Positions 1-64,000 of a DNA stretch of 64,000 nt are shown here, one piece after another. Both the position numbers and the translations under genes were made by a program. The DNA lies in contig CADEED010000002.1 in NCBI GenBank assembly GCA_902826225.1, positions 3,890 through 67,889 on the forward strand. The letters are read 5' to 3'. The notes below the pieces were generated by a model, which saw only the letters and a list, made by a program, of their open reading frames with translations, made no database searches and was not told the origin of the DNA. The DNA comes from an uncultured Pseudomonadota bacterium. GTDB taxonomy: Bacteria; Pseudomonadota; Gammaproteobacteria; Steroidobacterales; Steroidobacteraceae. The first letter of the stretch is position 1. Each line of letters starts with the position of its first letter.

Positions 1-536
1 CGGGTGCCGGCGCCGCCGCGATGCAGGAGCTCAGCGAGTCGACGAAAGCCTTCCTCGAAGGGCGGCCGTTCACGCCAAAGGTGCTGCCGCATCCGTATGC
101 GTTCAACGTGTTCTCGCACAACACCAGGGTGGACCCGGAGACCGGGTACAACGAGGAAGAGACCAAGGTGATGCAGGAGACGCGCAAGATCTTCGGTGAG
201 CCGGATCTGCGCGTGACGGCGACCTGCGTGCGCGTGCCGGTGCTTCGCGCGCACTGCATCGCGCTCAACATCGAGCTCGAGCATGCGCTGACGCCGGCCG
301 AAGCGCGTGCACTGCTCGCGAACGCGCCGGGTGTGCGCGTGGTGGACGACATCGAGAAGAACTATTTCCCGATGCCCGTCGACGCGAGCGGCAAGGACGA
401 AGTGCTCGTCGGCCGCATCCGCAAGGATGTCAGCGATCCCTCCGGCAAGTCACTGTCGCTTTTCGTCGCCGGCGACCAGCTGCTGAAGGGCGCCGCGCTC
501 AACGCGGTGCAGATCGCGGAACGACTGCTTGATTGA
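1..536 (+). CDS. asd: aspartate-semialdehyde dehydrogenase, C-terminal part (5' end lies outside the window)
   Basis: Frame is open to the window edge. Translation ...TCVRVPVLRAHCIALNIE...FVAGDQLLKGAALNAVQIAERLL matches the Asd C-terminal domain. Stop at 534-536. Confidence 0.85.
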   Translation, partial: GAGAAAMQELSESTKAFLEGRPFTPKVLPHPYAFNVFSHNTRVDPETGYNEEETKVMQETRKIFGEPDLRVTATCVRVPVLRAHCIALNIELEHALTPAEARALLANAPGVRVVDDIEKNYFPMPVDASGKDEVLVGRIRKDVSDPSGKSLSLFVAGDQLLKGAALNAVQIAERLLD

Positions 537-540
537 GTAA

Positions 541-611
541 AGGGGTCAGACCTATTTTTCCCCCCGTCCCCTGATCAGTCCCGATCGTTCGAAAAAATAG
601 GTCTGCCCCCT
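541..611. terminator. inverted repeat between convergent asd and leuA, candidate bidirectional terminator
   Basis: AGGGGTCAGACCTATTTTT (541-559) and its near-perfect reverse complement (592-611) flank a ~32 nt loop. Each arm starts right after a stop codon. Confidence 0.5.
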
Positions 612-2282
612 TTACAGGTCCTTCGCGTTGACTCCGAGACGACGCGCCGCGGACAGCACCGCCAGCACCGACGCCGTCGCGATGTTCGCGTGCCGGCCCA
701 CGCCGTAGCGAATCCCCGCCACTCCCTCGCGCGCCGCCTCCACGATCGCCAGCGCCGACGCATCCGCGCCCGCGCGCAGCGCACGCTCTTCGTAGTTGTC
801 GATGCGGATCGGCAGCGCCAGCGCGTTCACCGTCGCCGCGATCGGCCCCGAGCCGATGCCACGCAGTCGGCGTCGTTGCCCCGCCACCGTCATCTCGAGC
901 TCGATCCCCTGCTTGTCACCCTCTTCGAACAGGTGATGCGCGTGGTAGGCCACGTCGTAGTCGATGGTGAGGTACGTCTTCTCGAACAGCTCCCAGAGCT
1001 GTTGAGCCGTCATCTCGCCTTCGGCGGTATCCATGTACTTCTGCACGACGTTGCTGAACTCGACCTGCATGCGCCGCGGCATCACCACGCCGTAGTCGCG
1101 CTCGAGGAGATAGGCAATGCCGCCCTTTCCGGACTGGCTGTTCACGCGGACGATGCTGTCGTATGTGCGGCCGAGATCCGCCGGATCCACCGGAATGTAG
1201 GGCACCTGCCAGACTTCGCCGGGCTTCTGCGCGGCCATGCCTTTCTTGATGGCGTCCTGGTGCGAGCCGGAGAAGGAAGTGAACACGAGGTCGCCGATGT
1301 ACGGATGCCGCGGATGGATCGGCAGGCGCGTGGCCTGCTCCACTTCGCGCGCGACCGCGTTGATGTCCGAGAAATCGAGCCCGGGGTTGATGCCTTGCGA
1401 ATAGAAATTCAACGCCAGATTCACGAGATCGACGTTGCCGGAGCGCTCGCCATTGCCGAACAAACAGCCTTCGACGCGCTGCCCGCCCGCCAGCATGCCG
1501 AGCTCCGCGGCTGCCACGCCCGTGCCCCGATCGTTGTGCGTGTGCAGCGAGATGATCACGTGCTCGCGCCGCTCGAGGCGCTGCGACATCCACTCGATCT
1601 GGTCGGCGTAGACGTTGGGCGACGCATTCTCGACCGTCGTCGGCAGGTTGATGATGATCGGGCGGCCCGGGCCTGCGTTCCAGGCGCGAATCGCCGTATT
1701 GCACGCCTCGAGCGACACCTCGAGTTCCGTCATGCTGAACGCTTCGGGCGAGTACTCGAGACCCCATTTCGTCTCCGGCAGGGCATCCGTGAGCTGCTTC
1801 ACCAGCGTCACCTGCTTCTCGACGAGCTGCATCACCTCGGGCACCGACAGCCCGAACACGACCTTGCGCCACACCGGCGCCGTCGCGTTGTAGACGTGGA
1901 CGATCGCCTGACGCGCTCCTTTGACGGATTCCACCGTGCGGCGGATCAGTTCCTCGCGCGCCTGCGTGAGCACCATGATCGTGACGTCGTCGGGGATCAG
2001 GTTCTGCTCGATGAGATCGCGAGCCGTCAGGAAATCCGTCTCGGACGCCGACGGGAAGCCGATCTCGATCTGCTTGATCCCGACCTTGGTGATGGTCCTG
2101 AACAGACGCTTCTTCGTCTCGCGGCTCATGGGCTCGAAGAGCGCCTGATTGCCGTCACGCAGGTCCGTGCTGCACCAGATGGGGACGGTAGTTAGCGCGC
2201 GCGACGGCCACTGCCGGTTCGGCAGGTCGATGGTCGGGTACGGCCGGTACTTCTGCGAAGGATCCTTCAGCATGATCGTCAC
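612..2282 (-). CDS. leuA: 2-isopropylmalate synthase (long form)
   Basis: 556 aa ORF. N-terminus ...WCSTDLRDGNQAL..., HTHNDRGTGVA motif and C-terminal regulatory domain are typical of LeuA. Confidence 0.93.
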   Translation of the reverse strand: MTIMLKDPSQKYRPYPTIDLPNRQWPSRALTTVPIWCSTDLRDGNQALFEPMSRETKKRLFRTITKVGIKQIEIGFPSASETDFLTARDLIEQNLIPDDVTIMVLTQAREELIRRTVESVKGARQAIVHVYNATAPVWRKVVFGLSVPEVMQLVEKQVTLVKQLTDALPETKWGLEYSPEAFSMTELEVSLEACNTAIRAWNAGPGRPIIINLPTTVENASPNVYADQIEWMSQRLERREHVIISLHTHNDRGTGVAAAELGMLAGGQRVEGCLFGNGERSGNVDLVNLALNFYSQGINPGLDFSDINAVAREVEQATRLPIHPRHPYIGDLVFTSFSGSHQDAIKKGMAAQKPGEVWQVPYIPVDPADLGRTYDSIVRVNSQSGKGGIAYLLERDYGVVMPRRMQVEFSNVVQKYMDTAEGEMTAQQLWELFEKTYLTIDYDVAYHAHHLFEEGDKQGIELEMTVAGQRRRLRGIGSGPIAATVNALALPIRIDNYEERALRAGADASALAIVEAAREGVAGIRYGVGRHANIATASVLAVLSAARRLGVNAKDL

Positions 2283-2535
2283 TCTCGAACGGAGGCGGAA
2301 CGAGACTGCACCGCTGTTCGCGGCATCGTCTTAAGTTTCCCGTCTTGTTTGCGCCGACGGGTGGCGCGAGTGTGTGTTGCGGCTAGGCCGCAAGAAGGAG
2401 GAGCGAACGAAGCAGCGCCGCGGGAGTGCGGCGGATGGGGGCGAAGCCCGGCTGCTCGTTGCGAATCATGGCGGGCAAGCTACCTTACATCTACCGGAAT
2501 CACAACCCGGTCCCGGGTTGACCAAGGAAACGCGC

Positions 2536-2973
2536 ATGAGATTCGACGATCGGCAGCTGCAGCGGTTGGGCGACTTCCAGTCCTGGAAGGAGGGAGAGGA
2601 CGCCGCCGCCACCCTGCTCGACTACGCGACCTATACCGCGACACCGGATCAGCTCTTCGGCTACGCGGCATTGTTCTTCCGCCCGCTGATCGAGGTGGAC
2701 GGTCACTACTACTTCGCCGATGTCTTCAGCGAGGAGGCCTACGCGCGGCTCCAGCCCCGAAAGTCGGGGCGGGAAATCCAGTTGGAGATGAACGAGCTCA
2801 AGGTCTCGACGTTGCTGCAGAACGCGGACGTCGACGACACCGCCGCGCTCGACTGCGCCCAGCTCCTGGCCAATGCCTGGAACGAGGTCCATGGCCGCAA
2901 AGGCGTCGTCGCCGAAATACACGGCGAGACGCTCGGCGATCTCGTCGTCACGCTGGTGAACGGGCACGAATAG
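2536..2973 (+). CDS. orphan immunity-like protein, paralog of the ORF at 9019-9462
   Basis: Start taken at Met55 of ORF 2374..2973 (MRFDDRQLQRLGDF...). Roughly 50% identical by eye over its full length to 9019-9462 (LLDYAT..ATP..LF..AAL...LIEV.GHY..AD.F......STLLQNA.....A.....A.AW.E.H..KGVV.E.HG.TL.DL.VTLVNG). Confidence 0.65.
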   Translation: MRFDDRQLQRLGDFQSWKEGEDAAATLLDYATYTATPDQLFGYAALFFRPLIEVDGHYYFADVFSEEAYARLQPRKSGREIQLEMNELKVSTLLQNADVDDTAALDCAQLLANAWNEVHGRKGVVAEIHGETLGDLVVTLVNGHE

Positions 2974-2995
2974 CGGCCTGCCCAGGCACCGACGT

Positions 2996-4720
2996 TCAGC
3001 GGCGCGCCGGCCAATCCTTCGCCGCGGCGCGGCATCCGCCGTCGGGCCAACCCTTCCAGCCCTGCCCACGCACCACGCGGCCGGTCGCCTTGCCGGTCGG
3101 CTCGCCATTCGAGAGCGCGACGCCACCATTGATGACGACGTGCGATACGCCCGTCGAATACTGCATCGGCTTCTCGAACGTCGCGTGGTCCTGGATGGCG
3201 GCTGCGTCGAACACGACGACATCCGCGAAGTAACCTGGGGCGAGCTTGCCGCGATCCTTGAGCGCGAGGTTCGTCGCGGGTAGTGAAGTGAGGCGGCGAA
3301 CCGCTTCCGGCAGCGTGATCAGTTTTTCATCGCGGACGTACCTGCCCAAGAGTCGCGCGATGTTGCCGTAGGCGCGCGGGTGCGTGCTGGACTCGAGGAA
3401 CACGCCCTCGGGCGCCGAGGCTTCGGCATCGGACCCGAAGCTCATGTACGGCAGCTTGATCTGCTGGCGCACGTTGTCTTCGGACATCAGGAAATACACC
3501 GTTTCCACGCGCGCGCCGTCCTCGATCACGAGGTCGATGGCCGCGTCCTCCGGACTCACGCCGCGCATGCGCGCGACTTCGGAGAGACGCTTGCCCGTGA
3601 GCGGCTTGAGCTTCGGGTTCTTGAATCCGATGAGCAGCACGTTGTCCGCGCTGCCGGCACTGCGATACAGGCTCTCCCAATCCTTGGAGTCCGAGCGCAT
3701 CTCGGCGATGACGCGCGCGCGGATCTTGGGATCCTTGAGGCGCTTGATCCATTCTTCCACGCCGCCGGCCTGCACCCAGGTCGGCATGGCCGCGTCGAGA
3801 CCGGTAGCGCCGGCGACATAGGTATACATGTCGGTGGTGACGTGCAGGCCTTCCGCGCGGGCCTTATCGATGCGCGCGATGGCGGCGTCGAGCTTGCTCC
3901 AGTTGGCGCGGCCCGCGGCCTTCAGGTGATAGATCTCGACGGGGACCTGCGCGCGCCGCGCGATCTCGACGGTTTCGTCGATGGCTTCGAGCAGGCGATC
4001 GCCTTCGCTGCGCATGTGCGTGATGTAGCTGCCACCGCAGCGGGCCGCTTCGGCCGAGATAGCGACGAGCTCGTCGGTTTCGGCGAAGGTACCGGGCGCG
4101 TAGATGAGTGAGGAGCCGACGCCGAGCGCGCCTTCCTCCATCGCGGTGCGCACGAGTCCGCGCATCGCGTCGAGTTGCGCGGGCGTCGGGTCCACGTCGC
4201 CCTCGCCGAGCACGTGGACGCGCGTGGTCTCGGCGCCGATGAAGGACGCGACGTTCGGCGCGACGCCTTTCTTCTGCAGGAATTCGAGGTACTGGTCCAG
4301 CGACGTCCAGGTGATGTCGTACCGGATGTCAGTCTGCCGCGCCTTGGCCAGCGTCTTCATCTCCGGAGTCAGTGGCCCCATCGAGCTGCCCTCGCCGAAC
4401 ACCTGCAGCGTGACGCCCTGGCGCAGGTCGCTCTGCCCGCGGCCATCGGCGATCAGCGACTCGACGGACCAGCTCAGCATGTTGATGAAGCCGGGAGCGA
4501 TCGCCTTGCCGCGCGCGTCGATCACGGTCTTGGCGTTGTCGCCGCGCGACTTGCCGACGTAGACGAGGCGATCGCCGTCGACGACGACATCACCGATGTA
4601 ACCTTCGGCGCCAGTGCCGTCGAGGATCGTGCCGCCGCGGACGACGAGGTCGTGGTCGGCGGCTTGCACGATGGTCGCGCACGCGATCGAGAGAATCGTC
4701 AGTCCGAGAATCGTGCGCAT
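2996..4720 (-). CDS. N-acyl-D-amino-acid deacylase (D-aminoacylase), amidohydrolase superfamily, secreted
   Basis: 574 aa. Signal peptide MRTILGLTILSIACATIVQA, then DLVVRGGTILDGTG...IAPGFINMLSW, typical of D-aminoacylases. Confidence 0.8.
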   Translation of the reverse strand: MRTILGLTILSIACATIVQAADHDLVVRGGTILDGTGAEGYIGDVVVDGDRLVYVGKSRGDNAKTVIDARGKAIAPGFINMLSWSVESLIADGRGQSDLRQGVTLQVFGEGSSMGPLTPEMKTLAKARQTDIRYDITWTSLDQYLEFLQKKGVAPNVASFIGAETTRVHVLGEGDVDPTPAQLDAMRGLVRTAMEEGALGVGSSLIYAPGTFAETDELVAISAEAARCGGSYITHMRSEGDRLLEAIDETVEIARRAQVPVEIYHLKAAGRANWSKLDAAIARIDKARAEGLHVTTDMYTYVAGATGLDAAMPTWVQAGGVEEWIKRLKDPKIRARVIAEMRSDSKDWESLYRSAGSADNVLLIGFKNPKLKPLTGKRLSEVARMRGVSPEDAAIDLVIEDGARVETVYFLMSEDNVRQQIKLPYMSFGSDAEASAPEGVFLESSTHPRAYGNIARLLGRYVRDEKLITLPEAVRRLTSLPATNLALKDRGKLAPGYFADVVVFDAAAIQDHATFEKPMQYSTGVSHVVINGGVALSNGEPTGKATGRVVRGQGWKGWPDGGCRAAAKDWPARR

Positions 4721-4738
4721 GTCGAACCTCGCGGATTG

Positions 4739-4755
4739 AAGGGGTCTGACCCCTT
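4739..4755. repeat. stop-adjacent hairpin AAGGGG-TCTGA-CCCCTT, a copy of the AGGGGNCAGAC motif
   Basis: On the minus strand it reads TAAGGGGTCAGACCCCTTC immediately after the panE-fragment stop. Related motif occurs at 541-559, 592-611 and 18718-18736. Confidence 0.45.
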
Positions 4756-4912
4756 ATTCTTGTGCTGCTTCCAGCAGTGCCACCATCAGCGCATTCATCG
4801 GCGCGTCGATGCCGTGCTTGCGGCCGAGCCGGACGATGACGCCGTTGCGCGCATCGTATTCCATCGGGCGCTTCGCGCGGCGATCGGCCAGCATCGAGTC
4901 GATTCGTGGCGT
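4754..4912 (-). pseudogene. panE: 3' fragment of 2-dehydropantoate 2-reductase (last ~50 codons only)
   Basis: Minus-strand translation RIDSMLADRRAKRPMEYDARNGVIVRLGRKHGIDAPMNALMVALLEAAQE* matches the PanE/ApbA C-terminal motif (SML.D...GR.tEid..nG.vv..G...g...P.n). An in-frame TGA lies just upstream at about 4913-4915, and there is no N-terminal Rossmann part. Confidence 0.55.
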
Positions 4913-6660
4913 TCAACAGCGATGGCACCACGCGTTGGGAGACGCCGCTGCCCGTGTCGACGGGCTTCAAGTCGAGCAACGGACCAGTCGTTCTGGACGA
5001 TGCGACGATTCTCGTGCCCGCAACGCCGCAGGACTACATCATTCTCGGAACCGGACGAGGACTGGCGCCGACCGGATGGCCCGCGCGCGATCGCGATGTC
5101 CGCGGCTCACGCAATGCAGGAGGCGTCGCGCCGATGCCGCCGAACGCGGCACCATCCATCGTGATCACCGACCCGATCACAGTGTCCGTCAGTCTCGACA
5201 TCGGCGAACCGAAGACTGTACGCGCTCGGGCGTCGGATTCGGTTGAGGGAGACATCAGCGCCGCGATTCGCTGGACATCGTCGCTCGAAGGTGAGTTCGC
5301 GACGGGTCCAACGGCGTCCTTGACGGCTCTGGGTGCCGGGACGCACACCATCACGGCGACGGTGACGGACAGCCAGAACCTCTCGGACACGGCAACATTG
5401 CAAATGACCAAGGGGGCATTCGCGCCCGAGCTTTCACTCCTAACGCCTTGGTACGGGCAGACATTCGATGTCAGGCAGCAGATCAACTTTTCGGCGACGG
5501 CCGTGGATCGGGGTGATGGCTTCATTGGTCACCTGATTCGCTGGTCCTCGGATCGAGACGGGCAGATCGGGACAGGCGGGCAAGTAGCGCGCACCAATCT
5601 GACGGCCGGTTCACACACGATCACCGCGACCGTGACGGACAGCTTCGGCTTGACGGCCACGCGCACGGTGCCGATCGAGATCGTGCAGATGGCGCCGGTC
5701 ATCACGCACTCGCCCTATGACCAGGCCGAACTCGACCTCGGCGCGGCCGTGGAGTTCTTCGGGACGGCGACCGACTACGGCGATGGGGATGTGAGTGACA
5801 CCCTGGTCTGGACGTCCGATCGGGACGGCCTGTTGGGGAACGGGCAGACGTTCCTGATCTCGAGCCTCTCCGAGGGCACGCACGTCATCACGGTGACCGC
5901 GCAGGACGACAGCGGAACTGAGACTTCAACCCAGTTCACCGTCATTGTCCGGCCGACGCCACCGACCCTGCAGATCGAGTCCCCCGGCGATTGGAGCTAC
6001 TGGGAAGTCGGCTCGGACATCGGCTTCTACGGGACTGCCTACGACACGACCGATGGTGACATTAGCGCGATGATCCAGTGGTCGTCATTGCTCGACGGCC
6101 CAATTGGCACAGGTCAGGGCTATTTCTATCGGAACGATCTCAGCGTCGGCACGCACATCATCACGGCGACCGTGACGGATTCCGATGGGCAGACGGCGAC
6201 GATGGAGCGCTACATGACGGTCGCGGATCCCAACAACTCGGCGCCGTCCGTGTACATCTACTCGCCGGAGTGGGGCTCGCAGCATTCCGAAAACACCTCC
6301 ATCTCATTGCAGGCCGAGGCTTACGACTATGAGGAGGGGGAACTGACGAATATCCAATGGTCATCGGATCTGCAGGGGCCGCTTGGCGTCGGTGCGAGCA
6401 TAAGCACGTCTGCACTCGGGGTCGGCACGCATCAGATCAAGGCGCTGATCACCGACAGTTCGGGCGCGAAGGGGGTGTACGCAATCACCATCCACGTCGT
6501 GTCCTCTCTCACGTCGCTCGCTCGGGAAATCGCGCGCGAGTCGCTGGTCGCAAGCCGTGAGCCCGAACCTCGACCCGATTCGCCTCGTCTGCCCGAGCGC
6601 GTGGCGCTCGTGGCTGCCCTAACTTCAGAGTCCCGCAACTCGAGCGGAGGTGTGCAATGA
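4906..6660 (+). CDS. Ig-like (PKD/Big-like) tandem-repeat protein, apparently 5'-truncated; translationally coupled to the first toxin gene
   Basis: Five ~90 aa repeats with pattern D..DGD.S..I.W.S..DG.(L/I)G.G......L..G.H.ITATVTDS.G. The first ~80 aa look like the end of a PQQ-like beta-propeller (FNSDGTTRWETP...GWPARDRDVRGSRNAG). No signal peptide. The stop overlaps the next ATG (ATGA at 6657-6660). Confidence 0.7.
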   Translation: MAFNSDGTTRWETPLPVSTGFKSSNGPVVLDDATILVPATPQDYIILGTGRGLAPTGWPARDRDVRGSRNAGGVAPMPPNAAPSIVITDPITVSVSLDIGEPKTVRARASDSVEGDISAAIRWTSSLEGEFATGPTASLTALGAGTHTITATVTDSQNLSDTATLQMTKGAFAPELSLLTPWYGQTFDVRQQINFSATAVDRGDGFIGHLIRWSSDRDGQIGTGGQVARTNLTAGSHTITATVTDSFGLTATRTVPIEIVQMAPVITHSPYDQAELDLGAAVEFFGTATDYGDGDVSDTLVWTSDRDGLLGNGQTFLISSLSEGTHVITVTAQDDSGTETSTQFTVIVRPTPPTLQIESPGDWSYWEVGSDIGFYGTAYDTTDGDISAMIQWSSLLDGPIGTGQGYFYRNDLSVGTHIITATVTDSDGQTATMERYMTVADPNNSAPSVYIYSPEWGSQHSENTSISLQAEAYDYEEGELTNIQWSSDLQGPLGVGASISTSALGVGTHQIKALITDSSGAKGVYAITIHVVSSLTSLAREIARESLVASREPEPRPDSPRLPERVALVAALTSESRNSSGGVQ

Positions 6661-7547
6661 GCTTCCATGGAATGTTCACTCGCGGCCTTGTCGCCGCGCT
6701 GCTGCTGTGCCTGGGCTCGCAGGTCTTTGCCGCGCGCACGACGACCTACCTGCACAACGACGGTCTCGGCTCCGTCGTCGCCGCGACCAACCAGGCAGGC
6801 GCCGTGCTGTGGCGCAAGGACTACGCGCCGTTCGGCGAGCAGATCGACTCGACGCCTGACAGTGAGCGCACCGCCTACACGGGCAAGCAGCACGACGACG
6901 CCATCGGGCTCACCTACTTCGGTGGCCGGCACTTCGATCCTGAGCTCGGGCGATTCACCAGCGTCGACCCGGTCGCGTTCACCGAACAGAACGCGATGAG
7001 CTTCAACCGATACCTGTACGTGAACAACAACCCGTACAAGTATGTGGATCCGGATGGGGAGTTCCTGACCTACGTCGCGAAGTTCGTGATCGACGTGGGC
7101 ATCAACGTCGCGTTGAACTACGTCACAACCGGCGAGGCGAACCTCAAAGGTGCACTGAAGGAATCAGTAATCGGACTCATCAATCCGATCCCGGGCAAAA
7201 ATGCCGGCAAACTCGTGATGGCGATTGCCAAGGCGGGCAAGAAGGCGCCGGAGCCATCAACAGTATCCTCGGCCGCAAGGATACTCAATCCGGAGCAGGC
7301 CGCGAACCTCGCCAGGTTTGAGAAGAAACTTCCCGCTGGCGCTGGACCTACCAAAGTCCATGACTTACCTATTGGGGGCAAGGCCTTCCAGGCTGAAGTT
7401 CCAGGACGCGTCCCTGGGTCGAAGGCCGTTTACGAAAAGCAATTGGACGCGAACGGAATGACGACTGGCTACACAAAAACTACATATGCTCCGGCAGGCG
7501 ACATTGTTCATGTCAAAGACAAGATCACTGGTGAGACTTTCCCGTGA
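6657..7547 (+). CDS. mini-RHS polymorphic toxin 1: signal peptide + RHS core stub + helical linker + unassigned C-terminal domain
   Basis: GGAGG sits 6 nt upstream of the ATG. Signal peptide MSFHGMFTRGLVAALLLCLGSQVFA|A. YD/RHS core ...YTGKQHDDAIGLTYFGGRHFDPELGRFTSVDP...NRYLYVNNNPYKYVDPDGEF. Linker with TTGE ends at KKAPEP. The unique last ~96 aa have no motif I recognise. Confidence 0.85.
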   Translation: MSFHGMFTRGLVAALLLCLGSQVFAARTTTYLHNDGLGSVVAATNQAGAVLWRKDYAPFGEQIDSTPDSERTAYTGKQHDDAIGLTYFGGRHFDPELGRFTSVDPVAFTEQNAMSFNRYLYVNNNPYKYVDPDGEFLTYVAKFVIDVGINVALNYVTTGEANLKGALKESVIGLINPIPGKNAGKLVMAIAKAGKKAPEPSTVSSAARILNPEQAANLARFEKKLPAGAGPTKVHDLPIGGKAFQAEVPGRVPGSKAVYEKQLDANGMTTGYTKTTYAPAGDIVHVKDKITGETFP

Positions 7548-7888
7548 AAAGCAGAACTGATCTCCTTCTTGAGCTTCTCCACGCAAGCCGACCGGCTGAT
7601 CAGATCACGCGGGAGCTTGCCGCCCTTGGATGGGACAGCGACGCAGAGTTAGCGGTCATCACCAAGCGGGACATCGGCGAAATGCTGATGAAGTTCCTGA
7701 AAGGATCAGCCACAGGAAGTGCCGTGCAGGCTTGGGCTGAAGCAATCGAGAGCCGTGATGACGTGGGTCTTGAGCCCGGCTCGCAAGAGATTCTGAAACA
7801 AACTCTTTTCGAACTTGCCAACCCGGATCTCACTAGAAAGTTGACTCCGATCTTGGCGCAGAAGTTGATAGACGATTTGCGGCTTTAG
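7544..7888 (+). CDS. putative cognate immunity protein 1
   Basis: 114 aa, helical-looking. GTG start overlaps the toxin stop (GTGA). Lower GC than the backbone. Function assigned by position only. Confidence 0.65.
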   Translation: MKSRTDLLLELLHASRPADQITRELAALGWDSDAELAVITKRDIGEMLMKFLKGSATGSAVQAWAEAIESRDDVGLEPGSQEILKQTLFELANPDLTRKLTPILAQKLIDDLRL

Positions 7889-7910
7889 CTGCGCGTAGGC
7901 GGTGCAAACT

Positions 7911-8083
7911 ATCACCATCCACGTCGTGCACTCACTGACGTAGTTCGCTAGAGAGATCGCTGGAGAGTTGCCGGTCGCAAGCCGTGAGCCCGAACCTCGA
8001 CCCGATCCCCCTCGTCTGCCCGAACGCGTGGCGCTCGTGGCTGCCCTAACTTCAGAGTCCCGCAACTCGAGCGGAGGTGTGCA
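7911..8083 (+). pseudogene. decayed copy of the 3' end of the Ig-like repeat gene (equivalent to 6484-6656)
   Basis: Starts atcaccatccacgtcgtg as at 6484, diverges and picks up stops (tag), then is near-identical from ggtcgcaagccgtgagcccgaacctcgaccc through the GGAGG and ATG. Confidence 0.7.
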
Positions 8084-9010
8084 ATGAGCTTCCATGGAAT
8101 GTTCACTCGCGGCCTTGTCGCCGCGCTGCTGCTGTGCCTGGGCTCGCAGGTCTTTGCCGCGCGCACGACGACCTACCTGCACAACGACGGTCTCGGCTCC
8201 GTCGTCGCCGCGACCAACCAGGCAGGCGCCGTGCTGTGGCGCAAGGACTACGCGCCGTTCGGCGAGCAGATCGACTCGACGCCTGACAGTGAGCGCACCG
8301 CCTACACGGGCAAGCAGCACGACGACGCCATCGGGCTCACCTACTTCGGTGGCCGGCACTTCGATCCTGAGCTCGGGCGATTCACCAGCGTCGACCCGGT
8401 CGCGTTCACCGAACAGAACGCGATGAGCTTCAACCGATACCTGTACGTGAACAACAACCCGTACAAATATGTGGATCCGGATGGGGAGTTCCTGAACTTC
8501 GCGGCGAAGTTCGTGCTCGATGTGGGCGTGAACATGGCGATCAACTACCTCACCACGGGGGAGTTGAATGTATCCGGCGCGCTGAAGGACTCAGCAATCG
8601 GACTCCTCAATCCCGCGAAGACTACCGCCGGCATCGGAAAGCTGGGAATGGTTCTTTCCAAGGGAGGCAAGGTCACTCCCGACGCCGGCAGCATTGCATC
8701 AGCGACAAGCAAGGCTACCAAACCGGGTCGCGTGAAGAATCACCATCGAGAAGCACCCGACGCTGACGGTCGTCCACATACGTCGTACCGCACCGACGCC
8801 GAGGGACGGGTCACATCTTACGAGACGTACAACTATCCGTCGTCGGGAGTCGGCAAGCGTGTAGATGCAGTCGGGCCGCCGCATAATGGAATCCCGACAC
8901 CACATGTGGTCTCGACAAGCAAGCACGCGAACCCGAAGGACTCAACGAAGTTCTCGTTTAAGGAGACAGGAACGCGCCCAGCGCGGCCCGACGAGATACC
9001 ACGAAGATAG
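8084..9010 (+). CDS. mini-RHS polymorphic toxin 2: same N-terminal module, diverged linker, unassigned His-rich C-terminal domain
   Basis: First 136 aa identical to toxin 1. Linker is homologous but diverged (FAAKFVLDVGVNMAINYLTTGELNVSGALKDSAIGLLNP). C-terminal domain ...GRVKNHHREAPDADGRPHTSYRTDAEGRVTSYETYN...GPPHNGIPTPHVV... Confidence 0.85.
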   Translation: MSFHGMFTRGLVAALLLCLGSQVFAARTTTYLHNDGLGSVVAATNQAGAVLWRKDYAPFGEQIDSTPDSERTAYTGKQHDDAIGLTYFGGRHFDPELGRFTSVDPVAFTEQNAMSFNRYLYVNNNPYKYVDPDGEFLNFAAKFVLDVGVNMAINYLTTGELNVSGALKDSAIGLLNPAKTTAGIGKLGMVLSKGGKVTPDAGSIASATSKATKPGRVKNHHREAPDADGRPHTSYRTDAEGRVTSYETYNYPSSGVGKRVDAVGPPHNGIPTPHVVSTSKHANPKDSTKFSFKETGTRPARPDEIPRR

Positions 9011-9018
9011 GAGCGACC

Positions 9019-9462
9019 GTGAGGATCAGTGAGACTCAACTGGCTGGATTGGACGACTTTCATGCATGGAACGAAGGTAAGACGAGTGCAGAACGTATTT
9101 CGCTCCTGGACTACGCAACTTTTAACGCAACACCGGAGCTGCTTTTTGCTTTTGCAGCGCTGCTGCTCTGCGACCTCATCGAGGTGGAAGGTCACTACTT
9201 CATCGCCGATCGATTCAATCGTGTCTTTTACGAAAGATGGAAGCTGCAGCTGAATGACGGTAAGTCAGTCCAGCGAGTCATGAATCACCTGCACATCAGC
9301 ACACTGCTTCAAAACGCCGAACTCACTGACGACTTGGCCAAGTCCTGCGCCGACCTGATCGCATCTGCATGGTCCGAAGCTCATGCCGCGAAGGGCGTGG
9401 TTGGCGAGGTCCATGGGACTACTCTCGACGATCTTGCGGTTACGCTCGTAAATGGGCGCTAG
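9019..9462 (+). CDS. putative cognate immunity protein 2 (paralog at 2536-2973)
   Basis: 147 aa. GTG start 8 nt after the toxin stop, preceded by taGGAGcg. Lower GC. Confidence 0.7.
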   Translation: MRISETQLAGLDDFHAWNEGKTSAERISLLDYATFNATPELLFAFAALLLCDLIEVEGHYFIADRFNRVFYERWKLQLNDGKSVQRVMNHLHISTLLQNAELTDDLAKSCADLIASAWSEAHAAKGVVGEVHGTTLDDLAVTLVNGR

Positions 9463-9498
9463 TTGGCTTGAGGCTTTTGGGCCGAGTCGAATCAATCC

Positions 9499-9620
9499 TG
9501 CGGATGCGTAGCGTCCGGGTCAATGATCCGAAAAATCTTTCGGGTGCTTGCAGTTCCTGCAATCCCAGCAAGGGGAGCCGCAAACTTGGTTCGGAATGGA
9601 TAGCACCCAACAAAAGGTAG
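9499..9620 (+). pseudogene. 3' remnant of an HNH toxin domain, homologous to the end of toxin 6
   Basis: ...RSVRVNDPKNLSGACSSCNPSKGSRKLGSEWIAPNKR* aligns with ...RSARVNEPKNLSGACTSCNPSKGSRKLGSEWTAPKDR* at 17990-18103. There is no N-terminal module or start codon. Confidence 0.75.
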
Positions 9621-9623
9621 TTA

Positions 9624-10067
9624 ATGAGTCAAGCATCTTCGGTGTACGTTCGAAAGTACGGCAATCCTGACCGTACCGCCGAATACATTTCCCGCGGTGG
9701 CAGCCGCATACAGGTATTTAGATGGGACGCAGACAAGACAGGTGAAGGCGTCACCGTACATGCCACAGCGGGCGCGTCCGACGTGCTTGGTGATGAGACT
9801 CGGGCGTGCGAGTTCTTTGTCGGCTTATCGCCGCCAGTCGATGATATTGCCGAAGCAATCGCAGAAATCGCGCTGCGCGGGATCGGTGGTACCAGCATCC
9901 CCTCGTCTGGAGACACGACCACACTCCCTTTCCCTCTCTGGTCCGGCACCCTGATGCAGAGCGTACTTTTTACAGACGGTTCTGAACTCATTCCGAGCTA
10001 CACGGACTCGACCAAACGACTGGACTTCATCCAGTTGGTACCACTCTATGATTCAGAGCTTGAATAA
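9624..10067 (+). CDS. SUFU-like immunity paralog of 18107-18640, cut short by an in-frame TAA (homology continues in frame to 10157)
   Basis: About 75% identical by eye to immunity 6. TAA at 10065-10067 replaces the Phe codon of the paralog. The same frame then reads KKSNGDKALWREFELRAVAYWNSDRKPAW* ending at 10157, giving the same 534 nt total length as 18107-18640. Confidence 0.7.
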   Translation: MSQASSVYVRKYGNPDRTAEYISRGGSRIQVFRWDADKTGEGVTVHATAGASDVLGDETRACEFFVGLSPPVDDIAEAIAEIALRGIGGTSIPSSGDTTTLPFPLWSGTLMQSVLFTDGSELIPSYTDSTKRLDFIQLVPLYDSELE

Positions 10068-10316
10068 AAAAAGAGCAACGGAGACAAGGCGCTCTGGCGA
10101 GAGTTTGAGTTAAGGGCAGTCGCGTACTGGAACTCAGATCGCAAACCGGCGTGGTAGTCGACTGACCACTTTACCAACCGAACCAAAAGTCAGGCGAAGC
10201 ACAAGGGTGTCGAAATACCAGGTTGTGACAAGGATGGAGTCCCGTCGCAGGCCAGAACGATTGGCCTTGGTGGGTTCTCTAGTTGCTGAGTCCCGGGCCT
10301 CTGGCGGAGGTGTGCG

Positions 10317-11246
10317 ATGAGATTTCATAAAATGATCTCCCGCGGCCTAGCCGCCGCGCTGCTGCTGTGCTTGGGCTCGCAAGCCTTCGCCGCGCGCACG
10401 ACGACCTACCTGCACAACGACGGTCTCGGCTCCGTCGTCGCCGCGACCAACCAGGCAGGCGCCGTGCTGTGGCGCAAGGACTACGCGCCGTTCGGCGAGC
10501 AGATCGACTCGACGCCTGACAGTGAGCGCACCGCCTACACGGGCAAGCAGCACGACGACGCCATCGGGCTCACCTACTTCGGTGGCCGGCACTTCGATCC
10601 TGAGCTCGGGCGATTCACCAGCGTCGACCCGGTCGCGTTCACCGAACAGAACGCGATGAGCTTCAACCGATACCTGTACGTGAACAACAACCCGTACAAG
10701 TACGTGGATCCGGATGGAGAGTTCCTCACCTACGTCGCGAAGTTCGTGATCGACGTGGGCATCAACGTCGCGCTGAACTACGTCACGACGGGTGAGGCGA
10801 ATCTCAAGGGGGCGCTCAAAGAGTCGGTCATCGGGCTCATCAATCCGATCCCAGGGAAGAACGCCGGCAAGTTGCTGATGGCGCTTGGTAAAGCGAGTAA
10901 GAAGGCACCCGATCCAAGGGCGACAATGGGAATCGCTTCGAAAGTCGACAATGCGGCTCCGGACTTCGATACAGCGAGGCGAGCAGCCTTTGACAAGGCA
11001 GGCATGACAGACCCATCAAGAGTTGTGTTCTCCAAGGTTGATCCAAAGACAGGTACAGTGGTTGAGTTCAAAGGGTCGGGAGGGGCGAAAGTTGGGTATG
11101 ACGGTCCGCACAAATCTCCGGGACCGCACCACGATACACAACACATCTCTTGGCAGACCGGTGGAAAACGCAGTCAGGGCGGTCGAGAACGCGGCAATGA
11201 ACCCTACTCTGGTCCTCAGCATCCTTCGCGACCAGACAGGAAATAG
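10317..11246 (+). CDS. mini-RHS polymorphic toxin 3: putative HNH/EndoVII-fold nuclease C-terminal domain
   Basis: Conserved N-terminal module and linker up to KKAPDP. C-terminal domain FDTARRAAFDKAGMTDPSRVVF...GYDGPHKSPGPHHDTQHISWQTGGK resembles His-rich HNH/EndoVII toxin families. That family call is tentative. Confidence 0.8.
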   Translation: MRFHKMISRGLAAALLLCLGSQAFAARTTTYLHNDGLGSVVAATNQAGAVLWRKDYAPFGEQIDSTPDSERTAYTGKQHDDAIGLTYFGGRHFDPELGRFTSVDPVAFTEQNAMSFNRYLYVNNNPYKYVDPDGEFLTYVAKFVIDVGINVALNYVTTGEANLKGALKESVIGLINPIPGKNAGKLLMALGKASKKAPDPRATMGIASKVDNAAPDFDTARRAAFDKAGMTDPSRVVFSKVDPKTGTVVEFKGSGGAKVGYDGPHKSPGPHHDTQHISWQTGGKRSQGGRERGNEPYSGPQHPSRPDRK

Positions 11247-11248
11247 AA

Positions 11249-11680
11249 GTGATTGACGCCGAATTACTATCTGATATCGACGCCATTACAGGAGCTACGC
11301 CTGCTCTACGGACGCTGGAAGCCTCGAAAGCTGAAGAACTGCGAATACGCGTTGGTCAATTGTACGTGCGGGACACTGATTCTCTTTGGTGGTGGGCAAA
11401 CCTCAAAATTCCGATTAGGCGTGTCAGCTATGATCAAGACGACGGTGTAAGCCACTTGATTGAAATCGTCGGTGATGCGAAGGAACTTCTTCTGTTCATT
11501 ACCGACGACGAGTCGCCACCATGGCCGGTTGTAAGTGGTGACGTTGCGAGTATTGGCACACTACTTCGCGAGGTTCGGCACTTCGAGTACTTCATCACAC
11601 CAACGGACTTGAGCTGGATCGCGTTTGATACTCATCAGAACGAAATCGTGACTTCGCGAATGGCAACGAAATCAGAGTGA
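11249..11680 (+). CDS. putative cognate immunity protein 3
   Basis: 143 aa. GTG start 2 nt after the toxin stop. Two 60-nt samples I counted by hand gave about 52-57% GC. Confidence 0.65.
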   Translation: MIDAELLSDIDAITGATPALRTLEASKAEELRIRVGQLYVRDTDSLWWWANLKIPIRRVSYDQDDGVSHLIEIVGDAKELLLFITDDESPPWPVVSGDVASIGTLLREVRHFEYFITPTDLSWIAFDTHQNEIVTSRMATKSE

Positions 11681-12031
11681 GCAGGGGATGTTTGCCAAGC
11701 CGCGTACTGGATTCGTTGCTGCTTCAAAACATATGAAGCGACGAAGAGGCAGTGAAGTCTGTCACTCTTGCGCGATGAGCGAATACAACGTTATGCAGTG
11801 AAGCGAGGGATCAGAATCCAGACGGCTCTTGGACATGCGCAACGTGTGGGCAGAAAACGGATAATCCTGCCAATGTCCACGCCGGGCATAAGAAGGCGCG
11901 GTCGCATGGCGGGGACCTTTCAGATGGCAATCTTCGCTGCGAGGGCGCAGCTTGCAATTTAAGCCAAGGAAATCGAGCCGCGCCCTCATCTGGAATGAGT
12001 TGCGCAGAGCGAGGGAGTTGCGGCGCACCCT

Positions 12032-12529
12032 GTGGACGATCGGACTAGAACCATGACGCACGATCATGTGAGGGTTATTGTAGAAGGAGCCGACAAGGCG
12101 GGGTTCGAGCTCGTTCCAGCACGCAGTCTTGGAAGCGACCACTGGTTACTGCTTCGCACTCCAATGTATGCGCTGCAGTTGGCGGCAGGCGATACGATCA
12201 GATCGCCGAACGACAATTCCGGTGAGTTCGAAGTGATCAGTCGTGGCGGCAACGTCGCTGTGCAGTTTTATCTCGCAGAAGGTAATGCGGACAGCGTTCA
12301 GGAAACCGCAAGTGTGGCGCTTAGTATTGCGCCCGAGATTGAATTGTTAGGCGGCCGCCTTGATGGTCAGACAGCGGGCTTGCTCGTCTATACAGTTCCT
12401 GTCACAGCAGGATTCTCAGCCATCGAGCAAATCTTCCAGTCAGCCGCAAAGAGATTTCCAGGCTCTCAGTGGCAGTACTCCAACATCTACGATTCAGTGA
12501 CCGGCGAAGCGCTCAACTGGTGGAGCTAA
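12032..12529 (+). CDS. orphan immunity-like protein (DUF4265-like by eye); start may be the ATG at 12053
   Basis: 165 aa ORF with no toxin gene upstream. The segment ...GSDHWLLLRTPMYALQLAAGDTIRS...EFEVISRGGNVAVQFY resembles DUF4265 proteins seen in toxin-immunity loci. Confidence 0.5.
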   Translation: MDDRTRTMTHDHVRVIVEGADKAGFELVPARSLGSDHWLLLRTPMYALQLAAGDTIRSPNDNSGEFEVISRGGNVAVQFYLAEGNADSVQETASVALSIAPEIELLGGRLDGQTAGLLVYTVPVTAGFSAIEQIFQSAAKRFPGSQWQYSNIYDSVTGEALNWWS

Positions 12530-12677
12530 GAGCCTGGCAGGCTGCTTGACGAATGAGTCTTCTTCACCGGCGAAGCGGCCTTGTACTTCTTCTTGCGGTG
12601 AGTGCTCGGAGCTGCTTGCAATCTCGCAAAGCACATAGAACGCACAAGCCCTCCCTCCACTTTTTGTGTGGAGACAC

Positions 12678-12707
12678 GGAAACAAAACGGGGCGCCTAAG
12701 CGCCCCG
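12678..12707 (-). terminator. orphan rho-independent terminator, minus-strand orientation
   Basis: Stem CGGGGCGC/GCGCCCCG with a 4 nt loop. On the minus strand it is followed by TTTTGTTT. The hairpin is nearly identical to the cox terminator at 18696-18715. Confidence 0.5.
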
Positions 12708-12718
12708 TGAAGATCACC

Positions 12719-13095
12719 GCGGCCGTGGAGTTCTTCGGGACGGCGACCGACTACGGCGATGGGGATGTGAGTGACACCCTGGTCTGGACGTCCGATCGGG
12801 ACGGCCTGTTGGGGAACGGGCAGACGTTCCTGATCTCGAGCCTTTCCGAGGGCACGCACGTCATCACGGTGACGCGCAGGACGACAGCGGCACCGAGACC
12901 TCCGTTCAGTTCACCGTCATCGTCAGACCGACGCCGCCGACGGTCCAGATCGATTCCCCGACTGACTGGAGTTACTGGGAAGTCGGCTCGGACATCGGCT
13001 TCTACGGGACTGCCTACGACACAACTGACGGTGACATCAGCGCGATGCTCCAGTGGTCGTCGTTGATCGACGGCCCACTCGGCGCAGGTCAGGGC
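12719..13095 (+). pseudogene. internal fragment of the Ig-like repeat gene (equivalent to 5741-6118), frameshifted
   Basis: Near-identical to 5741 onward (AVEFFGTATDYGDGDVSDTLVWTSDRDGLLGNGQTF...). It is 1 nt shorter at about 12874 (gtgacgcgcag versus gtgaccgcgcag), which breaks the frame. Confidence 0.8.
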
Positions 13096-13381
13096 TACAG
13101 CCCGGACATCAGCGTATCGCTCGAAGACCGAAGTGTTTACATAGCATTCCATGCTGGAACTGCCGCTCAACGAAACGAACTCTTGAACGAGATAAGCAAA
13201 CAAGCGGCCAATGAATTTCGTGTCGAACTGCAATTCGAAGAGCTTTGATCTCCCTGCTCAAGACGTTTCACGCGATGGGTACGCGCCGACTCTGACTTGG
13301 GATGAATGGGCAGAAGCTAGTTCACCCAACGGCTTGGGGTCTTCCGACTGCTGAGCTTCGCATTGCTAGCGGAGGTGTGCG

Positions 13382-14233
13382 ATGAGCCTTCATGCGTTGA
13401 TCACTCGTGGCCTGGTCGCCGCGCTGCTGCTGTGCCTAGGCTCGCAGGTCTTTGCCGCGCGCACGACGACCTACCTGCACAACGACGGTCTCGGCTCCGT
13501 CGTCGCCGCGACCAACCAGGCAGGCGCCGTGCTGTGGCGCAAGGACTACGCGCCGTTCGGCGAGCAGATCGACTCGACGCCTGACAGTGAGCGCACCGCC
13601 TACACGGGCAAGCAGCACGACGACGCCATCGGGCTCACCTACTTCGGTGGCCGGCACTTCGATCCTGAGCTCGGGCGATTCACCAGCGTCGACCCGGTCG
13701 CGTTCACCGAACAGAACGCGATGAGCTTCAACCGATACCTGTACGTGAATAACAACCCGTACAAGTATGTGGATCCGGATGGGGAATTTCTGACCTACGT
13801 CGCGAAGTTCGTCATCGACGTGGGCATCAACGTCGCGTTGAACTATGTCACGACGGGGGAAGCGAACCTCAAAGGTGCACTGAAAGAATCGGTGATCGGA
13901 CTCATCAATCCGATTCCGGGAAAAAACGCCGGCAAGCTGCTGATGGCGCTCGGCAAAGCGAGCAAAAGGGCACCTGACCCGAGTGGAGCAGCGAGCTTTG
14001 CCGATAAGGCAAGCAAGGGTGGGGTGTTTGGCGGCATGACTCGAAAGGAGGCATACGGAAATCCTTCGAGTTCTGCGGCTGCAAAAAGGGCGCGGGAGAA
14101 CGCAGAAGGCACCGCGTGCCCCAGCTGCGGAAAAACCATGCGTTCGGGAACGGAATCAGCCCCTGTCGGATCACTTCAACGGGGCAGGCAAGACGATGAC
14201 GTCCACCGAGCGTCGACAGTATGCTCGTACTGA
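13382..14233 (+). CDS. mini-RHS polymorphic toxin 4: HNH-like C-terminal domain, apparently frameshifted (original end probably 14309)
   Basis: Conserved N-terminal module and linker up to KRAPDP. C-terminal domain contains CPSCGKTM. The expected DH motif and an ATGA overlap with the next ORF appear only after a frame change near the CCCC run at 14160-14163. Confidence 0.75.
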   Translation: MSLHALITRGLVAALLLCLGSQVFAARTTTYLHNDGLGSVVAATNQAGAVLWRKDYAPFGEQIDSTPDSERTAYTGKQHDDAIGLTYFGGRHFDPELGRFTSVDPVAFTEQNAMSFNRYLYVNNNPYKYVDPDGEFLTYVAKFVIDVGINVALNYVTTGEANLKGALKESVIGLINPIPGKNAGKLLMALGKASKRAPDPSGAASFADKASKGGVFGGMTRKEAYGNPSSSAAAKRARENAEGTACPSCGKTMRSGTESAPVGSLQRGRQDDDVHRASTVCSY

Positions 14234-14305
14234 AGGCGCCATCAACGGCGCTAAGTGCAAAGTCCGCCAGCAGAATGAAGGGCGCGAAATGCAGAAAGAA
14301 CATCG

Positions 14306-14878
14306 ATGACGATACAAGTTTATGAACGCTATCGTATTGCGTTGGATGGCAGGCTTTCAATTCTGGGGCTGTCAGCCAGTCGAGCGACAGCGTTCGGAGA
14401 GAAGGTTCAGAGCTTTGATGGCGACGTCATGGCAGTCCGATACTCGTCCAAGGACAGGTCCTTTCTTCTGTCGAGAGGATGTGCCAAATACCCAGGGGCG
14501 AATCGCGGATGGCGTGATGAGTTCTTGGTAGAGGAATCCGCCGGCGAAGAGTTCTCCCTCAGTTTGCTCGAGCTGACTGTCTACTACCATCTAACACGCC
14601 GTCCGGTGGAGCCTAGTGATGTTATCGAAATAGGGAGAATCGCGGGAAATGATGCAGGTTACTCACACGTCTACAGCTCGGTACCGTTCTTTCTCCCTGG
14701 CAGCGTGAATGCGATCCAGATGGAGGGTGCCAATTTTGCTTTGCAATGGTTGATGCCGATCTTTCCCCGAGAAGCCGCATTTATCGAAGCGAACGGGTCT
14801 GACAAGTTCGAGACGAGACTGAGATCATCACAGTATGACTTCTTTGACGCTCGTTTAGATCTCGACTACCTGAACTGA
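14306..14878 (+). CDS. putative cognate immunity protein 4 (SUFU-like C-terminal half by eye)
   Basis: 190 aa. The ATG overlaps the stop of the shifted toxin frame (ATGA at 14306-14309). The C-terminus ...FALQWLMPIFPREAAFIEANGSDKFETRL...D..R follows the SUFU-like pattern. Confidence 0.65.
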   Translation: MTIQVYERYRIALDGRLSILGLSASRATAFGEKVQSFDGDVMAVRYSSKDRSFLLSRGCAKYPGANRGWRDEFLVEESAGEEFSLSLLELTVYYHLTRRPVEPSDVIEIGRIAGNDAGYSHVYSSVPFFLPGSVNAIQMEGANFALQWLMPIFPREAAFIEANGSDKFETRLRSSQYDFFDARLDLDYLN

Positions 14879-14943
14879 GTTAGTGCGCATGTCGGACGCT
14901 GAGGACATTACAAACGGTAACGGCAACAAGTTGGCTTCGGACA

Positions 14944-15426
14944 ATGGCTGATGCGTCAGGATCGAAACAATGGCGAATCGGCGATGTTTTCACGATTCCA
15001 ACGAAGGACGGACAGCTCGCCATCGGGCAAATCGTTGGCGTGGAGCCCGACCTGCTCTCCAGTGCCACAGTGGCTCTGTTCGACGAGCGGCACGCATCCA
15101 TCGAAGGGGCTCGAATTCACGCATCGCTGTCACCCGAGAATCTATTCGCTGTGCTCTACGTGACGAAGAACCACCTGGACTCCGGTGACTGGAGAGTTGT
15201 CGACCATCGCAAAGTAGAGGTCGACCCGCGCACGAATCCGTTTGAGCACACGCGAAGCAAAGGATTCATTGGTGCGAAGGTGTTTGGTGCGGACATCGTC
15301 AACGAGTTCGTGAACGCGTTTTACGGGTTGGTTCCTTGGGATGACTGGAAGGACCCGAATTACCTGGATGCCCTGTTGATCTCGAAGGACGTAAAGCCCG
15401 TGGGGCGTTTGATATTCAAGAGCTGA
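14944..15426 (+). CDS. orphan immunity-like protein (Imm26-like by eye)
   Basis: 160 aa with no toxin upstream. WRIGDVFTIPTKDGQLAIGQIVG...PWDDWKDPNYLDALL resembles Imm26-type immunity proteins. Confidence 0.5.
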   Translation: MADASGSKQWRIGDVFTIPTKDGQLAIGQIVGVEPDLLSSATVALFDERHASIEGARIHASLSPENLFAVLYVTKNHLDSGDWRVVDHRKVEVDPRTNPFEHTRSKGFIGAKVFGADIVNEFVNAFYGLVPWDDWKDPNYLDALLISKDVKPVGRLIFKS

Positions 15427-15521
15427 CGTTGGGCCAGAGACTGACTGCTTTCGCGATCTTCGCCAAGATCGCTTGCGGCTATCCTGAACATAGAGTCTCG
15501 CGTCTCGAGCGGGGGTGTGCG

Positions 15522-16463
15522 ATGAGGTCTCATGAACTGATCACCCGCGGTCTCGTCGCCATGCTGCTGCTGAGCCTCGGCGCTCAAGCATTCGCAGCGC
15601 GCACGACGACCTACCTGCACAACGACGGTCTCGGCTCCGTCGTCGCCGCGACCAACCAGGCAGGCGCCGTGCTGTGGCGCAAGGACTACGCGCCGTTCGG
15701 CGAGCAGATCGACTCGACGCCTGACAGTGAGCGCACCGCCTACACGGGCAAGCAGCACGACGACGCCATCGGGCTCACCTACTTCGGTGGCCGGCACTTC
15801 GATCCTGAGCTCGGGCGATTCACCAGCGTCGACCCGGTCGCGTTCACCGAACAGAACGCGATGAGCTTCAACCGATACCTGTACGTGAACAACAACCCGT
15901 ACAAGTACGTGGATCCGGATGGAGAGTTCCTCACCTACGTCGCGAAGTTCGTGATCGACGTGGGCATCAACGTCGCGCTGAACTACGTCACGACGGGTGA
16001 GGCGAATCTCAAGGGGGCGCTCAAAGAGTCGGTCATCGGGCTCATCAATCCGATCCCAGGGAAGAACGCCGGCAAGTTGCTGATGGCGCTTGGTAAAGCG
16101 AGCAAGAAAGCGCCAGATCCCGGCGCGGCAACGGGGATCTTGGCAAACAAAGCGTCAGGAGATGCTTTCGCCCGAAAGGCAATCGCTTCGCTGAAAGAGA
16201 CACAGTCGGGCGTCGTTCAAGAAGTAACAGTTCGTACAAAAAGCGGCGTGCGGACGCGTCTCGACGCGCTTGGTAGAGATGCCTCGAGCGCTGTCCGATG
16301 TAGTGAGTGCAAGGGATCGGCTGCCGCGCGACTAACTACCAATCAAACGAAAGCGTTTCCTGAGATCGAGAAATCTGGCGCAGTTGTCGTTGGCAAAGGA
16401 AAGCCGGGCTTTCCGGGAGGTACCGTGATACCTCCAACCAAAGTCGATATCATCAGGCCATAG
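15522..16463 (+). CDS. mini-RHS polymorphic toxin 5: restriction-endonuclease-fold (PD-(D/E)xK-like) C-terminal domain
   Basis: Start taken at Met32 of ORF 15429..16463 (MRSHELITRGLVAMLLLSLGAQAFA|A), preceded by GGGGG. Conserved core and linker up to KKAPDP. C-terminal domain ...EVTVRTKSGVRTRLDALGRD...VRCSECKGSAAARLTTNQ gives a D...E-x-K signature. Confidence 0.8.
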   Translation: MRSHELITRGLVAMLLLSLGAQAFAARTTTYLHNDGLGSVVAATNQAGAVLWRKDYAPFGEQIDSTPDSERTAYTGKQHDDAIGLTYFGGRHFDPELGRFTSVDPVAFTEQNAMSFNRYLYVNNNPYKYVDPDGEFLTYVAKFVIDVGINVALNYVTTGEANLKGALKESVIGLINPIPGKNAGKLLMALGKASKKAPDPGAATGILANKASGDAFARKAIASLKETQSGVVQEVTVRTKSGVRTRLDALGRDASSAVRCSECKGSAAARLTTNQTKAFPEIEKSGAVVVGKGKPGFPGGTVIPPTKVDIIRP

Positions 16464-16475
16464 CGCGAGATACTT

Positions 16476-16811
16476 ATGGCGATCGACCAACCCGATAAAA
16501 TCGATGCGATTGGACTGGACAATCTCACTTCGAGGGTCGTGCTCACGATTGCCGACCACCTTCCATGGCTAGGTGACGCTGAGGCACATCGAAATCACCT
16601 GCGCGATAAGTTGAACACGTATTTGGCATTTACAGAAAGCGGGGAACTCGCCGAGGCATATCCTGACTCGAAAGGAAGATCAGTCACTATCAGCGTGATC
16701 GGCAAGTACGACCTTTCGCCAGTTGGGAAGGAGTTCTACGAGAATGCCAGCCAAGCACTCGCTAAATCGGGAATAGGCCTGGAGTTCAAGAAGCTCGGCG
16801 CATCTGAGTAG
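16476..16811 (+). CDS. putative cognate immunity protein 5
   Basis: 111 aa. ATG 12 nt after the toxin stop. Function assigned by position only. Confidence 0.65.
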   Translation: MAIDQPDKIDAIGLDNLTSRVVLTIADHLPWLGDAEAHRNHLRDKLNTYLAFTESGELAEAYPDSKGRSVTISVIGKYDLSPVGKEFYENASQALAKSGIGLEFKKLGASE

Positions 16812-16857
16812 TGTGCACGAACGTTCCGAAACGAGGACGGGGCGCTGAGGTGCTCCG

Positions 16858-17191
16858 TCGCGCATACGAAGAAGGCTACCTCACCGACATACATTGGTCG
16901 TCGAATCTCGAGGGACAGCTCGGAGTCGGTACGAGCATCGAGACCCCCGGACTCAGTGTCGGCACGCACGATCAAGGCGCTGATCACCGACAGTTCGGGC
17001 GCGAAGGGGGTGTACGCAATCACCATCCACGTCGTGTCCTCTCTCACGTCGCTCGCTCGGGAAATCGCGCGCGAGTCGCTGGTCGCAAGCCGTGAGCCCG
17101 AACCTCGACCCGATTCGCCTCGTCTGCCCGAGCGCGTGGCGCTCGTGGCTGCCCTAACTTCAGAGTCCCGCAACTCGAGCGGAGGTGTGCA
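16858..17191 (+). pseudogene. 3' fragment of the Ig-like repeat gene (last repeat plus tail), frameshifted
   Basis: AYEEGYLTDIHWSSNLEGQLGVGTSIETPGLSVGTH is a diverged version of repeat 5. It is 2 nt shorter at about 16968 (gcacgatcaagg versus gcatcagatcaagg). After that it is identical to 6437-6656 up to the next ATG. Confidence 0.8.
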
Positions 17192-18103
17192 ATGAGCTTC
17201 CATGGAATGTTCACTCGCGGCCTTGTCGCCGCGCTGCTGCTGTGCCTGGGCTCGCAGGTCTTTGCCGCGCGCACGACGACCTACCTGCACAACGACGGTC
17301 TCGGCTCCGTCGTCGCCGCGACCAACCAGGCAGGCGCCGTGCTGTGGCGCAAGGACTACGCGCCGTTCGGCGAGCAGATCGACTCGACGCCTGACAGTGA
17401 GCGCACCGCCTACACGGGCAAGCAGCACGACGACGCCATCGGGCTCACCTACTTCGGTGGCCGGCACTTCGATCCTGAGCTCGGGCGATTCACCAGCGTC
17501 GACCCGGTCGCGTTCACCGAACAGAACGCGATGAGCTTCAACCGATACCTGTACGTGAACAACAACCCGTACAAGTATGTGGATCCGGATGGGGAGTTCC
17601 TGACCTACGTCGCGAAGTTCGTGATCGACGTGGGCATCAACGTCGCGTTGAACTACGTCACAACCGGCGAGGCGAACCTCAAAGGTGCACTGAAGGAATC
17701 AGTAATCGGACTCATCAATCCGATTCCGGGAAAGAACGCCGGCAAACTCTTGATGGCGCTCGGCAAGGCGAGCAAGAAAGCGCCAAGTCCAAGCGCGGCC
17801 GGAAAGAGCGTCATTCCTCCGTACTCGCGAAACAAATACGACAGGCTTACGGAGAAGGAAAGAAACGACGTCTTAAAGAAGGACCCGAACTGCGTGTACT
17901 GTAACGACCAGCCTTCCAAGACCGTAGATCACGTGAGATCGCAAAAGGAAGATTGGGTCAGCGGAGGATACAAAGACACGCAGGCAGTGCGTAGCGCGAG
18001 AGTCAATGAGCCGAAGAATCTTTCAGGCGCCTGCACGTCCTGCAATCCCAGCAAGGGAAGCCGGAAACTTGGTTCTGAATGGACAGCTCCTAAAGATAGG
18101 TAG
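17192..18103 (+). CDS. mini-RHS polymorphic toxin 6: HNH endonuclease C-terminal domain
   Basis: N-terminal 136 aa identical to toxin 1. C-terminal domain CVYCNDQPSKTVDHVRS...NEPKNLSGACTSCNPSKGSRKLG is a classic HNH signature (CxxC..DH..N..CxxCNxxKG). Confidence 0.88.
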   Translation: MSFHGMFTRGLVAALLLCLGSQVFAARTTTYLHNDGLGSVVAATNQAGAVLWRKDYAPFGEQIDSTPDSERTAYTGKQHDDAIGLTYFGGRHFDPELGRFTSVDPVAFTEQNAMSFNRYLYVNNNPYKYVDPDGEFLTYVAKFVIDVGINVALNYVTTGEANLKGALKESVIGLINPIPGKNAGKLLMALGKASKKAPSPSAAGKSVIPPYSRNKYDRLTEKERNDVLKKDPNCVYCNDQPSKTVDHVRSQKEDWVSGGYKDTQAVRSARVNEPKNLSGACTSCNPSKGSRKLGSEWTAPKDR

Positions 18104-18106
18104 GCG

Positions 18107-18640
18107 ATGAATCAAGCATCAGCTCTTTATGACCGAAAATACGGCAGCCCTGATCGGACGGCGGAATTCACCTCGCGCAACGGCTGCCGTATCTATGTCT
18201 TCAAGTGGAATGCCGACAAGACCAGTGAGGGCGTCACCGTGTATGCCACGGGCGGAGCATCTGACGTATTAGGCGATGAAAGTCGATCTTGCGAGTTCTT
18301 TATCGGCTTATCGCCTCCGGTTGACGACATTGCCGATTCACTCGCTGAACTCGCGCTGCACGGAATCGGCAGCGCTACCGTGCCCAGCTTTGGAGACACG
18401 ACCACGCTTTCCTTTCCCCTATGGTCGGGCACTCCCATGCAGACCTTTCTCTATACCGACGGTTCTGGGCTCATCCCGAGTTATACCGACTCGACTAAGA
18501 GAGTCGATTTCATTCAACTGGTACCGCTCTTTGATTCGGAGCTGGAGTTCAAGAAGAAGAATGGAGAGAAAGCGCTTTGGCGCGAATTCGAGTCACGGGC
18601 CGTCGCGTACTGGGATTCCGATCGCGCACCGGCGTGGTAG
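18107..18640 (+). CDS. putative cognate immunity protein 6 (SUFU-like)
   Basis: 177 aa. ATG 3 nt after the toxin stop. GVTVYATGGASDVLGD...CEFFIGLSP...VDFIQLVPLFDSELEFKKKNGEKAL follows the bacterial SUFU-like immunity pattern. Confidence 0.7.
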   Translation: MNQASALYDRKYGSPDRTAEFTSRNGCRIYVFKWNADKTSEGVTVYATGGASDVLGDESRSCEFFIGLSPPVDDIADSLAELALHGIGSATVPSFGDTTTLSFPLWSGTPMQTFLYTDGSGLIPSYTDSTKRVDFIQLVPLFDSELEFKKKNGEKALWREFESRAVAYWDSDRAPAW

Positions 18641-18683
18641 CCCGGGCTGCGTTCCCGAGATCCGAGTCAAGTGTGAATTGCGC

Positions 18684-18715
18684 GCGAGAATGAAACGGGG
18701 CGCCGAAGCGCCCCG
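18684..18715 (-). terminator. rho-independent terminator of the cox operon
   Basis: Stem CGGGGCGC/GCGCCCCG (18696-18715) with loop CGAA. On the minus strand it is followed by TTTCATTCTC. Confidence 0.6.
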
Positions 18716-18717
18716 AG

Positions 18718-18736
18718 TTAAAGGTGTCTGTCCCCT
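18718..18736. repeat. stop-adjacent AGGGGNCAGAC motif copy
   Basis: The minus strand reads TAA-AGGGGACAGACACCTTTAA directly after the coxC stop. Confidence 0.4.
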
Positions 18737-19621
18737 TTAGATCCAGTAGACGAAGATGAAGAGGCCGAGCCACACCACGTCGACGAAGTGCCAGTACCAG
18801 GCCACCGCCTCGAACGCGAAATGCCGCTCCGGCGTGAAGTGTCCCTTCATCGTGCGCAGCCAGATGCAGAACAACATGATCGCGCCGAGCGTCACGTGGA
18901 ATCCGTGGAAGCCGGTGAGCATGAAGAACGTCGAGCCGTAGATGCCGGTGCCGAGCTGCAGGCCAAGGTGGCCATACGCCTCGCCGTACTCGTGCGCCTG
19001 CAGGTAAACGAACAGGAAGCCGAGAAGGAACGTGAGCGCGAGGAAGATGTTGAGGATGGCGCGGTTGCCGGCGCGCAGCGCGTGGTGCGCGATGGTCACC
19101 GTGACGCCGGACATCAACAGGATGATCGTGTTCCACGCCGGCAGGCCGAACGCGGGGATCGTCTCGAACGTCCCGTCTTCGCGGGGGCTCAGACGCGCGG
19201 GGCCATTGGTCGGCCACGTGTTCTCGAACGACGGATGCAGCAGCTCGTTGCCGATGACCTTCGTGCCCTCACCGCCGAGCCAGGGCACGGAGAGCTCCCG
19301 TGCGTAGAACAGCGCGCCGAAAAACGCGGCGAAGAACATCACTTCCGAGAAGATGAACCACATCATGCCCATGCGGAACGACCGGTCGACGTCCCAGCCG
19401 TAGAGGCCCTGCTGGTTCTCGTCGATGACGTTGCCGAACCAGCCGATGAACATGTAGCAGACCAGCGCGAAGCCGGGGAGCATCGCCCACGCCGGCAGCC
19501 AGTGGTTGAGCAGCGCGACGGCGCCGAGCAGCAGCGTGAAGAACGCCGCGGAACCGATGATCGGCCACTTGCTCTCGTGGGGAACGTAGTACTTGCCGGT
19601 GGAGGCGTGAGCGTCTGCCAT
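18737..19621 (-). CDS. coxC: cytochrome c oxidase subunit III
   Basis: 294 aa polytopic membrane protein; ...HGFHVTLGAIMLFCIWLR...FEAVAWYWHFVDVVWLGLFIFVYWI. Confidence 0.92.
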   Translation of the reverse strand: MADAHASTGKYYVPHESKWPIIGSAAFFTLLLGAVALLNHWLPAWAMLPGFALVCYMFIGWFGNVIDENQQGLYGWDVDRSFRMGMMWFIFSEVMFFAAFFGALFYARELSVPWLGGEGTKVIGNELLHPSFENTWPTNGPARLSPREDGTFETIPAFGLPAWNTIILLMSGVTVTIAHHALRAGNRAILNIFLALTFLLGFLFVYLQAHEYGEAYGHLGLQLGTGIYGSTFFMLTGFHGFHVTLGAIMLFCIWLRTMKGHFTPERHFAFEAVAWYWHFVDVVWLGLFIFVYWI

Positions 19622-19636
19622 GAAAGATCCCTGTAG

Positions 19637-20179
19637 CTAGTTCAATGAGGCCACGCGCGTGGACTCGTCGTAGAAAGTGTACGAAAGCGTGATGCGGTCG
19701 ACCGAGCGCGGGATCGCGGGGTCGACGATGAAGCGCACGAGCATGGGCCGCTGCTCGCCCACCGCGAATTTCTGCGGCGTGAAGCAGAAGCAGTCGGTCT
19801 TGCGGAAATAGCCTGCGGCGCGGCCCGGCGCGATGTTCGGCACGGCTTGCGCGATGGTGTCCTGGCCCGTGAGGTTGTGCGCGATGAACTCGGTGGCATA
19901 GAGCCGCCCCGGGTGCACCTGCATCGACCCCACGAGCGGGCGGAATTCCCAGTTGCCGACGGACGGCAGCTCGGCGAGGAAGTCCACGGTGATCGTGCGC
20001 GAGTCGTCGGGGTTCTCCGTTGCCTCGCGTGCCTGCGCGAGCGCGCGTTGATTGCCGAACCCCGTGAGATCGCAGAGGACGTCGTACAGCGGCACGAGCG
20101 CGAAGCCGAACGCGAAGCTGCCGAGCGCGAAGCCCAGCAGCTTGAGCATCAGCTTGTTGTTCGCGGCGCGCTGCTCCAT
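19637..20179 (-). CDS. ctaG: cytochrome c oxidase assembly protein CtaG/Cox11
   Basis: 180 aa with an N-terminal TM helix and the CFCF copper motif ([13 protein letters not shown]). Confidence 0.9.
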
Positions 20180-20180
20180 G

Positions 20181-20300
20181 TCAGGCCCTGCTCACCGACA
20201 TCGCGATGAAGGCGACATAGAAGCCGAGCGCGACGAGCCCCAGGATGATGGCCGAACGCCGCGCCCGCGCGCGGCGTTCGTTGATCTCGTCGGGTGTCAT
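20181..20300 (-). CDS. small single-TM protein between ctaD and ctaG (cytochrome oxidase small assembly protein-like)
   Basis: 39 aa, [39 protein letters not shown]. It fills the gap between the two genes in a position conserved in proteobacterial cox operons. Confidence 0.5.
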
Positions 20301-20308
20301 GACCTGGC

Positions 20309-21919
20309 TCAATGCTGCACACCGCGCGCGACGATCTCGCGAGACGGCGGGTCGGTCCAGCTGTGATACGGCGGCGGCGAGGTCAGCTCCCACTCGAGAC
20401 CATGCGCGCCTTCCCACGAACGGCTTTCCGATTTCGCTCCGGACTTCACGCACTTCCAGATGAGGTACGGGAACAGAAGCTGCGAGAGGCCGAAGCCGAA
20501 CGCGCCGACGGAAGACACCATGTTCCAGTCCGTGAACTGCGTGGAGTAGTCGGGGATGCGGCGCGGCATGCCCGCGAGGCCCAGGAAGTGCTGCGGGAAG
20601 AACAGCACGTTCACGAAGATCGTCGACAGCCAGAAGTGCCAGTTCGCGAGCTTCATGTCGTACATCTTGCCGGTCCATTTCGGCAGCCAGTAGTACACGC
20701 CGGCCATGATGGCGAACACCGCGCCGGGCACGAGCACGTAGTGGAAGTGCGCCACCACGAAGTACGTGTCGTGATACTGGAAGTCGGCGGGAACAATCGC
20801 GAGCATGAGGCCCGAGAAGCCGCCGATGGTGAACAGGAACAGGAACGCCAGCGCGAACAGCATCGGCGGTTCGAACGTGAGCGAGCCCTTCCACATCGTC
20901 GCGGTCCAGTTGAACACCTTCACGCCCGTGGGGATCGAGATGAGCATCGTCGACAGCGTGAAGAAGAGCTGGCCCGCGAGCGGCATGCCCACGGTGAACA
21001 TGTGGTGCGCCCACACGATGAACGACAGGAACGCAATGGCGGCCGTCGCGTAGACCATCGCGTCATAACCGAACAGCGGCTTGCGCGAGAACGTCGGCAC
21101 GATCTCCGAGATGATGCCGAAGGCCGGCAAGATGAGGATGTACACCTCGGGGTGTCCGAAGAACCAGAAGATGTGCTGGAACATCACCGGGTCGCCGCCG
21201 CCGGATGCCGAGAAGAAGCTGGTGGCGAAGAAGTGGTCGGTGAGCAGCATCGTCACGGCGCCCGCGAGCACCGGCATCGTCGCGATCAGAAGATAGGCCG
21301 TGATCAGCCAGCTCCAGCAGAAGAGCGGCATGTTCAGCAGGCCCACGCCCGGCGCGCGCATGTTCATGATCGTGACGACCACGTTGATGGAGCCGAGGAT
21401 CGAGCTCGCGCCCATCAGGTGGATGGCGAAGATCGCCATCGGGAAGCCGTCGCCCGCCTGCAGCGAGAGCGGCGGATAGAGCGTCCAGCCGCCGGCCGGC
21501 GCGCCGCCCGGCACGAACAGCGTGGCGAGCAGCAGCGTGAATGCGAACGGCAGGATCCAGAACGAGAAGTTGTTGAGGCGGGGGAGCGCCATGTCGGGCG
21601 CGCCCACCTGCATCGGGATCATCCAGTTCGCGAGACCCGTCCAGGCCGGCATGACCGCGCCGAAGATCATGACCAGCGCGTGCATGGTCGTCATCGAGTT
21701 GAAGAACTGCGGATCGACGAGCTGCAGGCCGGGCTGGAAGAGCTCCGCGCGGATGACGAGGGCCATGAGGCCGCCGACGAAGAACATCACGCAGGCGAAG
21801 ATCAGGTACATCGTGCCGATGTCCTTGTGGTTCGTCGCGTAGACCCAGCGGCGCCAGCCGTGCGCCGGGCCGTGATGGTCGTGGTCGTGGTGTCCGTCAG
21901 CTGTGTGTTCGTGTGCCAT
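20309..21919 (-). CDS. ctaD: cytochrome c oxidase subunit I
   Basis: 536 aa; ...[17 protein letters not shown]...[10 protein letters not shown]... are canonical heme-copper oxidase motifs. Confidence 0.95.
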
Positions 21920-21940
21920 GTCTAACTTCTCGTCTGCAAC

Positions 21941-22864
21941 TTACTTGGCGACCGCGGCCGGGGCGGCCGAGGCAATGGTGGCGGGCTCGACCGGCGCGGT
22001 CGGGGACGGCGATCCGGCGAGCTTCTGCTCGGCCTGCTTCGCACGCAGCCACGCGTCGAACTCGGCGGGGGATTTCACCTCCACGACGATCGGCATGAAG
22101 CCGTGGTCGCGGCCGCAGAGCTCGGCGCACTGGCCGCGGTACGTGCCGACCTTGTCCGCATCGACCTGCACCCAGATCTCGTTCACGAAGCCCGGGATCG
22201 CGTCCTTCTTCATGCCAAAGGCCGGCACCCACCACGCGTGGATGACGTCCTGCGCGGTGAGCAGCAAGCGGATCTTCGTACCGGCCGGGATGACGAGCGC
22301 GTTGTCGACGTCCAGCAGGTAGTTGGGAACGCTTTCGGGATCCACGCCCGAACCGAGCTGACGCGCGGCGTCGCTGTCACGCTTGAGCGTGGAGAAGAAG
22401 CTCACCTTCTCGCCCAGGTACTCGTACTCCCATTTCCACTGGTAGCCGGTCACCTTGATGTTGAGGTCGACCCGGCCCATGTCCTCGATCTCGATGAGCG
22501 TCTTCGCCGTCGGCACGGCCATCGCGACCAGGATCATGATCGGGATGACGGTCCAGACGATCTCGACCTTCGTGCTGTGCACGAGCGTCTTGTCTGCCTG
22601 AGCGCCCTGCGATTTCCGGAACTTCACGATCGAATAGATCATGACGCCGAAGACGACCACCGCCAGGAAAATGCACCAGTAGAAGATGGTCATGTGCAGA
22701 CCGTAGATCTTCTTGCTGAGGATGGTGACACCCTCATGCATGTTGAGTCCGCCCCAATCGGCGTGCGCGACCGACGCGAACAGGGCGAGCAGCGGGATGG
22801 CGGCGACGCCCAGGGCACGGCGCGCGGTGGCGTTCTTCATGTGAAAGCTCATCGATGACCTCAA
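21941..22864 (-). CDS. coxB: cytochrome c oxidase subunit II
   Basis: 307 aa; CuA site ...DVIHAWWVPAFG...GQCAELCGRDHGFMP. Confidence 0.93.
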   Translation of the reverse strand: MRSSMSFHMKNATARRALGVAAIPLLALFASVAHADWGGLNMHEGVTILSKKIYGLHMTIFYWCIFLAVVVFGVMIYSIVKFRKSQGAQADKTLVHSTKVEIVWTVIPIMILVAMAVPTAKTLIEIEDMGRVDLNIKVTGYQWKWEYEYLGEKVSFFSTLKRDSDAARQLGSGVDPESVPNYLLDVDNALVIPAGTKIRLLLTAQDVIHAWWVPAFGMKKDAIPGFVNEIWVQVDADKVGTYRGQCAELCGRDHGFMPIVVEVKSPAEFDAWLRAKQAEQKLAGSPSPTAPVEPATIASAAPAAVAK

Positions 22865-23364
22865 GAAAACTGTTCCGGTGAACCGGCCGGCGGCAGCGCC
22901 GGAGACTGGTTCATGTCGCCAACCAGGCGCCGCAATTCGGCGGCCAGGGTGTGGCGCTCCTCCTCTGTCAGAAACTTTCCCACCTCGTGGGCACGGCCGT
23001 GCGATTCGAACACGAGCTGGGTGCGATGGAGGGGCGATTTCGGGTGGCGGATTTTAACCCGCGCCCAGTGGCGCGGGAACACGACGCGCTGCGGGGTGCC
23101 GCGCGCGTACTCGATGATGATTTCGCTGTCCGAGATGTCGATGGTTTCGCGCTCGAAGCGGCGCTGCATGCTGGAACGCAGGGCCCAGCCCAGCAGCAGC
23201 ATCTCGGCGCCGGCAAACGGCAGGACCGGCCAGTAGCCCAGCGCCGTGGCGGCCCCGGCGACGCCGAAAGTGGCGGTGCAGACGCTCACGAAGAACAGCA
23301 CCGCGCCGCGAGGGGTCAGCGAGCAATGCGGAGCGATTTCGAGGTGGCGGGCAGCGGCTGGCAC
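22861..23364 (-). CDS. DUF2244-like integral membrane protein upstream of the cox operon
   Basis: 167 aa with two TM helices followed by a soluble tail. ATGA overlap with coxB. Confidence 0.6.
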   Translation of the reverse strand: MPAAARHLEIAPHCSLTPRGAVLFFVSVCTATFGVAGAATALGYWPVLPFAGAEMLLLGWALRSSMQRRFERETIDISDSEIIIEYARGTPQRVVFPRHWARVKIRHPKSPLHRTQLVFESHGRAHEVGKFLTEEERHTLAAELRRLVGDMNQSPALPPAGSPEQFS

Positions 23365-23398
23365 GCGCGCGACTATACCAGCGAATTTGCGGGATGAC

Positions 23399-24082
23399 TC
23401 AATGACTTAGGAGGTTTCCTGCACCTGCCACAGCCCAGGCCGAATCCGTCGGGTCGACCGGGACCACGGCGAGTGGATCGGCCCCGAAACGCGTCGTCAA
23501 AGTCTGGATGTTTTCGCGCAGGAGGGGCATCTCGCGGTCGAGCTTGTTCGCGATCCAGCCCGTGAAGGGCAGCCCGCGCGCGCGAATGGCCTCGCGCGTG
23601 AGCAGGGCGTGGTTCAGACAGCCGAGACGCAGGCCGACGACGAGCACCACCGGCAGCTCCAGGCTCGCCGCGATATCCGCCATCGTGCCGGTGGCCGAGA
23701 TCGGCGCCTCCCATCCTCCCGCGCCCTCGACGATCAGGACATCGGCGGCCGCGGCCAGGCGATCACGCGCCGCGAGGATGCGCGGGATGCCGATGGTGAC
23801 GCCATCCATGCGCGCGGCGAGGTGCGGCGATGCCGGCATCGCGAGCAACCACGGGTTCACGTGCTCGTAGGGCGCCTGCACGTTGCTCGCGGCTAACAAC
23901 TCGAGCGCGTCGTCGTTGCGGAAGCCTGCGGGCGTGCGGCTTCCACCCGCTGCGACGGGCTTCATGACTGCGCAACGCAGACCGCGTGCGACGAATGCGC
24001 GCGTGAGCGCGGCGGCGACGAGGGTCTTGCCGACCCCGGTGTCGGTGCCGGTGATGAAGAAGCCGCGAGGGACAGACTTCAA
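23399..24082 (-). CDS. bioD: dethiobiotin synthase
   Basis: FFITGTDTGVGKTLVAAAL P-loop ...IVEGAGGW... I assign a TTG start at 24082 that overlaps the bioC stop. The longer ORF reaching 24580 runs into bioC. Confidence 0.85.
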   Translation of the reverse strand: MKSVPRGFFITGTDTGVGKTLVAAALTRAFVARGLRCAVMKPVAAGGSRTPAGFRNDDALELLAASNVQAPYEHVNPWLLAMPASPHLAARMDGVTIGIPRILAARDRLAAAADVLIVEGAGGWEAPISATGTMADIAASLELPVVLVVGLRLGCLNHALLTREAIRARGLPFTGWIANKLDREMPLLRENIQTLTTRFGADPLAVVPVDPTDSAWAVAGAGNLLSH

Positions 24083-24969
24083 GTCTGCCCCCTTCTCTTG
24101 ATTGCGGACGGCGAGATGAGTGTTTCGCCCGGCAAATCCCGTTGTTTTTCGCTCCCCCAGCCCACCGCGCTGATCACTTCGTAGGTTGCCGGCAGCATGC
24201 CGTTGCGCCGCAGCGCCTCGTACTCGCGCGTCATGGCCTCCAGGCGCCGGCGGCCGGTGAGGCCGCGCGCCCGATCCCGCGTGACGTTGTGCGCGCCGAT
24301 CGCCTTGAGTTCTCGCATCAACGACAGTGCATCGTCGTACTCCACGACAATGCGGTCGACGTCGAGCACCGGCTCGGCGAGCCCGGCCTGCAGCAGCGCG
24401 CTGCCGAGCGAGTGAGGATCGGCGAAGCGGTTCACGTGATCGTCCCGGCCGTCGGCGGCGGCCCAGGCGTCGCGCAGCTCGGCGAGCGTCCCGGGCCCGA
24501 AGGTGCTGAAGATCAGCAGGCCGCCGGGGCGGAGCACGCGCGCCACCTCCGCGAACGCCGCGTCGAGGTCGTCGCACCACTGGAACATGAGCGAGCTGAA
24601 GACGACGTCGAAACTGGCGTTGCCGAAGGGCAATGCATACGCATCGGCGCGCACACGCTCGAAACGCCGCCGCCAGCGCGATTGCTGGCGCGCCTGCTCG
24701 AGCATGCCCGCGGCGATGTCCGCGGGCACCACGGCCGCCTGCGGAAAGCGCCGCTTGAGCGCGCCTGTGGCGTGACCCGTGCCGGCGCCGAGGTCGAGCA
24801 CGGCCGCGGGCTTCACATCCAGTTCGTCGAAGCGGGCGAGCAGCGTGTCGCGCACGCGTGTTTGCAGCGCGGCCGCCGCGTCGTAGCTGGCGCTGGCGCG
24901 ATCGAAAGATCGCGCGACCGCGTGGCGATCCAGCGCGAACGTGCCGCGCGGGTCATCCACGCAGTTCAC
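24079..24969 (-). CDS. bioC: malonyl-ACP O-methyltransferase
   Basis: 296 aa; SAM motif VLDLGAGTGHAT; sits within the bio operon. Confidence 0.85.
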   Translation of the reverse strand: MNCVDDPRGTFALDRHAVARSFDRASASYDAAAALQTRVRDTLLARFDELDVKPAAVLDLGAGTGHATGALKRRFPQAAVVPADIAAGMLEQARQQSRWRRRFERVRADAYALPFGNASFDVVFSSLMFQWCDDLDAAFAEVARVLRPGGLLIFSTFGPGTLAELRDAWAAADGRDDHVNRFADPHSLGSALLQAGLAEPVLDVDRIVVEYDDALSLMRELKAIGAHNVTRDRARGLTGRRRLEAMTREYEALRRNGMLPATYEVISAVGWGSEKQRDLPGETLISPSAIKRRGQT

Positions 24970-26074
24970 CGAGCGCTTCGATGAGCGTATCCACCTGGGA
25001 TTCCTCGTGCGCGGCGGACAGGGTGATGCGCAGGCGCGCCGTTCCGTCCGGCACCGTCGGCGGCCGGATCGCCGCGACGAGCAGTCCGCGCGCTTCGAGC
25101 TCGCGGCTCGCCCGCAGCGCCTGCGCCGAATCTCCGACGATGACGGGGACGATCGCCGAGACGCACTCGCCCGGCAGTCGCAGCGCGCGATGCACCTTGC
25201 GCGCGAGCGTCAACGCCTTCTCCCGCCGCCAGCTTTCGGCCTCGCTCACGCGCAGCGCCGCCCGCGTGGCGGCGGCCACCGCCGGCGGCAACGCCGTCGT
25301 GTAGATGTAGGTTCGCGAGGTCTGGATCAGGAGCTCGATGAGATCGGCGCTGCCCGCGACGAATGCGCCGAAGGTTCCGAAGCCCTTGCCGAACGTGCCA
25401 ACGAGGACCGGCACGTCGTCCTGATCGAGGCCGAAGTGTTCGCAACTGCCGCGACCGCGCGCACCCACGACGCCGAGCGCGTGCGCGTCGTCGACGACGA
25501 GCCAGGCGTTCGCATCCCGTGCCGCGCGCGCGAGCCCGGGCAGTGGCGCGAGGTCGCCATCCATGCTGAACACACCGTCCGTGATGACGAGCTTCGTGGC
25601 GCCGTCCGCGCCGGCCAGGCGCTCCGCGGCATGGGCCACATCGCCGTGCGCGAACCGCAGTGAGTCCGCGCGCGCGAGCCGGCAGCCGTCGATCAGTGAT
25701 GCGTGATTGAGCTTGTCCGAGACGAGGACGCTCTTTTGGTCCACCAGCGCGCCAATCACGCCCAGGTTGGCCATGTAGCCGGTCGAGTACACCAACGCCC
25801 GCTCGCGCCCCGTGAACGCCGCCAGCTCGGCTTCGAGCGCCTCGTGCTCGATGCCGTGGCCCGTGACCAGATGCGACGCGCCGCTGCCCACGCCGTATTT
25901 CTCCGCGGCCGCGACGAACGCACGCACCACCTCGGGATGGGTCGAAAGACCGAGGTAATCGTTGCTGCAGAAGTTGACGAGGTCCGCGCGCGGCATGACC
26001 CGCCGCGTGCGTTTGAGGTCGCGCTGCTCGAGGTCGGCGAGCGCCGCCTTCAGCGCTGCCGGGTCGCGCTGCAT
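24953..26074 (-). CDS. bioF: 8-amino-7-oxononanoate synthase
   Basis: Start at Met66 of ORF 24953..26269 (MQRDPAAL...). [14 protein letters not shown] and TFGKGFG (PLP lysine) motifs. Confidence 0.9.
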
Positions 26075-27105
26075 GCGGCCATCGGTCGCGCCGGTGCGCG
26101 CCCGTGCGGCTCGGACGGTTCGCTCGCTCGCGCGGCGGCGACCGCCGGCGGCACGAGGGGCTGGATGCCGAGACGCGAGAGCAGCGCGCGATCGCGTTCG
26201 ACGTCCGGGTTTCCGGTCGTGAGCAGCTTCTCGCCGTAGAAGATCGAATTCGCACCCGCGAGGAAGCACAGCGATTGAAGCTCGTCGCTCATGGATTCGC
26301 GCCCCGCCGAGAGTCGCACCGACGCTTTCGGCATGACGATGCGCGCGACGGCAATCGTGCGCACGAAGTCGAACGGATCGACTTCCTTCTCGCCGGCGAG
26401 CGGCGTGCCGGGCACGCGCACGAGCTGGTTGATCGGCACGCTCTCGGGATGCTCGGGAAGATTGGCGAGCGTCGCGAGCATCGAGGCGCGATCGGTCTGC
26501 GTCTCGCCCATGCCGACGATGCCGCCGCAGCAGACGTTGAGCCCGGCGTCGCGCACCGCGGCGAGCGTGTCGAGGCGATCCTGGTAGGTGCGCGTCGTGA
26601 TGATCTCGCCGTAGAACTCGGGCGAGGTGTCGACGTTGTGATTGTAGAAGTCGAGGCCGGCGTCCTTGAGCTCACGCGCCTGATCCGGGGTGAGCATGCC
26701 CAGCGTGGCGCACGTCTCCATGCCGAGCGCACGCACCTCGCGGATCATCGCGGCGACGGCTTCGACGTCGCGCTTCTTCGGGCTGCGCCACGCGGCGCCC
26801 ATGCAGAAGCGCGTGGCGCCGGCGTCTTTCGCCGCGCGCGCGCGCGTGCGGACTTCGTCGAGCGGCACGAGCGTCTCGCGCTCGAGTCCGGTGTCGTAGC
26901 GGACGCTTTGCGGGCAGTACGCGCAGTCCTCGGGGCAGGCGCCGGTCTTGATCGACAGCAGCGTGCTCATCTGGACGGCGTTGTGCGGCTGGTTCGCGCG
27001 GTGCACCGACTGCGCCTGGAACATCAGATCGGAGAACGGCTGGGCGAACAGCGCCTCGATCTCGGCGACGGTCCAGTCGTGTCGCACCTGGTTGAGCTTA
27101 TCCAT
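26050..27105 (-). CDS. bioB: biotin synthase
   Basis: Start [11 protein letters not shown] at 27105. Radical [13 protein letters not shown] motif. The 3' end overlaps bioF by 25 nt. Confidence 0.92.
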
Positions 27106-27180
27106 TCGACCTGCCTTAACTGTTGATTCAGATGAGTTTTTCGGCTGTTCGCGGCGCTCTCGCGCGGCGAAACTGGGGCC

Positions 27181-27873
27181 ATGTTCGGGAGCGAAGGGGT
27201 CATTGTCAACCGACTGCGCCGTCTCAGGTTGACGGTTCCGCAGGCGCTGTCGCGGGTGCTCGCCGCCACGGTGTTTCCACCGCGCTGCTGTCTGTGCGGC
27301 TTCGAGGGCGCGAGCCTCGATCTCGACTTGTGCAGCTTCTGCTTCGCGGATCTGCCGTGGTCGCCAGACGCGGATCGCGCGGGCGCGTTGCGTTTCGAGC
27401 CGCCGGTGGACGAGCTCATCCGCGAACTCAAATACCACGGGGTCTTCGCCCACGCGCGCGTGCTCGGAGTGCTGCTGGCGGAGTCGGTGCGCGAGCGCGG
27501 TGAGGCGTTGCCACGCCTGCTCGTGCCGGTGCCGCTGCATTCGGCGCGGCAGCGCGAGCGCGGTTTCAACCAGGCTTTCGCGATCGCGCGCTACGCGGGT
27601 CGGATCCTGGGCGTGCCGTTCGCTCGCGAGGCAGTCCGCAGGGTGCGCGATACGCCATCGCAAACCGAGCTCGACGTCTACGCGCGCCGCCGGAACATCA
27701 GCGGTGCGTTCGCCGTGGCTGGCCGGCGCGCGCAAGCGAGGTTGCAGGCGGCCGGGCACGTCGCCATCGTCGACGACGTCATCACCACCGGGAGCACGGT
27801 GGAAGAACTGCGGAGGGTGCTGCTCGGCGCGGGCGCCCGGCGAGTGGATGTCTGGGCCGTCGCGCGCGCGTGA
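27181..27873 (+). CDS. comF: ComF family protein (phosphoribosyltransferase domain)
   Basis: 230 aa; Cys-rich N-terminus (CCLCG...CSFC) and PRTase motif [14 protein letters not shown]. Confidence 0.8.
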
Positions 27874-27886
27874 GGCCGAAGACGCG

Positions 27887-28525
27887 TCAGGCCAGGCCGG
27901 CCTTCTTCAACGCCTCGAGCGGCGGACCGTCGAACTTCGACAGCGACACGTTGCCCGTGTATCCGATGTCCTTCATGCCGACGGGTGTGGTGTAGAACCC
28001 GCCTGCCGTGAGGTCACGGAACTTCGAAAAGAACTTCGCCGCGGTCGCGAATTCGGGCCGCGCATTCGCCGGCGAGCAGATGTCGTCCGCAATCTTCGCG
28101 CGCTGGGCTGCGGAGATGTCCGCGAATTTCTTCTTGAAGCGCTTCTGCGATTCCGCGTCGATCCACTCGAGGCCGGGCAGCACGATCGTGCGGTCCGCGC
28201 GCTGGTTCGGATACGGCGCGCTGATCCACTCGTCGATGAACTCCACGACGCCGACGGCGGAAGCCGCGGGCGACGCGTCATCGGCCGGGATGATGAGGTC
28301 GCAGAGCGCGGCGACCGTACGGCGTGCCGGCTCGCTCAGCGTGAGGGGCCACGGTCCGCCCGGCTTCCACACCTTCACGAGATCCGGATCCGTGCCATAA
28401 CCCGCCTGGCCAGCGGCGACTTCGCGCGCCAGCGGATCGCCAGTGGCACCGTAAGACAGGCCTTGCAACTGCGGCACCGAGGCCGCTGCCGCGAACATCC
28501 ACTTGATCGTCGTGCGGCGGTCCAT
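27887..28525 (-). CDS. gluconate 2-dehydrogenase subunit 3 family protein (Tat signal)
   Basis: Start [17 protein letters not shown] at 28525, overlapping the upstream stop (TGATG). The longer ORF to 29569 is an upstream extension into the GMC gene. Confidence 0.75.
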
Positions 28526-30306
28526 CACAGCTCCTTTCTCTTCAGCTGGCGCAGCATCTCGTCCGACGCGCGCCAGGCAAGCGCCATGATCGTGAGCGTC
28601 GGGTTCTTGTCCGCGTTCGAGCAGAGCGTCGCGCCGTCGGTGATGAAGAGATTCTTCATGTCCCAGCACTGGCCGAAACTGTTCGTTACGGATTTCTTCG
28701 GGTCGTTGCCCATCATCGCGCCGCCGACCTCGTGAATGATCACGCCGCCCTGCTTGATCGCTTTCTCGCCCGACTGCGGTTTGCGCGAGTAGCGGCCGCC
28801 CATCGCGTCGAGGATCTCGGCGAACGTCTTCTCCATGTGCGCGGCCTGGCCGATTTCGTGCGCGGACCACTTCCAGTGGAAGCGCAGCACGGGAATGCCG
28901 AACCTGTCCTTCACGGTCGGATCGAGCTCGGCGTAGCAGTCGTCGTTGGGGATCATTTCGCCGCGGCCAGCCATGTAGAAGAACGAGCCGTAGTAACGGC
29001 GCGCGTCTTCCTTGAACTTCCTGCCGTAGTTGCCGCCGTTGAGCCATTCCATGCCAGCGGCCGTGCCCATGCCAGGCATCTTGCGGCCGCCGCCGAACTC
29101 GATGTGATAGCCGCGCGCGAATCCCAGCTTGCCGGCGAGCTGCTCCTGGTAGAGCCACCAGGGCGTGTAGAGGTGCAGGCCGTCGACGCCGTCCTCGTCT
29201 TGCAGCGGCATGTTCTCGAGCAGCGGCACCTGGCCACCCAGGCTCGCACCGACGGTGTCCATGATGTACTTGCCGACCTTGCCGCTCGAGTTGGCGACCT
29301 CGGAGTTCAGCAGGATGCGCACGGTCTCGAGCGCGCTCGCCGCGAGCACGACCACGCGCGCCTTTGCGCGATGTTCGTTGCCGGTCTTGCGGTCGATGTA
29401 GACGACGCCTTCGGCCTTGCCGTCGTTGCGGCGGATCACCGAGCGCACCATTGCATCGGTGACGATGTCGAGGTTGCCCGTGTCCATTGCCGGCGGCAGA
29501 TGGACGGTGGTCGACTGGTAATTGGCGCGAATCGAACAGCCGCGGCCACACGGCGTGGCGAAGATGCACGCCGAACGCTTCTGCATGTCCGCCGCGAGGA
29601 TGGCCTGGGCCTTCGCGTTGCCCGGGTGCAGCAGTTTCGGCAGCCGCGCGTGGTCGAGCCGCGTCGTGAGCACGGCGCGATGGCCGGCGATGGCGGGAAC
29701 GCCGAGCTTCGCGGCGTGCTTCTTGAAGAGGAGGTCCGATACGAGCGGCGCGGGCGGTGGCAGCAGCACGCCCTTCGGTGAGCGCGGCGTGTTCTCGAGA
29801 TCCTCGTCGCCGCCGTAGACGCCGATGAGCATCTCGACCTTGTCGTAGTAGGGCGCGAGATCCGCGTAGTCCATCGGCCAGTCGAAGCCGAGTCCGTCGC
29901 GCGTCTTCGGCTTGAAGTCGTAGCTGCCGTTGCGCAGCGAGATGCGGCCCCAGTGGTTAGTGCGGCCGCCCAGCATGCGTGCGCGCCACCACTGGAATTG
30001 CCGGGCGGGGTCGCTCGAGGCGCTGGTGTACGGCTCGCCCGGGACCTGCCAGCCGCCATCGATGGTCGCGTCCCAGAAGCCGAACGGCTTTTCCGGCGTG
30101 CCCGTGCCGCGCAGCGGCGCCTCGCCGGAGGTCTGCATCATCGGCGTCTCGATGGCCGGGTCGTATTTGCGGCCCGCTTCGAGCATGAGCACCTTCGCGC
30201 CGTCCATCGTGAGGGTATAGGCGGTCTGGCCGCCGCCCGCCCCCGAGCCGACGACGATTACGTCATATGCGTTCTTGTCCGCGGTGTTCGCGTCGATGAA
30301 TGCCAT
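28525..30306 (-). CDS. GMC family FAD-dependent oxidoreductase (dehydrogenase large subunit)
   Basis: Start MAFIDANTADKNAYDVIVVGSGAGGG at 30306, preceded by GGGGAG. GMC C-terminal motifs are present. Confidence 0.85.
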   Translation of the reverse strand: MAFIDANTADKNAYDVIVVGSGAGGGQTAYTLTMDGAKVLMLEAGRKYDPAIETPMMQTSGEAPLRGTGTPEKPFGFWDATIDGGWQVPGEPYTSASSDPARQFQWWRARMLGGRTNHWGRISLRNGSYDFKPKTRDGLGFDWPMDYADLAPYYDKVEMLIGVYGGDEDLENTPRSPKGVLLPPPAPLVSDLLFKKHAAKLGVPAIAGHRAVLTTRLDHARLPKLLHPGNAKAQAILAADMQKRSACIFATPCGRGCSIRANYQSTTVHLPPAMDTGNLDIVTDAMVRSVIRRNDGKAEGVVYIDRKTGNEHRAKARVVVLAASALETVRILLNSEVANSSGKVGKYIMDTVGASLGGQVPLLENMPLQDEDGVDGLHLYTPWWLYQEQLAGKLGFARGYHIEFGGGRKMPGMGTAAGMEWLNGGNYGRKFKEDARRYYGSFFYMAGRGEMIPNDDCYAELDPTVKDRFGIPVLRFHWKWSAHEIGQAAHMEKTFAEILDAMGGRYSRKPQSGEKAIKQGGVIIHEVGGAMMGNDPKKSVTNSFGQCWDMKNLFITDGATLCSNADKNPTLTIMALAWRASDEMLRQLKRKEL

Positions 30307-30435
30307 GATCTCCCCTGCGCGACGAAGTGCCCAAGAATACGCGATGACGGGCGCGGTGCCGCCCGCGCTCATAGCCCCAAGCTATATGACCGTCCGGTAC
30401 CCTCCCGGCTCGGCTCGACAACCATACAACGACCC

Positions 30436-31470
30436 GTGAGCGCAGGATTTTCACGTCGCACCATTCTGAAAAGCGCCATGGCTTCCGTCGTGCCGTTCGT
30501 GCTCCCGGGCTGCTCGGGCGGCGCGAACGACGGCGGGCCCGAGCCGCTCGTGGTCGGCGGCCTGCCGGTGACCTGCAATCTGACTCTCCCCGTCGCGTGC
30601 GTCGGCAAGGACAGCGCGATCAAGGCAGGCCACGCGACGAACGATTTCCGTTTCGAGTACAGCAAATACTCGGGCTGGCCCGAGATCAAGGAATCGCTGA
30701 TGGCGGGACGCATCCAGGCCGGCTACATGCTCGCGCCGCTGGTGATGGACCTCGCCGACAAGAAGATCCCCGTGAAAATCGTGTCGCTCGGCCATCGATC
30801 GGGCGCCGTCATCATGGTGCGCCAGGATTCCTCGTACCAGAAGTTCTCGGATTTGCGTGGTAAACGCATCGCGATCCCGAGCCGCTTCGCCGTCGACTTC
30901 CTGTTCCTGCGCAAGATGCTCACGCGCGAGAACATGACGCCGAAGGACATCGAGATCGTCGAGATGCCGCCGCCCGACATGCCGGCCGCGCTGTACGCGA
31001 ACGCGGTCGATGCGTACTGCACGGGCGAGCCCTTCGGCGCCGCCGCGCAGAGTGCGGGCTACGCGCGCGTGTTGCGCATGACGCGCGACGAGTGGCGCAA
31101 CTACATCTGCTGCTGTCTCACGGTGCGCGAAGAACTCATCCAGTCGAAGCCCGAAATGGTGCAGGACCTCGTGAACCAGGTGCTCGGCGCCGGCCAGTGG
31201 CTCGACCAGAAGCAGGCCAACCGCGACACGGCGGTGCAGATCGCGGCCGGCAAGAGGTTTTTCAACCAGGATCCCAGGATCTTGAGGTTCGTCATGGAGA
31301 ACCCGACGGACCGCGTGACGTACGGCGACCTGCGCATGATCCGCGACGAATTCGAAGAGCTCATGCAGCTTTCGATCGAGGCCGGCACGATCAAGCACCC
31401 GATCGCGTACGAGAGGTACATGGAAGAGAGGTTCACGAAGGCGGCCGTCGGCGCGAGCATTCCCCTGTGA
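30436..31470 (+). CDS. ABC transporter substrate-binding protein, NitT/TauT (NMT1-like) family, Tat/lipoprotein-type signal
   Basis: GTG start giving (M)SAGFSRRTILKSAMASVVPFVLPGCSG. The body resembles nitrate/sulfonate/bicarbonate binding proteins. Confidence 0.75.
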   Translation: MSAGFSRRTILKSAMASVVPFVLPGCSGGANDGGPEPLVVGGLPVTCNLTLPVACVGKDSAIKAGHATNDFRFEYSKYSGWPEIKESLMAGRIQAGYMLAPLVMDLADKKIPVKIVSLGHRSGAVIMVRQDSSYQKFSDLRGKRIAIPSRFAVDFLFLRKMLTRENMTPKDIEIVEMPPPDMPAALYANAVDAYCTGEPFGAAAQSAGYARVLRMTRDEWRNYICCCLTVREELIQSKPEMVQDLVNQVLGAGQWLDQKQANRDTAVQIAAGKRFFNQDPRILRFVMENPTDRVTYGDLRMIRDEFEELMQLSIEAGTIKHPIAYERYMEERFTKAAVGASIPL

Positions 31471-31475
31471 AGCGC

Positions 31476-32066
31476 ATGCTCACGGTCATGTTGTTGGCCG
31501 CCTTCGCGGGCGCGGCGGAGCCGCCGAAGCTGGCCGCGCCGCCTGGCGACCTCTTCAAGGCGGGGACGCTGAGCCCGGTGATGCCGGCGCCCGCGCTGGA
31601 GCTGCAGGGCACCGACGGCAAACCGATCGACCTCGCGCGCTACGAGGGCAAGGTCGTGCTCGTGGCCTTCGGCTTCAGCAACTGCGGCGAGGTGTGCCCG
31701 ATCACACTTGCGACGCTGGCGGGTGCGCGGAAGAAACTGGCGCCCGCGGAAGCCGCGGACGTCCAGGTGTTGTACGTCACGGTCGATCCCGAGCGCGACA
31801 CCGAAGCGCAGATGAAGCGATACCTCGCGACGTTCGATCCCACTTTCATCGGGGGTGTAGGCACTCGCGCGCAGATCGACGCGGCGCAGAAGAACTGGGG
31901 CATCTCGTCGACGAAGAACGTGAACGCCGACGGGAGCCATACGATCGGCCACTCGTCATCGATCTACCTGATCGATCGGCAGGGCGGCCTGCGTGCGGTC
32001 ATGCCCTATGGACACCCCAGCGACGATTTCGTGCACGATCTCAAGATCCTGCTGCGTGGTCGATGA
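31476..32066 (+). CDS. SCO/SenC family copper chaperone / thiol-disulfide oxidoreductase
   Basis: MLTVMLLAAFAGA signal; FGFSNCGEVCP (CxxxC) and a downstream HSSSIYLID His motif. A GTG at 31467 is an alternative start. Confidence 0.8.
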   Translation: MLTVMLLAAFAGAAEPPKLAAPPGDLFKAGTLSPVMPAPALELQGTDGKPIDLARYEGKVVLVAFGFSNCGEVCPITLATLAGARKKLAPAEAADVQVLYVTVDPERDTEAQMKRYLATFDPTFIGGVGTRAQIDAAQKNWGISSTKNVNADGSHTIGHSSSIYLIDRQGGLRAVMPYGHPSDDFVHDLKILLRGR

Positions 32067-32470
32067 AGCCGGCATGGCTATGGTCGTTGCCCGTCCTGGC
32101 AGCTGCCGGCTGGGCGTCGTTCGCGCCGATCCAAAGGGCTTCTCGCGAACACGTGTTCGAGATCCCCAAGGGCACGTATGCGCGACGCATGGCGGGCGAC
32201 AAGGTGGAAATCCTCCCGTCGAAGATCACGCTGACGCTCGGCCTCGACGACGTGCTGCTGCTGCGCAACCTCGATGACGTGCCGCAGGTCTTCGGTCCGA
32301 CGATCATGATGCCCGGGCAGAGTTTCCGGCTGCCATTCGATCGGGTCTCGGAGAACCAGTTTACCTGCACGGCGCACGCGAGCGGACAGATGACGGTGCT
32401 CGTGGAGGCCGAACCGGTCTGGCCGTGGCAGAAGCTCCGCTGGCGTTTGCGCCAGTGGCTGGAGAAATAG
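32063..32470 (+). CDS. exported cupredoxin-like small protein
   Basis: 135 aa. ATGA overlap with the SCO gene. Signal MKPAWLWSLPVLAAAGWA. FTCTAHASGQMTV has Cys-x2-His-x4-Met at plastocyanin spacing. Confidence 0.55.
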   Translation: MKPAWLWSLPVLAAAGWASFAPIQRASREHVFEIPKGTYARRMAGDKVEILPSKITLTLGLDDVLLLRNLDDVPQVFGPTIMMPGQSFRLPFDRVSENQFTCTAHASGQMTVLVEAEPVWPWQKLRWRLRQWLEK

Positions 32471-32475
32471 CGCGA

Positions 32476-33234
32476 ATGAATCGACTCGCCAGAGCGCTGT
32501 CTTCAATCGGCGTGATTGCGGGGGTCGTCGCGCTCTGGTGGGCGATCGTCGTCTGGACGCAGAGCGCGATATTTCCCACGCCGTGGCAGGTGGTCACCGG
32601 CACGCTCGAACTCGCGGAAGACGGCACGCTGTGGGAGCACATCGGCGCGTCGCTCATGCGCGTCGGCATCGGCTTCGGCATCGCCGTGCTGTTGGCGATT
32701 CCGCTCGGCCTGTGGATGGGCCGCGTGCGCGGCGCGTTCGTCACGCTGAACCCGATCTTCCAGATCCTGCGGCCGATTTCCCCGATCGCCTGGATTCCCA
32801 TCGCGATCCTGTGGTTCGGCGTAGGCAATGCGTCGCCTATCTACCTGATCTTCATCGCGTCCGTCTTCCCGATGATCGTGCAGACGACCGCGGGAGTGCA
32901 CACCATCGAGAAGCGCTACCTGCGCGCCGCGGAGAACTTCGGCGTGCCGCGCGACAAGCTGTTCCGCAAGGTGATATTCCCTGCGGCGCTGCCCGACATC
33001 ATCGTCGGCATGCGCATCGGGCTCGGCGTCGCGTGGCTGGTGGTCGTGGCGGCGGAGATGATCGCGCTGCGCTCGGGCCTCGGCTACATGATCATCGACT
33101 CGCGCAACGCGGGAAATCGCTACGACCTCGTGATCGCCGGGATGATCATCATCGGCCTGATCGGTCTCGGGCTCGACGGGATCATGCGTTTGCTCGAGAG
33201 CATGAAGAACGTGCGGTGGCGCTATGTCCACTGA
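32476..33234 (+). CDS. ABC transporter permease (NitT/TauT family)
   Basis: Start MNRLARALSS (Met18 of ORF 32425..33234); six TM segments; EAA-like loop ...NFGVPRDKLFRKVIFPAALP. Confidence 0.85.
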   Translation: MNRLARALSSIGVIAGVVALWWAIVVWTQSAIFPTPWQVVTGTLELAEDGTLWEHIGASLMRVGIGFGIAVLLAIPLGLWMGRVRGAFVTLNPIFQILRPISPIAWIPIAILWFGVGNASPIYLIFIASVFPMIVQTTAGVHTIEKRYLRAAENFGVPRDKLFRKVIFPAALPDIIVGMRIGLGVAWLVVVAAEMIALRSGLGYMIIDSRNAGNRYDLVIAGMIIIGLIGLGLDGIMRLLESMKNVRWRYVH

Positions 33235-34018
33235 CGCGCCAGAAGTCGCGATGTCGATTGCCTCGCCGATGACCGCGAAAATCAGGATCGACAAGGTCGT
33301 GAAGGGTTTCCCGACGCAGAAAGGCCGGCTCGACGTCATTTCCGGACTGGACTTCGAAGTGCGCGACGGCGAATTCGTCGCGATCGTCGGCCCCTCGGGC
33401 TGCGGCAAGACCACGCTCATGAACATCATCGCGGGTTTCCTCGCGCCGGATGCGGGCAACGTGCTGGTCGACGGCAAGCCGCGCCTCGAGCCGGATCGCA
33501 ATGGCGTGCTCATCACGCAGCAAGGCTCCGTCTTCCCGTGGCTCACGGTGAAGCAGAACCTGCTGTTCGGTCTGCCCGATGAAATGCCGAACCGCGAGGC
33601 GCTCGCGGACGAGTACGCGGATCTCGTCGGACTCGAGGGCTTCGAGAACAACTATCCACACGAACTGTCGGGCGGCATGCTCAAGCGCGCCGAGATCGCG
33701 CGCGCGCTGGTCGTCAAACCGCAGATTCTCTACATGGACGAGCCGTTCTCGGCGCTCGACGCGTTGATGAGCCTGCGCATGCAGAACGAGCTGCTGCGCA
33801 TCCTCGCGAAGGAGAAGCACACCGTCATGCTGATCACGCACGACGTGGAGGAAGCGATCCACCTGGCGGACCGCATTCTCGTGCTGAGCCCGCGGCCCGC
33901 GCGGATCCAGGCGTCTTTCGACGTGTCGCTGCCGCACCCGCGCCGGGTCTCCAGCCCGGAGGCACAGGCGTTGCGAGTGAGCATCCTGCGTGAGCTCGGC
34001 GTGGAGCTCGCCGTCTGA
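33224..34018 (+). CDS. ABC transporter ATP-binding protein
   Basis: Walker A GPSGCGKTT, signature LSGGMLKR, Walker B ILYMDEP. Confidence 0.9.
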   Translation: MSTDAPEVAMSIASPMTAKIRIDKVVKGFPTQKGRLDVISGLDFEVRDGEFVAIVGPSGCGKTTLMNIIAGFLAPDAGNVLVDGKPRLEPDRNGVLITQQGSVFPWLTVKQNLLFGLPDEMPNREALADEYADLVGLEGFENNYPHELSGGMLKRAEIARALVVKPQILYMDEPFSALDALMSLRMQNELLRILAKEKHTVMLITHDVEEAIHLADRILVLSPRPARIQASFDVSLPHPRRVSSPEAQALRVSILRELGVELAV

Positions 34019-34061
34019 GGACGCGGGCTCGAATGCGGCGCCGACGTGCTAGCGTACCGGC

Positions 34062-34760
34062 ATGTCCGGCATCAATCTCACGCAGTCCCTCGTGCAGAAG
34101 CTCGGCTCGTCCATCGTGCGGGGTGAGCTGCCGGCGGGAAAATCGCTGCCCATCGAAGCGGAGCTCGGCAAGCAGTTCGGCGCGAGCCGGACCGTCATGC
34201 GCGAGGCCGTGAAGATCCTCTCGACGAAGGGGTTGATCGGGCAGCGGCCGCGCGTGGGCACATACGTGCACCCCGAGGACAAATGGGACCTGCTGGATGC
34301 CGAGGTGCTCACCTGGATCCTCGACCGGCACTTCTCGCACAGCCTCGTGCGCGAGTTTCTCGAGGTGCGCATCGGCATCGAGCCCGCGGCCGCGGCGCTC
34401 GCCGCCACGAACGCGACGCCCGCCGACAAGGAACTCCTGCGTCAGCGGCTCGAGAACATGCACGGCGCGATGAGCGGGCATTTCGATCCGGTCGCCGCCG
34501 ATATCGCGTTCCACGCCACGATCCTCGAGATCAGCCACAACCGCTTCTACCACCAGCTGACGCCCATCGTCGAAACGGCGCTGCGCTTCTCCATCCGCCT
34601 GACCAACCAGGCGAAAGGCGCATTGGCCGACTACGACGCCCACGAAAAGGTCTACCGCGCCATCAAGAGCGGGAACGCCGCCGCCGCCGCTGAGGCCTGT
34701 CGCGACCTCATCAAGGAAGCTCTGATGCTCGTGATGCGCAGTGACGAGGGGCGCGAATGA
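34062..34760 (+). CDS. GntR/FadR family transcriptional regulator (DgoR-like by context)
   Basis: 232 aa with an N-terminal winged HTH (LPIEAELGKQFGASRTVMREAVKILSTKGLI) and an FCD-type C-terminal domain. Confidence 0.8.
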   Translation: MSGINLTQSLVQKLGSSIVRGELPAGKSLPIEAELGKQFGASRTVMREAVKILSTKGLIGQRPRVGTYVHPEDKWDLLDAEVLTWILDRHFSHSLVREFLEVRIGIEPAAAALAATNATPADKELLRQRLENMHGAMSGHFDPVAADIAFHATILEISHNRFYHQLTPIVETALRFSIRLTNQAKGALADYDAHEKVYRAIKSGNAAAAAEACRDLIKEALMLVMRSDEGRE

Positions 34761-34782
34761 CGACGACCTTTCGCGTCATCCG

Positions 34783-34823
34783 TTGACGGATCGGGACGTC
34801 GGCGTGTATTTATACTATAAATA
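34783..34823 (+). promoter_or_regulatory. candidate promoter (TTGACG-N18-TATTTA) overlapped by a perfect 17-bp palindrome, TATTTATAcTATAAATA, as operator candidate
   Basis: Palindrome at 34807-34823, 29 nt upstream of the ATG at 34852 and directly downstream of the GntR-family gene. Confidence 0.4.
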
Positions 34824-34851
34824 GGACAGGCCAGCGCCCGCGGGGGAATCC

Positions 34852-35781
34852 ATGAGTTTGAAGGTAGGCCTGCTCGGCGTGGGCAAGATCGCGCGCGATC
34901 AGCACATCCCGGCGCTGCGCGCCAATCGCAAGTTCGAGCTCGTCGCCTGCGCGAGCCGCAACGCCACGGTCGACGGCGTGGCCAACTACCCGGATCTCGT
35001 CGCGATGCTCGCGGGTTCGCCGCAGGTCGATTGCATCTCGATCTGTACCCCTCCCACGGCGCATTTCGACGCGGCGATGCTCGCCCTCAAGTCCGGCAAG
35101 CACGTGATGCTCGAAAAGCCGCCGACGTCGACCACGCGCCAGATCTCCCTGCTCGCGGACGAAGCAGTGCGCCGCAAGCGCACGTTGTTCCAGACCTGGC
35201 ACTCCCGGTTCGCGGCGAGCGTCGACGCGGCGCGCGACTGGTTGAGCGGGCGCAAGCTCGTCGCGGGTCGGATCGTCTGGAAGGAAGACGTGCATCACTG
35301 GCATCCGGGCCAGCAGTGGATCTTCGACGCGGGCGGCTTCGGCGTGTTCGATCCCGGCATCAATGCGTTGTCGGTGCTCACCGAGGTCCTGACGCACGAC
35401 GTCTGCGTCCAGGGCGCGTTGCTGGAATTCCCCGAGAACCAGCAGGCGCCGATCGCGGCGCGCGTGGATCTGCGCACGGCCGACGGCATCGCCATCGAGG
35501 CCGAGTTCGACTTCCGGCAAAAGGGCGAGCAGAGCTGGGACATCGAGCTCGCGACGACGACCGGTACGCTCGGACTATCGAATGGCGGCGCAACGCTCGC
35601 CATCGACGGCCGGACGCTCGCGAGCGACGCCGGACTCGCAGGCGAATACCCGCGGTTGTACGAGAAGTTTGCCGCGCTGTGCGCCACCGGCAAGTCGGAG
35701 GTGGACTGGCGCCCCTTCCAGCTCGTCGCGGATGCTTTCCTCATCGGCGAGCGGCGCATCGTCGCTCCGCATCACGTGTGA
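34852..35781 (+). CDS. Gfo/Idh/MocA oxidoreductase, D-galactose 1-dehydrogenase-like
   Basis: VGLLGVGKIARDQHIPAL...ICTPP...KHVMLEKPP...FQTWHSRFA resembles Pseudomonas galactose 1-dehydrogenase. Confidence 0.75.
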   Translation: MSLKVGLLGVGKIARDQHIPALRANRKFELVACASRNATVDGVANYPDLVAMLAGSPQVDCISICTPPTAHFDAAMLALKSGKHVMLEKPPTSTTRQISLLADEAVRRKRTLFQTWHSRFAASVDAARDWLSGRKLVAGRIVWKEDVHHWHPGQQWIFDAGGFGVFDPGINALSVLTEVLTHDVCVQGALLEFPENQQAPIAARVDLRTADGIAIEAEFDFRQKGEQSWDIELATTTGTLGLSNGGATLAIDGRTLASDAGLAGEYPRLYEKFAALCATGKSEVDWRPFQLVADAFLIGERRIVAPHHV

Positions 35782-36701
35782 ACGTGGAACTACCGGCGGC
35801 ATTCATCGCGGGCGACTGGGGCACGAGCAACCTCCGGCTGGCGCTGTGCGACGAGGACGGGAAGGTTCTCGAGTTGCGCCAGGGCCCCGGAGCGGCGGAA
35901 TCCCGCGGCAAGTTCGCCGAGGCGGTGGACGGCCTCAGCGCCGACTGGAGAGAGAAACATGGCCAGCTGCCGGTCTACCTGTGCGGGATGGTGGGCTCGG
36001 CCTTCGGCTGGATCGAGGCGCCCTACCTTGCGTGTCCCGCGGACGTCCACGAACTGACGGACGGCCTGGTGTCGCCGCGGGAGAACGTGCACATCGTCCC
36101 GGGCATGAAATGCACCAACCCGCTCGGCGCGCCCGACATGATGCGCGGCGAGGAAACCCAGCTCCTCGGTGCCGTGGTCGGCGGGATCGGTTCCGGCCGG
36201 ATCCTGGCGTGCATGCCCGGCACGCACACCAAATGGGTATCGCTGCACGGCAGCGTCGTCCAGGAAATCCTCACGGTGCCGACCGGCGAATTCTTCGCGC
36301 TGCTGTGCGAGCACAGCGTGCTCGTCCGCGACAAGACCACGCCCATCGAACATCGCGCCGTGGATTTCGAACGCGGTCTCGCAGAGGCGACGCGGCATCC
36401 GGAGATTCCCGTGCTCCACAAGATCTTCCAGGCGCGCAGCCTGCGGCTGGACCGGCAGTTGTCGCCGGAGGGTGCGGCATCGTGGATGTCGGGGCTGCTG
36501 ATCGGCGCGGACGTCGCCGGGGCGCTGCAACTTTTCGATGACCGACCGACGGTCCACGTCATCGGCACGCCGCAGCTGGTGAAGTCCTATTCGGCCGCGC
36601 TAGTGCTCGCCGGTTGCACGGCGCAAGCGATCGATGGCGAGACGACGGCTTTCGCGGGCCTCAGGTACCTGCATCGCGTACGGACAGGGAAAGACTCATG
36701 A
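35778..36701 (+). CDS. dgoK: 2-dehydro-3-deoxygalactonokinase
   Basis: GTG start overlapping the upstream stop. FIAGDWGTSNLRL...LCGMVGS..GW.EAPY...MRGEETQLLG are DgoK motifs. Confidence 0.85.
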   Translation: MNVELPAAFIAGDWGTSNLRLALCDEDGKVLELRQGPGAAESRGKFAEAVDGLSADWREKHGQLPVYLCGMVGSAFGWIEAPYLACPADVHELTDGLVSPRENVHIVPGMKCTNPLGAPDMMRGEETQLLGAVVGGIGSGRILACMPGTHTKWVSLHGSVVQEILTVPTGEFFALLCEHSVLVRDKTTPIEHRAVDFERGLAEATRHPEIPVLHKIFQARSLRLDRQLSPEGAASWMSGLLIGADVAGALQLFDDRPTVHVIGTPQLVKSYSAALVLAGCTAQAIDGETTAFAGLRYLHRVRTGKDS

Positions 36702-37303
36702 CACTCGAACTCGTCGCCATCCTCCGCGGCCTCACGCCGGAACGCGCGCCGGAAGTCGGCGCCACGCTCGTCGGCGCGGGGTTCCGCACGATCGAGGTGC
36801 CGCTGAACTCTCCCCGGCCGTTCGACACGATCGCCCTGCTCGCGCAGGCGCATGCCGATTGCCTCGTCGGCGCGGGTACCGTGCTGACCGTCTCCGAGGT
36901 AGATAGGGTGCATGCGGCCGGCGGCCGGCTCGTCGTCTCGCCGAACTGCGATGCGGCGGTGATCCGCCGCGGGCTCGAGAAAGGGATGCGCGTGTTGCCC
37001 GGCGTCGCCACGGCCACGGAGGCATTCGCGGCGATCGCCGCGGGTACCCGCGAGCTCAAGCTCTTCCCGGCGTCATCCTACGGCTCGGGACACCTGCGTG
37101 CGCTGAAGTCGGTGCTGCCGAAGGACGTGAAGGTTTATCCGGTCGGCGGCATTGGCTCGCAGGACATCGCCGAATGGCTTGCGGCCGGCGCCGACGGCTT
37201 CGGATTCGGCGGCGAATTGTTCAAACCCGCGTATACACTCGCGCAGATCGAAAGTCGGGCGCGGGAATTACAACTGACGGCGAGCAGCGCCGCACAACCG
37301 TAG
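36698..37303 (+). CDS. dgoA: 2-dehydro-3-deoxy-6-phosphogalactonate aldolase
   Basis: Start MTLELVAILRGLTP (Met29 of ORF 36614..37303) with ATGA overlap to dgoK. KDPG/KDPGal aldolase pattern ...EVPLNSP...GAGTVL...KLFPA. Confidence 0.85.
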   Translation: MTLELVAILRGLTPERAPEVGATLVGAGFRTIEVPLNSPRPFDTIALLAQAHADCLVGAGTVLTVSEVDRVHAAGGRLVVSPNCDAAVIRRGLEKGMRVLPGVATATEAFAAIAAGTRELKLFPASSYGSGHLRALKSVLPKDVKVYPVGGIGSQDIAEWLAAGADGFGFGGELFKPAYTLAQIESRARELQLTASSAAQP

Positions 37304-37312
37304 GGGGTCTAC

Positions 37313-38875
37313 GTGAATCTGGCTACAGTGGATATCGCGATCCTGGTGATCTATGCGATCGGCATCTTCCTGCTCGCGCAATGGGTGTCGCGCGAGAAAG
37401 GGACCCACGAGAAGAACGCACAGGACTACTTCCTCGCCTCGCGCGCGCTGCCGTGGTGGGCGATCGGCACATCACTGATCGCCGCCAACATCTCCGCGGA
37501 ACAGATCGTCGGCATGTCGGGCTCAGGCTACGTGATGGGCATGGCCATCGCGTCGTACGAATGGATGGCGGCACTCACGCTCATCGTCGTCGGCAAGTGG
37601 ATCCTGCCGGTGTTCCTCAAGAACGGCATCTACACGATGCCGGAGTTCCTCGAGAAGCGTTACAGCCCCGCAGTGCGCAACGTGATGGCCGTCTTCTGGC
37701 TCGCGTTGTACATCTTCGTGAACCTCACTTCGATCCTGTGGCTCGGCTCGCTGGCGGTGAACGCGATCGCAGGCGTGGACCTGCAGGTCGCAATCATCGC
37801 GCTCGGGCTGTTCGCCTTGCTGTACGCACTGTACGGCGGACTCAAGGCCGTCGCGCTCACCGATATCGTTCAGGTGTCGCTGCTGGTGCTCGGCGGCATC
37901 GTCATCACGTACATCTCGCTGGACAAGGTCAGCGACGGCCAGGGCGTGCTCGCCGGCTTCGACATCCTCACGGAGCGCTATCCCGAGAAGTTCGACATGA
38001 TCCTCTCGCCGGACAGCCCCCACTACAAGGATCTGCCGGGTCTCGCCGTGTTGTTAGGTGGCATGTGGATGATGAACGTCAGCTACTGGGGCTTCAATCA
38101 GTACATCATCCAGCGCGGTCTCGCGGCCAAGAGCGTGAACGAAGCGCAAAAGGGCATCGTGCTCGCGGCCTTCATCAAGCTGCTGATGCCGGCGATCATC
38201 GTGCTGCCCGGAATCGCGGCGCTGGTGCTGGTGCCCGGCCTCGAGAAGACGGACCAGGCGTATCCGAGCCTGATGGCGATGCTGCCGGTGGGCGTCAAGG
38301 GGTTGGTGTTCGCCGCGCTGGTCGCGGCGATCGTCGCGTCGACAGGATCGAAGATCAATTCGATCGCGACCATCGCCACGATGGATCTCTACCGCGCCTG
38401 GAGGCCGGACACCGCCCAGAAGCAGCTCGTGACCATCGGCCGTGTCGTGGCGGTGGCGTCGATCGTCATCGCGATCTTCATCACCAAGCCTTTCCTCAGC
38501 AATTTCGGACAGGGCTTCCAGTACATCCAGAACTTCACGGGCTTCGTGACGCCGGGCATCTGCGTGATCTTCCTGCTGGGCCTGTTCTGGGCGCGCACTA
38601 CGGCGACGGCGGCCATGGTCTCGATGCTGGCCACGGTGGTGTTGTCCTGGGTGTTCTACAAGTACCTGCCCGACTACCCGTTCATGAATCGAGTGGGCTG
38701 GTGTTTCGTCGCGGGCATCGTGATCGCGGTCGCGATCTCGCTGATGTCGCCGCGGAGGGAAGCGGCGATGCGCGTCGACATCACGAACGTCGACTTCAAG
38801 ACCGGCACGTTCTTCAACGTGGCCTCGGTGATCGTCGTCGCGGTCCTTGCGGTCCTCTACACCGTCTGGTGGTGA
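37313..38875 (+). CDS. sodium:solute symporter family transporter (SGLT-like sugar transporter by context)
   Basis: 520 aa, about 13-14 TM segments. N-terminus ...DYFLASRALPWWAIGTSLIAANISAEQIVGMSG is typical of the SSS family. Confidence 0.85.
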   Translation: MNLATVDIAILVIYAIGIFLLAQWVSREKGTHEKNAQDYFLASRALPWWAIGTSLIAANISAEQIVGMSGSGYVMGMAIASYEWMAALTLIVVGKWILPVFLKNGIYTMPEFLEKRYSPAVRNVMAVFWLALYIFVNLTSILWLGSLAVNAIAGVDLQVAIIALGLFALLYALYGGLKAVALTDIVQVSLLVLGGIVITYISLDKVSDGQGVLAGFDILTERYPEKFDMILSPDSPHYKDLPGLAVLLGGMWMMNVSYWGFNQYIIQRGLAAKSVNEAQKGIVLAAFIKLLMPAIIVLPGIAALVLVPGLEKTDQAYPSLMAMLPVGVKGLVFAALVAAIVASTGSKINSIATIATMDLYRAWRPDTAQKQLVTIGRVVAVASIVIAIFITKPFLSNFGQGFQYIQNFTGFVTPGICVIFLLGLFWARTTATAAMVSMLATVVLSWVFYKYLPDYPFMNRVGWCFVAGIVIAVAISLMSPRREAAMRVDITNVDFKTGTFFNVASVIVVAVLAVLYTVWW

Positions 38876-38906
38876 GGCTCGCGACGCTCGAGAGAGCGGG
38901 CGCTAA

Positions 38907-38942
38907 ACAAAAAGGCCCCGCGCTTTCGCGCGGGGCCTTTTC
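38907..38942. terminator. bidirectional rho-independent terminator
   Basis: AAAAA-GGCCCCGCGC-TTTC-GCGCGGGGCC-TTTT between convergent genes. Confidence 0.75.
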
Positions 38943-38957
38943 ACATCGAAGGACTTC

Positions 38958-39635
38958 TTACTTCGCCAGGCGGCGGCGACGGACCAGTCCGAGGCCGAGC
39001 AGCGCGGTGCCGAACAGCGCCAGGGTGCCGGGTTCCGGAACGCTGGCCGGCGGCATGTTCGCCACGTCGCCATCGCGGACTGCCCAGACGCGCAGGCCAC
39101 CGTCATTGATGTCGTCCACGTCCTGGAAGCCGAAGTGCCAATGGAAGTACCAGGCACCGCCCGGACGTTCCGTGGCCGTACCCGACCAGTAGCCGCGATA
39201 CGCCATGTTGATGAACGGGTTGTACAGGTCGCTCACCGGAGCCGGGTCGCTCGGCAGCGGGTTGTAGTTAAGCTGGTAGCCGAGGTTGATGTACCACATG
39301 TACGCCAGTTCGCTGGTGACACCGGCCGTGTCGTATCCCCTGGACGAACCGAGGTCGATGGTCGACGGCAGGCGCCAGTCGTCGTACGAAACGCCGCGAA
39401 CTTCGTCGTAGTACGAGAGCTGATCCGCCCAGGCGACACCGTCCGTGTAGTTGGTCTGCGGGAGCGCGGAATAGCCGGACGTCTGGATGTACGAGACATC
39501 CTGCAGCCAGGTGACGTTCAGGACGTCGTCATAAATGAGGCCGCCGCCACGGTCGATCAGCGCCGCGTTGGCGGTTCCGATGCCGAAGGCGCCGAGCGCG
39601 AGGGCGAGAAAAGAGGCTTTGCGATTCATGGTCAT
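38958..39635 (-). CDS. PEP-CTERM sorting domain protein with DUF1566/Lcl-like domain
   Basis: Start MTMNRKASFLALALGAFGIGTANA at 39635. DDWRLPS motif. C-terminal VPEPGTLALFGTALLGLGLVRRRR is a PEP-CTERM anchor. The longer ORF to 40682 overlaps ubiA and is not credible. Confidence 0.8.
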   Translation of the reverse strand: MTMNRKASFLALALGAFGIGTANAALIDRGGGLIYDDVLNVTWLQDVSYIQTSGYSALPQTNYTDGVAWADQLSYYDEVRGVSYDDWRLPSTIDLGSSRGYDTAGVTSELAYMWYINLGYQLNYNPLPSDPAPVSDLYNPFINMAYRGYWSGTATERPGGAWYFHWHFGFQDVDDINDGGLRVWAVRDGDVANMPPASVPEPGTLALFGTALLGLGLVRRRRLAK

Positions 39636-39904
39636 CCGATGGTCTGTGGTTACTGCGCACAATCTTCGTGGCAGGTACTGAAGCTCAAGCAATCTGCGTG
39701 CCAGTCTCCCGTAATGCGGGTCGGGGATGTCCCGATTCACCCCGGCTGACCCCCGAAGCGCGACCTGGGTCACGGTTTGGGGCCCGTCGGCCCGGTCTCG
39801 CGGACAATAAGTTTCATTATTGTCAGTGCGGGAACACCCAAGAGTCCGCAGCCAATTCCCGACCGTAAGCTTTCTCGACACCCTCCCGGAGGTGACGCGG
39901 GGGT

Positions 39905-40831
39905 TCAACGGCGGAAGGCGTACTCGAGCAGGATGCCGACGAACACCGCCAGCCCCACGTAGTGATTGTTCTGGAACGCGAGAAAACAGCTGAGCGGCTT
40001 GCGCTCCCGGATCTTCCACTGTTGCCACGCGAAGAATACCGCGGCACCGACGAGGCCGGCGTTGTACCAGTAGCCGAATTCCATGTTCGTGCCGACTAGA
40101 TAGAGGGCGAAGAGCATCAGCGCCTGCAGCAGGCCGATGATCAGCCTGTCCATGTCGCCGAACACGATCGCGCTCGACTTGATGCCGATCTTGAGGTCGT
40201 CCTCGCGGTCGACCATCGCGTACATCGTGTCGTAGATCGCCGCCCAGATGATGCCGGCGAAGAAGATGATCCATGCCACGCGCGGGATCACGCCGGTCTC
40301 GGCCATGAACACCATCGGCACGCCCCAGCTGAAGGCCACGCCCAGGTAGAACTGGGGCAGCGGGAAGAACCGCTTGAAGAACGGATAGGTCACGGCGAGC
40401 GCCGCGCCGATGACCGACATGCGGATCGTCTGTTCGTCGAGTTGCAGCACCAGTGCGAGCGCGCACCCGATCAGCACGAGGAACCACGCGACGGCTTCCC
40501 AGGGCGCGAGCCGGCGCGAGGCGATCGGCCGGTCGCGGGTTCGCTTCACGTACGGGTCGAAATCGCGGTCCGCGAGATCGTTCACGACGCAGCCGGCGGA
40601 CCGCATCGCGATCGTGCCGAGCACGAAGATCACGAGAATCTTGGGAGTGGGGTGCGCGGCGCCCGCGATCCACAAGGCCCACAACACGGGCCAGAGCAGC
40701 AGCCAGATGCCGATCGGCCGGTGCAGGCGCGCGACCTCGATGAGGTCGCGGATGCGGTTCTGGTAGCGGCGCAGCGTCAGCCGCGCGTCAGATGGCCGCG
40801 GAGTGAGGTCGAGTTCGAGCGAGGTGCCCAC
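39905..40831 (-). CDS. ubiA: 4-hydroxybenzoate octaprenyltransferase
   Basis: 308 aa; NDLADRDFD and YDTMYAMVDREDD prenyltransferase motifs. Confidence 0.9.
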   Translation of the reverse strand: MGTSLELDLTPRPSDARLTLRRYQNRIRDLIEVARLHRPIGIWLLLWPVLWALWIAGAAHPTPKILVIFVLGTIAMRSAGCVVNDLADRDFDPYVKRTRDRPIASRRLAPWEAVAWFLVLIGCALALVLQLDEQTIRMSVIGAALAVTYPFFKRFFPLPQFYLGVAFSWGVPMVFMAETGVIPRVAWIIFFAGIIWAAIYDTMYAMVDREDDLKIGIKSSAIVFGDMDRLIIGLLQALMLFALYLVGTNMEFGYWYNAGLVGAAVFFAWQQWKIRERKPLSCFLAFQNNHYVGLAVFVGILLEYAFRR

Positions 40832-40847
40832 GGGCTCGCATCATAGA

Positions 40848-41549
40848 TCACGAAGACCGCGGTGGATCGAACCCGATCGGAATGCGCACCTGCGCGGGCT
40901 GCGCCACGCCGTTCACTTCGTGAGGGCGGAAGAGGAATTTCTCGACCGCCGCGCGGGCGGCCGCGTCGAGACGCGCGAATCCGCTGGTTCGTTCCACCTG
41001 GACCTGAACCGGCTTGCCCGCGCTGTCCACGAGCACGAGCAGCACCACCGTGCCGTACTCACGCCGGCGCTGCGACTCCTTCGGAAACACGGGCGGCGAA
41101 GCGCGCACGTACTCGATGGACTCGACGATCGGCGGCACGTCGTTCGAGGCGACCACGGTCGCGGGCGTCTCCACCGGCTCTGGCAACGAGATCGTTTCGG
41201 TCTCGAAGCTCAACACCTGCGGTACCTCGAGCGAATACACGACCTCGACCGGCGGTGGTGTGTACTGCGGCGGTCTCTCGGGCGTCGCGGCAGGCGCGTC
41301 GAGGATCTCGGCGACGATCGGCTCGGGTGCGATCAGCGAGCCCTGGATTCGCTGCGCGCTGACGATCGTGAAGAAGGCGAGAACGTGGAGGGCAATCGTT
41401 CCGAGGACGAAGCCCGCGCGACCGCCGAGATGCGCACGAACGGACTTCGCGGCAACGGGACTCAGCGCGCGCAACGACTCGAGCGGCGGTCGAACGACCA
41501 CCGCATCGGGCATCTCGTTGGTGATCCGAACGGCCATGACGAGCGGCAA
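40848..41549 (-). CDS. TonB family energy transducer
   Basis: TM anchor, Pro-rich spacer (PERPPQYTPPPVE) and TonB C-terminal domain (YPKESQRRREYGTVVLLVLVDSAGKP...). Confidence 0.75.
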   Translation of the reverse strand: MPLVMAVRITNEMPDAVVVRPPLESLRALSPVAAKSVRAHLGGRAGFVLGTIALHVLAFFTIVSAQRIQGSLIAPEPIVAEILDAPAATPERPPQYTPPPVEVVYSLEVPQVLSFETETISLPEPVETPATVVASNDVPPIVESIEYVRASPPVFPKESQRRREYGTVVLLVLVDSAGKPVQVQVERTSGFARLDAAARAAVEKFLFRPHEVNGVAQPAQVRIPIGFDPPRSS

Positions 41550-41616
41550 ATGTAAATGATTCGCATTTGGAGCTCAACGTCGATTCTTCTCTATGCCGGC
41601 GACGCACCTCTCGAAT

Positions 41617-43740
41617 TCAGCCAACGCGGCCGTACCGCTCCCCGTGGACGATCCACCGGCGGGTCAAAGCGACGACAGTATCCGGGTTATGTTTCAGCAG
41701 AGCATCTGCCGCAGCCTGAACGGCGGGAAGCAGATCTGAGTCGCGCATGAGATCGGCGACGCGCATCTCGGCTAGGCCTGTCTGCCGCGTGCCCAGCAGC
41801 TCGCCGGGACCACGCAGCTCGAGATCGCGCCGCGCGATCACGAACCCGTCGTTGGTCTCTCGAATCGCCCTGAGCCGCTCGCGCGCCATCTCGCTCAAAG
41901 GCTCGCCGTAGAGGAGCACGCAGTCGCTGCCGTGCGCGCCGCGGCCGACCCGGCCGCGCAGCTGGTGCAGCTGCGCGAGCCCCATGCGTTCGGCGTTCTC
42001 GATCACCATGAGCGTGGCGTTCGGCACGTCGACGCCGACCTCGATGACAGTCGTCGCGACCAGCAAACCGATGCGCCCATCCTTGAACGCGTACATCCCG
42101 CGTTCCTTCTCCTTCGCAGGCATGCGTCCATGCACGATTCCGACCTGCACGTCGGGCAGCGCCTCGGCGAGTGCCTGCGCGGTCTCCTCCGCGGCCTGGT
42201 AGCGCAACTCCTCCGACTCCTCGATGAGCGGACACACCCAATACGCCTGGCGACCTTCCGCGATCTTCGCGTGCACGCGAGCGACGATCTCGCTGCGCCG
42301 GGACTGCGGAAACACCGTCGTGCGGACGGGCGTGCGGCCGGGCGGCAACTCGTCGATCACGGAGACGTCCAGGTCGGCGTACGCCGTCATCGCGAGCGTT
42401 CGCGGAATCGGTGTGGCCGTCATGATGAGCTGATGCGGGAACTTCCCGGCGCGCGCGCCCTTCTCGCGCAGAGACAACCGTTGTTGGACCCCGAATCGAT
42501 GCTGCTCGTCGACGATGACGAGACCCAGCCGCGCGAAGTCCACGCTTTCCTGAAACAGAGCGTGGGTACCGATGACGACCTTGATGTCGCCGTTCGCAAT
42601 GGATTCGAGCGCGCTGCGGCGGGCGCGCGCGGGCAGAGAGCCCGTCACGAGCGCCACCGGTATGCCGAGCGGCCGAAACCAGCCTTCGAAGTTCTTCGCG
42701 TGCTGCTCGGCGAGCAGTTCCGTCGGCGCCATCAAGGCCGCCTGCAGCCCAGAGCCCACCGCGCGCGCCGCCGCCGCCGCCGCGACGACGGTCTTTCCGC
42801 AGCCCACGTCGCCCTGGACGAGTCTCACCATCGGGCGGTCGGCGACGAGGTCGCGATCGACTTCCGCCAGCGCGCGCGTCTGCGCGCCGGTCAGCGCGAA
42901 CGGCAGTGAATCCAGCAGCTTCGGCTCGACTCCCGCGGCATCGCGCAGCGGCTCGGCGGGATCGGACTTGATGACCTGGCGGATCTGCAGCAGCGAGAGC
43001 TGATGCGCCAGCAATTCTTCGAACGCGAGCCGGCGCTGCGCGGGATGACGTCCCGAGAGCAGCTCGCCCAGATCCGCGTCTCGCGGCGGCCGATGCATCA
43101 TCGTGAGCGCCTCGACGAGCGAGGGCAGTTCGAGCCTGGCGAGCATGTCGGCGGGAATCCAGTCGCGCACGCCCGCGCGGGCCGTCGCACCGTCCAGCAG
43201 GGATCGCATCGCCAGTTCGATGAGCGCGCGCAGCCGCGTCTGAGGCACGCCTTCCGTGGTGGGGTAGATAGGCGTGAGAACCTCGTCGAGCGGCTCCGCT
43301 TCCGAACCGGGTGCGCCGATGAAACGGTACTCCGGGTGGACGATCTCGAGCCCCAGCGGCCCGCGGCGAACTTCGCCGAAGCAACGCAGCCGCGTGCCGC
43401 GCTTGAGGCCGGCCTGCTGCGCGGCCGAGAAGTAGAAGAAGCGCAGCGTCAGTGAACCCGTGCCGTCGGCGATGCGGCACAGGAGCTGACGCCGCCGCCG
43501 GTACGCGACCTCGGCGAGCTGGATCTCGCCCTCGACCACCGCGCGCACGCCGTGACGCAGCGTTCCGATTCCGGATACGTGAGTGCGGTCCTCGTAACGA
43601 GAAGGCAGCACGAAAAGCAGGTCCTGCACCTGCGTGACGCCGAGCTTCGCGAGTTTCTCAGCGAGCGCGGGACCGACGCCGCGCAGCGTCGCGACGGAGC
43701 GCTGCTCCGGTGGATCCGGTTGTGGCGCTGGGGCGGACAA
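41617..43740 (-). CDS. recG: ATP-dependent DNA helicase RecG
   Basis: 707 aa; wedge domain plus GDVGCGKT Walker A, DEQHRFGV and helicase C motifs. Confidence 0.93.
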   Translation of the reverse strand: MSAPAPQPDPPEQRSVATLRGVGPALAEKLAKLGVTQVQDLLFVLPSRYEDRTHVSGIGTLRHGVRAVVEGEIQLAEVAYRRRRQLLCRIADGTGSLTLRFFYFSAAQQAGLKRGTRLRCFGEVRRGPLGLEIVHPEYRFIGAPGSEAEPLDEVLTPIYPTTEGVPQTRLRALIELAMRSLLDGATARAGVRDWIPADMLARLELPSLVEALTMMHRPPRDADLGELLSGRHPAQRRLAFEELLAHQLSLLQIRQVIKSDPAEPLRDAAGVEPKLLDSLPFALTGAQTRALAEVDRDLVADRPMVRLVQGDVGCGKTVVAAAAAARAVGSGLQAALMAPTELLAEQHAKNFEGWFRPLGIPVALVTGSLPARARRSALESIANGDIKVVIGTHALFQESVDFARLGLVIVDEQHRFGVQQRLSLREKGARAGKFPHQLIMTATPIPRTLAMTAYADLDVSVIDELPPGRTPVRTTVFPQSRRSEIVARVHAKIAEGRQAYWVCPLIEESEELRYQAAEETAQALAEALPDVQVGIVHGRMPAKEKERGMYAFKDGRIGLLVATTVIEVGVDVPNATLMVIENAERMGLAQLHQLRGRVGRGAHGSDCVLLYGEPLSEMARERLRAIRETNDGFVIARRDLELRGPGELLGTRQTGLAEMRVADLMRDSDLLPAVQAAADALLKHNPDTVVALTRRWIVHGERYGRVG

Positions 43741-44130
43741 TCAACCCAGGTGGAGCGTGCACTCGATCTCGACGCGCGCATTCTTCGGCAGTGCCGCCAC
43801 CGCGACGGTCGTGCGCGGCGGATACGGCTCCTTGAAGTACTGCTGCATCACCTCGTTCACCTGCGCGAAGTTCGCGAAGTCGGTGAGGAAGATGCGCACC
43901 ATCACGACGTGCGCGAATGTGCCGCCCGCTGCGGCGATCACCGCCTTGATGTTCTCGAACACCCGGCGCGCTTCCTTCTCGAAGTCGCCTTCGACCATCT
44001 GCATCGTGACGGGGTCGAGCGGGATCTGTCCCGCCATGAACACCAAGTCGCCGACGCGCATGGCCTGTGAATACGGACCAATGGCCTTCGGGGCCTGATC
44101 GCTGTGGATGATCTGGCGGGCAACCGGCAT
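43741..44130 (-). CDS. ridA: RidA/YjgF family reactive intermediate deaminase
   Basis: Start MPVARQIIHSDQAPKAIGPYSQA (Met57 of ORF 43741..44298); 129 aa. Confidence 0.88.
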   Translation of the reverse strand: MPVARQIIHSDQAPKAIGPYSQAMRVGDLVFMAGQIPLDPVTMQMVEGDFEKEARRVFENIKAVIAAAGGTFAHVVMVRIFLTDFANFAQVNEVMQQYFKEPYPPRTTVAVAALPKNARVEIECTLHLG

Positions 44131-44146
44131 GGCTGGATTCCTGTGG

Positions 44147-46330
44147 CTAGTCGGCCGCGCGCGACGCGCGGCCGTGGCTCGCGATTGTACGCGTGACCTT
44201 GAGCACTTCGGGCATCCGGCGAATCGTCTTGACCACGCGCGCCAGATGCTCGCGATTGCGCACGCGCAGCTCGAACACGAGCGACGAGCTGTCGGCATCC
44301 TTCTCCTCGACCGCGACGCGCTCGATATTCGTGTCGCCCGAGGAGATGGCCGCGGCGACTGCGGCCAGCACGCCCATCTTGTTCGCGACGTCGACGCGGA
44401 TCTCCGAGCTGAACACCTTGTCGGCGGTTGCCTGCCAGGCGACGGGCAGCCAGTTTTCGGGATGCTTGCGATAATCCTCGACGTTCACGCAGTTTTCGCG
44501 GTGCACGACGACACCGCGGCCGGCCGACAGGAACGCGAAGATCGGGTCGTCCGGAATCGGGAAGCAGCAGCGCGCATAGGCGACGAGCAGGCCCTCGGTG
44601 CCGGCGATCGCGAGCGGCAGTGGCGCGCCCGAGAAGGACTCCTCGTTGGCCTTCGTCGGCAGCAGGCGCCGCGCGACGAGCGGCGCGAGTCGCTCGCCGA
44701 GGCCGACCTTTTCATAGAGCTCGTCGGAATCGTGCATGCCGAGCTCGACGACAGCCGCGTTGAGCGTCTCCGGCGCCACCTCGTCGAGCGACAGGCGGAA
44801 TTCGCCGAGCGCCTGGTTGATGAGCCGCGCGCCGAGTTCGATCGCCTCCTGTCGCCGCAGACCCTTCAGGTAGTGGCGCACGGCGGCGCGGGCTTTCGCC
44901 GTCACGACGAAGTTCACCCACGACGGATTCGGCATCGCGCCCTTCGCGGTGATGATCTCGATCGTCTGGCCGTTGCGCAGTGGCGTGCGCAGCGGAGTCA
45001 GGCGCCTGTCTACCTTGGCGGCCACGCAGCGATTGCCGACGTCGGTGTGCACGGCGTAGGCGAAGTCGACCACCGTCGCGCCGCGTGGCAGGCGCAGGAT
45101 TTCGCCCTTGGGCGTGAACACGTAGACCTTGTCGGGAAAGAGGTCGACCTTGACACTCTCGAGGAAATCCTCGGAGCTGCCGCCTTCCTGCATGTCGACG
45201 AGGTTCGCAAGCCACTCGCGCGCGCGCTCGTCCTGGCCGCCTTCGGATTCGTTGACCTTGTACTTCCAGTGCGCGGCGATGCCGGCCTCGGCGACGCGGT
45301 GCATGTCCTCGGTGCGGATCTGCACTTCTATCGGAATGCCGTTCGGGCCGAACAGCGTCGTGTGCAGCGACTGGTAGCCGTTCACGCGCGGGATCGCGAT
45401 GTAGTCCTTGAACCGGCCCGGCATCGGCTTGTAGGTCGCGTGCACGACGCCCAGCGCGCGGTAGCAGGAGTCGGCCTTGTCGACCACGACGCGCAGGCCA
45501 TACACGTCGACGATCTCCGACAGGGGCGCGCCCTTGCGCAGCATCTTGTTGTAGATCGAATACAGATGCTTCTCGCGCGTCGAGACGTCGGCCTTGAGGT
45601 CGGACTTGAGCAACGCGACGCGCATCGTGTCCGCGATCTTGTTGAGGAATTGCTTCTGGTTGCCGCGCGCCTTCTTGAGCGCGCGGTCGAGCACGCGGTA
45701 GCGGTGCGGGAACGCGGCCTTGAACCCGAGATCCTCGAGCTCGAGCTTCATCTTGTAGAGGCCGAGCCGCCCGGAGATCGGTGCGTAGATGTCGAGCGTC
45801 TCGCGCGCGATCGCGCGGCGCCGCGCCGGCGCCATTGCGTCGAGCGTGCGCATGTTGTGCGTTCGATCCGCGAGCTTCACGAGGATCACGCGCAGATCGC
45901 GCACCATCGCGAGCACCATCTTGCGGAACGATTCCGCCTGCGCCTCGGCGCGGGACTTGAACTGGATCTGGTCGAGTTTCGTGACGCCGTCGACGATCTC
46001 CGCCACGGGGGCGCCGAACTTCGCGGACAGCTCCTCTTTCGAGATCGGCGTGTCTTCGATGACGTCGTGGAGGATCGCCGCGATGATCGTGTCGGGATCG
46101 AGGTGCAGGTCCGCGAGGATCTGCGCTGCCGCGAGCGGGTGCGCGATGTACGGCTCACCCGAGAGGCGTTTCTGTCCCTCGTGCGCCTCGGCGCCGAATT
46201 CCGCGGCCGAGCGGACCCGCTCCACCTGCTCGCGCGGCAGGTAAGTCTCGAGCGTGTTGATGAGGTCGCGCAGTCCCGGCAGGCGCCGGGCGCTGGGCAG
46301 GAGCTGAAGGAGCGGCGACGCTAAGTCCAT
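44147..46330 (-). CDS. spoT: bifunctional (p)ppGpp synthetase/hydrolase
   Basis: 727 aa; intact HD motif (AAILHDVIEDT), synthetase, TGS and ACT regions. Confidence 0.9.
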   Translation of the reverse strand: MDLASPLLQLLPSARRLPGLRDLINTLETYLPREQVERVRSAAEFGAEAHEGQKRLSGEPYIAHPLAAAQILADLHLDPDTIIAAILHDVIEDTPISKEELSAKFGAPVAEIVDGVTKLDQIQFKSRAEAQAESFRKMVLAMVRDLRVILVKLADRTHNMRTLDAMAPARRRAIARETLDIYAPISGRLGLYKMKLELEDLGFKAAFPHRYRVLDRALKKARGNQKQFLNKIADTMRVALLKSDLKADVSTREKHLYSIYNKMLRKGAPLSEIVDVYGLRVVVDKADSCYRALGVVHATYKPMPGRFKDYIAIPRVNGYQSLHTTLFGPNGIPIEVQIRTEDMHRVAEAGIAAHWKYKVNESEGGQDERAREWLANLVDMQEGGSSEDFLESVKVDLFPDKVYVFTPKGEILRLPRGATVVDFAYAVHTDVGNRCVAAKVDRRLTPLRTPLRNGQTIEIITAKGAMPNPSWVNFVVTAKARAAVRHYLKGLRRQEAIELGARLINQALGEFRLSLDEVAPETLNAAVVELGMHDSDELYEKVGLGERLAPLVARRLLPTKANEESFSGAPLPLAIAGTEGLLVAYARCCFPIPDDPIFAFLSAGRGVVVHRENCVNVEDYRKHPENWLPVAWQATADKVFSSEIRVDVANKMGVLAAVAAAISSGDTNIERVAVEEKDADSSSLVFELRVRNREHLARVVKTIRRMPEVLKVTRTIASHGRASRAAD

Positions 46331-46370
46331 GGCGCGCGAGCGCTCCTGTGGGAAGGATCAGGCGGTGGCG

Positions 46371-46670
46371 TTATTCCTGAACGTCGCGATCGCCCTGGAG
46401 GCCGAATTGCGGCGCACGGAACAGCGACTGGTTGTCGGCGTCGGGAAGGGTTGCTTCCGGCGGCGGCGGCTCGGGCTCACGCAGCATCTCCGGCGTGATG
46501 TTCCCTTCCGCGATCTCGCGCAGGGCCACGACCGTCGGCTTGTCGTTCTCCCAGGGCACCGTCGGCTCCGCGCCATTCGCGAGGCGGCGCGCACGCTGGG
46601 CGGCCAGCAGCACGAGCTGGAAGATGTTCTCGACGTTGGGGAGGCAGTCTTCGACGGTGATACGGGCCAT
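46371..46670 (-). CDS. rpoZ: DNA-directed RNA polymerase subunit omega
   Basis: [30 protein letters not shown]... Confidence 0.92.
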
Positions 46671-46766
46671 GTGTCTCGAACTCGAATCGTCTGGGGGGCC
46701 GAAAGTCTACGGGATTTGCGGGTCGACCGGGAGGGAATCCCGAGCCCGAGGGCCTGGCGGGGCCCG

Positions 46767-47390
46767 TCAGCCCAGCAAGTCCGCCACGAGGGGCTTCAGA
46801 TCCTCACGCGCCGCCCCGTACCCCGGGCTTCCGCCCAGAATCTCCAGCAGCTGGCCGACCGCCTTCTCGAACTCGTCGTTGACCACGACGCAGTCGAATT
46901 CGTCGTAATGGGACATGTCGGCGACCGCGTCCCGCAGGCGCCGCTCGATGACGGCCTCGCTGTCGGTCTGGCGATTGCGCAGCCGCACCTCGAGTTCGCG
47001 TCGGGATGGCGGCAGGATGAAGATGGACCGGCAGTCCGGCTGAGCGGCGCGCACCTGTCGGGCGCCCTGCCAGTCGATCTCGAGGATCACGTCGTGGCCC
47101 GCGGCGCGCAGCGCCTCGACCTGCGCGCGGCCCGTGCCGTAGAAGTTGTCGAAGACCGGCGCGTGTTCGAGGAACGCCTTTTCGTCGATGAGGCGGCGGA
47201 ATTCGTCGACGCCGACGAAATAGTAGTGCTCGCCGTTCACCTCGTGCGGGCGCGGCTTGCGCGTGGTGTGGGACACGGACACCTTCAGCGACGGACTCCG
47301 CTCGAGGACGGCCTTCACGAGGCTCGTCTTGCCGGCGCCCGAGGGCGCGGCGATGACGAACAGCGAACCGCGGCGCGCGTCCGCATTCAT
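46767..47390 (-). CDS. gmk: guanylate kinase
   Basis: P-loop APSGAGKTSL; TTRKPRPHEVNGEHYYF. Confidence 0.92.
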   Translation of the reverse strand: MNADARRGSLFVIAAPSGAGKTSLVKAVLERSPSLKVSVSHTTRKPRPHEVNGEHYYFVGVDEFRRLIDEKAFLEHAPVFDNFYGTGRAQVEALRAAGHDVILEIDWQGARQVRAAQPDCRSIFILPPSRRELEVRLRNRQTDSEAVIERRLRDAVADMSHYDEFDCVVVNDEFEKAVGQLLEILGGSPGYGAAREDLKPLVADLLG

Positions 47391-48250
47391 TCGATGTTCT
47401 GCACCTGCTCGCGCATCTGCTCGATCAACACTTTCATGTCGACCGTGATGCGCGTGGTGTCCAGGTCCTGCGATTTCGAGGCCAGGGTGTTGGCCTCGCG
47501 GTTGAGCTCCTGCATGAGGAAATCGAGCCGGCGACCCGCGGCTTCGCCGCCGCCCATGACACGGCGGGTCTCCTCGATGTGGCCCGTGAGGCGGTCGAGT
47601 TCCTCCGCGACGTCGAGGCGCTGCAGCTGCAGGACGACTTCCTGTTCGACCCGCTCACGGTCGATCGTGGCGAGCAACTCCGCCACCCGCTCGTGCAGCC
47701 GGGTCCGCACGCGGGCCTGGATCTCGGGCAGGCGCGCGCGCACCTGCGTGACCAGCGCGCCGAGCCCGCCGCAGCGCTGCTCGATGAGCTCGCCGAGCCG
47801 CTTGCCCTCGCGCGCGCGCATCGCCGACAGGTCGTCGATCGTCTGCTGGAAAAGCGCGCGTCCCGCGCCTAACAAGACCTCGGTGTCCTGGCTGGCGGTT
47901 TCGACGACGCCCGGCCAGCGCAGGATCTCGACCGCGTCCACGGTCGACCCTGGCACGGCGCGAGCTACTTCGGTGACCGCCGCCGCGACACGCGCGAGCG
48001 CCGTGGCGTCGATGCGCAGTTCGCGCTCGGCCGCCTGCGCCCCGCGCAGGTGGACGGTGCAGTCGATCTTGCCGCGCTTGAGGTGCTTCGACAGCGCCTG
48101 CCGGAATTCCGATTCGAGGGGACGGAGTTCCTCGGGCAGTCGGAAGCCGGGCTCCAGGTAGCGGTGATTCACGCTGCGCAGCTCGCAGGTGAGCGTGCCG
48201 TAGGAGCCGGCTACCTCGCGCCGTGCGAAACCCGTCATGCTGGCGATCAT
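47387..48250 (-). CDS. yicC: YicC family stress-induced protein
   Basis: MIASMTGFARRE...LRSVNHRYLE...; C-terminal DUF1732-like region EANTLASKS. Confidence 0.88.
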   Translation of the reverse strand: MIASMTGFARREVAGSYGTLTCELRSVNHRYLEPGFRLPEELRPLESEFRQALSKHLKRGKIDCTVHLRGAQAAERELRIDATALARVAAAVTEVARAVPGSTVDAVEILRWPGVVETASQDTEVLLGAGRALFQQTIDDLSAMRAREGKRLGELIEQRCGGLGALVTQVRARLPEIQARVRTRLHERVAELLATIDRERVEQEVVLQLQRLDVAEELDRLTGHIEETRRVMGGGEAAGRRLDFLMQELNREANTLASKSQDLDTTRITVDMKVLIEQMREQVQNIE

Positions 48251-48329
48251 GGCGCTTGAACTTCCCGGGCCCTTGGGCGGCGGCGTGCAGTAGACTGCGC
48301 GGCAGTTTATCAGACGGCCTCAACCCGCT

Positions 48330-49079
48330 TTGCGCATCGAATACGCCGAAGTCAGCCTGCTCGGCAATCGCTCCGACAACCAGGACCGCGTATCCGTCGC
48401 CGTCTCGGAGCACTCGGCCCTGCTCGTCGTCATCGACGGCATGGGGGGCCACTCCGACGGAGCGCGCGCCGCCGAGACCGCGATCAAGTCGCTGGTCGAA
48501 GCGTTCTGGCACACGCCCCAACCCATCCTCGATCCGCTCGGGTTCCTGCATCTGGCGCTGGGCCGCGCGCACGAGGACGTGGCGAAGCTCGGCGAGGACC
48601 TGCCGCTCGAGTTGCGTCCGCGCGCAACCTGCGCGGTATGCCTCGTGCAGAACGGCAGCGCATTCTGGGCGCACATCGGCGACAGCCGGGCCTATCTTCT
48701 GCGCAAGGGCAAGGTCTTCAAGCGCACGCGCGACCACAGCCACGTCGAGTTCCTGCTGCGCGAGGGCGTGATCACGGCCGACCAGGCTCTCTCGCACCCC
48801 ATGCGCAACTTCGTGGAATGCTGCCTGGGCGGCGAACCCTTCCTGCCCGAGATGTCACTCGGCCTGCGCGAGCCGCTCGAGGCCAACGACATCTTGTTAG
48901 TTTGCTCCGACGGTCTGTGGGGCGGCCTCGAGGACACCGAGATCGGCGCCGCATTCCCGCCCGCGCGCGCGCCGCTGCGCGACGAACTGCAGCGGCTCGC
49001 CGAGCGTTCGGTGAACGTCGTCGGCGCCGGCGCGGACAACACGTCGGTGGCCGTCGTGCGCTGGATCGGGAACGCCTGA
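48330..49079 (+). CDS. PP2C-family serine/threonine phosphatase
   Basis: NQDRV...VIDGMGGH...LVCSDGLW...DN are PP2C metal-binding motifs. TTG start assumed. Confidence 0.8.
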
Positions 49080-49801
49080 TGGCTGCCCGACCCAGCGGAC
49101 GCGCCGCCGACGAGCTGCGCGCCATCCGTTTCACCCGCAGATTCACCGCGCACGCCGAAGGGTCCGTGCTCGTGGAGTTCGGTGGCACGCGCGTGCTGTG
49201 CACGGCGAGCGTCGAGGACAGCGTGCCGGGATTTCTGCGCGGCAAGAACCAGGGATGGGTGACGGCCGAGTACGGCATGCTGCCGCGCGCGACCCACACG
49301 CGCTCGCCGCGCGAAGCGGCGAAGGGCAAGCAGACCGGACGCACCCAGGAGATCCAGCGCCTCATCGGCCGCTCACTGCGCGCCGTCACCAACATGGCTG
49401 CGCTCGGCGAACGCACCGTCACGATCGACTGCGATGTATTGCAGGCCGACGGCGGGACGCGCACCGCCGCGATCACCGGGGGCTACGTCGCGCTCGCCGA
49501 CGCCTGCGACGCGCTGATCGCGCGACGGGCGATTGTCACGTCTCCGCTGCACGGACAGGTGGCTGCCATCTCGGTGGGAATCTGCTCGGGTGTTCCCGTC
49601 GTCGATCTCGACTACGCGGAAGATTCCGGCGCCGAAACCGACATGAACGTCGTGATGAACAACGGCGGTGGTTTCATCGAGGTGCAGGGCACGGCCGAGG
49701 GCCATGCTTTCCGGCGCCACGAGCTCGATTCACTGCTCGAGCTCGCCTCCGGCGCGATCGAAAAGCTGTTCGCCTTGCAGAACGAGGCGCGCGCTGCCTA
49801 G
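49079..49801 (+). CDS. rph: ribonuclease PH
   Basis: Start [14 protein letters not shown] (Met148 of ORF 48638..49801), overlapping the PP2C stop (TGATG). ...[19 protein letters not shown]...[18 protein letters not shown]. Confidence 0.93.
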
Positions 49802-49811
49802 CGCGCTCGTG

Positions 49812-50420
49812 ATGAACCCGGTTCGCGTCGTGCTCGCCAGCGGTAACGCGAACAAGTTGCGCGAATTCTCCGAGTTGTTAGGCGGCACGTGCGTCGAGTT
49901 CACGCGCCAATCCGACCTCGGTATCGAGCCGCCGCCGGAAACCGGCGTCACCTTCCTCGAGAACGCGCTCATCAAGGCGCGTAACGCTGCCGCCCGTACG
50001 GGGCTGCCCGCGATCGCCGACGATTCGGGCATCGAGGTCGACGCACTGGGGGGCGCGCCCGGCGTTTACTCTGCCCGATACGCCGGCGAAGGCGCGAGCG
50101 ACGAGCAGAATCTCGCAAAGCTGCTCGCCGCGCTGGACGCCGTACCCGATGACGCACGCGGCGCGCGCTATCGCTGCGTCGTCGTGTTCGTCGAGCGGGC
50201 GGACGATCCGGCGCCGATCGTCGGCGAAGGCTCGTGGGAAGGCAGCATCATCCGCGAGCGGCGTGGAGATGGCGGGTTCGGCTACGACCCGTCCTTCGTG
50301 CCCCGCGGTGACTCGCGCACCGTCGCGCAGATGCCGCAGGACGAGAAGCATGGCAAGAGCCATCGCGGGATCGCGCTGCGCGCCTTCCTCGCGGCGTACT
50401 CCGCGCGGGCCGTGAGATGA
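49812..50420 (+). CDS. rdgB: dITP/XTP pyrophosphatase (RdgB/HAM1)
   Basis: Start MNPVRVVLASGNANKLREF (Met49 of ORF 49668..50420); ...FGYDPSF...HRG. Confidence 0.9.
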   Translation: MNPVRVVLASGNANKLREFSELLGGTCVEFTRQSDLGIEPPPETGVTFLENALIKARNAAARTGLPAIADDSGIEVDALGGAPGVYSARYAGEGASDEQNLAKLLAALDAVPDDARGARYRCVVVFVERADDPAPIVGEGSWEGSIIRERRGDGGFGYDPSFVPRGDSRTVAQMPQDEKHGKSHRGIALRAFLAAYSARAVR

Positions 50421-51547
50421 TGCCGCCGCTCGCGCTGTACGCCCACTTTCCGTGGTGCGTGCAGAAGTGCCCCTACTGCGATTTCAATTCGTACACCCTC
50501 AGGGAAGCGCTGCCCGAGCAGCGCTACGTCGACGTCTTGCTCGCGGATCTGGACGCCCAGGCGCCACTGGCGGCGGGCCGGCCACTCCTGAGCATCTTCC
50601 TGGGCGGTGGCACGCCGAGCCTGTTTTCTCCCGCGGCCATCGCGCGGCTCCTCGGCCATGCGCGCGTCACGCTCGGGTTCGATCCCGCGGTCGAAGTCAC
50701 GCTCGAAGCGAACCCCGGAACGATCGAGCGGGGGCGATTCGCCGAGTATCGGGCCGCCGGCGTGAACCGCGTGTCACTCGGCGCGCAGACGTTCGATGAG
50801 GCGCAGCTTCGCAAGCTCGGACGAATCCACTCGGCCGACGAGACGCGGCGCGCAGCCGAGGAGCTCCATGCCGCCGGGCTCGCGAATTTCAATCTGGACC
50901 TCATGTATGCGCTGCCGGGTCAGACGGCCGAAGGCGCGCTGGCGGATCTCCAGGCGGCGCTCGCGCTCGAGCCCGCGCATGTCTCGCAGTATCACCTGAC
51001 GATCGAGCCGGGCACGCTGTTCGCTGCGGCGCCGCCCACGCAGCCCGCAGACGACGTCGTCGAAGACATGCTCGAGCGATCGCTGCACGCACTGCGTGCC
51101 GCGGGATTCGAGCAATATGAGGTATCGGGATACGCGCGCGCCGGACGGCGCTGCCTCCACAACCTCAACTACTGGACCTTCGGCGACTACCTCGGAATCG
51201 GCGCCGGCGCGCACGGCAAGATTTCCGGTCGGGATTCCATCGTGCGCACCCAGCAGCCGCGAGAGCCGCGCCGCTACCTCGCGGCGGATCCGCGCACGCA
51301 GGTCCGCAAGGAAATTGCACGTGAGGACCTGCCCTTCGAGTTCTCGATGAACGGATTCCGTCTGGTAGAGGGCTTCGGGGATGCCCTGTTCACCGGGCGC
51401 ACGGGGCTTGGCATCGAGGTTCTGGAGGCCGCGCTCGAGCCGCAGGTCGCCCGCGGACTCGTGGAACGGGTTCCTGGTGGGTGGCGCGCTTCACCACAGG
51501 GGCTGCGATTCCTCAACGAAATCCTGGTCGGGCTGATTCCGGCCTGA
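50417..51547 (+). CDS. hemW: radical SAM heme chaperone HemW
   Basis: YAHFPWCVQKCPYCDFNS radical SAM motif; 376 aa. Confidence 0.88.
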   Translation: MMPPLALYAHFPWCVQKCPYCDFNSYTLREALPEQRYVDVLLADLDAQAPLAAGRPLLSIFLGGGTPSLFSPAAIARLLGHARVTLGFDPAVEVTLEANPGTIERGRFAEYRAAGVNRVSLGAQTFDEAQLRKLGRIHSADETRRAAEELHAAGLANFNLDLMYALPGQTAEGALADLQAALALEPAHVSQYHLTIEPGTLFAAAPPTQPADDVVEDMLERSLHALRAAGFEQYEVSGYARAGRRCLHNLNYWTFGDYLGIGAGAHGKISGRDSIVRTQQPREPRRYLAADPRTQVRKEIAREDLPFEFSMNGFRLVEGFGDALFTGRTGLGIEVLEAALEPQVARGLVERVPGGWRASPQGLRFLNEILVGLIPA

Positions 51548-51550
51548 CTT

Positions 51551-51580
51551 CGCCCGCTCCATCGGTGGGCGGTTTTATTC
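51551..51580 (+). terminator. rho-independent terminator after hemW
   Basis: Stem CGCCCGC/GTGGGCG (one G-U pair), 7 nt loop, followed by GTTTTATTC. Confidence 0.55.
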
Positions 51581-51765
51581 ACAGACGCCCCCGCATGGAC
51601 GCCTAAACAAGGCCATTACGGGATGTTTCAATACTGTTGCACGATAAACGTGCTCTAGCCCGCTGATTTAAAACGCATTATTACAATGATCATTATTTGA
51701 CCAAGCTAACAGATTCGGGCATATGGCCGCGTTTTTTTGCCGGAGGAGGGCCGTGACTCACAGAG

Positions 51766-51788
51766 TTATCCACACTTTCTGTGGATAA
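51766..51788. promoter_or_regulatory. two perfect DnaA boxes in inverted orientation (TTATCCACA ctttc TGTGGATAA)
   Basis: Exact matches to the E. coli-type consensus TTATNCACA. A third box, TTATTCACA, lies at 51575-51583, and an AT-rich stretch lies between them. Confidence 0.5.
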
Positions 51789-51808
51789 GAACTGCTTGAG
51801 AATGGCGC

Positions 51809-51837
51809 TTGAGAACCCACAAATGGCCCGCTAGACT
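51809..51837 (+). promoter_or_regulatory. candidate sigma70 promoter for rpmE (TTGAGA-N17-TAGACT)
   Basis: Located 57-85 nt upstream of the rpmE ATG. GCTTGAGAA is directly repeated at 51794-51802 and 51807-51815. Confidence 0.3.
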
Positions 51838-51893
51838 GCGCGCCCTTTTTCTAACCCCCGGTCGGCAAAATCCGCCCGGTCAGAGAGAAACCC

Positions 51894-52106
51894 ATGAAAG
51901 CCGACACGCATCCGGACTACAAGGAAATCAACGTGACCTGCACTTGCGGGAACGCGTTCAAGACGAAGTCGACTCTGGGACATGATCTCCAGGTGGAAGT
52001 CTGCGCGAACTGCCATCCGTTCTACACGGGCAAGCAGAAGATCGTCGACACGGCCGGCCGCGTCGACAAGTTCCGCAAGAAGTACGCCGCCGCCGCCGCG
52101 CGCTAA
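51894..52106 (+). CDS. rpmE: 50S ribosomal protein L31 (Zn-ribbon type)
   Basis: [20 protein letters not shown]...[13 protein letters not shown]. Confidence 0.95.
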
Positions 52107-52138
52107 TCGAACTATTCCGCTCCCGCGGGCCACACAAG

Positions 52139-52174
52139 AGGCGCCCCACTTCAGCGAAGTGGGGCGCCTTTTTG
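52139..52174 (+). terminator. rho-independent terminator after rpmE
   Basis: AGGCGCCCCACTT-cagcg-AAGTGGGGCGCCT followed by TTTT. Confidence 0.8.
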
Positions 52175-52259
52175 CTGTCTGGGGCGCGTCGACCGGAACT
52201 TGTCGCCGCACCGCCGTATCGTAGTTAAATACGCGCTCGACCCGGCCGGGAGAATCTCG

Positions 52260-53735
52260 ATGAAGCGCATCCGCCCTTTCCTCTACGTCCTCGCGTCGGC
52301 CTGTGTGCTGATGACGGGATGCGTGAGCAATCCGGCCACCGGCGGGAAGAGCGTCGGTGTCGGCGGCCTCGACGGTGAAAAGAAGACCGTCCAGAAGAAC
52401 CACCAGGAAATCGTCAAGGCGCTCGGCCTCTACGACGACCAGGCCACCCAGGAATACGTGAATATCGTCGGGCAGCGCGTCGCGCAGATGAGCGAGCTGC
52501 CGAACGAGGAGTGGAAGTTCTTCGTCATCGACGACGAGGCCATCAATGCGTTCACGACGGGCTGCTGCAACGTCTACGTGAATCGCGGCCTGCTCGTGAA
52601 CCTCAATTCCGAATCCGAGCTCGCCGGTGTCCTCGGACACGAGGTGGGGCACGTCACCGCGCGCCATCCGTCGCGCCGCCAGGCGCGGGGCGTCGCGGCC
52701 TCGCTGGGTGCGATGGCCGCTGCCATCCTCACCGGGTCGAACGCCGTCGGACAGCTCGCCAATATCGGCGCCCAGGCGTGGATGTCGGGTTATGGCCGCG
52801 AGAACGAGATGGAAGCCGACCAGCTCGGCATGAAATACATGGTGAAGGCCGGTTACAACCCGGAGTCGATCGGCAAGGTCTTCGACATGTTCAAGTCCGG
52901 CGAGAAGTTCGAACGCCAGCGCGCCGCCGCCGAGGGCCGGGAGCCGCGTCTCTATCACGGCGTCTTCTCGAGTCATCCGAGCCCCGACCAGCGCGCGGTG
53001 CTGGCGGCGAAGGGCGCCGCGAACGTCAAGGAAACGCCGGACGGCGGTTGGATCGTACGGCACGACGAGTATCTCACGACGCTCAATGGAATCGCCTACG
53101 GGTCGAGCAAGGCGCAGGGCATCGTGCGTGACAACCGCTTCTATCACGCGGACATGGGCATCACGATGGCCTTCCCCCGCGGCTGGACCATCGACAACCT
53201 GCGCGACCGGTTGCTCGCGTTCACGCCGAAGAAAGATTCGATCATGCAGGTCCTCGTCGACAAGAAGCCCGAGAAGCAGGCGCCGCGCGAGTTCCTCATG
53301 ACGAAGCTGCGCGGCGCTTCCGTGATGAAGGGCGAGCCGCTCACGGTGGATGGCAACGACGGCTACTCGATCATCACGCGTAGCGGTTCGCCGATCGACA
53401 ACGGCCTGGGCCCGGTGCGCTGGGCGGTCGTCTATCGCGGCGAAAGCGCCTTCATCTTCGCGGGCGCGAGCCGTTCGGCGATGAACGGCATCCCCGAGGC
53501 CGATGGAGTCCTCATGGCATCGATCTCGACGCTCCGCAGTCTGCGCGCGTCGGAATTCCCGCTCGCGGAGCCGTACCGAATCAAGGTGGTGAAAGCCACC
53601 GACAAGACGAACCTCTCGGATTACGCCTCCGACATGCCGGAAGACAAGTTCAAGCGCGAGACGCTCGAGCTCATCAACGCGATGTATCCGAACCGGAAGC
53701 CGAAACCCGGCGAGCTGTTCAAGATCGTCGAGTAG
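52260..53735 (+). CDS. M48 family metallopeptidase, lipoprotein
   Basis: Start MKRIRPFLYVLASACVLMTGC (lipobox). HEVGHVTARH zinc motif. Confidence 0.85.
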   Translation: MKRIRPFLYVLASACVLMTGCVSNPATGGKSVGVGGLDGEKKTVQKNHQEIVKALGLYDDQATQEYVNIVGQRVAQMSELPNEEWKFFVIDDEAINAFTTGCCNVYVNRGLLVNLNSESELAGVLGHEVGHVTARHPSRRQARGVAASLGAMAAAILTGSNAVGQLANIGAQAWMSGYGRENEMEADQLGMKYMVKAGYNPESIGKVFDMFKSGEKFERQRAAAEGREPRLYHGVFSSHPSPDQRAVLAAKGAANVKETPDGGWIVRHDEYLTTLNGIAYGSSKAQGIVRDNRFYHADMGITMAFPRGWTIDNLRDRLLAFTPKKDSIMQVLVDKKPEKQAPREFLMTKLRGASVMKGEPLTVDGNDGYSIITRSGSPIDNGLGPVRWAVVYRGESAFIFAGASRSAMNGIPEADGVLMASISTLRSLRASEFPLAEPYRIKVVKATDKTNLSDYASDMPEDKFKRETLELINAMYPNRKPKPGELFKIVE

Positions 53736-53857
53736 TCGCGCTCGCGGCGCGCGCGACCTGCGGCCCGTTGCCTTGATTCCGCTGGCGGACCATGTAAGGC
53801 TGCTGCGCATTCAGCGCCGACCCTTCGTGTCGCGCGCGCTTGCAGGACTCATCGCTC

Positions 53858-55156
53858 ATGGCTGACAAGACATTCGAACTTCTCGATCCGGAGAGTGGCA
53901 GGAAGACGCAGCTCCCGGTCCGCTCGGGCACGGTCGGTCCGTCCGTCGTCGATATCGCGCCGCTCGCCAAGGATTTCGGCGCGTTCACCTACGACCCCGG
54001 CTACGGCGCCACGGCCGCCGTCGAAAGCAAGATCACCTATATCGACGGCGACGCCGGCGTGCTCATGCACCGCGGTTACCCGATCGAGCAGCTCGCCGCG
54101 AAGAGCTCGTTCATCGAGGTCTGCTATCTACTTCTGAACGGCGAGCTGCCGACGAAAAGACAGCTCGAGGAGTTCGAGGTCAGCATCCGCAACCACACGA
54201 TGATCAACGAGTCGCTGTTGCGGTTCTTCGGTGGCTTTCACCACAACGCGCACCCGATGGCGATGGTGTCCGCGGTGGTGGCGTCGATGTCGGCCTTCTA
54301 TCACGACTCGATGGACATCCATAACCCGCGGCACCGCGAGATCTTCGCGCACCGCATCGTCGCGAAGATCCCGACTATCGCCGCCGCGGCCTACAAGCAT
54401 TCGCTCGGCCAGCCGTTCGTCTATCCGCGCAACGATCTCGGGTACTGCGCGAACATGTTGCACATGTTTTTCGCCGTGCCCTGCGAGCCCTACAAGCTCG
54501 ACCCGGTCGCGGCCGAGGCGCTCGACCTCCTGTTCATCCTGCACGCCGACCACGAGCAGAATGCGAGCACCTCCACGGTCCGCCTCGCCGGCTCGACCGG
54601 CGCCAACCCGTACGCGGCCATCTCGGCCGGCGTCTCGGCTCTTTGGGGTCCCGCGCACGGTGGGGCCAACGAGGCCGTCCTGCAGATGCTCGAGCAGATC
54701 GGCACCGCCGACCAGATCCCGAAATATCTCGCGATGGCGAAGGACAAGTCGAGCCACTTCCGGCTCATGGGCTTCGGGCACCGGGTCTACAAGAACTTCG
54801 ATCCGCGCGCGAAGATCATCCGCGACATGTGCCACAAGGTGCTGCAGAAGCTCGGCAAGACGGACAACCCGCTGCTGGAGCTCGCGCAGCGTCTCGAAGA
54901 GGCGGCGCTCAAGGATGAGTACTTCGTCGCGCGCAAGTTGTACCCGAACGTCGATTTCTACTCGGGCATCATCTACTCGGCGCTGGGCATCCCGCGCTCG
55001 ATGTTCACCGTGATGTTCGCGATCGCGCGCACCGTCGGCTGGGTAGCGCACTGGCAGGAGATGATCTCGGATCCGGCGATGCGCATCGGCCGTCCGCGCC
55101 AGTTGTACACCGGCCTGTCGCAGCGCGATTACAAGTCGATCGAAGCGCGCGGCTGA
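53858..55156 (+). CDS. gltA: citrate synthase (type II)
   Basis: Start [14 protein letters not shown] (Met7 of ORF 53840..55156); ...[12 protein letters not shown]...[14 protein letters not shown]. Confidence 0.93.
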
Positions 55157-55190
55157 CGCCGCGGCGGGAAGATCGCGAAGCGCCAGCTAG

Positions 55191-55817
55191 CTACTGCGCG
55201 AGCGAGGTCGAGTCGCTCTCCATCAGCACTTCCAGTTCGTCCGCGTCGACCCGGCGCATGGGCCGCCCGTCGACCGGACTCACGGGAGCCTCGCGGATGC
55301 CGTCAACCGGGAAAACCGTCGCGTCGATCGTCTGGTCGTCGTAGTCGAAGTGCACGCCGGGATAGGCCACCACGCGATCCGGACCGAAGCGCACCCGGCG
55401 TTCCACCACCTCGTGCTCGATGCCGAGATCCATGAGCCGGAAGGTGATCGACTCCGGACGTTCGGCGAAGAGATGGAGCTGGATGTCGTTGTGTTCGGTC
55501 GCGGTGCCCGAGAGCACCGGGCCCACGAGCCGCGGTTCGAAGTCGCGCAGAATCTGCATCGCGGACAGGGCAGCGTTACGCTGCGATGCAATGCTCCGCG
55601 TGTGCCGGTCGCCGCCGAACAGGCGTTGATACTCGGCCAGCGCATCTTCGATCTCGGTGTTGCGCGGCAGGACGGCGCCGTCGACGACGCCGAAGCGCTC
55701 CGCGGCCTTGCGTTTCGCGGTCAGGAAATCGCGGATGCCGTGCTCGGACATGATGCGCGCGGCTTCCTGCGCGAGCGCGCGGCGCAGGTTTTCGGCGCGG
55801 GGCGGCAGCTTCTTCAT
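55191..55817 (-). CDS. conserved hypothetical protein
   Basis: 208 aa ORF with backbone-like composition that fills the gap between gltA and the PBP gene. No motif I recognise. Confidence 0.55.
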   Translation of the reverse strand: MKKLPPRAENLRRALAQEAARIMSEHGIRDFLTAKRKAAERFGVVDGAVLPRNTEIEDALAEYQRLFGGDRHTRSIASQRNAALSAMQILRDFEPRLVGPVLSGTATEHNDIQLHLFAERPESITFRLMDLGIEHEVVERRVRFGPDRVVAYPGVHFDYDDQTIDATVFPVDGIREAPVSPVDGRPMRRVDADELEVLMESDSTSLAQ

Positions 55818-55819
55818 CC

Positions 55820-58309
55820 TCAGAAAATCGGGTCGGATCCTGGCTGTGGCGTGTTCGGAAACGCGGGATCGATGCTCTGCGGGGCGGTCGGGTCGCCCTG
55901 GTAACCCTCGTCGGTCGGCAGCATGTCCGCCCGAAAATACTCGAAGAGCGGATCGAGGTCCGCATCTTTTCTGCCGCCCGTCGCCGCGTTGATCTTCATC
56001 TCGATGATGCCCTCGGGCACGCCCAGCGACTTCTCCGGCACGCCCTTCAAGGCCTCGCGCATGAAGTCGACCCAGATCGGGACGGCGGTGCGGGCGCCTT
56101 CTTCACCTTCGCCAAGCGGCTGGTTGTCGTCGTAGCCTACCCACACCGTCGCGACCAAGCTTTCGTTGAAGCCGTTGAACCAGGTGTCGACGGAGGAATT
56201 CGTGGTGCCCGTCTTGCCGCGCAGATCGCCGCGACCGAGCGCGAGCGCGCGACGGCCGGTGCCGCGGCGGATCACGTCCTTCATCATGTCGTTGATGAGG
56301 AAGGACACCTGCGGCGTTATGACTCGCTGCGCGGGCTGAATGCGCCGGGCCCCGGGTGGAAGAGGCGACGGCGGGACGATCGTCGCGCTGGGGTCCGTGT
56401 CCTTGGCGCGTTCCGCGGCCGAGACGGCGTCGACTGGCGTCGTGCATTCCGCGCAAACCGTGAGCGGTTCGGGCGTGAAGACGATCTGCCCGCCCGGTCC
56501 TTCGACGCGATCGATGTAGAACGGATCGACGTGGTAGCCGCCATTGGCGAACACGGCGAACGCGCTCGCAACATCGAGCGGCGTCGACTGCATGCTGCCT
56601 AAGGCGATCGTGAGATTGCTCTCGAGGCGATCGCGCTCGCGCGTGAACCCGAAATTCTTCACGTAATCGACGACGGGCTTGATGCCCATTTCCTTGAGTA
56701 GTCGGATAGACACGAGATTTCGCGACTGCACGAGCGCTTCGCGCAACCGCGTCGGGCCGCGGAAGCCGCCGCCCGAGTTTTCGGGCCGCCAGACTTCTTC
56801 GAGGTTCGGATCGTCCATGACGATCGGCGCGTCGAGGATCATCGTGGCGGGAGTGAAGTTTCCGGCGAGGGCCGAGGCATAGAGGAAGGGTTTGAATCCA
56901 GACCCGGGCTGGCGCTTCGCCTGGGTGACGCGGTTGTACTTGCCGAGGCCTTCGAAATAATCGAAGCCACCGACCAGCGACATGACGGCCCCGTTGTTGG
57001 GGTCGATTGCGATGAGCGCGCTCTCGGCCTGCGGCACCTGCGCGAGCTCGGCGGGGCCGTCGGCCTTGTCGCGCACGACGTACACGACGTCGCCGCGGGC
57101 CAGGATCTCGGCGGCGGACTTGGGCTCGGGACCCGACAGACCGTTCTCTCGCCGTCTCGCCCACGACAGGCCGGCCCATTCGATCGATGCCGTGCTGCCG
57201 CCCTTGATGTACACGTCGGCCGTCTTCTCGGCCACGTTCATCACGATGGCGGGCTGCACGATGCCCACGCGGTTGAACTCGTCGAGCAGCAACTCCAGGG
57301 CCTCGGGTTTCTCGGCGCCCGTGAGTTCGACCTTGCTGGCCGCGCCGCGCCAACCGTGACGACGGTCGTAGTCGACGAGGCCCATGCGCAGCGCCCGGTT
57401 CGCGGCGGTCTGCAGCCGCCCGTCGATCGTGGTGTATACCTTGAAGCCGGACTCGAGCGCCTTGTCGCCGAATTTCTCCTTCACGTACAGGCGCGCCATC
57501 TCCGCGACGTATGGAGCCTCGACGTCGGCGAGCGCGCGGTGCGCCTTGGCCCTAACTACTTCCTTCGAGGCCAGGTCGGCGGTGGCCTGGTCGATGAAGC
57601 CGAGCTCGCGCATGCGGCGCAACACGTACGCGCGGCGCTCCGTCGCGCCGGTGGGATTCGTGATCGGGTTGAACCTGGACGGCGATTGCGGCACGCGTGC
57701 GAGCAGCGCGGCCTCTCCCAGCGTGAGCTGATCGAGCGGCTTGCCGAAATAGGTCTCCGCTGCCGCGGCGATGCCATACGAACGCTGGCCGAAGAAGATC
57801 ACGTTCAGGTACAGCGCGAGGATCTCCTGCTTCGTGAACTGGCTTTCGAGGCGCTGGGTCACGAAGACTTCCTGCAGCTTGCGCCGCACCGTCTGATCCT
57901 GCGTGAAGAAAGCGCTGCGCGCGGTCTGCATCGTGATCGTGCTCGCGCCCTGCCGGTCGGCGGACGTCACGTTCACGAACAGCGCGCGGATGACACCCTT
58001 CCAGTCGAATCCATGGTGCTCGAAGAACTGGTCGTCTTCCGCGGCGATGAACGCGTTCTTGACGATGTCGGGAATCTGTTCGTACTTCACCGGGTTGCGC
58101 CGCTGCTCGCCGATCTGCGCGATCAGCTCGCCGCTGCGTGTATAGACGCGCAGGGGCACCGCGAGCTCGGCGTTCTTCATCGCTTCGACGGCCGGGAGCG
58201 TCGGTTCCAGGTAGACGAAGCTGCAAACAAAGGCGTAGGCCGCCCCGACTGTGACCAGCGTCACACCCATCACGACGAAGGCGATCATCCGAAAGTAGTT
58301 TGGCTTCAC
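55820..58309 (-). CDS. mrcA: penicillin-binding protein 1A (bifunctional transglycosylase/transpeptidase)
   Basis: 829 aa; GT51 motifs (AAEDDQFFEHHG, GASTITMQ) and transpeptidase motifs SGFK, SRN, KTGTT. Confidence 0.92.
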   Translation of the reverse strand: MKPNYFRMIAFVVMGVTLVTVGAAYAFVCSFVYLEPTLPAVEAMKNAELAVPLRVYTRSGELIAQIGEQRRNPVKYEQIPDIVKNAFIAAEDDQFFEHHGFDWKGVIRALFVNVTSADRQGASTITMQTARSAFFTQDQTVRRKLQEVFVTQRLESQFTKQEILALYLNVIFFGQRSYGIAAAAETYFGKPLDQLTLGEAALLARVPQSPSRFNPITNPTGATERRAYVLRRMRELGFIDQATADLASKEVVRAKAHRALADVEAPYVAEMARLYVKEKFGDKALESGFKVYTTIDGRLQTAANRALRMGLVDYDRRHGWRGAASKVELTGAEKPEALELLLDEFNRVGIVQPAIVMNVAEKTADVYIKGGSTASIEWAGLSWARRRENGLSGPEPKSAAEILARGDVVYVVRDKADGPAELAQVPQAESALIAIDPNNGAVMSLVGGFDYFEGLGKYNRVTQAKRQPGSGFKPFLYASALAGNFTPATMILDAPIVMDDPNLEEVWRPENSGGGFRGPTRLREALVQSRNLVSIRLLKEMGIKPVVDYVKNFGFTRERDRLESNLTIALGSMQSTPLDVASAFAVFANGGYHVDPFYIDRVEGPGGQIVFTPEPLTVCAECTTPVDAVSAAERAKDTDPSATIVPPSPLPPGARRIQPAQRVITPQVSFLINDMMKDVIRRGTGRRALALGRGDLRGKTGTTNSSVDTWFNGFNESLVATVWVGYDDNQPLGEGEEGARTAVPIWVDFMREALKGVPEKSLGVPEGIIEMKINAATGGRKDADLDPLFEYFRADMLPTDEGYQGDPTAPQSIDPAFPNTPQPGSDPIF

Positions 58310-58677
58310 AGAATCCGGGTCTCGTCTGTTGCGCGCGCGTTATGCCCTATGCATAGTAACCGCCGTCGATTCGCATACTCACTGAAAGGTGGGGACGCAA
58401 AGCTTCCGGTCTAAGGGCCCGCATTGGCCTAGGACAGCGGGGTTGCCGGCTCGAAGGTCTCTTCGAGTTGATACGGAAACTGCTGCCCAGTTCCCAATGC
58501 TCACCTCCGCCGGTGTCTAGGCTCTCCACTCCGTTGGCGGCCCGGGGGAATATCCCGGGGAATCCACCAGTTTCGTGAGAGGCGTCTCGTTCAATTTAAC
58601 TTCACGCTGATATATAGTGTCTTGGGTTTAAGACAGGTCGCGCGAAATCGCCGTAACTATATGAAAGGACTGCTAAA

Positions 58678-59745
58678 GTGCTGTTCCTAACGCGCAAATA
58701 TCGTCCCGTTCTCGGGCTTGACATAACAACTTCTTCGGTCAAGTTGATCGAGCTCGTGATGAGCGGCGGTTCCTACCGCGTCGAGTCATACGCGGCCGAA
58801 CCGACCCCGCAGAACGCGATGAACGAGAAAGCCATCGTCGACGCCGAAGCCGTCGGCGAGGCCATTCGTCGCGCGGTGAAGCGCTCCGGCGCCGGTGCAA
58901 AGGAAGTCGCCATCGCGATCTCCGGCGACGCCGCGATCACCAAGGTCATCCAGATGCCCCGCTCGCTGCGCGAGCGCGATCTCGAAGCCCAGGTCGAGAT
59001 GCAGGCCGATCAATACATCCCCTTCCCGATGGACGAAGTGTCGTACGACTTCGAAGTGTTGGGACCGTCGGAGAAGGATCCCGAGACCAACGACGTGTTG
59101 TTGGTCGCGACGCGCACGGAAAACGTGGAGCAGCGCCAGGCCGCGGTGAACGCGGCGGGTCTCACCGCGAAGATCGTCGACGTCGAAGCGTTCGCGCTCG
59201 AGAACGCGTGCAAGCTCATGACGCACCAGATGCCCGACGGCGGCATCGACCGGACGATCGCGGTCGTCGACTTCGGCGCGAGCAGCACCACGTTCAGCGT
59301 GCTGCGAAATCTCAAGGTCATCTACACGCGCGATTTCGCGTTCGGCGGGCAGCAGCTCACCGAAGAAATCATGCGCACCTACGGCCTCTCGATGGAGGAA
59401 GCCGGCCGCGCCAAGAAGGAAGGCGGGCTGCCGGGAAACTTCCAGGCGGAAGTGCTCGATCCGTTCATCGACGACATGACGCAGCAGGTCAGCCGCTCGC
59501 TGCAGTTCTACCTCGCCTCGGGTTCGGGCCGCGATCAGCCGGAGAAGATCCTCGTCTGCGGCGGTTGCGCCAACATCTCGGGCGTGTCCGACGTGATTTC
59601 GAGCCGCGTGGGAATCTCCGCGGAGAAGGGCGACCCGCTGGGTCAGATGAAACTTTCGTCTCGCGCCAAGGCGCAGGCGGTGGCGCGTGACGCCACGGCG
59701 CTGCTCACGGCGTGTGGTCTCGCACTGCGGAGCTTCGACAACTAA
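58678..59745 (+). CDS. pilM: type IV pilus assembly protein PilM
   Basis: 355 aa, actin-like ATPase fold; LGLDITTSSVKLIEL. Confidence 0.9.
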   Translation: MLFLTRKYRPVLGLDITTSSVKLIELVMSGGSYRVESYAAEPTPQNAMNEKAIVDAEAVGEAIRRAVKRSGAGAKEVAIAISGDAAITKVIQMPRSLRERDLEAQVEMQADQYIPFPMDEVSYDFEVLGPSEKDPETNDVLLVATRTENVEQRQAAVNAAGLTAKIVDVEAFALENACKLMTHQMPDGGIDRTIAVVDFGASSTTFSVLRNLKVIYTRDFAFGGQQLTEEIMRTYGLSMEEAGRAKKEGGLPGNFQAEVLDPFIDDMTQQVSRSLQFYLASGSGRDQPEKILVCGGCANISGVSDVISSRVGISAEKGDPLGQMKLSSRAKAQAVARDATALLTACGLALRSFDN

Positions 59746-60353
59746 TGCCTCGCATAAACCTACTTCCCTGGCGCAACGAAGAACGCAAGGAGCGGAAGCT
59801 CCGCTTTCTCGTCGCGCTCGGCGGCGCGGCGATCGGCGCGTGCCTCACGGCGTTCGTCGGCTACCTCATGATGGACTCCATGGTCAGCGCGCAGGAAGCG
59901 CGTAACGAGCAGTTGCGCGGCGAAATCCGCGAGCTCGACAAGCAGATCGAGAAGATCAACAGCCTCGAGGCCGACAAGGCGCGCTTCATCGCGCGCATGG
60001 ACGTCATCGAGAAGCTGCAGCGTTCGCGTCCAGAGATCGTGCACATCTTCGACGAGATCGCGAAGCAGATTCCGGACGGCGTGTACCTCACCGCCATCTC
60101 GCAGGAAGGCCGGCGAGTGAAGTTCGAGGGCGTCGCGCAATCATCGACGCGCGTGTCGACCTTCATGCGCAACATCGATGGCAATGCCTACCTGACCAAG
60201 CCCGAGCTCGAGGTCGTGAAGACCGAGCGCGAGGGCGGCGCGGGTTCCACGGTGGCGGGCGCCACGTTCGTCCTGTGGGCCGATCTGTCGGGCCGTGAGG
60301 ATCCGGCGGCCGAAGCCAACAAGCCCAAGCGGCGCATCGCGGCGGGGGGCTGA
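59745..60353 (+). CDS. pilN: type IV pilus assembly protein PilN
   Basis: Start MPRINLLPWR (Met12 of ORF 59712..60353), overlapping the pilM stop (TAATG). Confidence 0.88.
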   Translation: MPRINLLPWRNEERKERKLRFLVALGGAAIGACLTAFVGYLMMDSMVSAQEARNEQLRGEIRELDKQIEKINSLEADKARFIARMDVIEKLQRSRPEIVHIFDEIAKQIPDGVYLTAISQEGRRVKFEGVAQSSTRVSTFMRNIDGNAYLTKPELEVVKTEREGGAGSTVAGATFVLWADLSGREDPAAEANKPKRRIAAGG

Positions 60354-60355
60354 AC

Positions 60356-61009
60356 ATGAGTGTTCTGGACGATCTCAAGAATCTCGATCCCAACGATCCT
60401 GGCCGCTGGCCGTTCCCGGTCCGCGCCGGCGCCGTGGCGATCTGCTTCGTGGTGCTCGCGGCCGTGCTGTTCTACGTCCTGGTGTGGAACGAGCAGAAGC
60501 CGAACCTCGATCGCGTGACGGGCGAAGAGGCTCAACTGCGCGAAACGTTCCGTGCCAAACACGCGAAGGCCGTGAACCTAGCTGTCTATCAACAGCAGCT
60601 CGCGGACATCGAGCGGTCGTTTGGCGCGCTGCTGCGCCAGCTTCCGGGCAAGACCGAAGTCCCAAACCTGCTGGTCGACATCTCGCAGGTCGGCGTCGGA
60701 GCGGGTCTCGAGGAAAAGCTCTTCCAGCCTTCGGGCGAAGTGAAGCGTGATTTCTACGCTGAGCTGCCGATCAAGATCCGTCTCACCGGCTCGTACCACC
60801 AGATGGGAGAGTTTGTCAGCGGCATCGCCGCACTGCCGCGCATCGTCACGCTCGACGAGATGAAGATCAAAGCCGAGAACAAGGACGTCTACGACAACCT
60901 GTCGTTCGAACTCACCGCCAAGACGTACCGGTATCTGGATGACGCCGAAGTCGCTGCGGCCGAGAAGGCTAAAGCTCCGGCGCCGGGCCAGGCGCCGGCC
61001 GCGCAATAA
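60356..61009 (+). CDS. pilO: type IV pilus assembly protein PilO
   Basis: 217 aa with one TM helix and a coiled coil; position within pilMNOPQ. Confidence 0.85.
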   Translation: MSVLDDLKNLDPNDPGRWPFPVRAGAVAICFVVLAAVLFYVLVWNEQKPNLDRVTGEEAQLRETFRAKHAKAVNLAVYQQQLADIERSFGALLRQLPGKTEVPNLLVDISQVGVGAGLEEKLFQPSGEVKRDFYAELPIKIRLTGSYHQMGEFVSGIAALPRIVTLDEMKIKAENKDVYDNLSFELTAKTYRYLDDAEVAAAEKAKAPAPGQAPAAQ

Positions 61010-61023
61010 CGGGCAAGCAGGTC

Positions 61024-61545
61024 ATGGATATGTCGAAACAGAAGAATTCGTGGCTCCTGGCTGTCGCCCTCTGCGTCGCGGTCGGCTCGCTCGCCGGCTG
61101 CAGCAGCAAGGACGACGAACTCAACGAGTACATCGCGGACACCAAGAAAGAACCCGGTGGCCGGGTCGAGCCGCTCCCCGAGCTCAAGCCGTACGAGTCG
61201 TACGCGTACGAGTCCGCGTCGATGCGCTCGCCGTTCATGCCGGGTGGTTCGAGTGGTTCGGCTTCCGGCCCCCGTCCGGACAATCGCCGCAACCGCGAAT
61301 TCCTGGAACAGTTCTCGCTCGATACGTTGCGAATGGTCGGCACCTTGCGGCTGCAGGACCGGACGTACGGGCTCGTGAAGACGAAAGATGGACTCGTGCA
61401 CCGCGTATCGGTCGGCGCGTACCTCGGCCAGGCCGAGGGCAAGGTGACCGAAATTACGCCTTCGAAGATCAGTGTCGTGGAGCTGGTTCCGGATGGAGTC
61501 GGCGGATACATGGAACGCCCTGCCGCGCTCGCCCTGAATAACTGA
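61024..61545 (+). CDS. pilP: type IV pilus assembly lipoprotein PilP
   Basis: Lipobox LAGCSS; 173 aa; position within the operon. Confidence 0.85.
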   Translation: MDMSKQKNSWLLAVALCVAVGSLAGCSSKDDELNEYIADTKKEPGGRVEPLPELKPYESYAYESASMRSPFMPGGSSGSASGPRPDNRRNREFLEQFSLDTLRMVGTLRLQDRTYGLVKTKDGLVHRVSVGAYLGQAEGKVTEITPSKISVVELVPDGVGGYMERPAALALNN

Positions 61546-61579
61546 AGTTTCACGCCTTGGGACCTGGGAGTAGATTCGA

Positions 61580-63769
61580 ATGAACAAGATCACCATCCGC
61601 CAGCTGGCCGCTTCGACCGTCCTGTGGTTGACCGCCGCGGTCATCGTCTCGCTGGCCAGTTCGGCAGCCTTTGCTCAGGGCACGCCCAACAAGCTGGAGT
61701 CGATCGACGTCCAGAATCTCGCGGGTCAGCAGATGCAGCTCACGCTGCGTCATTCGGCGCCGCCGTCCGAACCGGTCGCTTTCACGATCGACAACCCGGC
61801 GCGGATCTCGCTCGACCTCGCGAACACCGCACTCGCGCTCCCGTCCCGCCGCGTCGACGTGCGTGCCGGCGGCGTCGATTCCATCCTCGCCGCCGAGGCT
61901 GCCGGGCGTACCCGCCTCGTGCTGAACCTCGACCGACTGCTCCCGTACACCACGCGCGTCCAGGGCAACGACATCATCGTCATGATCGGCGCCGCGGCGT
62001 CCCCGACCTTTGCGGCTGCCGCTTCGAGCGGTGCCGCGGGTTCACCGGCCCCGCGCGCGGCCGCGGTGCCCACCGGTCCGCGCGCCATCCGCGCGATCGA
62101 TTTCCGGCGCGGTGCGGGCGGCACGGGCCGCGTCATCGTGCGCCTCTCCGATCCGCGCACGCCGGCCAACCTGCGCCAGCTCGGCAACCAGATCGTCGTC
62201 GACTTCGCGGGTGCCGAGGTGGCGAGCAACCTCGCCCGTCGCTATGACGCCGCCGATTTCGCCACGCCGGTGACCGGCTTCGACGTGGTCCGCGTCGGCG
62301 ACGGCGTGCGCCTGTCGATCAGTGCCGCCGGCGACTACGAACAGCTTGCTTACCAGTCCGACGACCAGTACGTCGTCGAAGTGCAGCCGGCCCGCAAGGC
62401 CGCGCAAAAGATCGAGGACAAGCGCGTCTACACGGGCGAGCGCCTCACGCTGAACTTCCAGGACATCGAGACGCGCGCCGTTCTTCAGCTCCTCGCGGAC
62501 GCCAGCGGCCAGAACATCGTCGTCTCCGACTCCGTGCAGGGCAGCGTCACGCTGCGCCTCCAAAACGTTCCCTGGGACCAGGCGCTCGACATCGTCCTGC
62601 GCACGAAGGGTCTCGACAAGCGTCGCAACGACAACGTCATCATCGTCGCGCCGACCGAAGAGCTGGCCTCGCGTGAGAAGGCCGAGCTCGCCGCGCGCGC
62701 CGACGTGCAGGACCTGGCGCCGATCCGTTCCGAATATCTCCAGGTCAACTACGCGAAGGCGGCGGACCTGGCGGCGTTGATCAAGTCGGGTGGCGGTACG
62801 ACCGGTGGTGGAGGCCTGCTCTCCAAGCGCGGCACCATCTCCGTGGACGAACGCACGAACACGCTGCTGCTCGCGGATTCCGCGGACCGTCTCGAAGACA
62901 TCCGCCGGCTCGTGGGCACGCTCGACATCCCGATTCGCCAGGTGCAGATCGAAGCCCGCATCGTCATCGTGAACGATGACTTCTCGCGCGAACTCGGTGC
63001 CCGCGCCGGCTTCAGCGGCTTCGACTTCTTGGGCAACAACCTCGGTTACACCAGCGGCAACGCGCCGAACAACGATGACATGCTCGAGTTCATGCAGGAG
63101 CGCGCGGACGATGACGATCCGACGAACGACGGCCCCGGCTTCGTGCTGTCGGACGGCCCGGGCGTCCCGAACCGCTACAACGTGAACCTGCCGGTCGGCA
63201 GTCCTGCGGGTAGCATTGCGTTCATGCTGCTGGGTCGCGACTTCCTCGTCGACCTCGAGATCTCGGCGGCGCAGTCCGAAGGCCGTGGCGAGGTCATCTC
63301 GACCCCGCGCGTCATCACGGCGAACCAGCGTGAAGCGAGCATCGAGCAGGGCGTCGAAATTCCCTACCAGGAGTCGGCTTCTTCCGGTGCCACGACCATC
63401 TCCTTCAAGAAGGCCGTGCTCTCGCTCAAAGTCACGCCGCAGATCACGCCTGACAACCGCGTCATCCTCGACCTCAACGTCAAGAAGGACAGCGTCGGCC
63501 AGGTCATCGTCGGCGGCGCCGGGCAGCAGGTCCCGTCGATCGACACGCGCGAGATCACCACGCAGGTCCTCGTCAACGACGGACAGACCGTGGTGCTCGG
63601 CGGCATTCTCGAGACGGAGCGTCGCGAGACGGAGAAGAAGGTCCCGTACCTGGGCGACGTGCCGGTGCTCGGCCGCCTGTTCAAGACGACCGGAAAGACG
63701 AACAACAAGGACGAGCTGCTGATCTTCGTCACGCCGAAGATCCTGCGCGAAGGCGCCAGCGTCTACTGA
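61580..63769 (+). CDS. pilQ: type IV pilus secretin PilQ
   Basis: 729 aa; N-terminal AMIN-like regions and a secretin C-terminus ...[15 protein letters not shown]...[11 protein letters not shown]. Confidence 0.93.
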
Positions 63770-63794
63770 TCGACGTCTGCAGTTCGATTCGGCA

Positions 63795-63825
63795 GCGGCC
63801 GCCTTCGGGCGGCCGCTTTCGTTTC
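63795..63825 (+). terminator. rho-independent terminator after pilQ
   Basis: GCGGCCGCC-ttcg-GGCGGCCGC followed by TTTCGTTTCC. Confidence 0.7.
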
Positions 63826-63842
63826 CGCTATGCTCGATCGCG

Positions 63843-64000
63843 ATGTCGAACCGTGACTCCAATGTTTTCCTGATCGGCCCGATGGGCTCCGGCAAGACTG
63901 CCGTGGGCAAGCAACTGGCGCGCCTTCTGCGCGCGCCGTTTCGCGACAGCGACGCCGAGATCGAGTCGAAGACAGGCGTGGACATCTCGTACATTTTTTC
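63843..64000 (+). CDS. aroK: shikimate kinase, N-terminal part (3' end lies outside the window)
   Basis: [29 protein letters not shown]...[12 protein letters not shown]-loop present. The pilQ-aroK order is conserved. Confidence 0.85.

Follow-up and report, generated by a model that had tools for sequence, protein, structure and literature searches.

A Shell-less Array of Six Rhs-Core Toxin Cassettes as Candidate Exchangeable Small Subunits of a Two-Gene, Sec-Exported Rhs System

The window (the whole 64-kb stretch of DNA analysed here) carries an array of six plus-strand toxin ORFs, T1 to T6, each with an immunity-type ORF (I1 to I6) downstream, and the reading that we favor, with moderate confidence, is that the cassettes are exchangeable small subunits of a two-gene, Sec-exported Rhs system, left without a shell here after a deletion. 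The initial annotation had regarded the locus as an array of polymorphic toxins and immunity genes, which is borne out by a true Rhs core, by recognised immunity families, and by three toxin/immunity pairs that co-occur elsewhere. The further idea of self-sufficient "mini-RHS" proteins whose locus had lacked an rhs gene all along, however, is not supported as it stands, in view of the two-gene form found in relatives and the shell-gene remnant of 584 codons in front of T1.

Layout of the array

2536..2964 (+): paralogue of I2 located beyond the array, with leuA and an amidohydrolase gene on either side (BLASTP 51% identity, 146 aa; zero Pfam matches)
~4757..4905 (-): panE 3' fragment, ~49 codons plus stop, IDSMLADRRAKRPMEYDARNGVIVRLGRKHGIDAPMNALMVALLEAAQE (translation); presumably PanE, as recognised by the C-terminus of that family
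4906..6660 (+): large shell-subunit gene remnant, 5'-truncated, 584 codons (Pfam PKD/Big_7/HYR; L081 alignment)
6657..7547 (+): T1, with signal peptide, YD/core plug, linker, and C-terminal toxin
7544..7888 (+): I1, presumed cognate immunity gene by position, 4-nt overlap with T1; no family match in the profile search
7891..8083 (+): large-subunit gene 3' tail, repeated, preceding T2 (D11-D13, 86-92% identity; 182 nt of homology upstream)
8084..9010 (+): T2, with common head up to aa 137, diverged linker allele, and Ntox24 toxin
9019..9462 (+): I2, presumed immunity gene by position; paralogue at 2536-2964
~9474..9620 (+): HNH toxin remnant, final 48 codons (67% identity with the C-terminus of T6)
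9624..10067 (+): orphan immunity gene of the SUFU type, sharing 76% identity with I6
10317..11246 (+): T3, Ntox47 toxin (1.4e-23)
11249..11680 (+): I3 immunity gene, which in L066 and L028 also lies 3' of T3-like toxins
12032..12529 (+): orphan DUF4265 immunity-type gene (profile match); a 47% homologue in L002 is in the immunity position after a small Rhs ORF
12687..12708 (-): terminator-like hairpin, near copy of the array-end hairpin
12718..13097 (+): large-subunit gene internal fragment, matching 5742-6122 (repeat families D15, D16) and continuing into a 67-codon hybrid ORF at 13045-13248
13382..14309 (+): T4, frameshifted toxin gene (annotated frame 13382-14233; +1 frame to 14309)
14306..14878 (+): I4, SUFU-type immunity gene (5.1e-6, 26.9 bits, cut-off 25)
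14944..15426 (+): orphan Imm26 immunity gene (1.4e-6)
15522..16463 (+): T5 toxin (in the Acidobacteria MAG L039, a 64% homologue precedes a homologue of I5)
16476..16811 (+): I5, DUF6572 immunity-type gene (7.9e-28)
16811..17195 (+): large-subunit gene 3' end copy (aa 470-584), preceding T6; its final ~225 nt have 100% identity with 6435-6660
17192..18103 (+): T6, HNH nuclease toxin (62% homologue plus immunity gene in L003)
18107..18640 (+): I6, SUFU-type immunity gene (6.7e-11)
18696..18715 (-): terminator-like hairpin at the boundary of the array and the convergent cox operon
18737-19621 (-): COX3 of the cox operon, convergent with the array

All six ORFs begin on the plus strand where the initial annotation had placed them, and the truncated panE fragment and the terminator-like hairpin at the array edges, the HNH toxin remnant, and the three toxin-less immunity-like ORFs were likewise recovered. 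An immunity ORF had been described within -4 to +12 nt of each toxin, which holds in general but not for T4-I4, where a frameshift in T4 widens the gap to 72 nt; indeed, the +1 frame of T4 overlaps the I4 ATG as ATGA, and the intact relative P0038 is collinear with both T4 pieces. The C-termini of T1-T6 are, as claimed, mutually unrelated, with no BLASTP matches among them at E<=1e-2. The C-terminus of T2 is Ntox24 (1.8e-10), and that of T6, scanned by itself, is HNH (8.7e-5, 23 bits against a cut-off of 21.4); profile searches assigned no family to those of T1, T4, and T5, and the D..ExK restriction-endonuclease-like domain named at first for one C-terminus is a putative assignment. To judge from profile matches, the downstream ORFs belong to recognised immunity families (SUFU, DUF6572, DUF4265, and Imm26), and three pairs co-occur in unrelated genomes: namely, T5/I5 in L039, T3/I3 in L066 and L028, and T6/I6 in L003.

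The common head and its large partner gene

The N-terminus of T1-T6, MSFHGMFTRGLVAALLLCLGSQVFA followed by AR, comprises a basic n-region, a hydrophobic core (Kyte-Doolittle maximum window at aa 10-25), and V-x-A, and then the nearly invariant Ala25. The Rhs core in the shared N-terminus, on which the initial annotation had been staked beforehand, was found in all six ORFs as a TIGR03696 (Rhs_assc_core) match at aa 56-134 (E 2.5e-22 to 1.1e-21, 77-79 bits against a cut-off of 32.5 bits), and the final 120 positions of the TEN_YD-shell profile were also matched by all of them. Two DPxx motifs are present, and their residues D104, D131, and G134 are invariant among 100 family members. While the Sec-type signal peptide, YD segments, and core were as first described, the shared part is not confined to ~136 aa: it extends over ~197 aa in T1 and T3-T6, and T2 alone diverges at aa 137 into a homologous linker. 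The mature N-terminal ~110 aa, furthermore, align to the last ~105 residues before the cleavage site of solved shells (TcdB2-TccC3, 2047-2157; YenC2, 630-689 of 690; Tse5, 1019-1120 of 1121; 8h8a, 1056-1151 of 1152), and this pre-cleavage region of Rhs shells is an embedded C-terminal plug/aspartyl protease (PMC8636562). T6 modelled alone (AF2) was not compact, with a pTM of 0.28, and the fold of the model matched exclusively Rhs, Tc, and teneurin shells.

There are 204 close relatives, and nearly all of the 120 listed are 290-330 aa long, with many different toxin Pfams. In a profile search at E<=1e-30, the ~300-aa protein family comprised 6,704 clusters (50% identity), the best 150 of which are all 164-485 aa in length and have matches that start by residue 55, in most cases by residue 20. 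Among the 57 loci with at least 4 kb of upstream DNA, at least 35 carry, directly ahead of the first copy, a homologue of the shell region of L081. These upstream proteins, of 900 to 3,500 aa, are of the Sec-exported type with their own signal peptides and carry RHS_repeat (e.g., 5.8e-50, 3.1e-56) and DUF6531, and profile scans detected no Rhs-associated core in them. The first gene in relatives accordingly reads as a signal peptide, a DUF6531 plug, and a ~1,250-aa YD barrel; TSP3, beta-propeller, and Ig domains are present in some of its products and absent in others, and in many relatives >1,000 aa of propeller/Ig domains separate the barrel from the gene boundary. The spacing from the shell stop to the next start is -4 nt (ATGA overlap) in 12 of 33 loci and <=41 nt in the others. 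In the fused Rhs L034, moreover, aa 247-996 match aa 522-1252 of the L081 large subunit, and aa 989-1091 match aa 31-134 of the L081 small subunit. In such alignments, shell and small protein tile a canonical fused Rhs with zero residues missing and few overlapping, the small protein being equivalent to the C-terminal plug/aspartyl-protease domain plus the toxin; in relatives, the small protein is normally the product of the second gene of a two-gene Rhs, a form that is widespread yet barely studied. An adjacent shell gene is absent in ~14 of the 57 loci, including arrays such as L055 and L056 and the lone gene in L082, and the small protein may therefore act alone or with a distant partner.

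The initial annotation covered the interval of the 584-codon ORF at 4906-6660 but did not include this ORF, which is key to the locus. Its frame is open from 4840, and its TGA overlaps the ATG of T1; it encodes a beta-propeller end, five PKD/Ig-like domains, and a conserved C-terminal tail, and aligns solely to aa ~2174-2782 of the 2,782-aa L081 shell protein. The gene order in the syntenic relative L081 is leuA, the shell gene, one cassette, one immunity gene, COX3, and CtaG, and the window has the same flanks (leuA ... COX3). The remnant directly abuts the truncated panE fragment, with the junction at ~4905, and the best explanation that the sequence offers is a single deletion that would have removed the 5' part of panE together with ~2,170 codons of the large-subunit gene, most of its length, and would thereby have left the six cassettes "headless". 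Beyond the remnant, no shell homologue was found in the window, and no shell, T6SS, or CDI gene was seen among the ten large ORFs scanned outside the array, in agreement with the absence of T6SS, CDI, and full-length rhs reported at first. Together with comparative genomics, the remnant shifts the reading from mini-Rhs to the small subunit of a two-gene Rhs.

Proposed mechanism, cassette turnover, and alternatives

In the mechanism that we propose, the small subunit would be ordered as a cleavable signal peptide, the last YD hairpins, a plug/aspartyl autoprotease ending in DPDGEF, a ~60-aa linker, and a ~100-aa toxin, with a presumably cytoplasmic immunity protein; the large subunit, encoded immediately upstream in intact relatives and probably translationally coupled, has no C-terminal plug of its own. 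Both subunits would be exported unfolded, and the barrel would then be corked in trans by the small subunit, enclosing the toxin. Against this step stands that the Rhs and Tc proteins known so far take up their toxin while the shell is folding, and the long propeller/Ig stretch between barrel and gene boundary in many relatives complicates the geometry of corking. The target cell might be bound via the propeller/Ig part, autoproteolysis after DPDGEF would release the linker and toxin, and the linker may assist membrane passage. New cassettes would recombine in via the large-gene 3' end and the constant head, with older ones shifting downstream. If still active, the headless cassettes would need a shell gene at another site of the genome; alternatively, they may persist chiefly because of their immunity genes and as a reserve for recombination.

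Direct repeats include six 300-nt copies, with 82-100% identity, over the 5' parts of T1-T6, and those of T1, T2, and T6 are 100% identical across 300 nt. The window possibly comes from a metagenome bin, and 300-nt repeats of 100% identity could mislead an assembler. Fragments of the large-gene 3' end stand ahead of T2, T4, and T6, as they do in L079 and L005, and GGAGGTGTGC(A/G)ATG or a one-base variant, corresponding to the final ~20 nt of the large gene, ribosome-binding site included, is kept in all six cassettes. The core (codons 26-136) has been homogenised, as dS is 0-0.07 and dN is 0. The linker, of ~60 aa and helical, is strongly conserved; for codons 137-197, eight of the ten pairwise comparisons within T1 and T3-T6 give a dS of 0.5-1.2, a dN of 0.007-0.037, and a dN/dS of 0.006-0.07. 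In Steroidobacter gossypii, the sole copy ends prematurely after the linker. A 9.9-kb uncultured Steroidobacter contig, L001, has a cassette order unlike that of the window: a T5 head is joined to a T3 toxin, and a DUF4265 orphan is followed by the large-gene 3' end and then T1.

Counter to the two-gene reading, five of the six toxins in the window have stayed intact despite the loss of the shell gene. One alternative, which we consider rather unlikely, is that the array is a decaying relic whose toxins have been undelivered since that loss, with immunity genes protecting against neighbours that still deploy these toxins and cassettes donated by recombination. Such decay would be consistent with a shell gene that is down to 584 codons and has neither signal peptide nor native start, with the frameshift in T4, with an HNH toxin reduced to 48 codons beside its intact immunity gene, and also with the three orphan immunity genes, the I2 paralogue outside the array, and the truncated copy in S. 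gossypii. Nonetheless, five toxin ORFs have intact signal peptides and ribosome-binding sites, the core is protein-identical (dN = 0) across the six copies, and a second shell gene may exist beyond the 64-kb window.

It is also unlikely that the ~300-aa proteins are autonomous secreted toxins, which would be exported by Sec, cross the outer membrane through T2SS or vesicles, and need no partner for entry into targets; the Rhs core would then serve just as a self-cleaving release module, and the giant protein upstream an unrelated or optional adhesin. Each cassette does have its own ATG, ribosome-binding site, and signal peptide, five window toxins are intact without a shell gene, and the strong purifying selection on the linker fits an entry domain. 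The autonomy of the small proteins may indeed hold in some cases, since about a quarter of the related loci have no adjacent shell gene and L082 has a lone copy. A core-less shell gene, however, directly precedes the first copy in at least 35 of the 57 loci, and the two together cover a canonical Rhs without gaps; the conserved part is equivalent to the plug, which is enclosed by the barrel in every solved structure, T6 modelled singly showed no compact fold, and Bcn-A (see below) requires ORFA and ORF4 together. That the six-fold array or the shell-truncating junction is an assembly artefact from near-identical repeats in a metagenome bin is very improbable: the identical copies in T1, T2, and T6 and the different order of the same parts in L001 would suit it, but the junction at ~4905 joins two unique sequences (panE fragment and propeller end), the toxin and immunity sequences are unique to each cassette, arrays of 3-5 copies recur in independent genomes, long-read chromosomes included, and L001 has private substitutions and is hence a different allele, not simply an alternative path through the same reads.

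Comparison with known systems

As candidate small subunits of a two-gene Rhs, the window proteins share with the Rhs/YD-repeat toxins (e.g., Photorhabdus laumondii Rhs1, Pseudomonas RhsA/Tse5; PMC8636562) the Rhs-associated core, the two DPxx motifs, a variable C-terminal toxin right after the motif, and an immunity gene downstream; the toxin families Ntox24, Ntox47, and HNH are common to other polymorphic toxins. Here, however, the barrel and the plug-plus-toxin are split over two genes, with just the last ~110 aa of the shell in the window ORFs, both proteins have Sec signal peptides instead of PAAR/VgrG-binding N-termini, and no T6SS genes were found nearby. In the Tc (ABC) toxins, the YD cocoon of TcB-TcC is likewise made from two polypeptides, and the toxin-bearing TcC carries the core protease; several alternative TcC proteins from different loci can load one TcB (PMC11067744). 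TcC nonetheless gives ~680 aa of the shell against ~110 aa from the small subunit here, and Tc proteins have no Sec signal peptides and require TcA; no TcA/TcB signature domains were found in the window.

Orphan rhs-CT/rhsI modules are also tandem, displaced toxin-immunity pairs with core homology usable for recombination and with toxin remnants and toxin-less immunity genes interspersed, whereas every cassette in the window has kept the whole gene, ATG, ribosome-binding site, and signal peptide included. Surveys today assign Rhs proteins of <=350 aa to orphans by length, and the ~300-aa family is therefore hidden in the orphan bin. Neisseria MafB toxins are built along similar lines: a Sec signal peptide precedes an N-terminal domain that stays constant, the C-terminal toxin is polymorphic and has its immunity gene, the arrays contain alternative cassettes, and the outer-membrane route is unclear. 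Their constant domain, however, is DUF1020 instead of the Rhs core, and the partner encoded upstream, MafA, is a lipoprotein where the present system has a YD shell (PMC4436062).

Among experimentally studied systems, Bcn-A of Xanthomonas perforans is probably the nearest. It needs ORFA (a 1,398-aa RHS protein) and ORF4 (290 aa), with ORF5 giving immunity; its activity is found in the supernatant above 100 kDa, depends on T2SS, and is abolished in an xpsD mutant (PMC7259588). By the description in that paper, ORF4 is a putative member of the present family; a peptide search with its published segments matched nothing. In Bcn-A, the shell and ORF4 are separated by two further small ORFs of 124 and 100 aa, one cassette takes the place of an array, and the authors regarded ORFA as the toxin and ORF4 as an accessory protein (PMC7259588). 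X. axonopodis (L084) likewise has a split pair whose small ORF carries a signal peptide. ORFA is a large Sec-type RHS protein like the large subunit here, ORF4 has a signal peptide, similarity to Rhs/WapA/Tc, and hydrophobic helices at aa 148-198, where the linker of the present proteins lies, and the 145-aa ORF5 has an immunity role, as proposed for the downstream genes of the array.

Six small Rhs ORFs with a common head

Six ORFs of 283-313 codons (T1-T6) were found on the + strand at 4,906-18,640, between the panE fragment and the cox side and at the starts claimed in the initial annotation; their 5' parts form six-copy direct repeats with 82-100% identity. The G+C content of the array is 0.53-0.60 vs about 0.65 in the flanks. 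In the following, the shell (or large subunit) denotes the big RHS-repeat protein encoded upstream of a small Rhs gene, and the small subunit is the protein composed of a plug, a linker, and a toxin.

Shell-gene remnant and small Rhs ORFs (coordinates, strand, description)
4906-6660, +, shell-gene remnant ORF, 584 codons with PKD/Ig-like domains; its TGA overlaps the ATG of T1
6657-7547, +, T1, small Rhs ORF
8084-9010, +, T2, small Rhs ORF
10317-11246, +, T3, small Rhs ORF
13382-14233, +, T4, small Rhs ORF, frameshifted
15522-16463, +, T5, small Rhs ORF
17192-18103, +, T6, small Rhs ORF

In the protein alignment, residues 26-136 were identical in all six ORFs, in line with the common head of about 136 aa described initially, but the near-identity was found to extend further: namely, residues 137-197 (the linker) are near-identical in five ORFs, with the T2 version diverged yet homologous, and similarity among T1-T6 is absent only beyond about residue 197. 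The Rhs core profile on which the initial annotation had staked its assignment (TIGR03696/IPR022385) matched aa 56-134 in all six (E of about 5e-22, 77-79 bits; cut-off, 32.5 bits). T1-T6 also match the teneurin YD-shell profile (TEN_YD-shell, 909 positions) over its last 120 positions; coverage is limited to positions 786-907, at about 20 bits and below the cut-off of 50. No match to PF05593 (RHS repeat) was detected in T1-T6, and a full-length YD barrel has no counterpart in these 283-313-aa proteins. As annotated, the N terminus has the features of a Sec-type signal peptide (a basic residue, a hydrophobic core, and V-F-A followed by a nearly invariant alanine), and the ATG of all six is preceded 8 nt upstream by GGAGG (GGGGG in T5). 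A lipoprotein was considered and rejected because there is no lipobox (LLLC has Leu at -1). Two DPxG-type aspartyl autoprotease motifs, DPVAF (104) and DPDGEF (131), are located before the variable C terminus, and D104, D131, and G134 are invariant across 100 family sequences. The AF2 model of T6 alone (100 sequences) was of low confidence (pLDDT 64, pTM 0.28) with no compact fold, and Foldseek with this model retrieved only Rhs, teneurin, and Tc shells at low TM-scores.

When the 198-aa constant part was used as a query, 204 proteins were found; among the 120 listed, nearly all were 290-330 aa, shared the head, and differed widely in the toxin domain (among others, EndoU, deaminase, GH-E, REase-9, ART, Tae4, and NucA/B). 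A profile search against 1.84 billion cluster representatives gave 6,704 clusters at E<=1e-30, and the best 150 of them were all 164-485 aa, with the match beginning within residue 55 and mostly in the first 20; complete small Rhs genes with a signal peptide hence amount to at least 6,704 sequence clusters. In our scan of GTDB genomes, the closest loci were those of Steroidobacter (89% identity), and the family ranged over Gamma- and Betaproteobacteria and also Planctomycetota, Acidobacteria, and Syntrophobacterales. Tandem arrays with three to five copies are common among these loci.

Shell genes in relatives and in the window

The first copy in each of the related loci usually has a very large ORF ahead on the same strand. 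These upstream ORFs have their own signal peptides and carry RHS_repeat (5.8e-50 in the Methylovorus locus L003 and 3.1e-56 in L038) and DUF6531, to which TSP3 repeats, PQQ-type beta-propellers, and Ig/PKD domains are added in the Steroidobacter-like clade. The Rhs core is absent from the upstream ORFs, and the core HMM matches the small ORFs only. In the related locus L081, the shell protein is 2,782 aa long, and its N-terminal 1,300 aa align essentially at full length to the upstream ORFs in about 35 loci. For 57 loci, 4 kb or more of upstream DNA was available; a shell homologue is directly upstream in 35 of them, about 5 more have large ORFs with the shell part beyond the fetched flank, and about 14 have none. 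Of 33 cases, 12 have a stop-to-start spacing of -4 nt (ATGA or GTGA), and in the others the spacing does not exceed 41 nt; in the gene calls of close relatives, shells of 2,291, 2,662, 2,782, and 3,516 aa each end 4 nt inside the small gene. In some lineages (L045 at 4317-10873, L059, and L077), the gene boundary comes right after the barrel, and the Ig/propeller part is N-terminal on the core-toxin ORF (888, 708, and 1,441 aa, respectively); the cut point is therefore not fixed.

Alignment with a single-chain Rhs of 1,267 aa from a Pseudoxanthomonas MAG (L034) illustrates the relation of the two subunits. The large subunit of L081 (aa 522-1252) aligns to aa 247-996 of this protein and the small subunit (aa 31-134) to aa 989-1091, and the L003 pair tiles it likewise (568-1214 of 1,218 in the large and 63-349 in the small subunit). 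By alignment, the pair of large and small subunits would be a canonical Rhs cut in two. In TccC3, YenC2, Tse5, and T6SS Rhs shells, the mature small subunit aligns with the stretch of roughly 105 residues that ends at the autoproteolytic site, and it also aligns with the equivalent part of teneurins; its similarity to PDB entries is confined to the plug. The C-terminal plug of Rhs1, "deeply embedded" in the barrel, is an aspartyl protease with two DPLGL motifs, the second of which precedes the cleavage site (PMC8636562). Both positions are kept in the small subunits as DPVAF and DPDGEF, where cleavage is predicted, while the spacer between the motifs is 22 aa in T1-T6 vs 17 in Rhs1 (PMC8636562).

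In the window, a core-less RHS-repeat shell gene with a signal peptide is not found directly upstream of T1, and only its last 584 codons are left; this ORF opens the interval of the initial annotation, which did not describe it. The remnant aligns to the L081 protein only from about residue 2174 to the end. Just upstream, panE is reduced to about 49 codons of its 3' end on the opposite strand, and an amidohydrolase gene comes next. At L081, leuA on one side and COX3/CtaG on the other flank an intact shell gene with a single cassette and a single immunity gene; the flanks in the window are the same (leuA at 612-2282 and COX3 at 18737-19621), and the L081 small subunit is 71% identical to the constant region in the window. 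Because panE and the shell gene are cut at the same point, the simplest explanation of their truncation is one deletion, which would have taken from the shell gene the whole barrel and most of the propellers along with the signal peptide and the N-plug. The window contains a degenerate, shell-less example of the probable split Rhs, seen after the loss of the shell. Read-through of a stop codon joining the 584-codon ORF to T1 was rejected, since the frames of the two ORFs differ, their ends overlap as ATGA, and the ATG begins a signal peptide. No further shell homologue was found within the 64-kb window. Two long ORFs at 37174-39192 and 44108-46324 (both +; 672 and 738 aa), the latter overlapped by a minus-strand ORF at 44147-46330, gave no Pfam match at E<=1e-3 and may be either wrong-frame ORFs of a high-G+C genome or uncharacterized genes.

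We consider it probable, albeit far from certain, that the array belongs to such a split Rhs system. In the mechanism we propose, both subunits would be exported via Sec; the small subunit would complete and plug the barrel with the toxin inside, and the complex of shell and plug would leave the cell. The propeller/Ig region would then bind the target, and autoproteolysis after DPDGEF would release the linker and toxin. A more specific version, "One bottle, many corks," is put forward only tentatively: an empty YD barrel might be exported via Sec and then filled and sealed in trans outside the cytoplasm by any of several plug-toxins, each translated independently. If this is true, a single shell gene would deploy the whole toxin array at once, toxins would be added by inserting a 1.5-kb cassette, and the system would be the first Rhs with post-translocational, combinatorial encapsulation; the Bcn-A bacteriocin and thousands of genes filed as "orphan modules" would also receive a new interpretation. 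Rhs toxins are among the commonest bacterial weapons, and it is still unclear how the toxin enters and exits the shell. With the shell and the plug-plus-toxin as separately exported proteins, loading could be studied by mixing purified parts, and a split system would explain how one shell serves a changing arsenal.

Toxins, immunity genes, and growth of the array

The C-termini of T1-T6 are mutually unrelated, as was claimed (no BLASTP match among them at E<=1e-2). T2, T3, and T6 belong to Ntox24, Ntox47, and HNH, respectively; no Pfam family was matched by the C-termini of T1, T5, and repaired T4 even at E<=10, and the 63-aa linker queried alone against Pfam gave nothing meaningful. The D..ExK and GH-E/HNH-like assignments suggested for these toxins are putative. 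Among the ORFs in the immunity position (I1-I6), I6 and I4 as well as an orphan at 9624 are SUFU-type, and I5 is DUF6572; the orphans at 14944 and 12032 are Imm26 and DUF4265, and I1, I2, and I3 had no family match. T5/I5 also occur together in an Acidobacteria MAG (L039), T3/I3 in L066 and L028, and T6/I6 in Methylovorus (L003); their putative cognate pairing is supported by this co-occurrence. The proposal of a small immunity ORF close behind each toxin stands for its families and recurrent pairs; the exception in spacing is T4, the annotated frame of which ends at 14233, 72 nt short of I4, whereas its +1 frame runs to 14309 with a TGA overlapping the ATG of I4, and an intact relative (P0038) covers both pieces in a single frame. 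The toxin remnant and three toxin-less immunity-type ORFs were recovered as well: at 9474-9620, only the final 48 codons of a T6-like HNH toxin are left, with its immunity gene retained, and the orphans are those at 9624, 12032, and 14944. Given the TIGR03696 core in all six, the unrelated C-termini, the immunity ORFs, and the pairs co-occurring elsewhere, we regard the observation as real. Across the deletion junction from the array, an ORF at 2536-2964 (+) between leuA and the amidohydrolase gene is 51% identical to I2 and may be an old orphan immunity gene of the original locus.

The frameshift in T4, the HNH toxin remnant, and the orphan immunity genes would also be consistent with the array being a relic kept for its immunity genes, which we consider unlikely. 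The intact ORFs in the window and the existence of solo loci would fit small proteins that act alone, which is in our opinion quite unlikely. That parts of the array are mis-assembled appears very improbable. Caught after the loss of its shell gene, the locus is a natural test of whether cassettes live on their own.

Elsewhere in the family, the sole small Rhs gene of Steroidobacter gossypii S1-65 (L004, 9731-10636), in which the family similarity ends just past the linker, also has no shell gene beside it and is another decaying example in Steroidobacter. A lone small Rhs gene in L082 (10001-10936), again with no adjoining shell gene, is about 4 kb from a 3,395-aa ABC_toxin_N/TcA_TcB_BD gene (15074-20936), a layout that possibly links the family to Tc-type A subunits.

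In favor of the split-Rhs reading, the array retains traces of how it may have grown. About 20 nt from the very end of the shell gene, with the GGAGG box (GGGGG in T5), are preserved in each cassette, and longer pieces lie ahead of three cassettes:

Shell-gene pieces ahead of cassettes
ahead of T2, shell 3'-end copy of about 190 nt
ahead of T4, 12718-13097, internal shell-gene piece
ahead of T6, shell 3'-end copy of 385 nt, of which the last 225 nt are identical

Shell 3' fragments are found ahead of cassettes likewise in L079 and L005. The retained ends, the three longer fragments, and the same pattern in these two loci fit a model in which new cassettes are recombined in via the 3' end of the shell gene and the constant head, and older ones are displaced downstream. 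The core codons 26-136 are homogenized (dS 0-0.07, dN 0). In the linker codons 137-197, dS is 0.5-1.2 with dN of 0.007-0.037 (dN/dS 0.006-0.07; 8 of 10 pairs among T1 and T3-T6); silent sites are nearly saturated in most pairs, and the protein has barely changed. The linker would therefore travel with the toxin and have an important function of its own. A hairpin, AAACGGGGCGCC(T/G)AAGCGCCCCG, is present where the array ends, at 18693-18715, and inside it at 12684-12708, just before the internal shell-gene fragment; the inner hairpin, at 12687-12708, is a near copy of the terminal one. This recurrence suggests that the array is a concatenation of two or three sub-loci or, alternatively, that a small element has been repeated. 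Our scan for promoters and terminators gave no more sites than in shuffled sequence.

A 67-codon ORF at 13045-13248 (+) takes its first 18 codons from the shell-gene fragment, and the only match to its remainder is an identical copy in L001 (1-9880), a MAG contig of uncultured Steroidobacter sp. RBC007. This contig has the window cassettes in another order (the T5 head on the T3 toxin, I3, the DUF4265 orphan, a shell-gene 3' end, T1, I1, and T2) and private substitutions in the constant region, and would be a natural recombinant or else a consensus sequence from a mixture of strains.

Comparison with known systems

T1-T6 share with Rhs/YD-repeat toxins the core, the two DPxG-type motifs, and the variable toxin followed by an immunity gene, whereas the long YD array found in the same protein there is missing. 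T6SS-delivered Rhs proteins have a PAAR/VgrG-binding N terminus, an Eag chaperone, and T6SS genes in the neighborhood; T1-T6 begin with a signal peptide instead, and no T6SS component was found among ten large flanking ORFs scanned. CDI and Maf systems were rejected, as DUF1020 (MafB), the TPS domain, and FHA repeats with CdiB gave no Pfam match. The initial statement that T6SS, CDI, and full-length rhs are absent holds for the array and the flanking ORFs scanned, but it had overlooked the shell-gene remnant. A classical orphan rhs-CT module lacks the N-terminal region and is not a complete gene, a definition fitting only the 9474-9620 remnant; T1-T6 are complete with an ATG, a GGAGG-type box, and a signal peptide. 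A recent Rhs survey classes everything of 350 aa or less as "orphan module" by length, so that small Rhs genes are counted as silent orphans. The expressed toxin repertoire is probably larger than such surveys indicate, and they would miss a way of delivery independent of T6SS, probably via T2SS.

Polymorphic Rhs toxins, orphan arrays, and two-chain YD cocoons are already known. We found no description in the literature of a Sec-exported Rhs with the plug-plus-toxin as a separate complete signal-peptide gene, in arrays, and none of a "split Rhs" apart from Tc toxins and Bcn-A, a bacteriocin locus of Xanthomonas perforans. Zhang et al. (2012) list "T2SS + RHS" architectures, and the accessible part of that paper does not mention a separate plug gene. 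A structural precedent exists in Tc toxins, namely a cocoon of two chains in which alternative toxin subunits share one partner (PMC11067744); the SpvB and TcdB mid domains and the gating propeller of the Tc BC component, and TcA, were not found in the array or scanned flanks.

Bcn-A is likened to the window system by its published description, not by sequence, and is the sole experimental anchor. The link is literature-based, since the two published ORF4 helix sequences gave no match when searched as peptides and a Xanthomonadales-specific profile search gave only 104-247-aa core fragments with no X. perforans entry. A split as in Bcn-A, with a signal peptide on the small ORF, is seen in Xanthomonas axonopodis pv. 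fascicularis (L084, 4629-11685): a 1,754-aa RHS protein with a signal peptide is paired with a small ORF cut short by an IS element, and an inverted canonical 1,286-aa Rhs with DUF4329 is 2 kb away. In Bcn-A itself, ORFA is a 1,398-aa RHS protein, ORF4 (290 aa) has a signal peptide, similarity to WapA, RhsA, and Tc toxin, and two predicted membrane helices at the position of the linker, and immunity is encoded by ORF5; the system requires ORFA, ORF2, and ORF4, and its activity is found in the supernatant at above 100 kDa and disappears in a T2SS mutant (PMC7259588). T1-T6 have the composition of the small ORF in a Bcn-A-like split Rhs, namely a signal peptide, a plug/core, a linker, and a toxin.

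Follow-up and report, generated by a model that had tools for sequence, protein, structure and literature searches.

Organization of the Cartridge Locus

The analyzed window, a 64,000-nt stretch of DNA, carries on its + strand six paralogous intact ORFs of 283-313 aa each, referred to below as cartridges 1-6 (Table 1). In all of them, a leader is followed by 110 aa of terminal RHS sequence up to DPDGEF, a helical linker and a variable toxin, with immunity genes located downstream. A preliminary description made from the sequence had estimated the core at about 110 aa, and residues 26-135 amount to exactly this length.

Table 1. Features of the cartridge array and its upstream flank in the window.
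Feature	Position	Strand	Remarks
panE fragment (ketopantoate reductase, PanE/ApbA)	4754-4905	-	C-terminal, ~50 aa; adjoins the shell remnant
Gene A remnant	4891-6660	+	5'-truncated shell gene, last ~580 codons
Cartridge 1	6657-7547	+	296 aa; toxin without Pfam family match
Cartridge 1, signal peptide	6657-6731	+	
Cartridge 1, last YD strands, RHS core and putative aspartyl-protease plug	6732-7061	+	aa 26-135; D104, D131
Cartridge 1, DPDGEF	7047-7064	+	
Cartridge 1, helical linker	about 7062-7250	+	
Cartridge 1, toxin	about 7251-7544	+	no known family
Candidate immunity gene, cartridge 1	7544-7888	+	114 aa; no Pfam match, no signal peptide; start overlaps the cartridge 1 stop codon
Duplicated 3' tail of gene A before cartridge 2	7891-8087	+	repeat families D11, D13; 7891-8190 is 92% identical to 6464-6763
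Cartridge 2	8084-9010	+	308 aa; Ntox24 toxin
Candidate immunity gene, cartridge 2	9019-9462	+	147 aa; paralogue at 2374-2973
Relic	9369-10067	+	orphan HNH-like toxin C-terminal fragment (83-aa ORF, 9369-9620) and SUFU-type immunity gene (9624-10067, SUFU E = 1e-4); 9505-9804 is 74% identical to 17988-18287 (repeat family D14)
Cartridge 3	10317-11246	+	309 aa; Ntox47 toxin
Two candidate immunity genes after cartridge 3	11249-12529	+	11249-11680 (143 aa); 12032-12529 (DUF4265)
Internal gene A fragments (Ig-like repeats) before cartridge 4	12602-13248	+	repeat families D15, D16; 12718-13097 is 86-99% identical to 5742-6122
Cartridge 4	13382-14233	+	283 aa; GH-E/HNH-like toxin, possibly frameshift-truncated near 14150
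Immunity genes after cartridge 4	14306-15426	+	SUFU-type 14306-14878; Imm26 14944-15426
Cartridge 5	15522-16463	+	313 aa from ATG; toxin without known family; GGGGG Shine-Dalgarno element
Candidate immunity gene after cartridge 5	16476-16811	+	DUF6572, E = 8e-28
Duplicated 3' end of gene A before cartridge 6	16811-17195	+	repeat family D12; 16970-17269 is 100% identical to 6435-6734
Cartridge 6	17192-18103	+	303 aa; HNH-like toxin (sub-threshold Pfam match)
SUFU-type immunity gene, cartridge 6	18107-18640	+	SUFU E = 7e-11

The element GCGGAGG or GCGGGGG, followed by 6 nt and ATG, was present in all six cartridges, its Shine-Dalgarno core being GGAGG in five of them and GGGGG in copy 5, exactly as described earlier. 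The leader, MSFHGMFTRGLVAALLLCLGSQVFA, directly followed by ARTTTY, consists of a basic n-region and an uncharged hydrophobic core with V-F-A at -3/-1. The claim of a complete signal peptide in the six copies was supported in that every N-terminus is leader-like and passed a crude rule-based test, although the leaders vary at 11 of 25 codon columns. This rule, which recognizes a leader-like N-terminus and does not place the cleavage site, was passed by 113 of 113 full-length members of the cartridge family vs. 29 of 1185 internal control segments; although its sequence drifts, these about 113 diverged homologues retain the leader. A lipoprotein signal was rejected by eye: in LLLC the residue at -1 is Leu, whereas lipoboxes usually have Gly, Ala or Ser there, and neither copy 5 nor most cartridge relatives have the Cys. 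With ATG, Shine-Dalgarno element and leader kept in six copies, the view of the cartridges as independently translated genes and not start-less orphan fragments was upheld.

A Pfam scan identified the toxins of copies 2 and 3 as Ntox24 and Ntox47, respectively, and gave a sub-threshold HNH match for copy 6 (E = 0.0016, 19.0 bits vs. the curated cut-off of 21.4) and no toxin match for copies 1, 4 and 5. The products had been called nucleases, a designation which these matches did not establish for any copy. A convincing signal peptide was seen in none of the nine immunity genes; two were flagged by the crude rule, at residues 27 and 39, which are implausible positions.

Similarity of the Cartridge N-Terminus to the Plug of Rhs Cocoons

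The TIGR03696 Rhs_assc_core profile matched aa 56-134 in every cartridge (E = 5e-22), and the Pfam TEN_YD-shell match covered only positions 786-907 of the 909 of the profile. Only about 40 aa of shell strands lie ahead of the core, which falls short of the shell of canonical single-chain Rhs proteins, whose YD repeats span several hundred to more than 1000 aa of the same polypeptide. The stub aligned to the last ~105 residues before the cleavage site of TccC3, YenC2, RhsA, Tse5 and teneurins. In RhsA, the corresponding segment closes the cocoon from within and holds the catalytic Asp pair D1324 and D1346 (PMC8765631), with which D104 and D131 of the stub align. D104 was invariant in both alignments examined, and D131 was invariant in the one of 26 sequences and at least 90% conserved in the one of 76. 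The cleavage motif of the cartridges reads P126-x4-D131-P-D-G134 with E, not L, as the fifth motif residue, and across the cartridge family E, R, K, Q or H takes the place of L at the end of the motif, which counts little as an objection because RhsA has W at this position (PMC8765631). Judged by these matches, the stub is predicted to be the plug of an Rhs cocoon, with a putative aspartyl autoprotease.

AlphaFold2 modeling of residues 1-200 alone yielded a pTM of 0.29 and pLDDT values of 42-62 in the plug region, and such low scores are consistent with a piece unable to fold by itself. The six cores of the window differ by 0-4 nt of 330 and are too alike for gauging selection.

Shell Genes Upstream of the Stub in Relatives

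A database search retrieved 204 homologues of the cartridges, nearly all of 290-325 aa, and the family proved widespread, with members in many Gamma- and Betaproteobacteria; given its size, the six-ORF pattern is far beyond chance. The short form was found in 69 of 71 genome loci, where the stub is not merely the 3' end of a full-length rhs gene devoid of ATG and signal peptide, the situation that the preliminary description had named as speaking against its own proposal.

Among the 42 informative loci, defined as those with at least 5 kb of upstream DNA, 31 had a shell gene upstream on the same strand, and opposite-strand shell homology was detected in none. The product of this upstream gene (gene A), 1,100-3,300 aa long, has a signal peptide of its own and a complete YD shell and lacks the RHS core. 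In about 25 loci, it aligned end to end with the shell of one relative (locus L002; E from 0 to 1e-42), and 113 of the 120 shell-family proteins retrieved with this sequence passed the signal-peptide rule. The distance from the gene A stop to the start of the stub gene (gene B) was -4 nt in seven loci, including the window, and -1 nt in one locus; the remaining measured loci had gaps of 11-72 nt, and a GGAG-like element was usually present. A conserved secretion gene was detected neither upstream of the relatives' shells nor in the examined parts of the window. A search from the shell side revealed operons of shell, stub and small ORF in Acidovorax sp. LjRoot194 and Arhodomonas sp. AD133. Shell-stub pairs were also seen in cultured Pseudomonas, Methylovorus and Colwellia.

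Bare shells end in EYIYLGGKRIAQRVTP followed by the stop codon and mature stubs start with ARTTTYLHNDGLGS, and the fused single-gene relatives P0173, P0178 and P0218 run through the split site as HFYLGERRVAQAVGGGAPTTYLHNDLAGS. The shell gene terminates within the loop that immediately precedes the "YxHxDxLGS" strand, and this comparison places the split in one surface loop of an otherwise ordinary Rhs. The free C-terminus of the shell gene bears large added domains in about half of the 120 shell homologues. Cartridge arrays in the layout expected of orphan cassettes occur in the window and in five further loci (L002, L010, L013, L021 and L026). No description of a two-gene shell/plug-toxin layout was found in the literature, and such a layout of Rhs is apparently undescribed.

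Truncation of the Shell Gene in the Window

Gene B is present in the window in six copies, and no core-less shell gene with a leader lies upstream of them. The upstream Ig-like repeat protein, considered earlier as a possible partner of the toxins, is the gene A remnant. The suggestion was a good one, since this ORF is the 3' remnant of a shell gene's C-terminal extension; here it has neither a start context, a leader nor a shell. What is kept comprises the last PQQ beta-propeller blade, about five PKD/HYR-type Ig-like repeats (PKD, HYR and Big_7 in Pfam) and the C-terminal tail, whose TGA overlaps the cartridge 1 ATG (ATGA); no start context, signal peptide or YD repeats were detected in the remnant. 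Its sequence runs colinear with the C-terminal 530 aa of the 2673-aa product of gene A in another locus (L006; 42% identity, E = 1e-105), and further matches cover aa 2162-2254 and 2260-2288 of the 2291-aa product of gene A in L002. In the adjoining panE fragment, the ApbA_C match (E = 8e-13) covers only positions 79-124 of the 125 of the profile. Together, this fragment and the truncated shell remnant mark a putative deletion or rearrangement junction at about 4891-4905.

A tblastn search of the whole 64 kb with a relative's shell as the query revealed no YD shell. Since gene A is reduced to a remnant, the six cartridges form an orphan array, and the window is a shell-less remnant of a split Rhs system in an incomplete MAG (uncultured Steroidobacter sp. 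RBC007). The term "shell-less architecture" consequently suits the window and not the design of the family, in which 31 of 42 loci have the shell gene upstream. The orphan cartridges may either use a shell encoded elsewhere in this MAG or be decaying. As no shell was found within 10 kb upstream in 11 of the 42 informative loci and none in the window, some stubs may act alone.

A Two-Gene Model and Its Alternatives

The cartridges probably represent the plug-and-toxin part of a split Sec-dependent Rhs, orphaned in the window by the truncation of gene A. In such a system, the product of gene A would have a signal peptide and a DUF6531-type N-terminal region together with the entire YD-repeat shell, and would end in the loop after the "...YIYLGGKRIAQ" strand or run on into external domains, e.g., PQQ propellers, TSP3 or PKD/HYR/Big Ig-like repeats. 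Gene B would be translated separately, often coupled to gene A through the ATGA overlap. Its product would combine a separate signal peptide with the final few YD strands, the C-terminal plug and aspartyl autoprotease (D104, D131; P-x4-DPxG), a helical, partly hydrophobic linker and the polymorphic toxin, and a cytoplasmic immunity gene would follow. Both chains would be exported unfolded by Sec and lose their leaders. The N-terminal strands of the stub would then extend the beta-spiral of the shell, the plug closing the cocoon with the toxin inside, and the Asp pair would cut after DPDGE, freeing the linker and toxin. External domains on the shell could give surface display or target binding, and downstream cartridges with their own ribosome-binding site and leader could supply several toxins per shell with no recombination needed.

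The stub might instead be a complete Sec-exported pro-toxin, acting without a shell, whose 110-aa core is a self-cleaving pro-domain, with vesicles, the T2SS or lysis as the way out. Such autonomy would agree with the Shine-Dalgarno element, ATG and leader on every copy, with the catalytic Asp pair lying within the stub itself, and with the lack of a shell both in the window and within 10 kb in 11 of 42 loci, some of them inside long contigs (e.g., L007, L021 and L054). It is nonetheless unlikely, because in 31 of 42 loci a shell gene lacking the core immediately precedes the stub, often with a 4-nt overlap. Shell genes of this kind would be cocoons without plug or cargo unless the stub supplied both; the split cuts a contiguous fold, the stub opens with shell strands, and the isolated stub models poorly.

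Another reading regards the array as non-functional after the loss of the shell, with disabling mutations yet to accumulate. Traces of decay are visible in the truncation of gene A and panE at one junction, the orphan toxin fragment at 9369-9620, the possible frameshift in the cartridge 4 toxin and the stray immunity paralogue at 2374-2973. Six open ORFs with intact leaders, cores and immunity genes, however, make a decaying relic improbable; the leaders pass the signal-peptide rule despite their variation, and because the MAG is incomplete, the shell gene may sit on another contig.

There is only a small probability that errors in assembling this metagenomic region, rich in repeats, produced the shell truncation or the order and number of cartridges. 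None of the detected repeats covers the junction at about 4891-4905, where two unrelated truncated genes meet, the stray immunity paralogue further upstream suggests a real rearrangement, and the family-level conclusion is independent of this assembly. What raises the suspicion is the near identity of the 330-nt cores and a contig of the same MAG (L001/L003) which has the same cartridges in another order and joins the cartridge 5 leader to the cartridge 3 Ntox47 toxin. The synthesis of one polypeptide by frameshifting or readthrough at the gene A/gene B junction, with the "leader" as an internal hydrophobic segment, would fit the ATGA overlaps in seven loci and is very improbable in view of the 11-72 nt gap in most other loci, usually with a ribosome-binding site before the ATG, the fact that no conserved slippery sequence was seen, the ATG and leader of downstream cartridges with no long gene in front, and the truly fused relatives, which have no leader-like insert.

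Within the favored two-gene model, genomic linkage is no proof of physical complementation, and we propose only tentatively that Rhs cocoons may be assembled outside the cytoplasm by strand complementation from two Sec-exported chains, an open shell and an interchangeable cartridge. To our knowledge, all solved Rhs and teneurin cocoons are single chains, except for the Tc BC complex shared between two chains. If the proposal is true, many toxins could arm a single shell species simultaneously, each cartridge having its own ribosome-binding site and leader, and this array logic would replace the silent-orphan, recombine-to-switch scheme of classical rhs loci. In addition, the shell C-terminus would become available for large external domains that serve in targeting or anchoring; a single-chain Rhs has no room for such domains because its C-terminus ends inside the cocoon. 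The separate export of plug and cargo raises the question of how the toxin enters the cocoon, and whether it can do so after membrane translocation. Arrays of "orphan" toxin cassettes should be reread, as the cassettes here look expressible, not silent, and the three-gene operons in cultured Acidovorax and Arhodomonas make the two-gene idea directly testable.

Comparison with Known Systems

Classical orphan rhs-CT cassettes reportedly have no translation start of their own, whereas here the cassettes downstream are full genes, each having retained a Shine-Dalgarno element, an ATG and a leader, together with part of the tail of the upstream gene. The orphan rhs-CT/rhsI cassettes (Poole et al. 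2011) share with the array their tandem position downstream of a main gene and their make-up of a conserved core piece with a different toxin and immunity gene in each. The conserved core is likely a recombination substrate, the six cores here differing by 0-4 nt.

Canonical single-chain Rhs proteins (e.g., the T6SS effector RhsA of P. protegens, Tse5 and E. coli Rhs) have the same "YxHxDxLGS" strands, TIGR03696 core, catalytic Asp pair and PxxxxDPxG motif, and likewise a variable toxin after the motif, followed by an immunity gene and an array of extra cassettes, all of which were found here. They differ in being one chain, whereas in the present family, the shell and the plug-toxin are two genes, each with a signal peptide. 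The T6SS Rhs effectors, in turn, occur in a PAAR/prePAAR or VgrG/T6SS/chaperone context and have no signal peptide, in contrast to the Sec-type leader of the cartridges; the cartridges and those large ORFs of the window that were examined contained neither PAAR nor VgrG, and no T6SS context was seen.

MafB toxins of Neisseria combine a Sec signal peptide, a conserved N-domain and a polymorphic toxin (PMC3482391, PMC4436062). They, too, are small polymorphic toxins exported by Sec, are arrayed with immunity genes and have no known route out of the periplasm, but their N-domain is DUF1020 (MafB-N), not an RHS core, and they have neither an autoprotease motif nor a shell partner. Pfam and NCBIfam scans detected only RHS-related domains in the N-terminal half of the cartridges.

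The "T2SS/Sec-dependent" class of RHS toxins of Zhang et al. 2012 (PMC3482391), with WapA of Bacillus and Streptococcus, has the same order of an N-terminal signal peptide and an RHS shell, and the fused P0173, P0178 and P0218 fall in the same clade. Its known members are single polypeptides, whereas here the loop preceding the final shell strands contains a stop codon, a ribosome-binding site, an ATG and a second signal peptide.

Assembly of the Tc complex takes place in the cytoplasm and involves no signal peptides; SpvB and beta-propeller parts belong to TcB, and the Tc cocoon docks to TcA. Pfam scans of the cartridges, the gene A remnant and the L002 shell gene revealed no SpvB or TcA domains, and the PQQ propellers of gene A are located C-terminally to the shell, whereas the propeller parts of the BC complex belong to TcB. 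TcC also contributes ~650 aa of shell, in contrast to ~40 in the stub. The TcB-TcC cocoon is, like the system proposed here from its two-gene arrangement, made of two polypeptides, the second of which bears the autoprotease and toxin. Alternative second subunits from other loci can be used, which makes it the closest functional analogy to the cartridges; in the Tc/ABC toxin of Yersinia entomophaga, one shell packages cargo from several loci (PMC11067744).

Six cartridges with a leader and an RHS core

The preliminary description had depicted the array as six gene copies, each with a Shine-Dalgarno element, an ATG and a leader-like N-terminus, and with about 110 aa of RHS sequence before a cleavage motif. 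The architecture was borne out in every detail by the ORFs, repeats and alignment, the RHS stretch being confirmed in all six copies, and with the profile search these results establish that the sequence-level observation was correct. The six ORFs (cartridges, stubs or gene B; see the table) encode proteins of about 300 aa. Each ATG was preceded at a distance of 6 nt by GGAGG, except for GGGGG in copy 5. Residues 1-25 resembled a Sec signal peptide, residues 26-137 were invariant in the alignment of the six proteins and the TIGR03696 RHS-associated core was placed at aa 56-134 (E 5e-22), with the predicted autocleavage motif DPDGEF occupying residues 131-136. The next 60 or so residues are conserved and were modelled as three helices by AlphaFold2; past them the cartridges diverged into different toxins. 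Pfam matches were obtained to Ntox24 and Ntox47; one toxin had a sub-threshold HNH match (E 0.0016, under the curated cut-off) and three of the six had no Pfam match. Small genes lay 3' of each cartridge, and six of the nine belonged to families associated with polymorphic toxins (three SUFU-type, Imm26, DUF4265 and DUF6572). None of the nine had a convincing signal peptide; the crude rule-based leader test of this analysis (the signal-peptide rule) flagged two, at implausible positions.

The cartridge 4 toxin aligned with a GH-E/HNH-type relative (P0022) up to CPSCGKTMRS and diverged beyond. Around position 14150 an alternative frame is open as far as the start of the immunity gene, and the divergence may be due to a frameshift or a sequencing error. 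A promoter and terminator scan of positions 4600-18800 gave counts no higher than the shuffled expectation, so it was uninformative.

Features of the window, with strand and supporting detail where recorded
Feature	Coordinates	Strand	Detail
Stray immunity paralogue	2374-2973		199-aa ORF between leuA and an amidohydrolase gene
PanE/ApbA ketopantoate reductase remnant	4754-4905	-	ApbA_C positions 79-124 of 125, E 8e-13
Gene A remnant (Ig-like repeat protein)	4906-6660		homology starts at 4891
Cartridge 1	6657-7547	+	ORF listing, repeat finding, alignment
Core of cartridge 1	6732-7061		330 nt
Post-cleavage linker	7062-7250		FLTYVAKFVIDVGINVALNYVTTGE...
Cartridge 2	8084-9010	+	ORF listing, repeat finding, alignment
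Candidate immunity protein	9019-9462		
Orphan toxin fragment	9369-9620		83-aa ORF
Toxin-tail and immunity relic (candidate)	9369-10067		74% nucleotide identity to 17988-18287
Cartridge 3	10317-11246	+	ORF listing, repeat finding, alignment
Cartridge 4	13382-14233	+	ORF listing, repeat finding, alignment
Cartridge 5	15522-16463	+	ORF listing, repeat finding, alignment
Cartridge 6	17192-18103	+	ORF listing, repeat finding, alignment
Lcl/PEP-CTERM protein	38958-40682	-	574 aa

The stubs form a widespread family

The first 198 aa, used as a query, retrieved 204 homologues, nearly all of 290-325 aa and equipped with many different toxin domains. Their N-terminal sequences diverged freely (MIKKFITTIGLITLLLVSINTQA/ETKITYFHND in Colwellia and ...GLSLAHA/ERTTTYYH in a gammaproteobacterial MAG, the slash marking the presumed cleavage site). 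What stayed constant was a basic N-terminal part and then a hydrophobic stretch free of charges, with a small-x-small site lying a few residues ahead of the first RHS strand. The signal-peptide rule was passed by all 113 full-length members versus 29 of 1185 internal control segments, a pass meaning "signal-peptide-like" only and the chosen cleavage site shifting with the tie-break.

Stub relatives are encoded in 547 stretches from GTDB (one genome per species). Among the 71 best of these in which the core motif could be located, 69 had an in-frame stop no further than 520 codons ahead of the motif, usually at 125-250, and only two were ordinary long rhs genes. The prevalence of the short form upholds the proposal that the cartridges are independently translated genes and not the 3' ends of full-length rhs. 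The stubs are a real, widespread protein family rather than fragments, with carriers including Steroidobacter, Exilibacterium, Shewanella, Hahella, Colwellia, Pseudomonas, Methylovorus, Rhodanobacter and Ca. Thiodiazotropha, as well as by Burkholderiales and Rhodocyclaceae MAGs.

A shell gene lies upstream of the stubs in most related loci

The architecture had also been described as shell-less, which was not supported for the family, since shell homology, always on the same strand, lay upstream in 31 of the 42 short-form loci whose upstream DNA spanned 5 kb or more. L002 is a locus with a leuA neighbour in common with the window. Its first stub shares 4 nt with the end of a 2291-aa gene (gene A, the shell gene) that encodes, in this order, its own signal peptide, DUF6531 and YD repeats over some 1,200 aa; the Rhs part ends in ...DYVRLGALNIARSDD, and TSP3 repeats come next, together with PQQ beta-propellers. 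From the fetched loci, about 25 upstream ORFs (850-3,300 aa) aligned end to end with this shell (E 0 to 1e-42). As a query, the same shell retrieved 120 shell-family proteins, of which 113 passed the signal-peptide rule. The stub started 4 nt before the shell stop in seven loci, the window included, and at the other measured junctions 1 nt before or 11-72 nt after it, usually behind a GGAG-like element. Among the 120 shell homologues, 42 were bare shells (1,100-1,200 aa), some 60 had C-terminal extensions (PKD, HYR, Big_3_5, PQQ and others) and four had a core of their own, including P0173, whose variant motif escaped the motif search. Reciprocally, two of three isolate-genome shells (Acidovorax, Arhodomonas) had a stub of roughly 300 aa behind them and then a small ORF. 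In the 11 of 42 loci and the window, where no shell lies nearby, the stubs could, though this is unlikely, be autonomous shell-less pro-toxins, a reading that leaves the many plug-less shells unexplained.

The C-terminus of some shells is a PEP-CTERM-like anchor or a hydrophobic tail that recurs among them. The short tail (...PVILQLLLED or ...AVMVAINYLILN) ends 16 of 60 extension-bearing shells, a second group has the terminus ...YYSVDTAGNxExTxTEVLQ, and PPWA with a transmembrane segment and a basic tail, resembling PEP-CTERM, terminates three shell proteins. Shells with noted C-termini included those of loci L015, L031, L033, L037, L040, L043, L044, L053 and L062 and the retrieved proteins P0140, P0157 and P0183, among others. 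In Usitatibacter rugosus (L080; CP053069.1, 786449-799943) a 1875-aa Ig-rich protein with a YD-shell match precedes a bare 1164-aa shell, which is followed by a 795-aa Big_13/Big_7 protein and no stub there; these are the same parts in a different arrangement. Exilibacterium L019 and L024 were considered as shell-remote arrays and rejected because all three loci lie at the ends of contigs and might adjoin one another in the real genome.

Upstream of the shells in 23 loci no conserved accessory or secretion gene was found, only pairwise matches between close relatives, nor was a conserved secretion gene present among ten large window ORFs scanned with Pfam. These ORFs were housekeeping or had no Pfam match, those named being an aminotransferase, a radical-SAM/BATS (BioB-type) protein, a GMC oxidoreductase, RecG, a transglycosylase/transpeptidase penicillin-binding protein and one PEP-CTERM protein. 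The protein that combines a C-terminal Lcl domain with a PEP-CTERM sorting signal (see the table) is unrelated to the toxin locus.

Truncation and probable rearrangement in the window

The Ig-like repeat protein before cartridge 1, suggested earlier as a partner of the stubs, is by homology the 3' remnant of a shell gene, and to this extent the suggestion stood; the remnant has neither leader nor shell here. It aligns colinearly with the final 530 residues of the 2,673-aa shell-propeller-Ig gene of locus L006 (42% identity, E 1e-105); further matches were to the L002 gene, in its last propeller blade and its tail. The homology meets the opposite-strand PanE/ApbA remnant, of which only the last 46 or so residues are left; the two remnants are joined directly, so one junction truncates two genes. 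No shell was found elsewhere in the 64-kb window, and when proteins were searched with the L002 shell, among the 8000 candidates scored (those with most words in common) the best match had 60% identity and none could be traced to this assembly.

Pieces of the gene A 3' end recur before cartridges 2, 4 and 6, and PQQ fragments likewise precede the later cartridges of L002; the duplication unit is therefore the gene A tail, gene B and the immunity gene. Outside the array, the last 145 aa of the stray immunity paralogue are 52% identical to the candidate immunity protein behind cartridge 2, which suggests that the locus formerly extended further and was then rearranged. The C-terminus of the orphan fragment (...NLSGACSSCNPSKGSRKLGSEWIAPNKR) resembles that of the HNH-like cartridge 6 toxin, and a SUFU-type immunity gene comes after it, the whole looking like a displaced relic of a toxin tail and its immunity gene. 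This fragment, the truncation of gene A and the possible cartridge 4 frameshift would all suit an array in decay, which is nonetheless unlikely, all six cartridge ORFs being open.

The six 330-nt cores differed by 0-4 nt, and leader and linker were far more diverged, with 18 of the 25 leader codon columns variable. A dN/dS analysis of the cores lacked statistical power because they held only five variable codon columns, all synonymous. The sharply bounded core block is either homogenisation (gene conversion) or assembly collapse; such near-identity is the pattern expected of a recombination hotspot, and it renders assembly from short reads unreliable. The same MAG has a second contig (L001/L003, CADEEJ010000201.1, 9.9 kb) on which these cartridges are ordered differently. 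A 322-aa fragment of gene A and a chimera of the cartridge 5 leader with the cartridge 3 Ntox47 toxin also lie on this contig, which represents a strain variant or else another path through the assembly. The number and order of cartridges in the window are untrustworthy, the family-level conclusions being independent of both. That the gene A truncation itself is an assembly error is improbable, somewhat more so than decay. The window holds a degraded example of the split Rhs family.

Position of the split and the stub as a plug

Bare shells end in ...EYIYLGGKRIAQRVTP followed by the stop, fused relatives of the same clade read through as ...HFYLGERRVAQAVGGGAPTTYLHNDLAGSP..., and mature stubs begin with ARTTTYLHNDGLGS. 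Taken together, these sequences show the split form to be equivalent to a canonical Sec-dependent Rhs with a stop codon, a ribosome-binding site, an ATG and a second signal peptide inserted into one short loop. A frameshift fusing the two genes at their junction is highly improbable, given that the junction spacing varies between loci and the fused relatives have no leader insert.

By sequence comparison with solved structures, the mature stub corresponds to the roughly 105 residues that immediately precede the cleavage site in TccC3, YenC2, RhsA, Tse5 and teneurins. The conserved C-terminal region of RhsA spirals into the cocoon, seals it and bears the catalytic D1324 and D1346 (PMC8765631), whose stub counterparts are D104 and D131. 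D104 was invariant in both family alignments (26 and 76 sequences), and D131 was invariant among the 26 and at least 90% conserved among the 76. The alignment to the cocoon-sealing region and the conserved aspartates argue for the stub being at once plug, autoprotease and cargo. The AlphaFold2 model of residues 1-200 alone was of low confidence (pTM 0.29; pLDDT of the plug part 42-62), which might fit, weakly, a piece needing its shell.

Proposed mechanism

The split locus consists of two tightly operon-coupled genes with two leaders, a defined split position, intact catalytic residues and leaderless-looking immunity genes. In the proposed mechanism, Sec would carry both chains over the inner membrane, the first stub strands would prolong the shell spiral and the plug would shut the cocoon with the toxin inside, cleavage being predicted after DPDGE. 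External domains at the free C-terminus of the shell could serve in display or targeting. With start signals and leaders of their own, the downstream cartridges could provide several toxins to arm one shell.

Right after the cleavage motif, 50-60 aa of amphipathic/hydrophobic helices were found family-wide, Gly/Ala-rich in distant members. Neither PT-TG nor any other Pfam domain matched this linker, even at E <= 1; SGS1, the best match among solved structures, also aligns into it. The linker may be a membrane-entry segment.

Comparison with known systems

The Rhs shell, the core autoprotease, polymorphic toxins with immunity genes and the Sec-dependent Rhs class are known parts. The closest functional analogy to the split Rhs is the two-chain cocoon of TcB-TcC, which differs in that its chain break is placed elsewhere. 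The TcB-TcC complex docks to TcA and is not known to carry signal peptides. Sec-dependent Rhs proteins figure as a predicted class in Zhang et al. 2012 (PMC3482391); a shell gene with signal-peptide-bearing plug-toxin genes was not described in the full-text literature covered, which takes in few subscription journals, nor found by terms in that paper. In Yersinia entomophaga, one BC shell packages cargo from several loci (PMC11067744), and the arming of one shell by several cartridges, predicted here, can be likened to it.

Follow-up and report, generated by a model that had tools for sequence, protein, structure and literature searches.

A near-identical Rhs-associated core block in six tandem putative toxin genes of a Steroidobacter bacterium: a pattern pointing to gene conversion

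Recombination at a conserved core is the accepted engine by which Rhs, CDI and Maf toxins diversify, and it is usually inferred from fragments that are ~95% similar. In the rhs locus of Salmonella Typhimurium LT2 the shared core measures 522 bp, is 95% identical and is a substrate for homologous recombination (PMC3967940; PMC4436062). The classical orphans of such loci are fragments devoid of a start codon and of an export signal, which need recombination with the main rhs gene (~1,400 aa) for expression. A second group of systems is represented by the maf islands of Neisseria, in which small MafB toxins with a Sec signal peptide, a conserved N-terminal domain and a variable toxin are followed by immunity genes, and several alternative cassettes are held in one island (PMC4287609; PMC4436062). 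From a structural perspective, the reference is the cocoon or shell of Tc toxins, Rhs proteins and teneurins (PDB 4igl, 5kis, 6h6e, 7q97, 8cp6), where the core forms an inward plug ending at an aspartyl self-cleavage site; in all solved shells it belongs to one covalent chain with 600 aa or more of YD repeats, and TcB and TcC build one cocoon from two polypeptides. Finally, homologous recombination also shapes a toxin-immunity locus in the immunity gene arrays of firmicute type VII secretion systems (PMC9484751), where exchange between tandem paralogues leaves mosaic tracts.

The locus described here holds six genes that, judged from their sequence, encode "mini-Rhs" polymorphic toxins of ~300 aa (283-313 aa) in a Steroidobacter bacterium. 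As in the main and orphan Rhs loci of Enterobacteriaceae, tandem toxin cassettes have in common a conserved core that can serve as recombination substrate, the variable toxin starts at a DPxG motif, each toxin is followed by an immunity gene, and displacement has carried older cassettes downstream. Unlike in Rhs main proteins, the YD shell lies outside the toxin polypeptide, and the core stands alone behind a signal peptide. The likeness to MafB concerns the gene layout, but the conserved domain is an Rhs core instead of DUF1020 (PF06255, with no match in the six proteins at E <= 0.01); moreover, Maf orphan cassettes are without the N-terminal part and Maf islands have no giant upstream partner. 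In the type VII arrays it is the immunity genes that recombine, while here the constant domain of the toxin recombines and cargo and immunity genes stay diverse. Recombination at the conserved Rhs core is already known, whereas the split, fully translatable architecture of the cassettes appears to be undescribed.

Organization of the array and of the gene preceding it

The window, i.e., the whole 64,000-nt stretch of DNA that was analysed, carries the array on its forward strand, to which all coordinates refer unless otherwise stated. Toxin 1 (296 aa, 6657..7547) matches TIGR03696 with 78 bits (E = 5e-22) and has a C-terminal domain without Pfam match; its stop is overlapped by the start of putative immunity gene 1 (114 aa, 7544..7888). 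Toxin 2 (308 aa, 8084..9010) joins TIGR03696 to an Ntox24 domain (Pfam, E = 1.8e-10) and precedes putative immunity gene 2 (147 aa, 9019..9462), while toxin 3 (309 aa, 10317..11246) joins it to Ntox47 (Pfam, E = 1.4e-23) and precedes putative immunity gene 3 (143 aa, 11249..11680). These three immunity genes are proposed on the basis of position, the first two having no family match and the third no significant one. Toxin 4 (283 aa, 13382..14233), which has a mosaic linker, and toxin 5 (313 aa from the ATG, 15522..16463, in a frame open from 15429) end in domains of unknown family, and they are followed by a putative SUFU-like immunity gene 4 (190 aa, 14306..14878; Pfam SUFU, E = 5e-6) and by a putative immunity gene 5 of the DUF6572 family (111 aa, 16476..16811; Pfam, E = 8e-28), respectively. 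The latter is 100% identical in read-level contigs of the runs ERR3089231 and ERR3089233. Toxin 6 (303 aa, 17192..18103), again with TIGR03696, is a predicted HNH nuclease (Pfam HNH, E = 1e-4 with the C-terminal domain alone) and is followed by a putative SUFU-like immunity gene 6 (177 aa, 18107..18640; Pfam SUFU, E = 6.7e-11). The C-terminal domains thus comprise Ntox24, Ntox47, HNH and three without a family, and the families assigned to the putative immunity genes by sequence are SUFU-like, DUF6572, Imm26 and DUF4265. The last two belong to extra immunity-like genes without an adjacent toxin, an Imm26-like one at 14944..15426 (Pfam Imm26, E = 1.4e-6) and a DUF4265 one at 12032..12529 (Pfam, E = 1.6e-14). 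In a decayed cassette (9369..10067) what is left of the 3' part of an HNH toxin domain (9369-9620) is followed by a SUFU-like immunity gene (9624-10067); the pair is paralogous to the C-terminal domain of toxin 6 and immunity gene 6 (~76% DNA identity), and the cassette has no N-terminal constant part.

In each toxin a signal peptide leads into the Rhs-associated core, which a helical linker connects to the variable toxin domain. TIGR03696 / IPR022385 was found in all six proteins at residues 56-134, with 77-79 bits (cut-off 32.5; E ~1e-22). The protein encoded by the shared block corresponds to the inward plug of the solved Rhs, TcC and teneurin shells, since it aligns to their extreme C-terminal ~105 residues, and fold matches agree. 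The YD-repeat shell is absent from the toxin polypeptides: RHS_repeat gave no match, and the TEN_YD-shell model, 909 positions long, is covered only at ~789-907. An AF2 model (pTM 0.28) contains just a few beta hairpins, at residues 31-94, in addition to a predicted helix at residues 3-23. The junction between core and toxin carries the motifs FDPELGRF and YVDPDGE and represents, by its sequence, a candidate DPxG-type self-cleavage site; D131 and G134 never vary among 79 homologues, and P132 and D133 hardly do.

Assignment of the cassettes to the orphan rhs-CT class was considered and rejected: a near-identical shared core is present, but these are no silent fragments, each cassette being a full gene for ~300 aa that brings along a ribosome-binding site (GGAGG, 8-9 nt 5' of the ATG), a start codon and a signal-peptide-like N-terminus of 25 residues, from which Sec export may be presumed. 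The signal peptide on each toxin argues against type VI delivery; furthermore, PAAR, VgrG and prePAAR domains were found neither in the six proteins nor in the upstream ORF, and no type VI secretion gene is among the immediate neighbours of the array, which are a D-aminoacylase-like ORF, a panE remnant and cytochrome oxidase genes.

The gene preceding toxin 1 is the 5'-truncated remnant of a giant "carrier" gene (4906..6660, in a frame open from 4840), in which PKD/Ig-like repeats are retained (Pfam PKD, HYR and Big_7). It ends in a conserved proline-rich tail (...PERVALVAALTSESRNSSGGVQ*), the stop codon sharing an ATGA overlap with the start of toxin 1. Judged from its alignment, which covers only residues ~1970-2518 and 3287-3333 of a homologue of at least 3333 aa (L004), this gene is reduced by deletion to its last ~600 codons. 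It is abutted by a remnant of a ketopantoate reductase gene (PanE/ApbA) on the reverse strand (4757..4900), comprising the last ~45 codons (Pfam ApbA_C positions 80-124 of 125, E = 9.6e-13), which marks the left edge of the deletion scar. Pieces of the carrier gene recur along the array: a tail remnant before toxin 2 (7891..8087, 92% identical to 6464-6660) and another before toxin 3 (10114..10320, ending in ...RRPERLALVGSLVAESRASGGGVR*), both with the ATGA overlap; a duplicated fragment upstream of toxin 4 (12718..13097, equivalent to 5742-6122, 91% identical overall and 99% in the first 156 nt); a tail remnant of 26 codons overlapping the ATG of toxin 5 (15445-15525); and a duplicated 3' end before toxin 6 (16889..17195), which from 16970 is 100% identical to 6435 onwards.

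A constant block with mosaic flanks

The first-pass annotation had reported a block of ~310 nt in all six toxin genes, and exact comparison recovered it as 309 nt, present six times in the window with only two differences in 1,854 bases and a pairwise identity of 99.4-100%. Copy 1 (6731..7039) runs from the third base of codon 25 to codon 128, i.e., it starts at the predicted signal-peptidase site and stops immediately short of YVDPDGE, and is identical to copies 2 (8158..8466), 3 (10391..10699) and 6 (17266..17574). Copy 4 (13456..13764) deviates by one synonymous C>T (AAC>AAT), at block position 295 and window position 13750. This substitution had been noted before as the only change seen by eye; copy 5, which starts at 15596 (15596..15904), differs only by a synonymous C>A at its first base. 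No further copy was found by BLAST in the 64 kb. The block has a genome-like G+C content (65-68%), lower values being found in the toxin and immunity parts (50-57%).

The flanks behave differently. The signal-peptide part (nt 1-74) is identical in copies 1, 2 and 6, while every other pair differs by 12-27%; in the 124 nt 3' of the block copies 1 and 6 are identical, as are copies 3 and 5, and every other pair differs by 7-26%. The linker of copy 4 is a mosaic of the haplotypes of copies 1 and 3, and that of copy 2 is the most divergent. The earlier description of differing signal-peptide codons and mosaic linkers is borne out, with four variants and the pairs 1-6 and 3-5 alike. Exact pairwise tracts around the block have differing end points and reach 755 nt for copies 1 and 6 (16970-17724, identical to 6435-7189), 442 nt for copies 1, 2 and 6 and 506 nt for copies 3 and 5 (15597-16102, the identity extending in copy 3 to 10897); in the remaining pairs they are ~300-314 nt. 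Neither the 1-6 tract, which joins copies 10.5 kb apart, nor the 3-5 tract connects adjacent copies. The very sharp common boundaries of the block are somewhat unexpected for random conversion tracts.

Substitutions are not evenly spread along the constant region, an outcome that would have spoken against a distinct block: the 507 nt compared contain 66 variable sites and yet an invariant run of 293 nt, a length reached in 0 of 200,000 permutations (maximum 116), so that the constancy of the block is far beyond chance. Among informative sites, 155 of 666 pairs are incompatible by the four-gamete test, and the incompatible pairs are clustered (PHI-like permutation p = 0.0013).

A sister assembly (L001) is 99.5% identical to the window, with one difference in ~6 kb of unique, i.e., non-repeated, DNA. 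Relative to the window, four synonymous third-position changes (block positions 142, 220, 223 and 238, each more than 70 nt from either edge) recur in every one of its four block copies, with the copy-specific variants of copies 4 and 5 retained. Linker patch boundaries are shifted, the linker of copy 1 having alleles of the copy 3 type at 387-411 and those of copies 3 and 5 having alleles of the copy 1 type at 457-486, with a return at 492; being a junction of 6 nt, this 486/492 switch must exist in the reads. Cassette joins also differ between L001 and the window, which may reflect short-read misassembly. In fact, L001 is a short-read metagenome-assembled contig that ends inside the repeats and uses the copy 3 cassette twice (2,091 nt, 100% identical), and its gene order is therefore unreliable.

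Gene conversion and the alternative explanations

The near-perfect identity of the block is most readily explained, with a probability that we put at roughly 80%, by concerted evolution through gene conversion among tandem toxin paralogues, as the first-pass annotation had suggested. The block is the DNA for the whole mature Rhs-associated core (residues 26-128), from the predicted signal-peptidase site to immediately short of the DPxG motif. Short-tract, non-reciprocal homologous recombination, presumably of RecA type and recurring among the paralogues, would overwrite one copy with another; the tracts would tend to end where the signal-peptide and linker flanks are too diverged to sustain strand exchange, and single events would have left their footprints in the longer of the pairwise tracts and in the mosaic haplotypes of the linkers. 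The toxin and immunity parts of lower G+C were probably acquired horizontally, with displacement of older cassettes. The nested tracts, the incompatible sites and the sister assembly point to conversion that is still ongoing.

The alternative that survives best, although it is improbable, is an assembly artefact in which a collapsing assembler or polisher wrote one consensus into differing blocks and possibly permuted the pairing of flanks and cassettes. The block and the tracts of up to 755 nt exceed the length of short reads, and a short-read or short-read-polished assembly could merge interior differences and exaggerate perfect identity. In line with this, the retained copy-specific variants (block positions 1 and 295) are no more than 15 nt away from a block edge, near unique flanks, the four sites at which L001 differs lie far from the edges and are switched together in all copies, and L001 breaks, and is possibly misjoined, exactly at these repeats. 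On the other hand, the window has no ambiguous bases and is part of a 101-kb contig that crosses six repeats measuring up to 755 nt, an outcome that would be rare with short reads. Read-level contigs from ERR3089231 and ERR3089233 match the window at 100% and break off 30 nt into the predicted identity tracts, exactly what a k=31 graph should give, their ends thus falling precisely at the borders of the tracts seen in the window. Moreover, merging of bubbles hides only near-identical variants and would still leave the block at >= ~98.7% vs ~83% in the flanks, and the 486/492 junction cannot be a graph artefact.

Somewhat less probable is a serial import, in which each cassette, from carrier tail to immunity gene, would have come from a different strain of one population and been brought in by crossovers within a species-wide invariant block, with no conversion inside the genome. 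Such import with displacement is an accepted model for rhs and cdi loci (PMC4436062), and it agrees with the G+C of the toxin and immunity parts, below that of the genome, and with the carrier-tail remnants 5' of every cassette, as displacement would leave; it would still have to account for a block that does not vary among the donors. Furthermore, the only other strain available carries a different block allele in all its copies, the identical tracts connect the non-adjacent copies 1-6 and 3-5, and no non-self homologue among 5.8 billion proteins is more than 78% identical.

Purifying selection alone, on protein or codon usage, is very improbable: the block-encoded domain is indeed the most conserved of the family (among 79 homologues, 19 residues are invariant and 28 nearly so) and the core is also the most conserved part of other arrays, but the linker protein, identical in five copies and thus equally conserved, varies synonymously at 19 of 41 codons vs 1 of 101 conserved codons in the block (Fisher p = 2e-11), a contrast for which protein-level selection cannot account, and two near-identical strains have changed all copies jointly at four synonymous sites. 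Between genomes, where the core is ~80% identical, 27-29% of conserved core codons differ synonymously, which leaves no room for a family-wide constraint on the nucleotides of the block, and 8-11% do so between core paralogues within other genomes. In addition, the block gave no RNA structure signal (z = -1.5) and no Rfam match.

The best-supported reading is therefore that the cassettes exchange sequence by gene conversion or homologous recombination, and a role of the block as substrate for the swapping or duplication of modules is plausible. In other arrays the cores are 95-100% alike within an array vs ~80% between genomes, and in one of them (L010) they are 100% identical up to the same 3' boundary as the block. 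In L009 and in a complete Teredinibacter genome the identity within the array is only 90-97%, so that perfect homogenization is not a general property of the family.

A possible split Rhs and its meaning

Relatives, among them complete genomes of Teredinibacter and Colwellia, have such toxin genes behind a gene for a YD-repeat/propeller protein of 2,300-4,500 aa, in which no Rhs core of its own was found in the three proteins scanned. YD repeats, where present, sit in this preceding gene and are separated from the toxin gene by propeller, TSP3, PKD and lectin-like domains. A speculative, and rather doubtful, extension is a "split Rhs" weapon, in which the giant Sec-exported, core-less YD-repeat/propeller/PKD protein would act as carrier or shell and the small downstream proteins, as interchangeable warheads, would dock to it in trans after export. 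Conversion would keep the docking block identical so that six cargoes fit one carrier while cargo and immunity genes grow more diverse, and the cassettes would be simultaneously usable instead of silent spares; here, the carrier would have been decapitated by the deletion, leaving an orphaned arsenal and immunity island that is still homogenizing.

With respect to the recombination itself, the signature is unusually clean, with near-zero synonymous divergence and sharp, domain-exact borders. The near-identical sister strain suggests that conversion events are frequent enough to outpace point mutation, and the locus would therefore be suited to measuring the rates of conversion and of cassette shuffling directly. 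From a broader perspective, small signal-peptide genes of the "core plus toxin" type, which in Steroidobacteraceae, Teredinibacter and Colwellia follow giant YD-repeat proteins devoid of a core, suggest that the Rhs container and its plug and toxin can be separate polypeptides. If true, this would change the view of how toxins are loaded and exchanged, and it would explain many of the short proteins annotated as "RHS repeat-associated core domain-containing protein".

Toxin genes sharing a uniform core

The six-fold repetition of a 309-nt block noticed in the first-pass annotation was confirmed by exact comparison, which places the copies at 6731-7039, 8158-8466, 10391-10699, 13456-13764, 15596-15904 and 17266-17574. 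Four of the six are identical, copy 4 carries a single synonymous C>T (window position 13750) and copy 5 differs at its first base only; no further copy was found by BLAST within the 64-kb window. The earlier description of the flanks likewise agrees with a MAFFT alignment of the six units and a per-site table. Upstream of the block (74 nt, starting at the ATG), copies 1, 2 and 6 are the same and the remaining haplotypes are 12-27% apart, with many amino-acid changes (the N-terminal variants of the signal peptide are MSFHGMF, MRFHKMI, MSLHALI and MRSHELI). In the 124 nt 3' of the block, where divergence amounts to 7-26%, copy 1 equals copy 6 and copy 3 equals copy 5, copy 4 is intermediate and copy 2 the most divergent. 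The invariant run extends over 293 nt despite 66 variable sites in 507 nt, a length reached in 0 of 200,000 permutations (maximum 116).

Every block lies inside a plus-strand ORF of 283-313 aa, and each cassette constitutes an entire small gene that has a GGAGG and an ATG of its own. The first 25 residues resemble a Sec signal peptide in their basic residue, hydrophobic stretch and AxA-type end, with a helix predicted by AlphaFold at residues 3-23, and the small toxins would be exported by way of it. A lipoprotein reading, based on the Cys in LLLCLG, was rejected on inspection: copy 5 has Ser there, and no lipobox is matched by the residues before it. The block opens at the third position of codon 25 and extends through codon 128, a stretch that is exactly the mature core domain, and ends just before YVDPDGE; among 79 homologues D131 and G134 never vary, and P132 and D133 hardly do. 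By sequence match, the core aligns with the plug at the very C-terminus of Rhs, TcC and teneurin shells of solved structure, the match of the small toxins to the teneurin/YD-shell model being limited to the last ~120 positions. A Foldseek search with the AF2 model returned Rhs and teneurin shells only, with a low TM owing to the small size of the query; this agrees with the sequence match but added little to it.

The core is followed by a conserved linker of ~60 residues, with three helices predicted by AlphaFold at residues 135-196, and by C-terminal toxin domains assigned to Ntox24 (copy 2), Ntox47 (copy 3) and HNH (copy 6), the other three being of unknown family. The C-terminal domain of toxin 4 (13382-14233) is short, contains a CxxC motif and matches no family, and the linker of this toxin is a patchwork of copy-1 and copy-3 haplotypes. 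After each toxin come small immunity-type genes (SUFU-like, DUF6572, Imm26, DUF4265). From the core, the variable toxin domains and the immunity-type neighbours, the locus is therefore an array of Rhs-class polymorphic toxin-immunity cassettes. The G+C content of the block is genome-like (65-68%), against 50-57% in the toxin and immunity parts. Minus-strand ORFs over the block (e.g. 6432-6932) are shadow ORFs of the kind common in G+C-rich coding DNA; promoter and terminator counts were at or below shuffle expectation and so are uninformative on operon structure.

Traces of recombination among the copies

The gene conversion or homologous recombination that had been proposed from the identical block and its mosaic flanks is supported by the synonymous contrast between block and linker, by exact tracts, by mutually incompatible sites and by differences from a sister strain. 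The longest exact tract, of 755 nt, is common to copies 1 and 6 (6435-7189 and 16970-17724, separated by 10.5 kb); other tracts around the block measure 442 nt (copies 1, 2 and 6), 506 nt (copies 3 and 5) and ~300-314 nt (remaining pairs). Groupings at informative sites alternate between copies 1, 4 and 6 versus 3 and 5, copies 1 and 6 versus 3, 4 and 5, and copies 4 and 6 versus the rest. The four-gamete test is failed by 155 of 666 site pairs, and a PHI-like permutation gave p = 0.0013. In these exact tracts and alternating sites the footprints of individual recombination events are visible.

A scan of a genome collection retrieved a sister contig of 9,880 nt (CADEEJ010000201.1, here L001); it belongs to the MAG 'Steroidobacter sp. 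RBC007' and is 99.5% identical to the window, which assigns the source organism to Steroidobacter or a close relative. One difference separates the two over roughly 6 kb of DNA outside the repeats, and all four block copies of L001 differ from the window block at the same third-codon positions (block 142, 220, 223 and 238), while retaining the variants specific to copies 4 and 5. Copy 1 of L001 has copy-3-type alleles at positions 387-411, and its copies 3 and 5 have copy-1-type alleles at 457-486 and are back again at 492, a 6-nt junction (486/492) that must be present in the reads. The differences between L001 and the window appear to be the signature of concerted evolution outpacing point mutation. 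The cassette order in L001 is copy-3 toxin, 4, the N-terminal part of 5 fused to the copy-3 toxin, PKD, 1 and 2, with the copy-3 cassette present twice (2,091 nt identical); this order is either a real product of unequal crossover or a misassembly of the short-read graph.

Read-level evidence consists of two flanking unitigs (L014 and L015), Logan contigs from ERR3089231 and ERR3089233 that match the window at 100% over 16033/16073-16999. Both end 30 nt inside the predicted identity tract of copies 1 and 6, and the left end of L015 (16073) lies 30 nt inside that of copies 3 and 5, as expected of a k=31 graph if those repeat boundaries are real.

A protein search at E <= 1e-10 recovered 196 homologues, and among the 120 listed nearly all have 290-325 aa, with many different toxin domains. 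In arrays on other contigs, core identity is 95-100% within an array and ~80% between genomes, and one (L010) is 100% identical as far as the same 3' boundary, at about +390. Two copies in the complete Teredinibacter genome reach no more than 90-97% identity, so that perfect homogenisation is a trait of this lineage and not of the family. Another array, of five tandem genes with a distant Rhs core (30-40% aa identity), was observed at 2500-12200 of a Bacteroidota MAG locus (L008).

Other explanations of the uniform block

A repeat-collapsing assembler or polisher could have hidden a few differences in the block interior, as the surviving copy-specific variants sit near the block edges and the distance from either edge to the four strain-specific sites exceeds 70 nt. 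At worst, however, the block would still be at least ~98.7% identical, versus roughly 83% in the flanks; homogenisation therefore stands, and only its 'perfect' degree is uncertain. Moreover, the 101-kb contig of the window crosses six repeats of up to 755 nt with no ambiguous bases, which suggests long-read data.

Selection on the protein cannot be the cause of the identity, because synonymous variation affects 19 of the 41 linker codons and 1 of the 101 block codons (Fisher p = 2e-11), and the linker is equally constant as a protein, being identical in five copies despite its synonymous differences. The same conserved core codons also vary freely elsewhere, 27-29% of them differing synonymously between genomes and 8-11% between paralogues in two other genomes. 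An RNA- or nucleotide-level element in the block was rejected, with a folding z of -1.52, 9 of 100 shuffles as stable and no Rfam match in 4500-19000.

Giant upstream genes and the architecture of the array

In every locus with sufficient DNA upstream, the first small toxin gene lies immediately behind a giant gene, often with a 4-nt ATGA overlap at the toxin start. Such genes were found in six relatives' loci, with the match at position ~10001 in each: a Steroidobacteraceae MAG (L004, at least 3,333 aa), an uncultured Gammaproteobacteria MAG (L005, 2,673 aa), a 288-kb JGI contig (L009, 2,291 aa, with its own signal peptide), Teredinibacter sp. KSP-S5-2 (L016, CP120416.1, 4,473 aa), Colwellia sp. 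RSH04 (L017, QXIO01000001.1, 2,440 aa) and a 2.1-Mb JGI contig (L018, 3,516 aa). Collectively, the giants contain DUF6531, YD/RHS repeats, TSP3 repeats, PQQ-type propellers, PKD/Ig and lectin-like domains. No Rhs-associated core was found in the three scanned against NCBIfam (L004, L005 and L009), and the N-terminal 1,400 aa of the L009 giant had no sequence match to solved structures at E <= 0.001. With small toxin genes behind giants, the arrangement looks like a two-gene 'split Rhs' system. The C-terminal tail of the giant (PERVALxAxLxxExRxSxGGV) is conserved in some relatives, L004 being the closest, and 3' fragments of the giant gene precede later cassettes in the relatives' arrays.

In the window this arrangement recurs in degraded form, the ORF at 4906-6660 corresponding to residues ~1970-2518 and the tail of such a giant only. 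At 4757-4906, the last ~45 codons of a ketopantoate reductase (panE-like) gene on the minus strand adjoin the interior of the giant carrier gene on the plus strand. This junction is a deletion scar at which both genes are truncated, so that the array has lost ~2,000 codons of its upstream partner. Remnants of the carrier tail lie upstream of copies 2, 3, 5 and 6, and a PKD fragment upstream of copy 4. A 380-nt PKD-repeat fragment of the carrier (12718-13097) duplicates 5742-6122, at 99% over the first 156 nt and ~86% over the rest; it offers a second recombination substrate within the array, and L001 switches paths exactly there.

Other relics were also observed. Between toxins 2 and 3 (9369-10067) lies a decayed cassette in which the remaining 3' end of an HNH toxin domain is followed by a SUFU-like immunity gene; it has ~76% DNA identity to the C-terminal domain of toxin 6 and its immunity gene (17988-18640) and lacks the constant N-terminal part. 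Immunity-type genes at 12032-12529 (DUF4265) and 14944-15426 (Imm26) have no adjacent toxin and may be orphan immunities kept after toxin loss. Near-identical G+C-rich hairpins at 12687-12708 and 18696-18715 (CGGGGCGC-loop-GCGCCCCG, then a T-run on the minus strand), one behind a cytochrome oxidase subunit III-like gene and the other inside the array, may represent a REP-like element or a terminator. Between 12600-12720 and the right end of the array only a 23-nt G+C-rich hairpin is common, so a larger segmental duplication connecting them was discarded.

In rhs main/orphan loci, alternative toxins are brought back into use by recombination through a conserved core stretch (522 bp, 95% identity; PMC3967940; for a review see PMC4436062). 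The process in the window array matches this; however, the array departs from those loci in two defining features, as no YD shell forms part of the small proteins and none of the cassettes is a silent fragment. MafB is alike in architecture (signal peptide, conserved domain, variable toxin), but the window proteins carry the Rhs core instead of DUF1020. In a literature search that is not claimed to be exhaustive, no account was found of a pairing between core-less giant YD proteins and 'core plus toxin' genes that encode a signal peptide. A tentative reading, on balance unlikely but compatible with all the data, is that of a split Rhs in which the small proteins would be interchangeable subunits, each combining plug and toxin, and conversion would keep their docking domain uniform. 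The locus is a clean, probably ongoing case of a known mechanism in a variant architecture, and this architecture merits attention independently of the mechanism.
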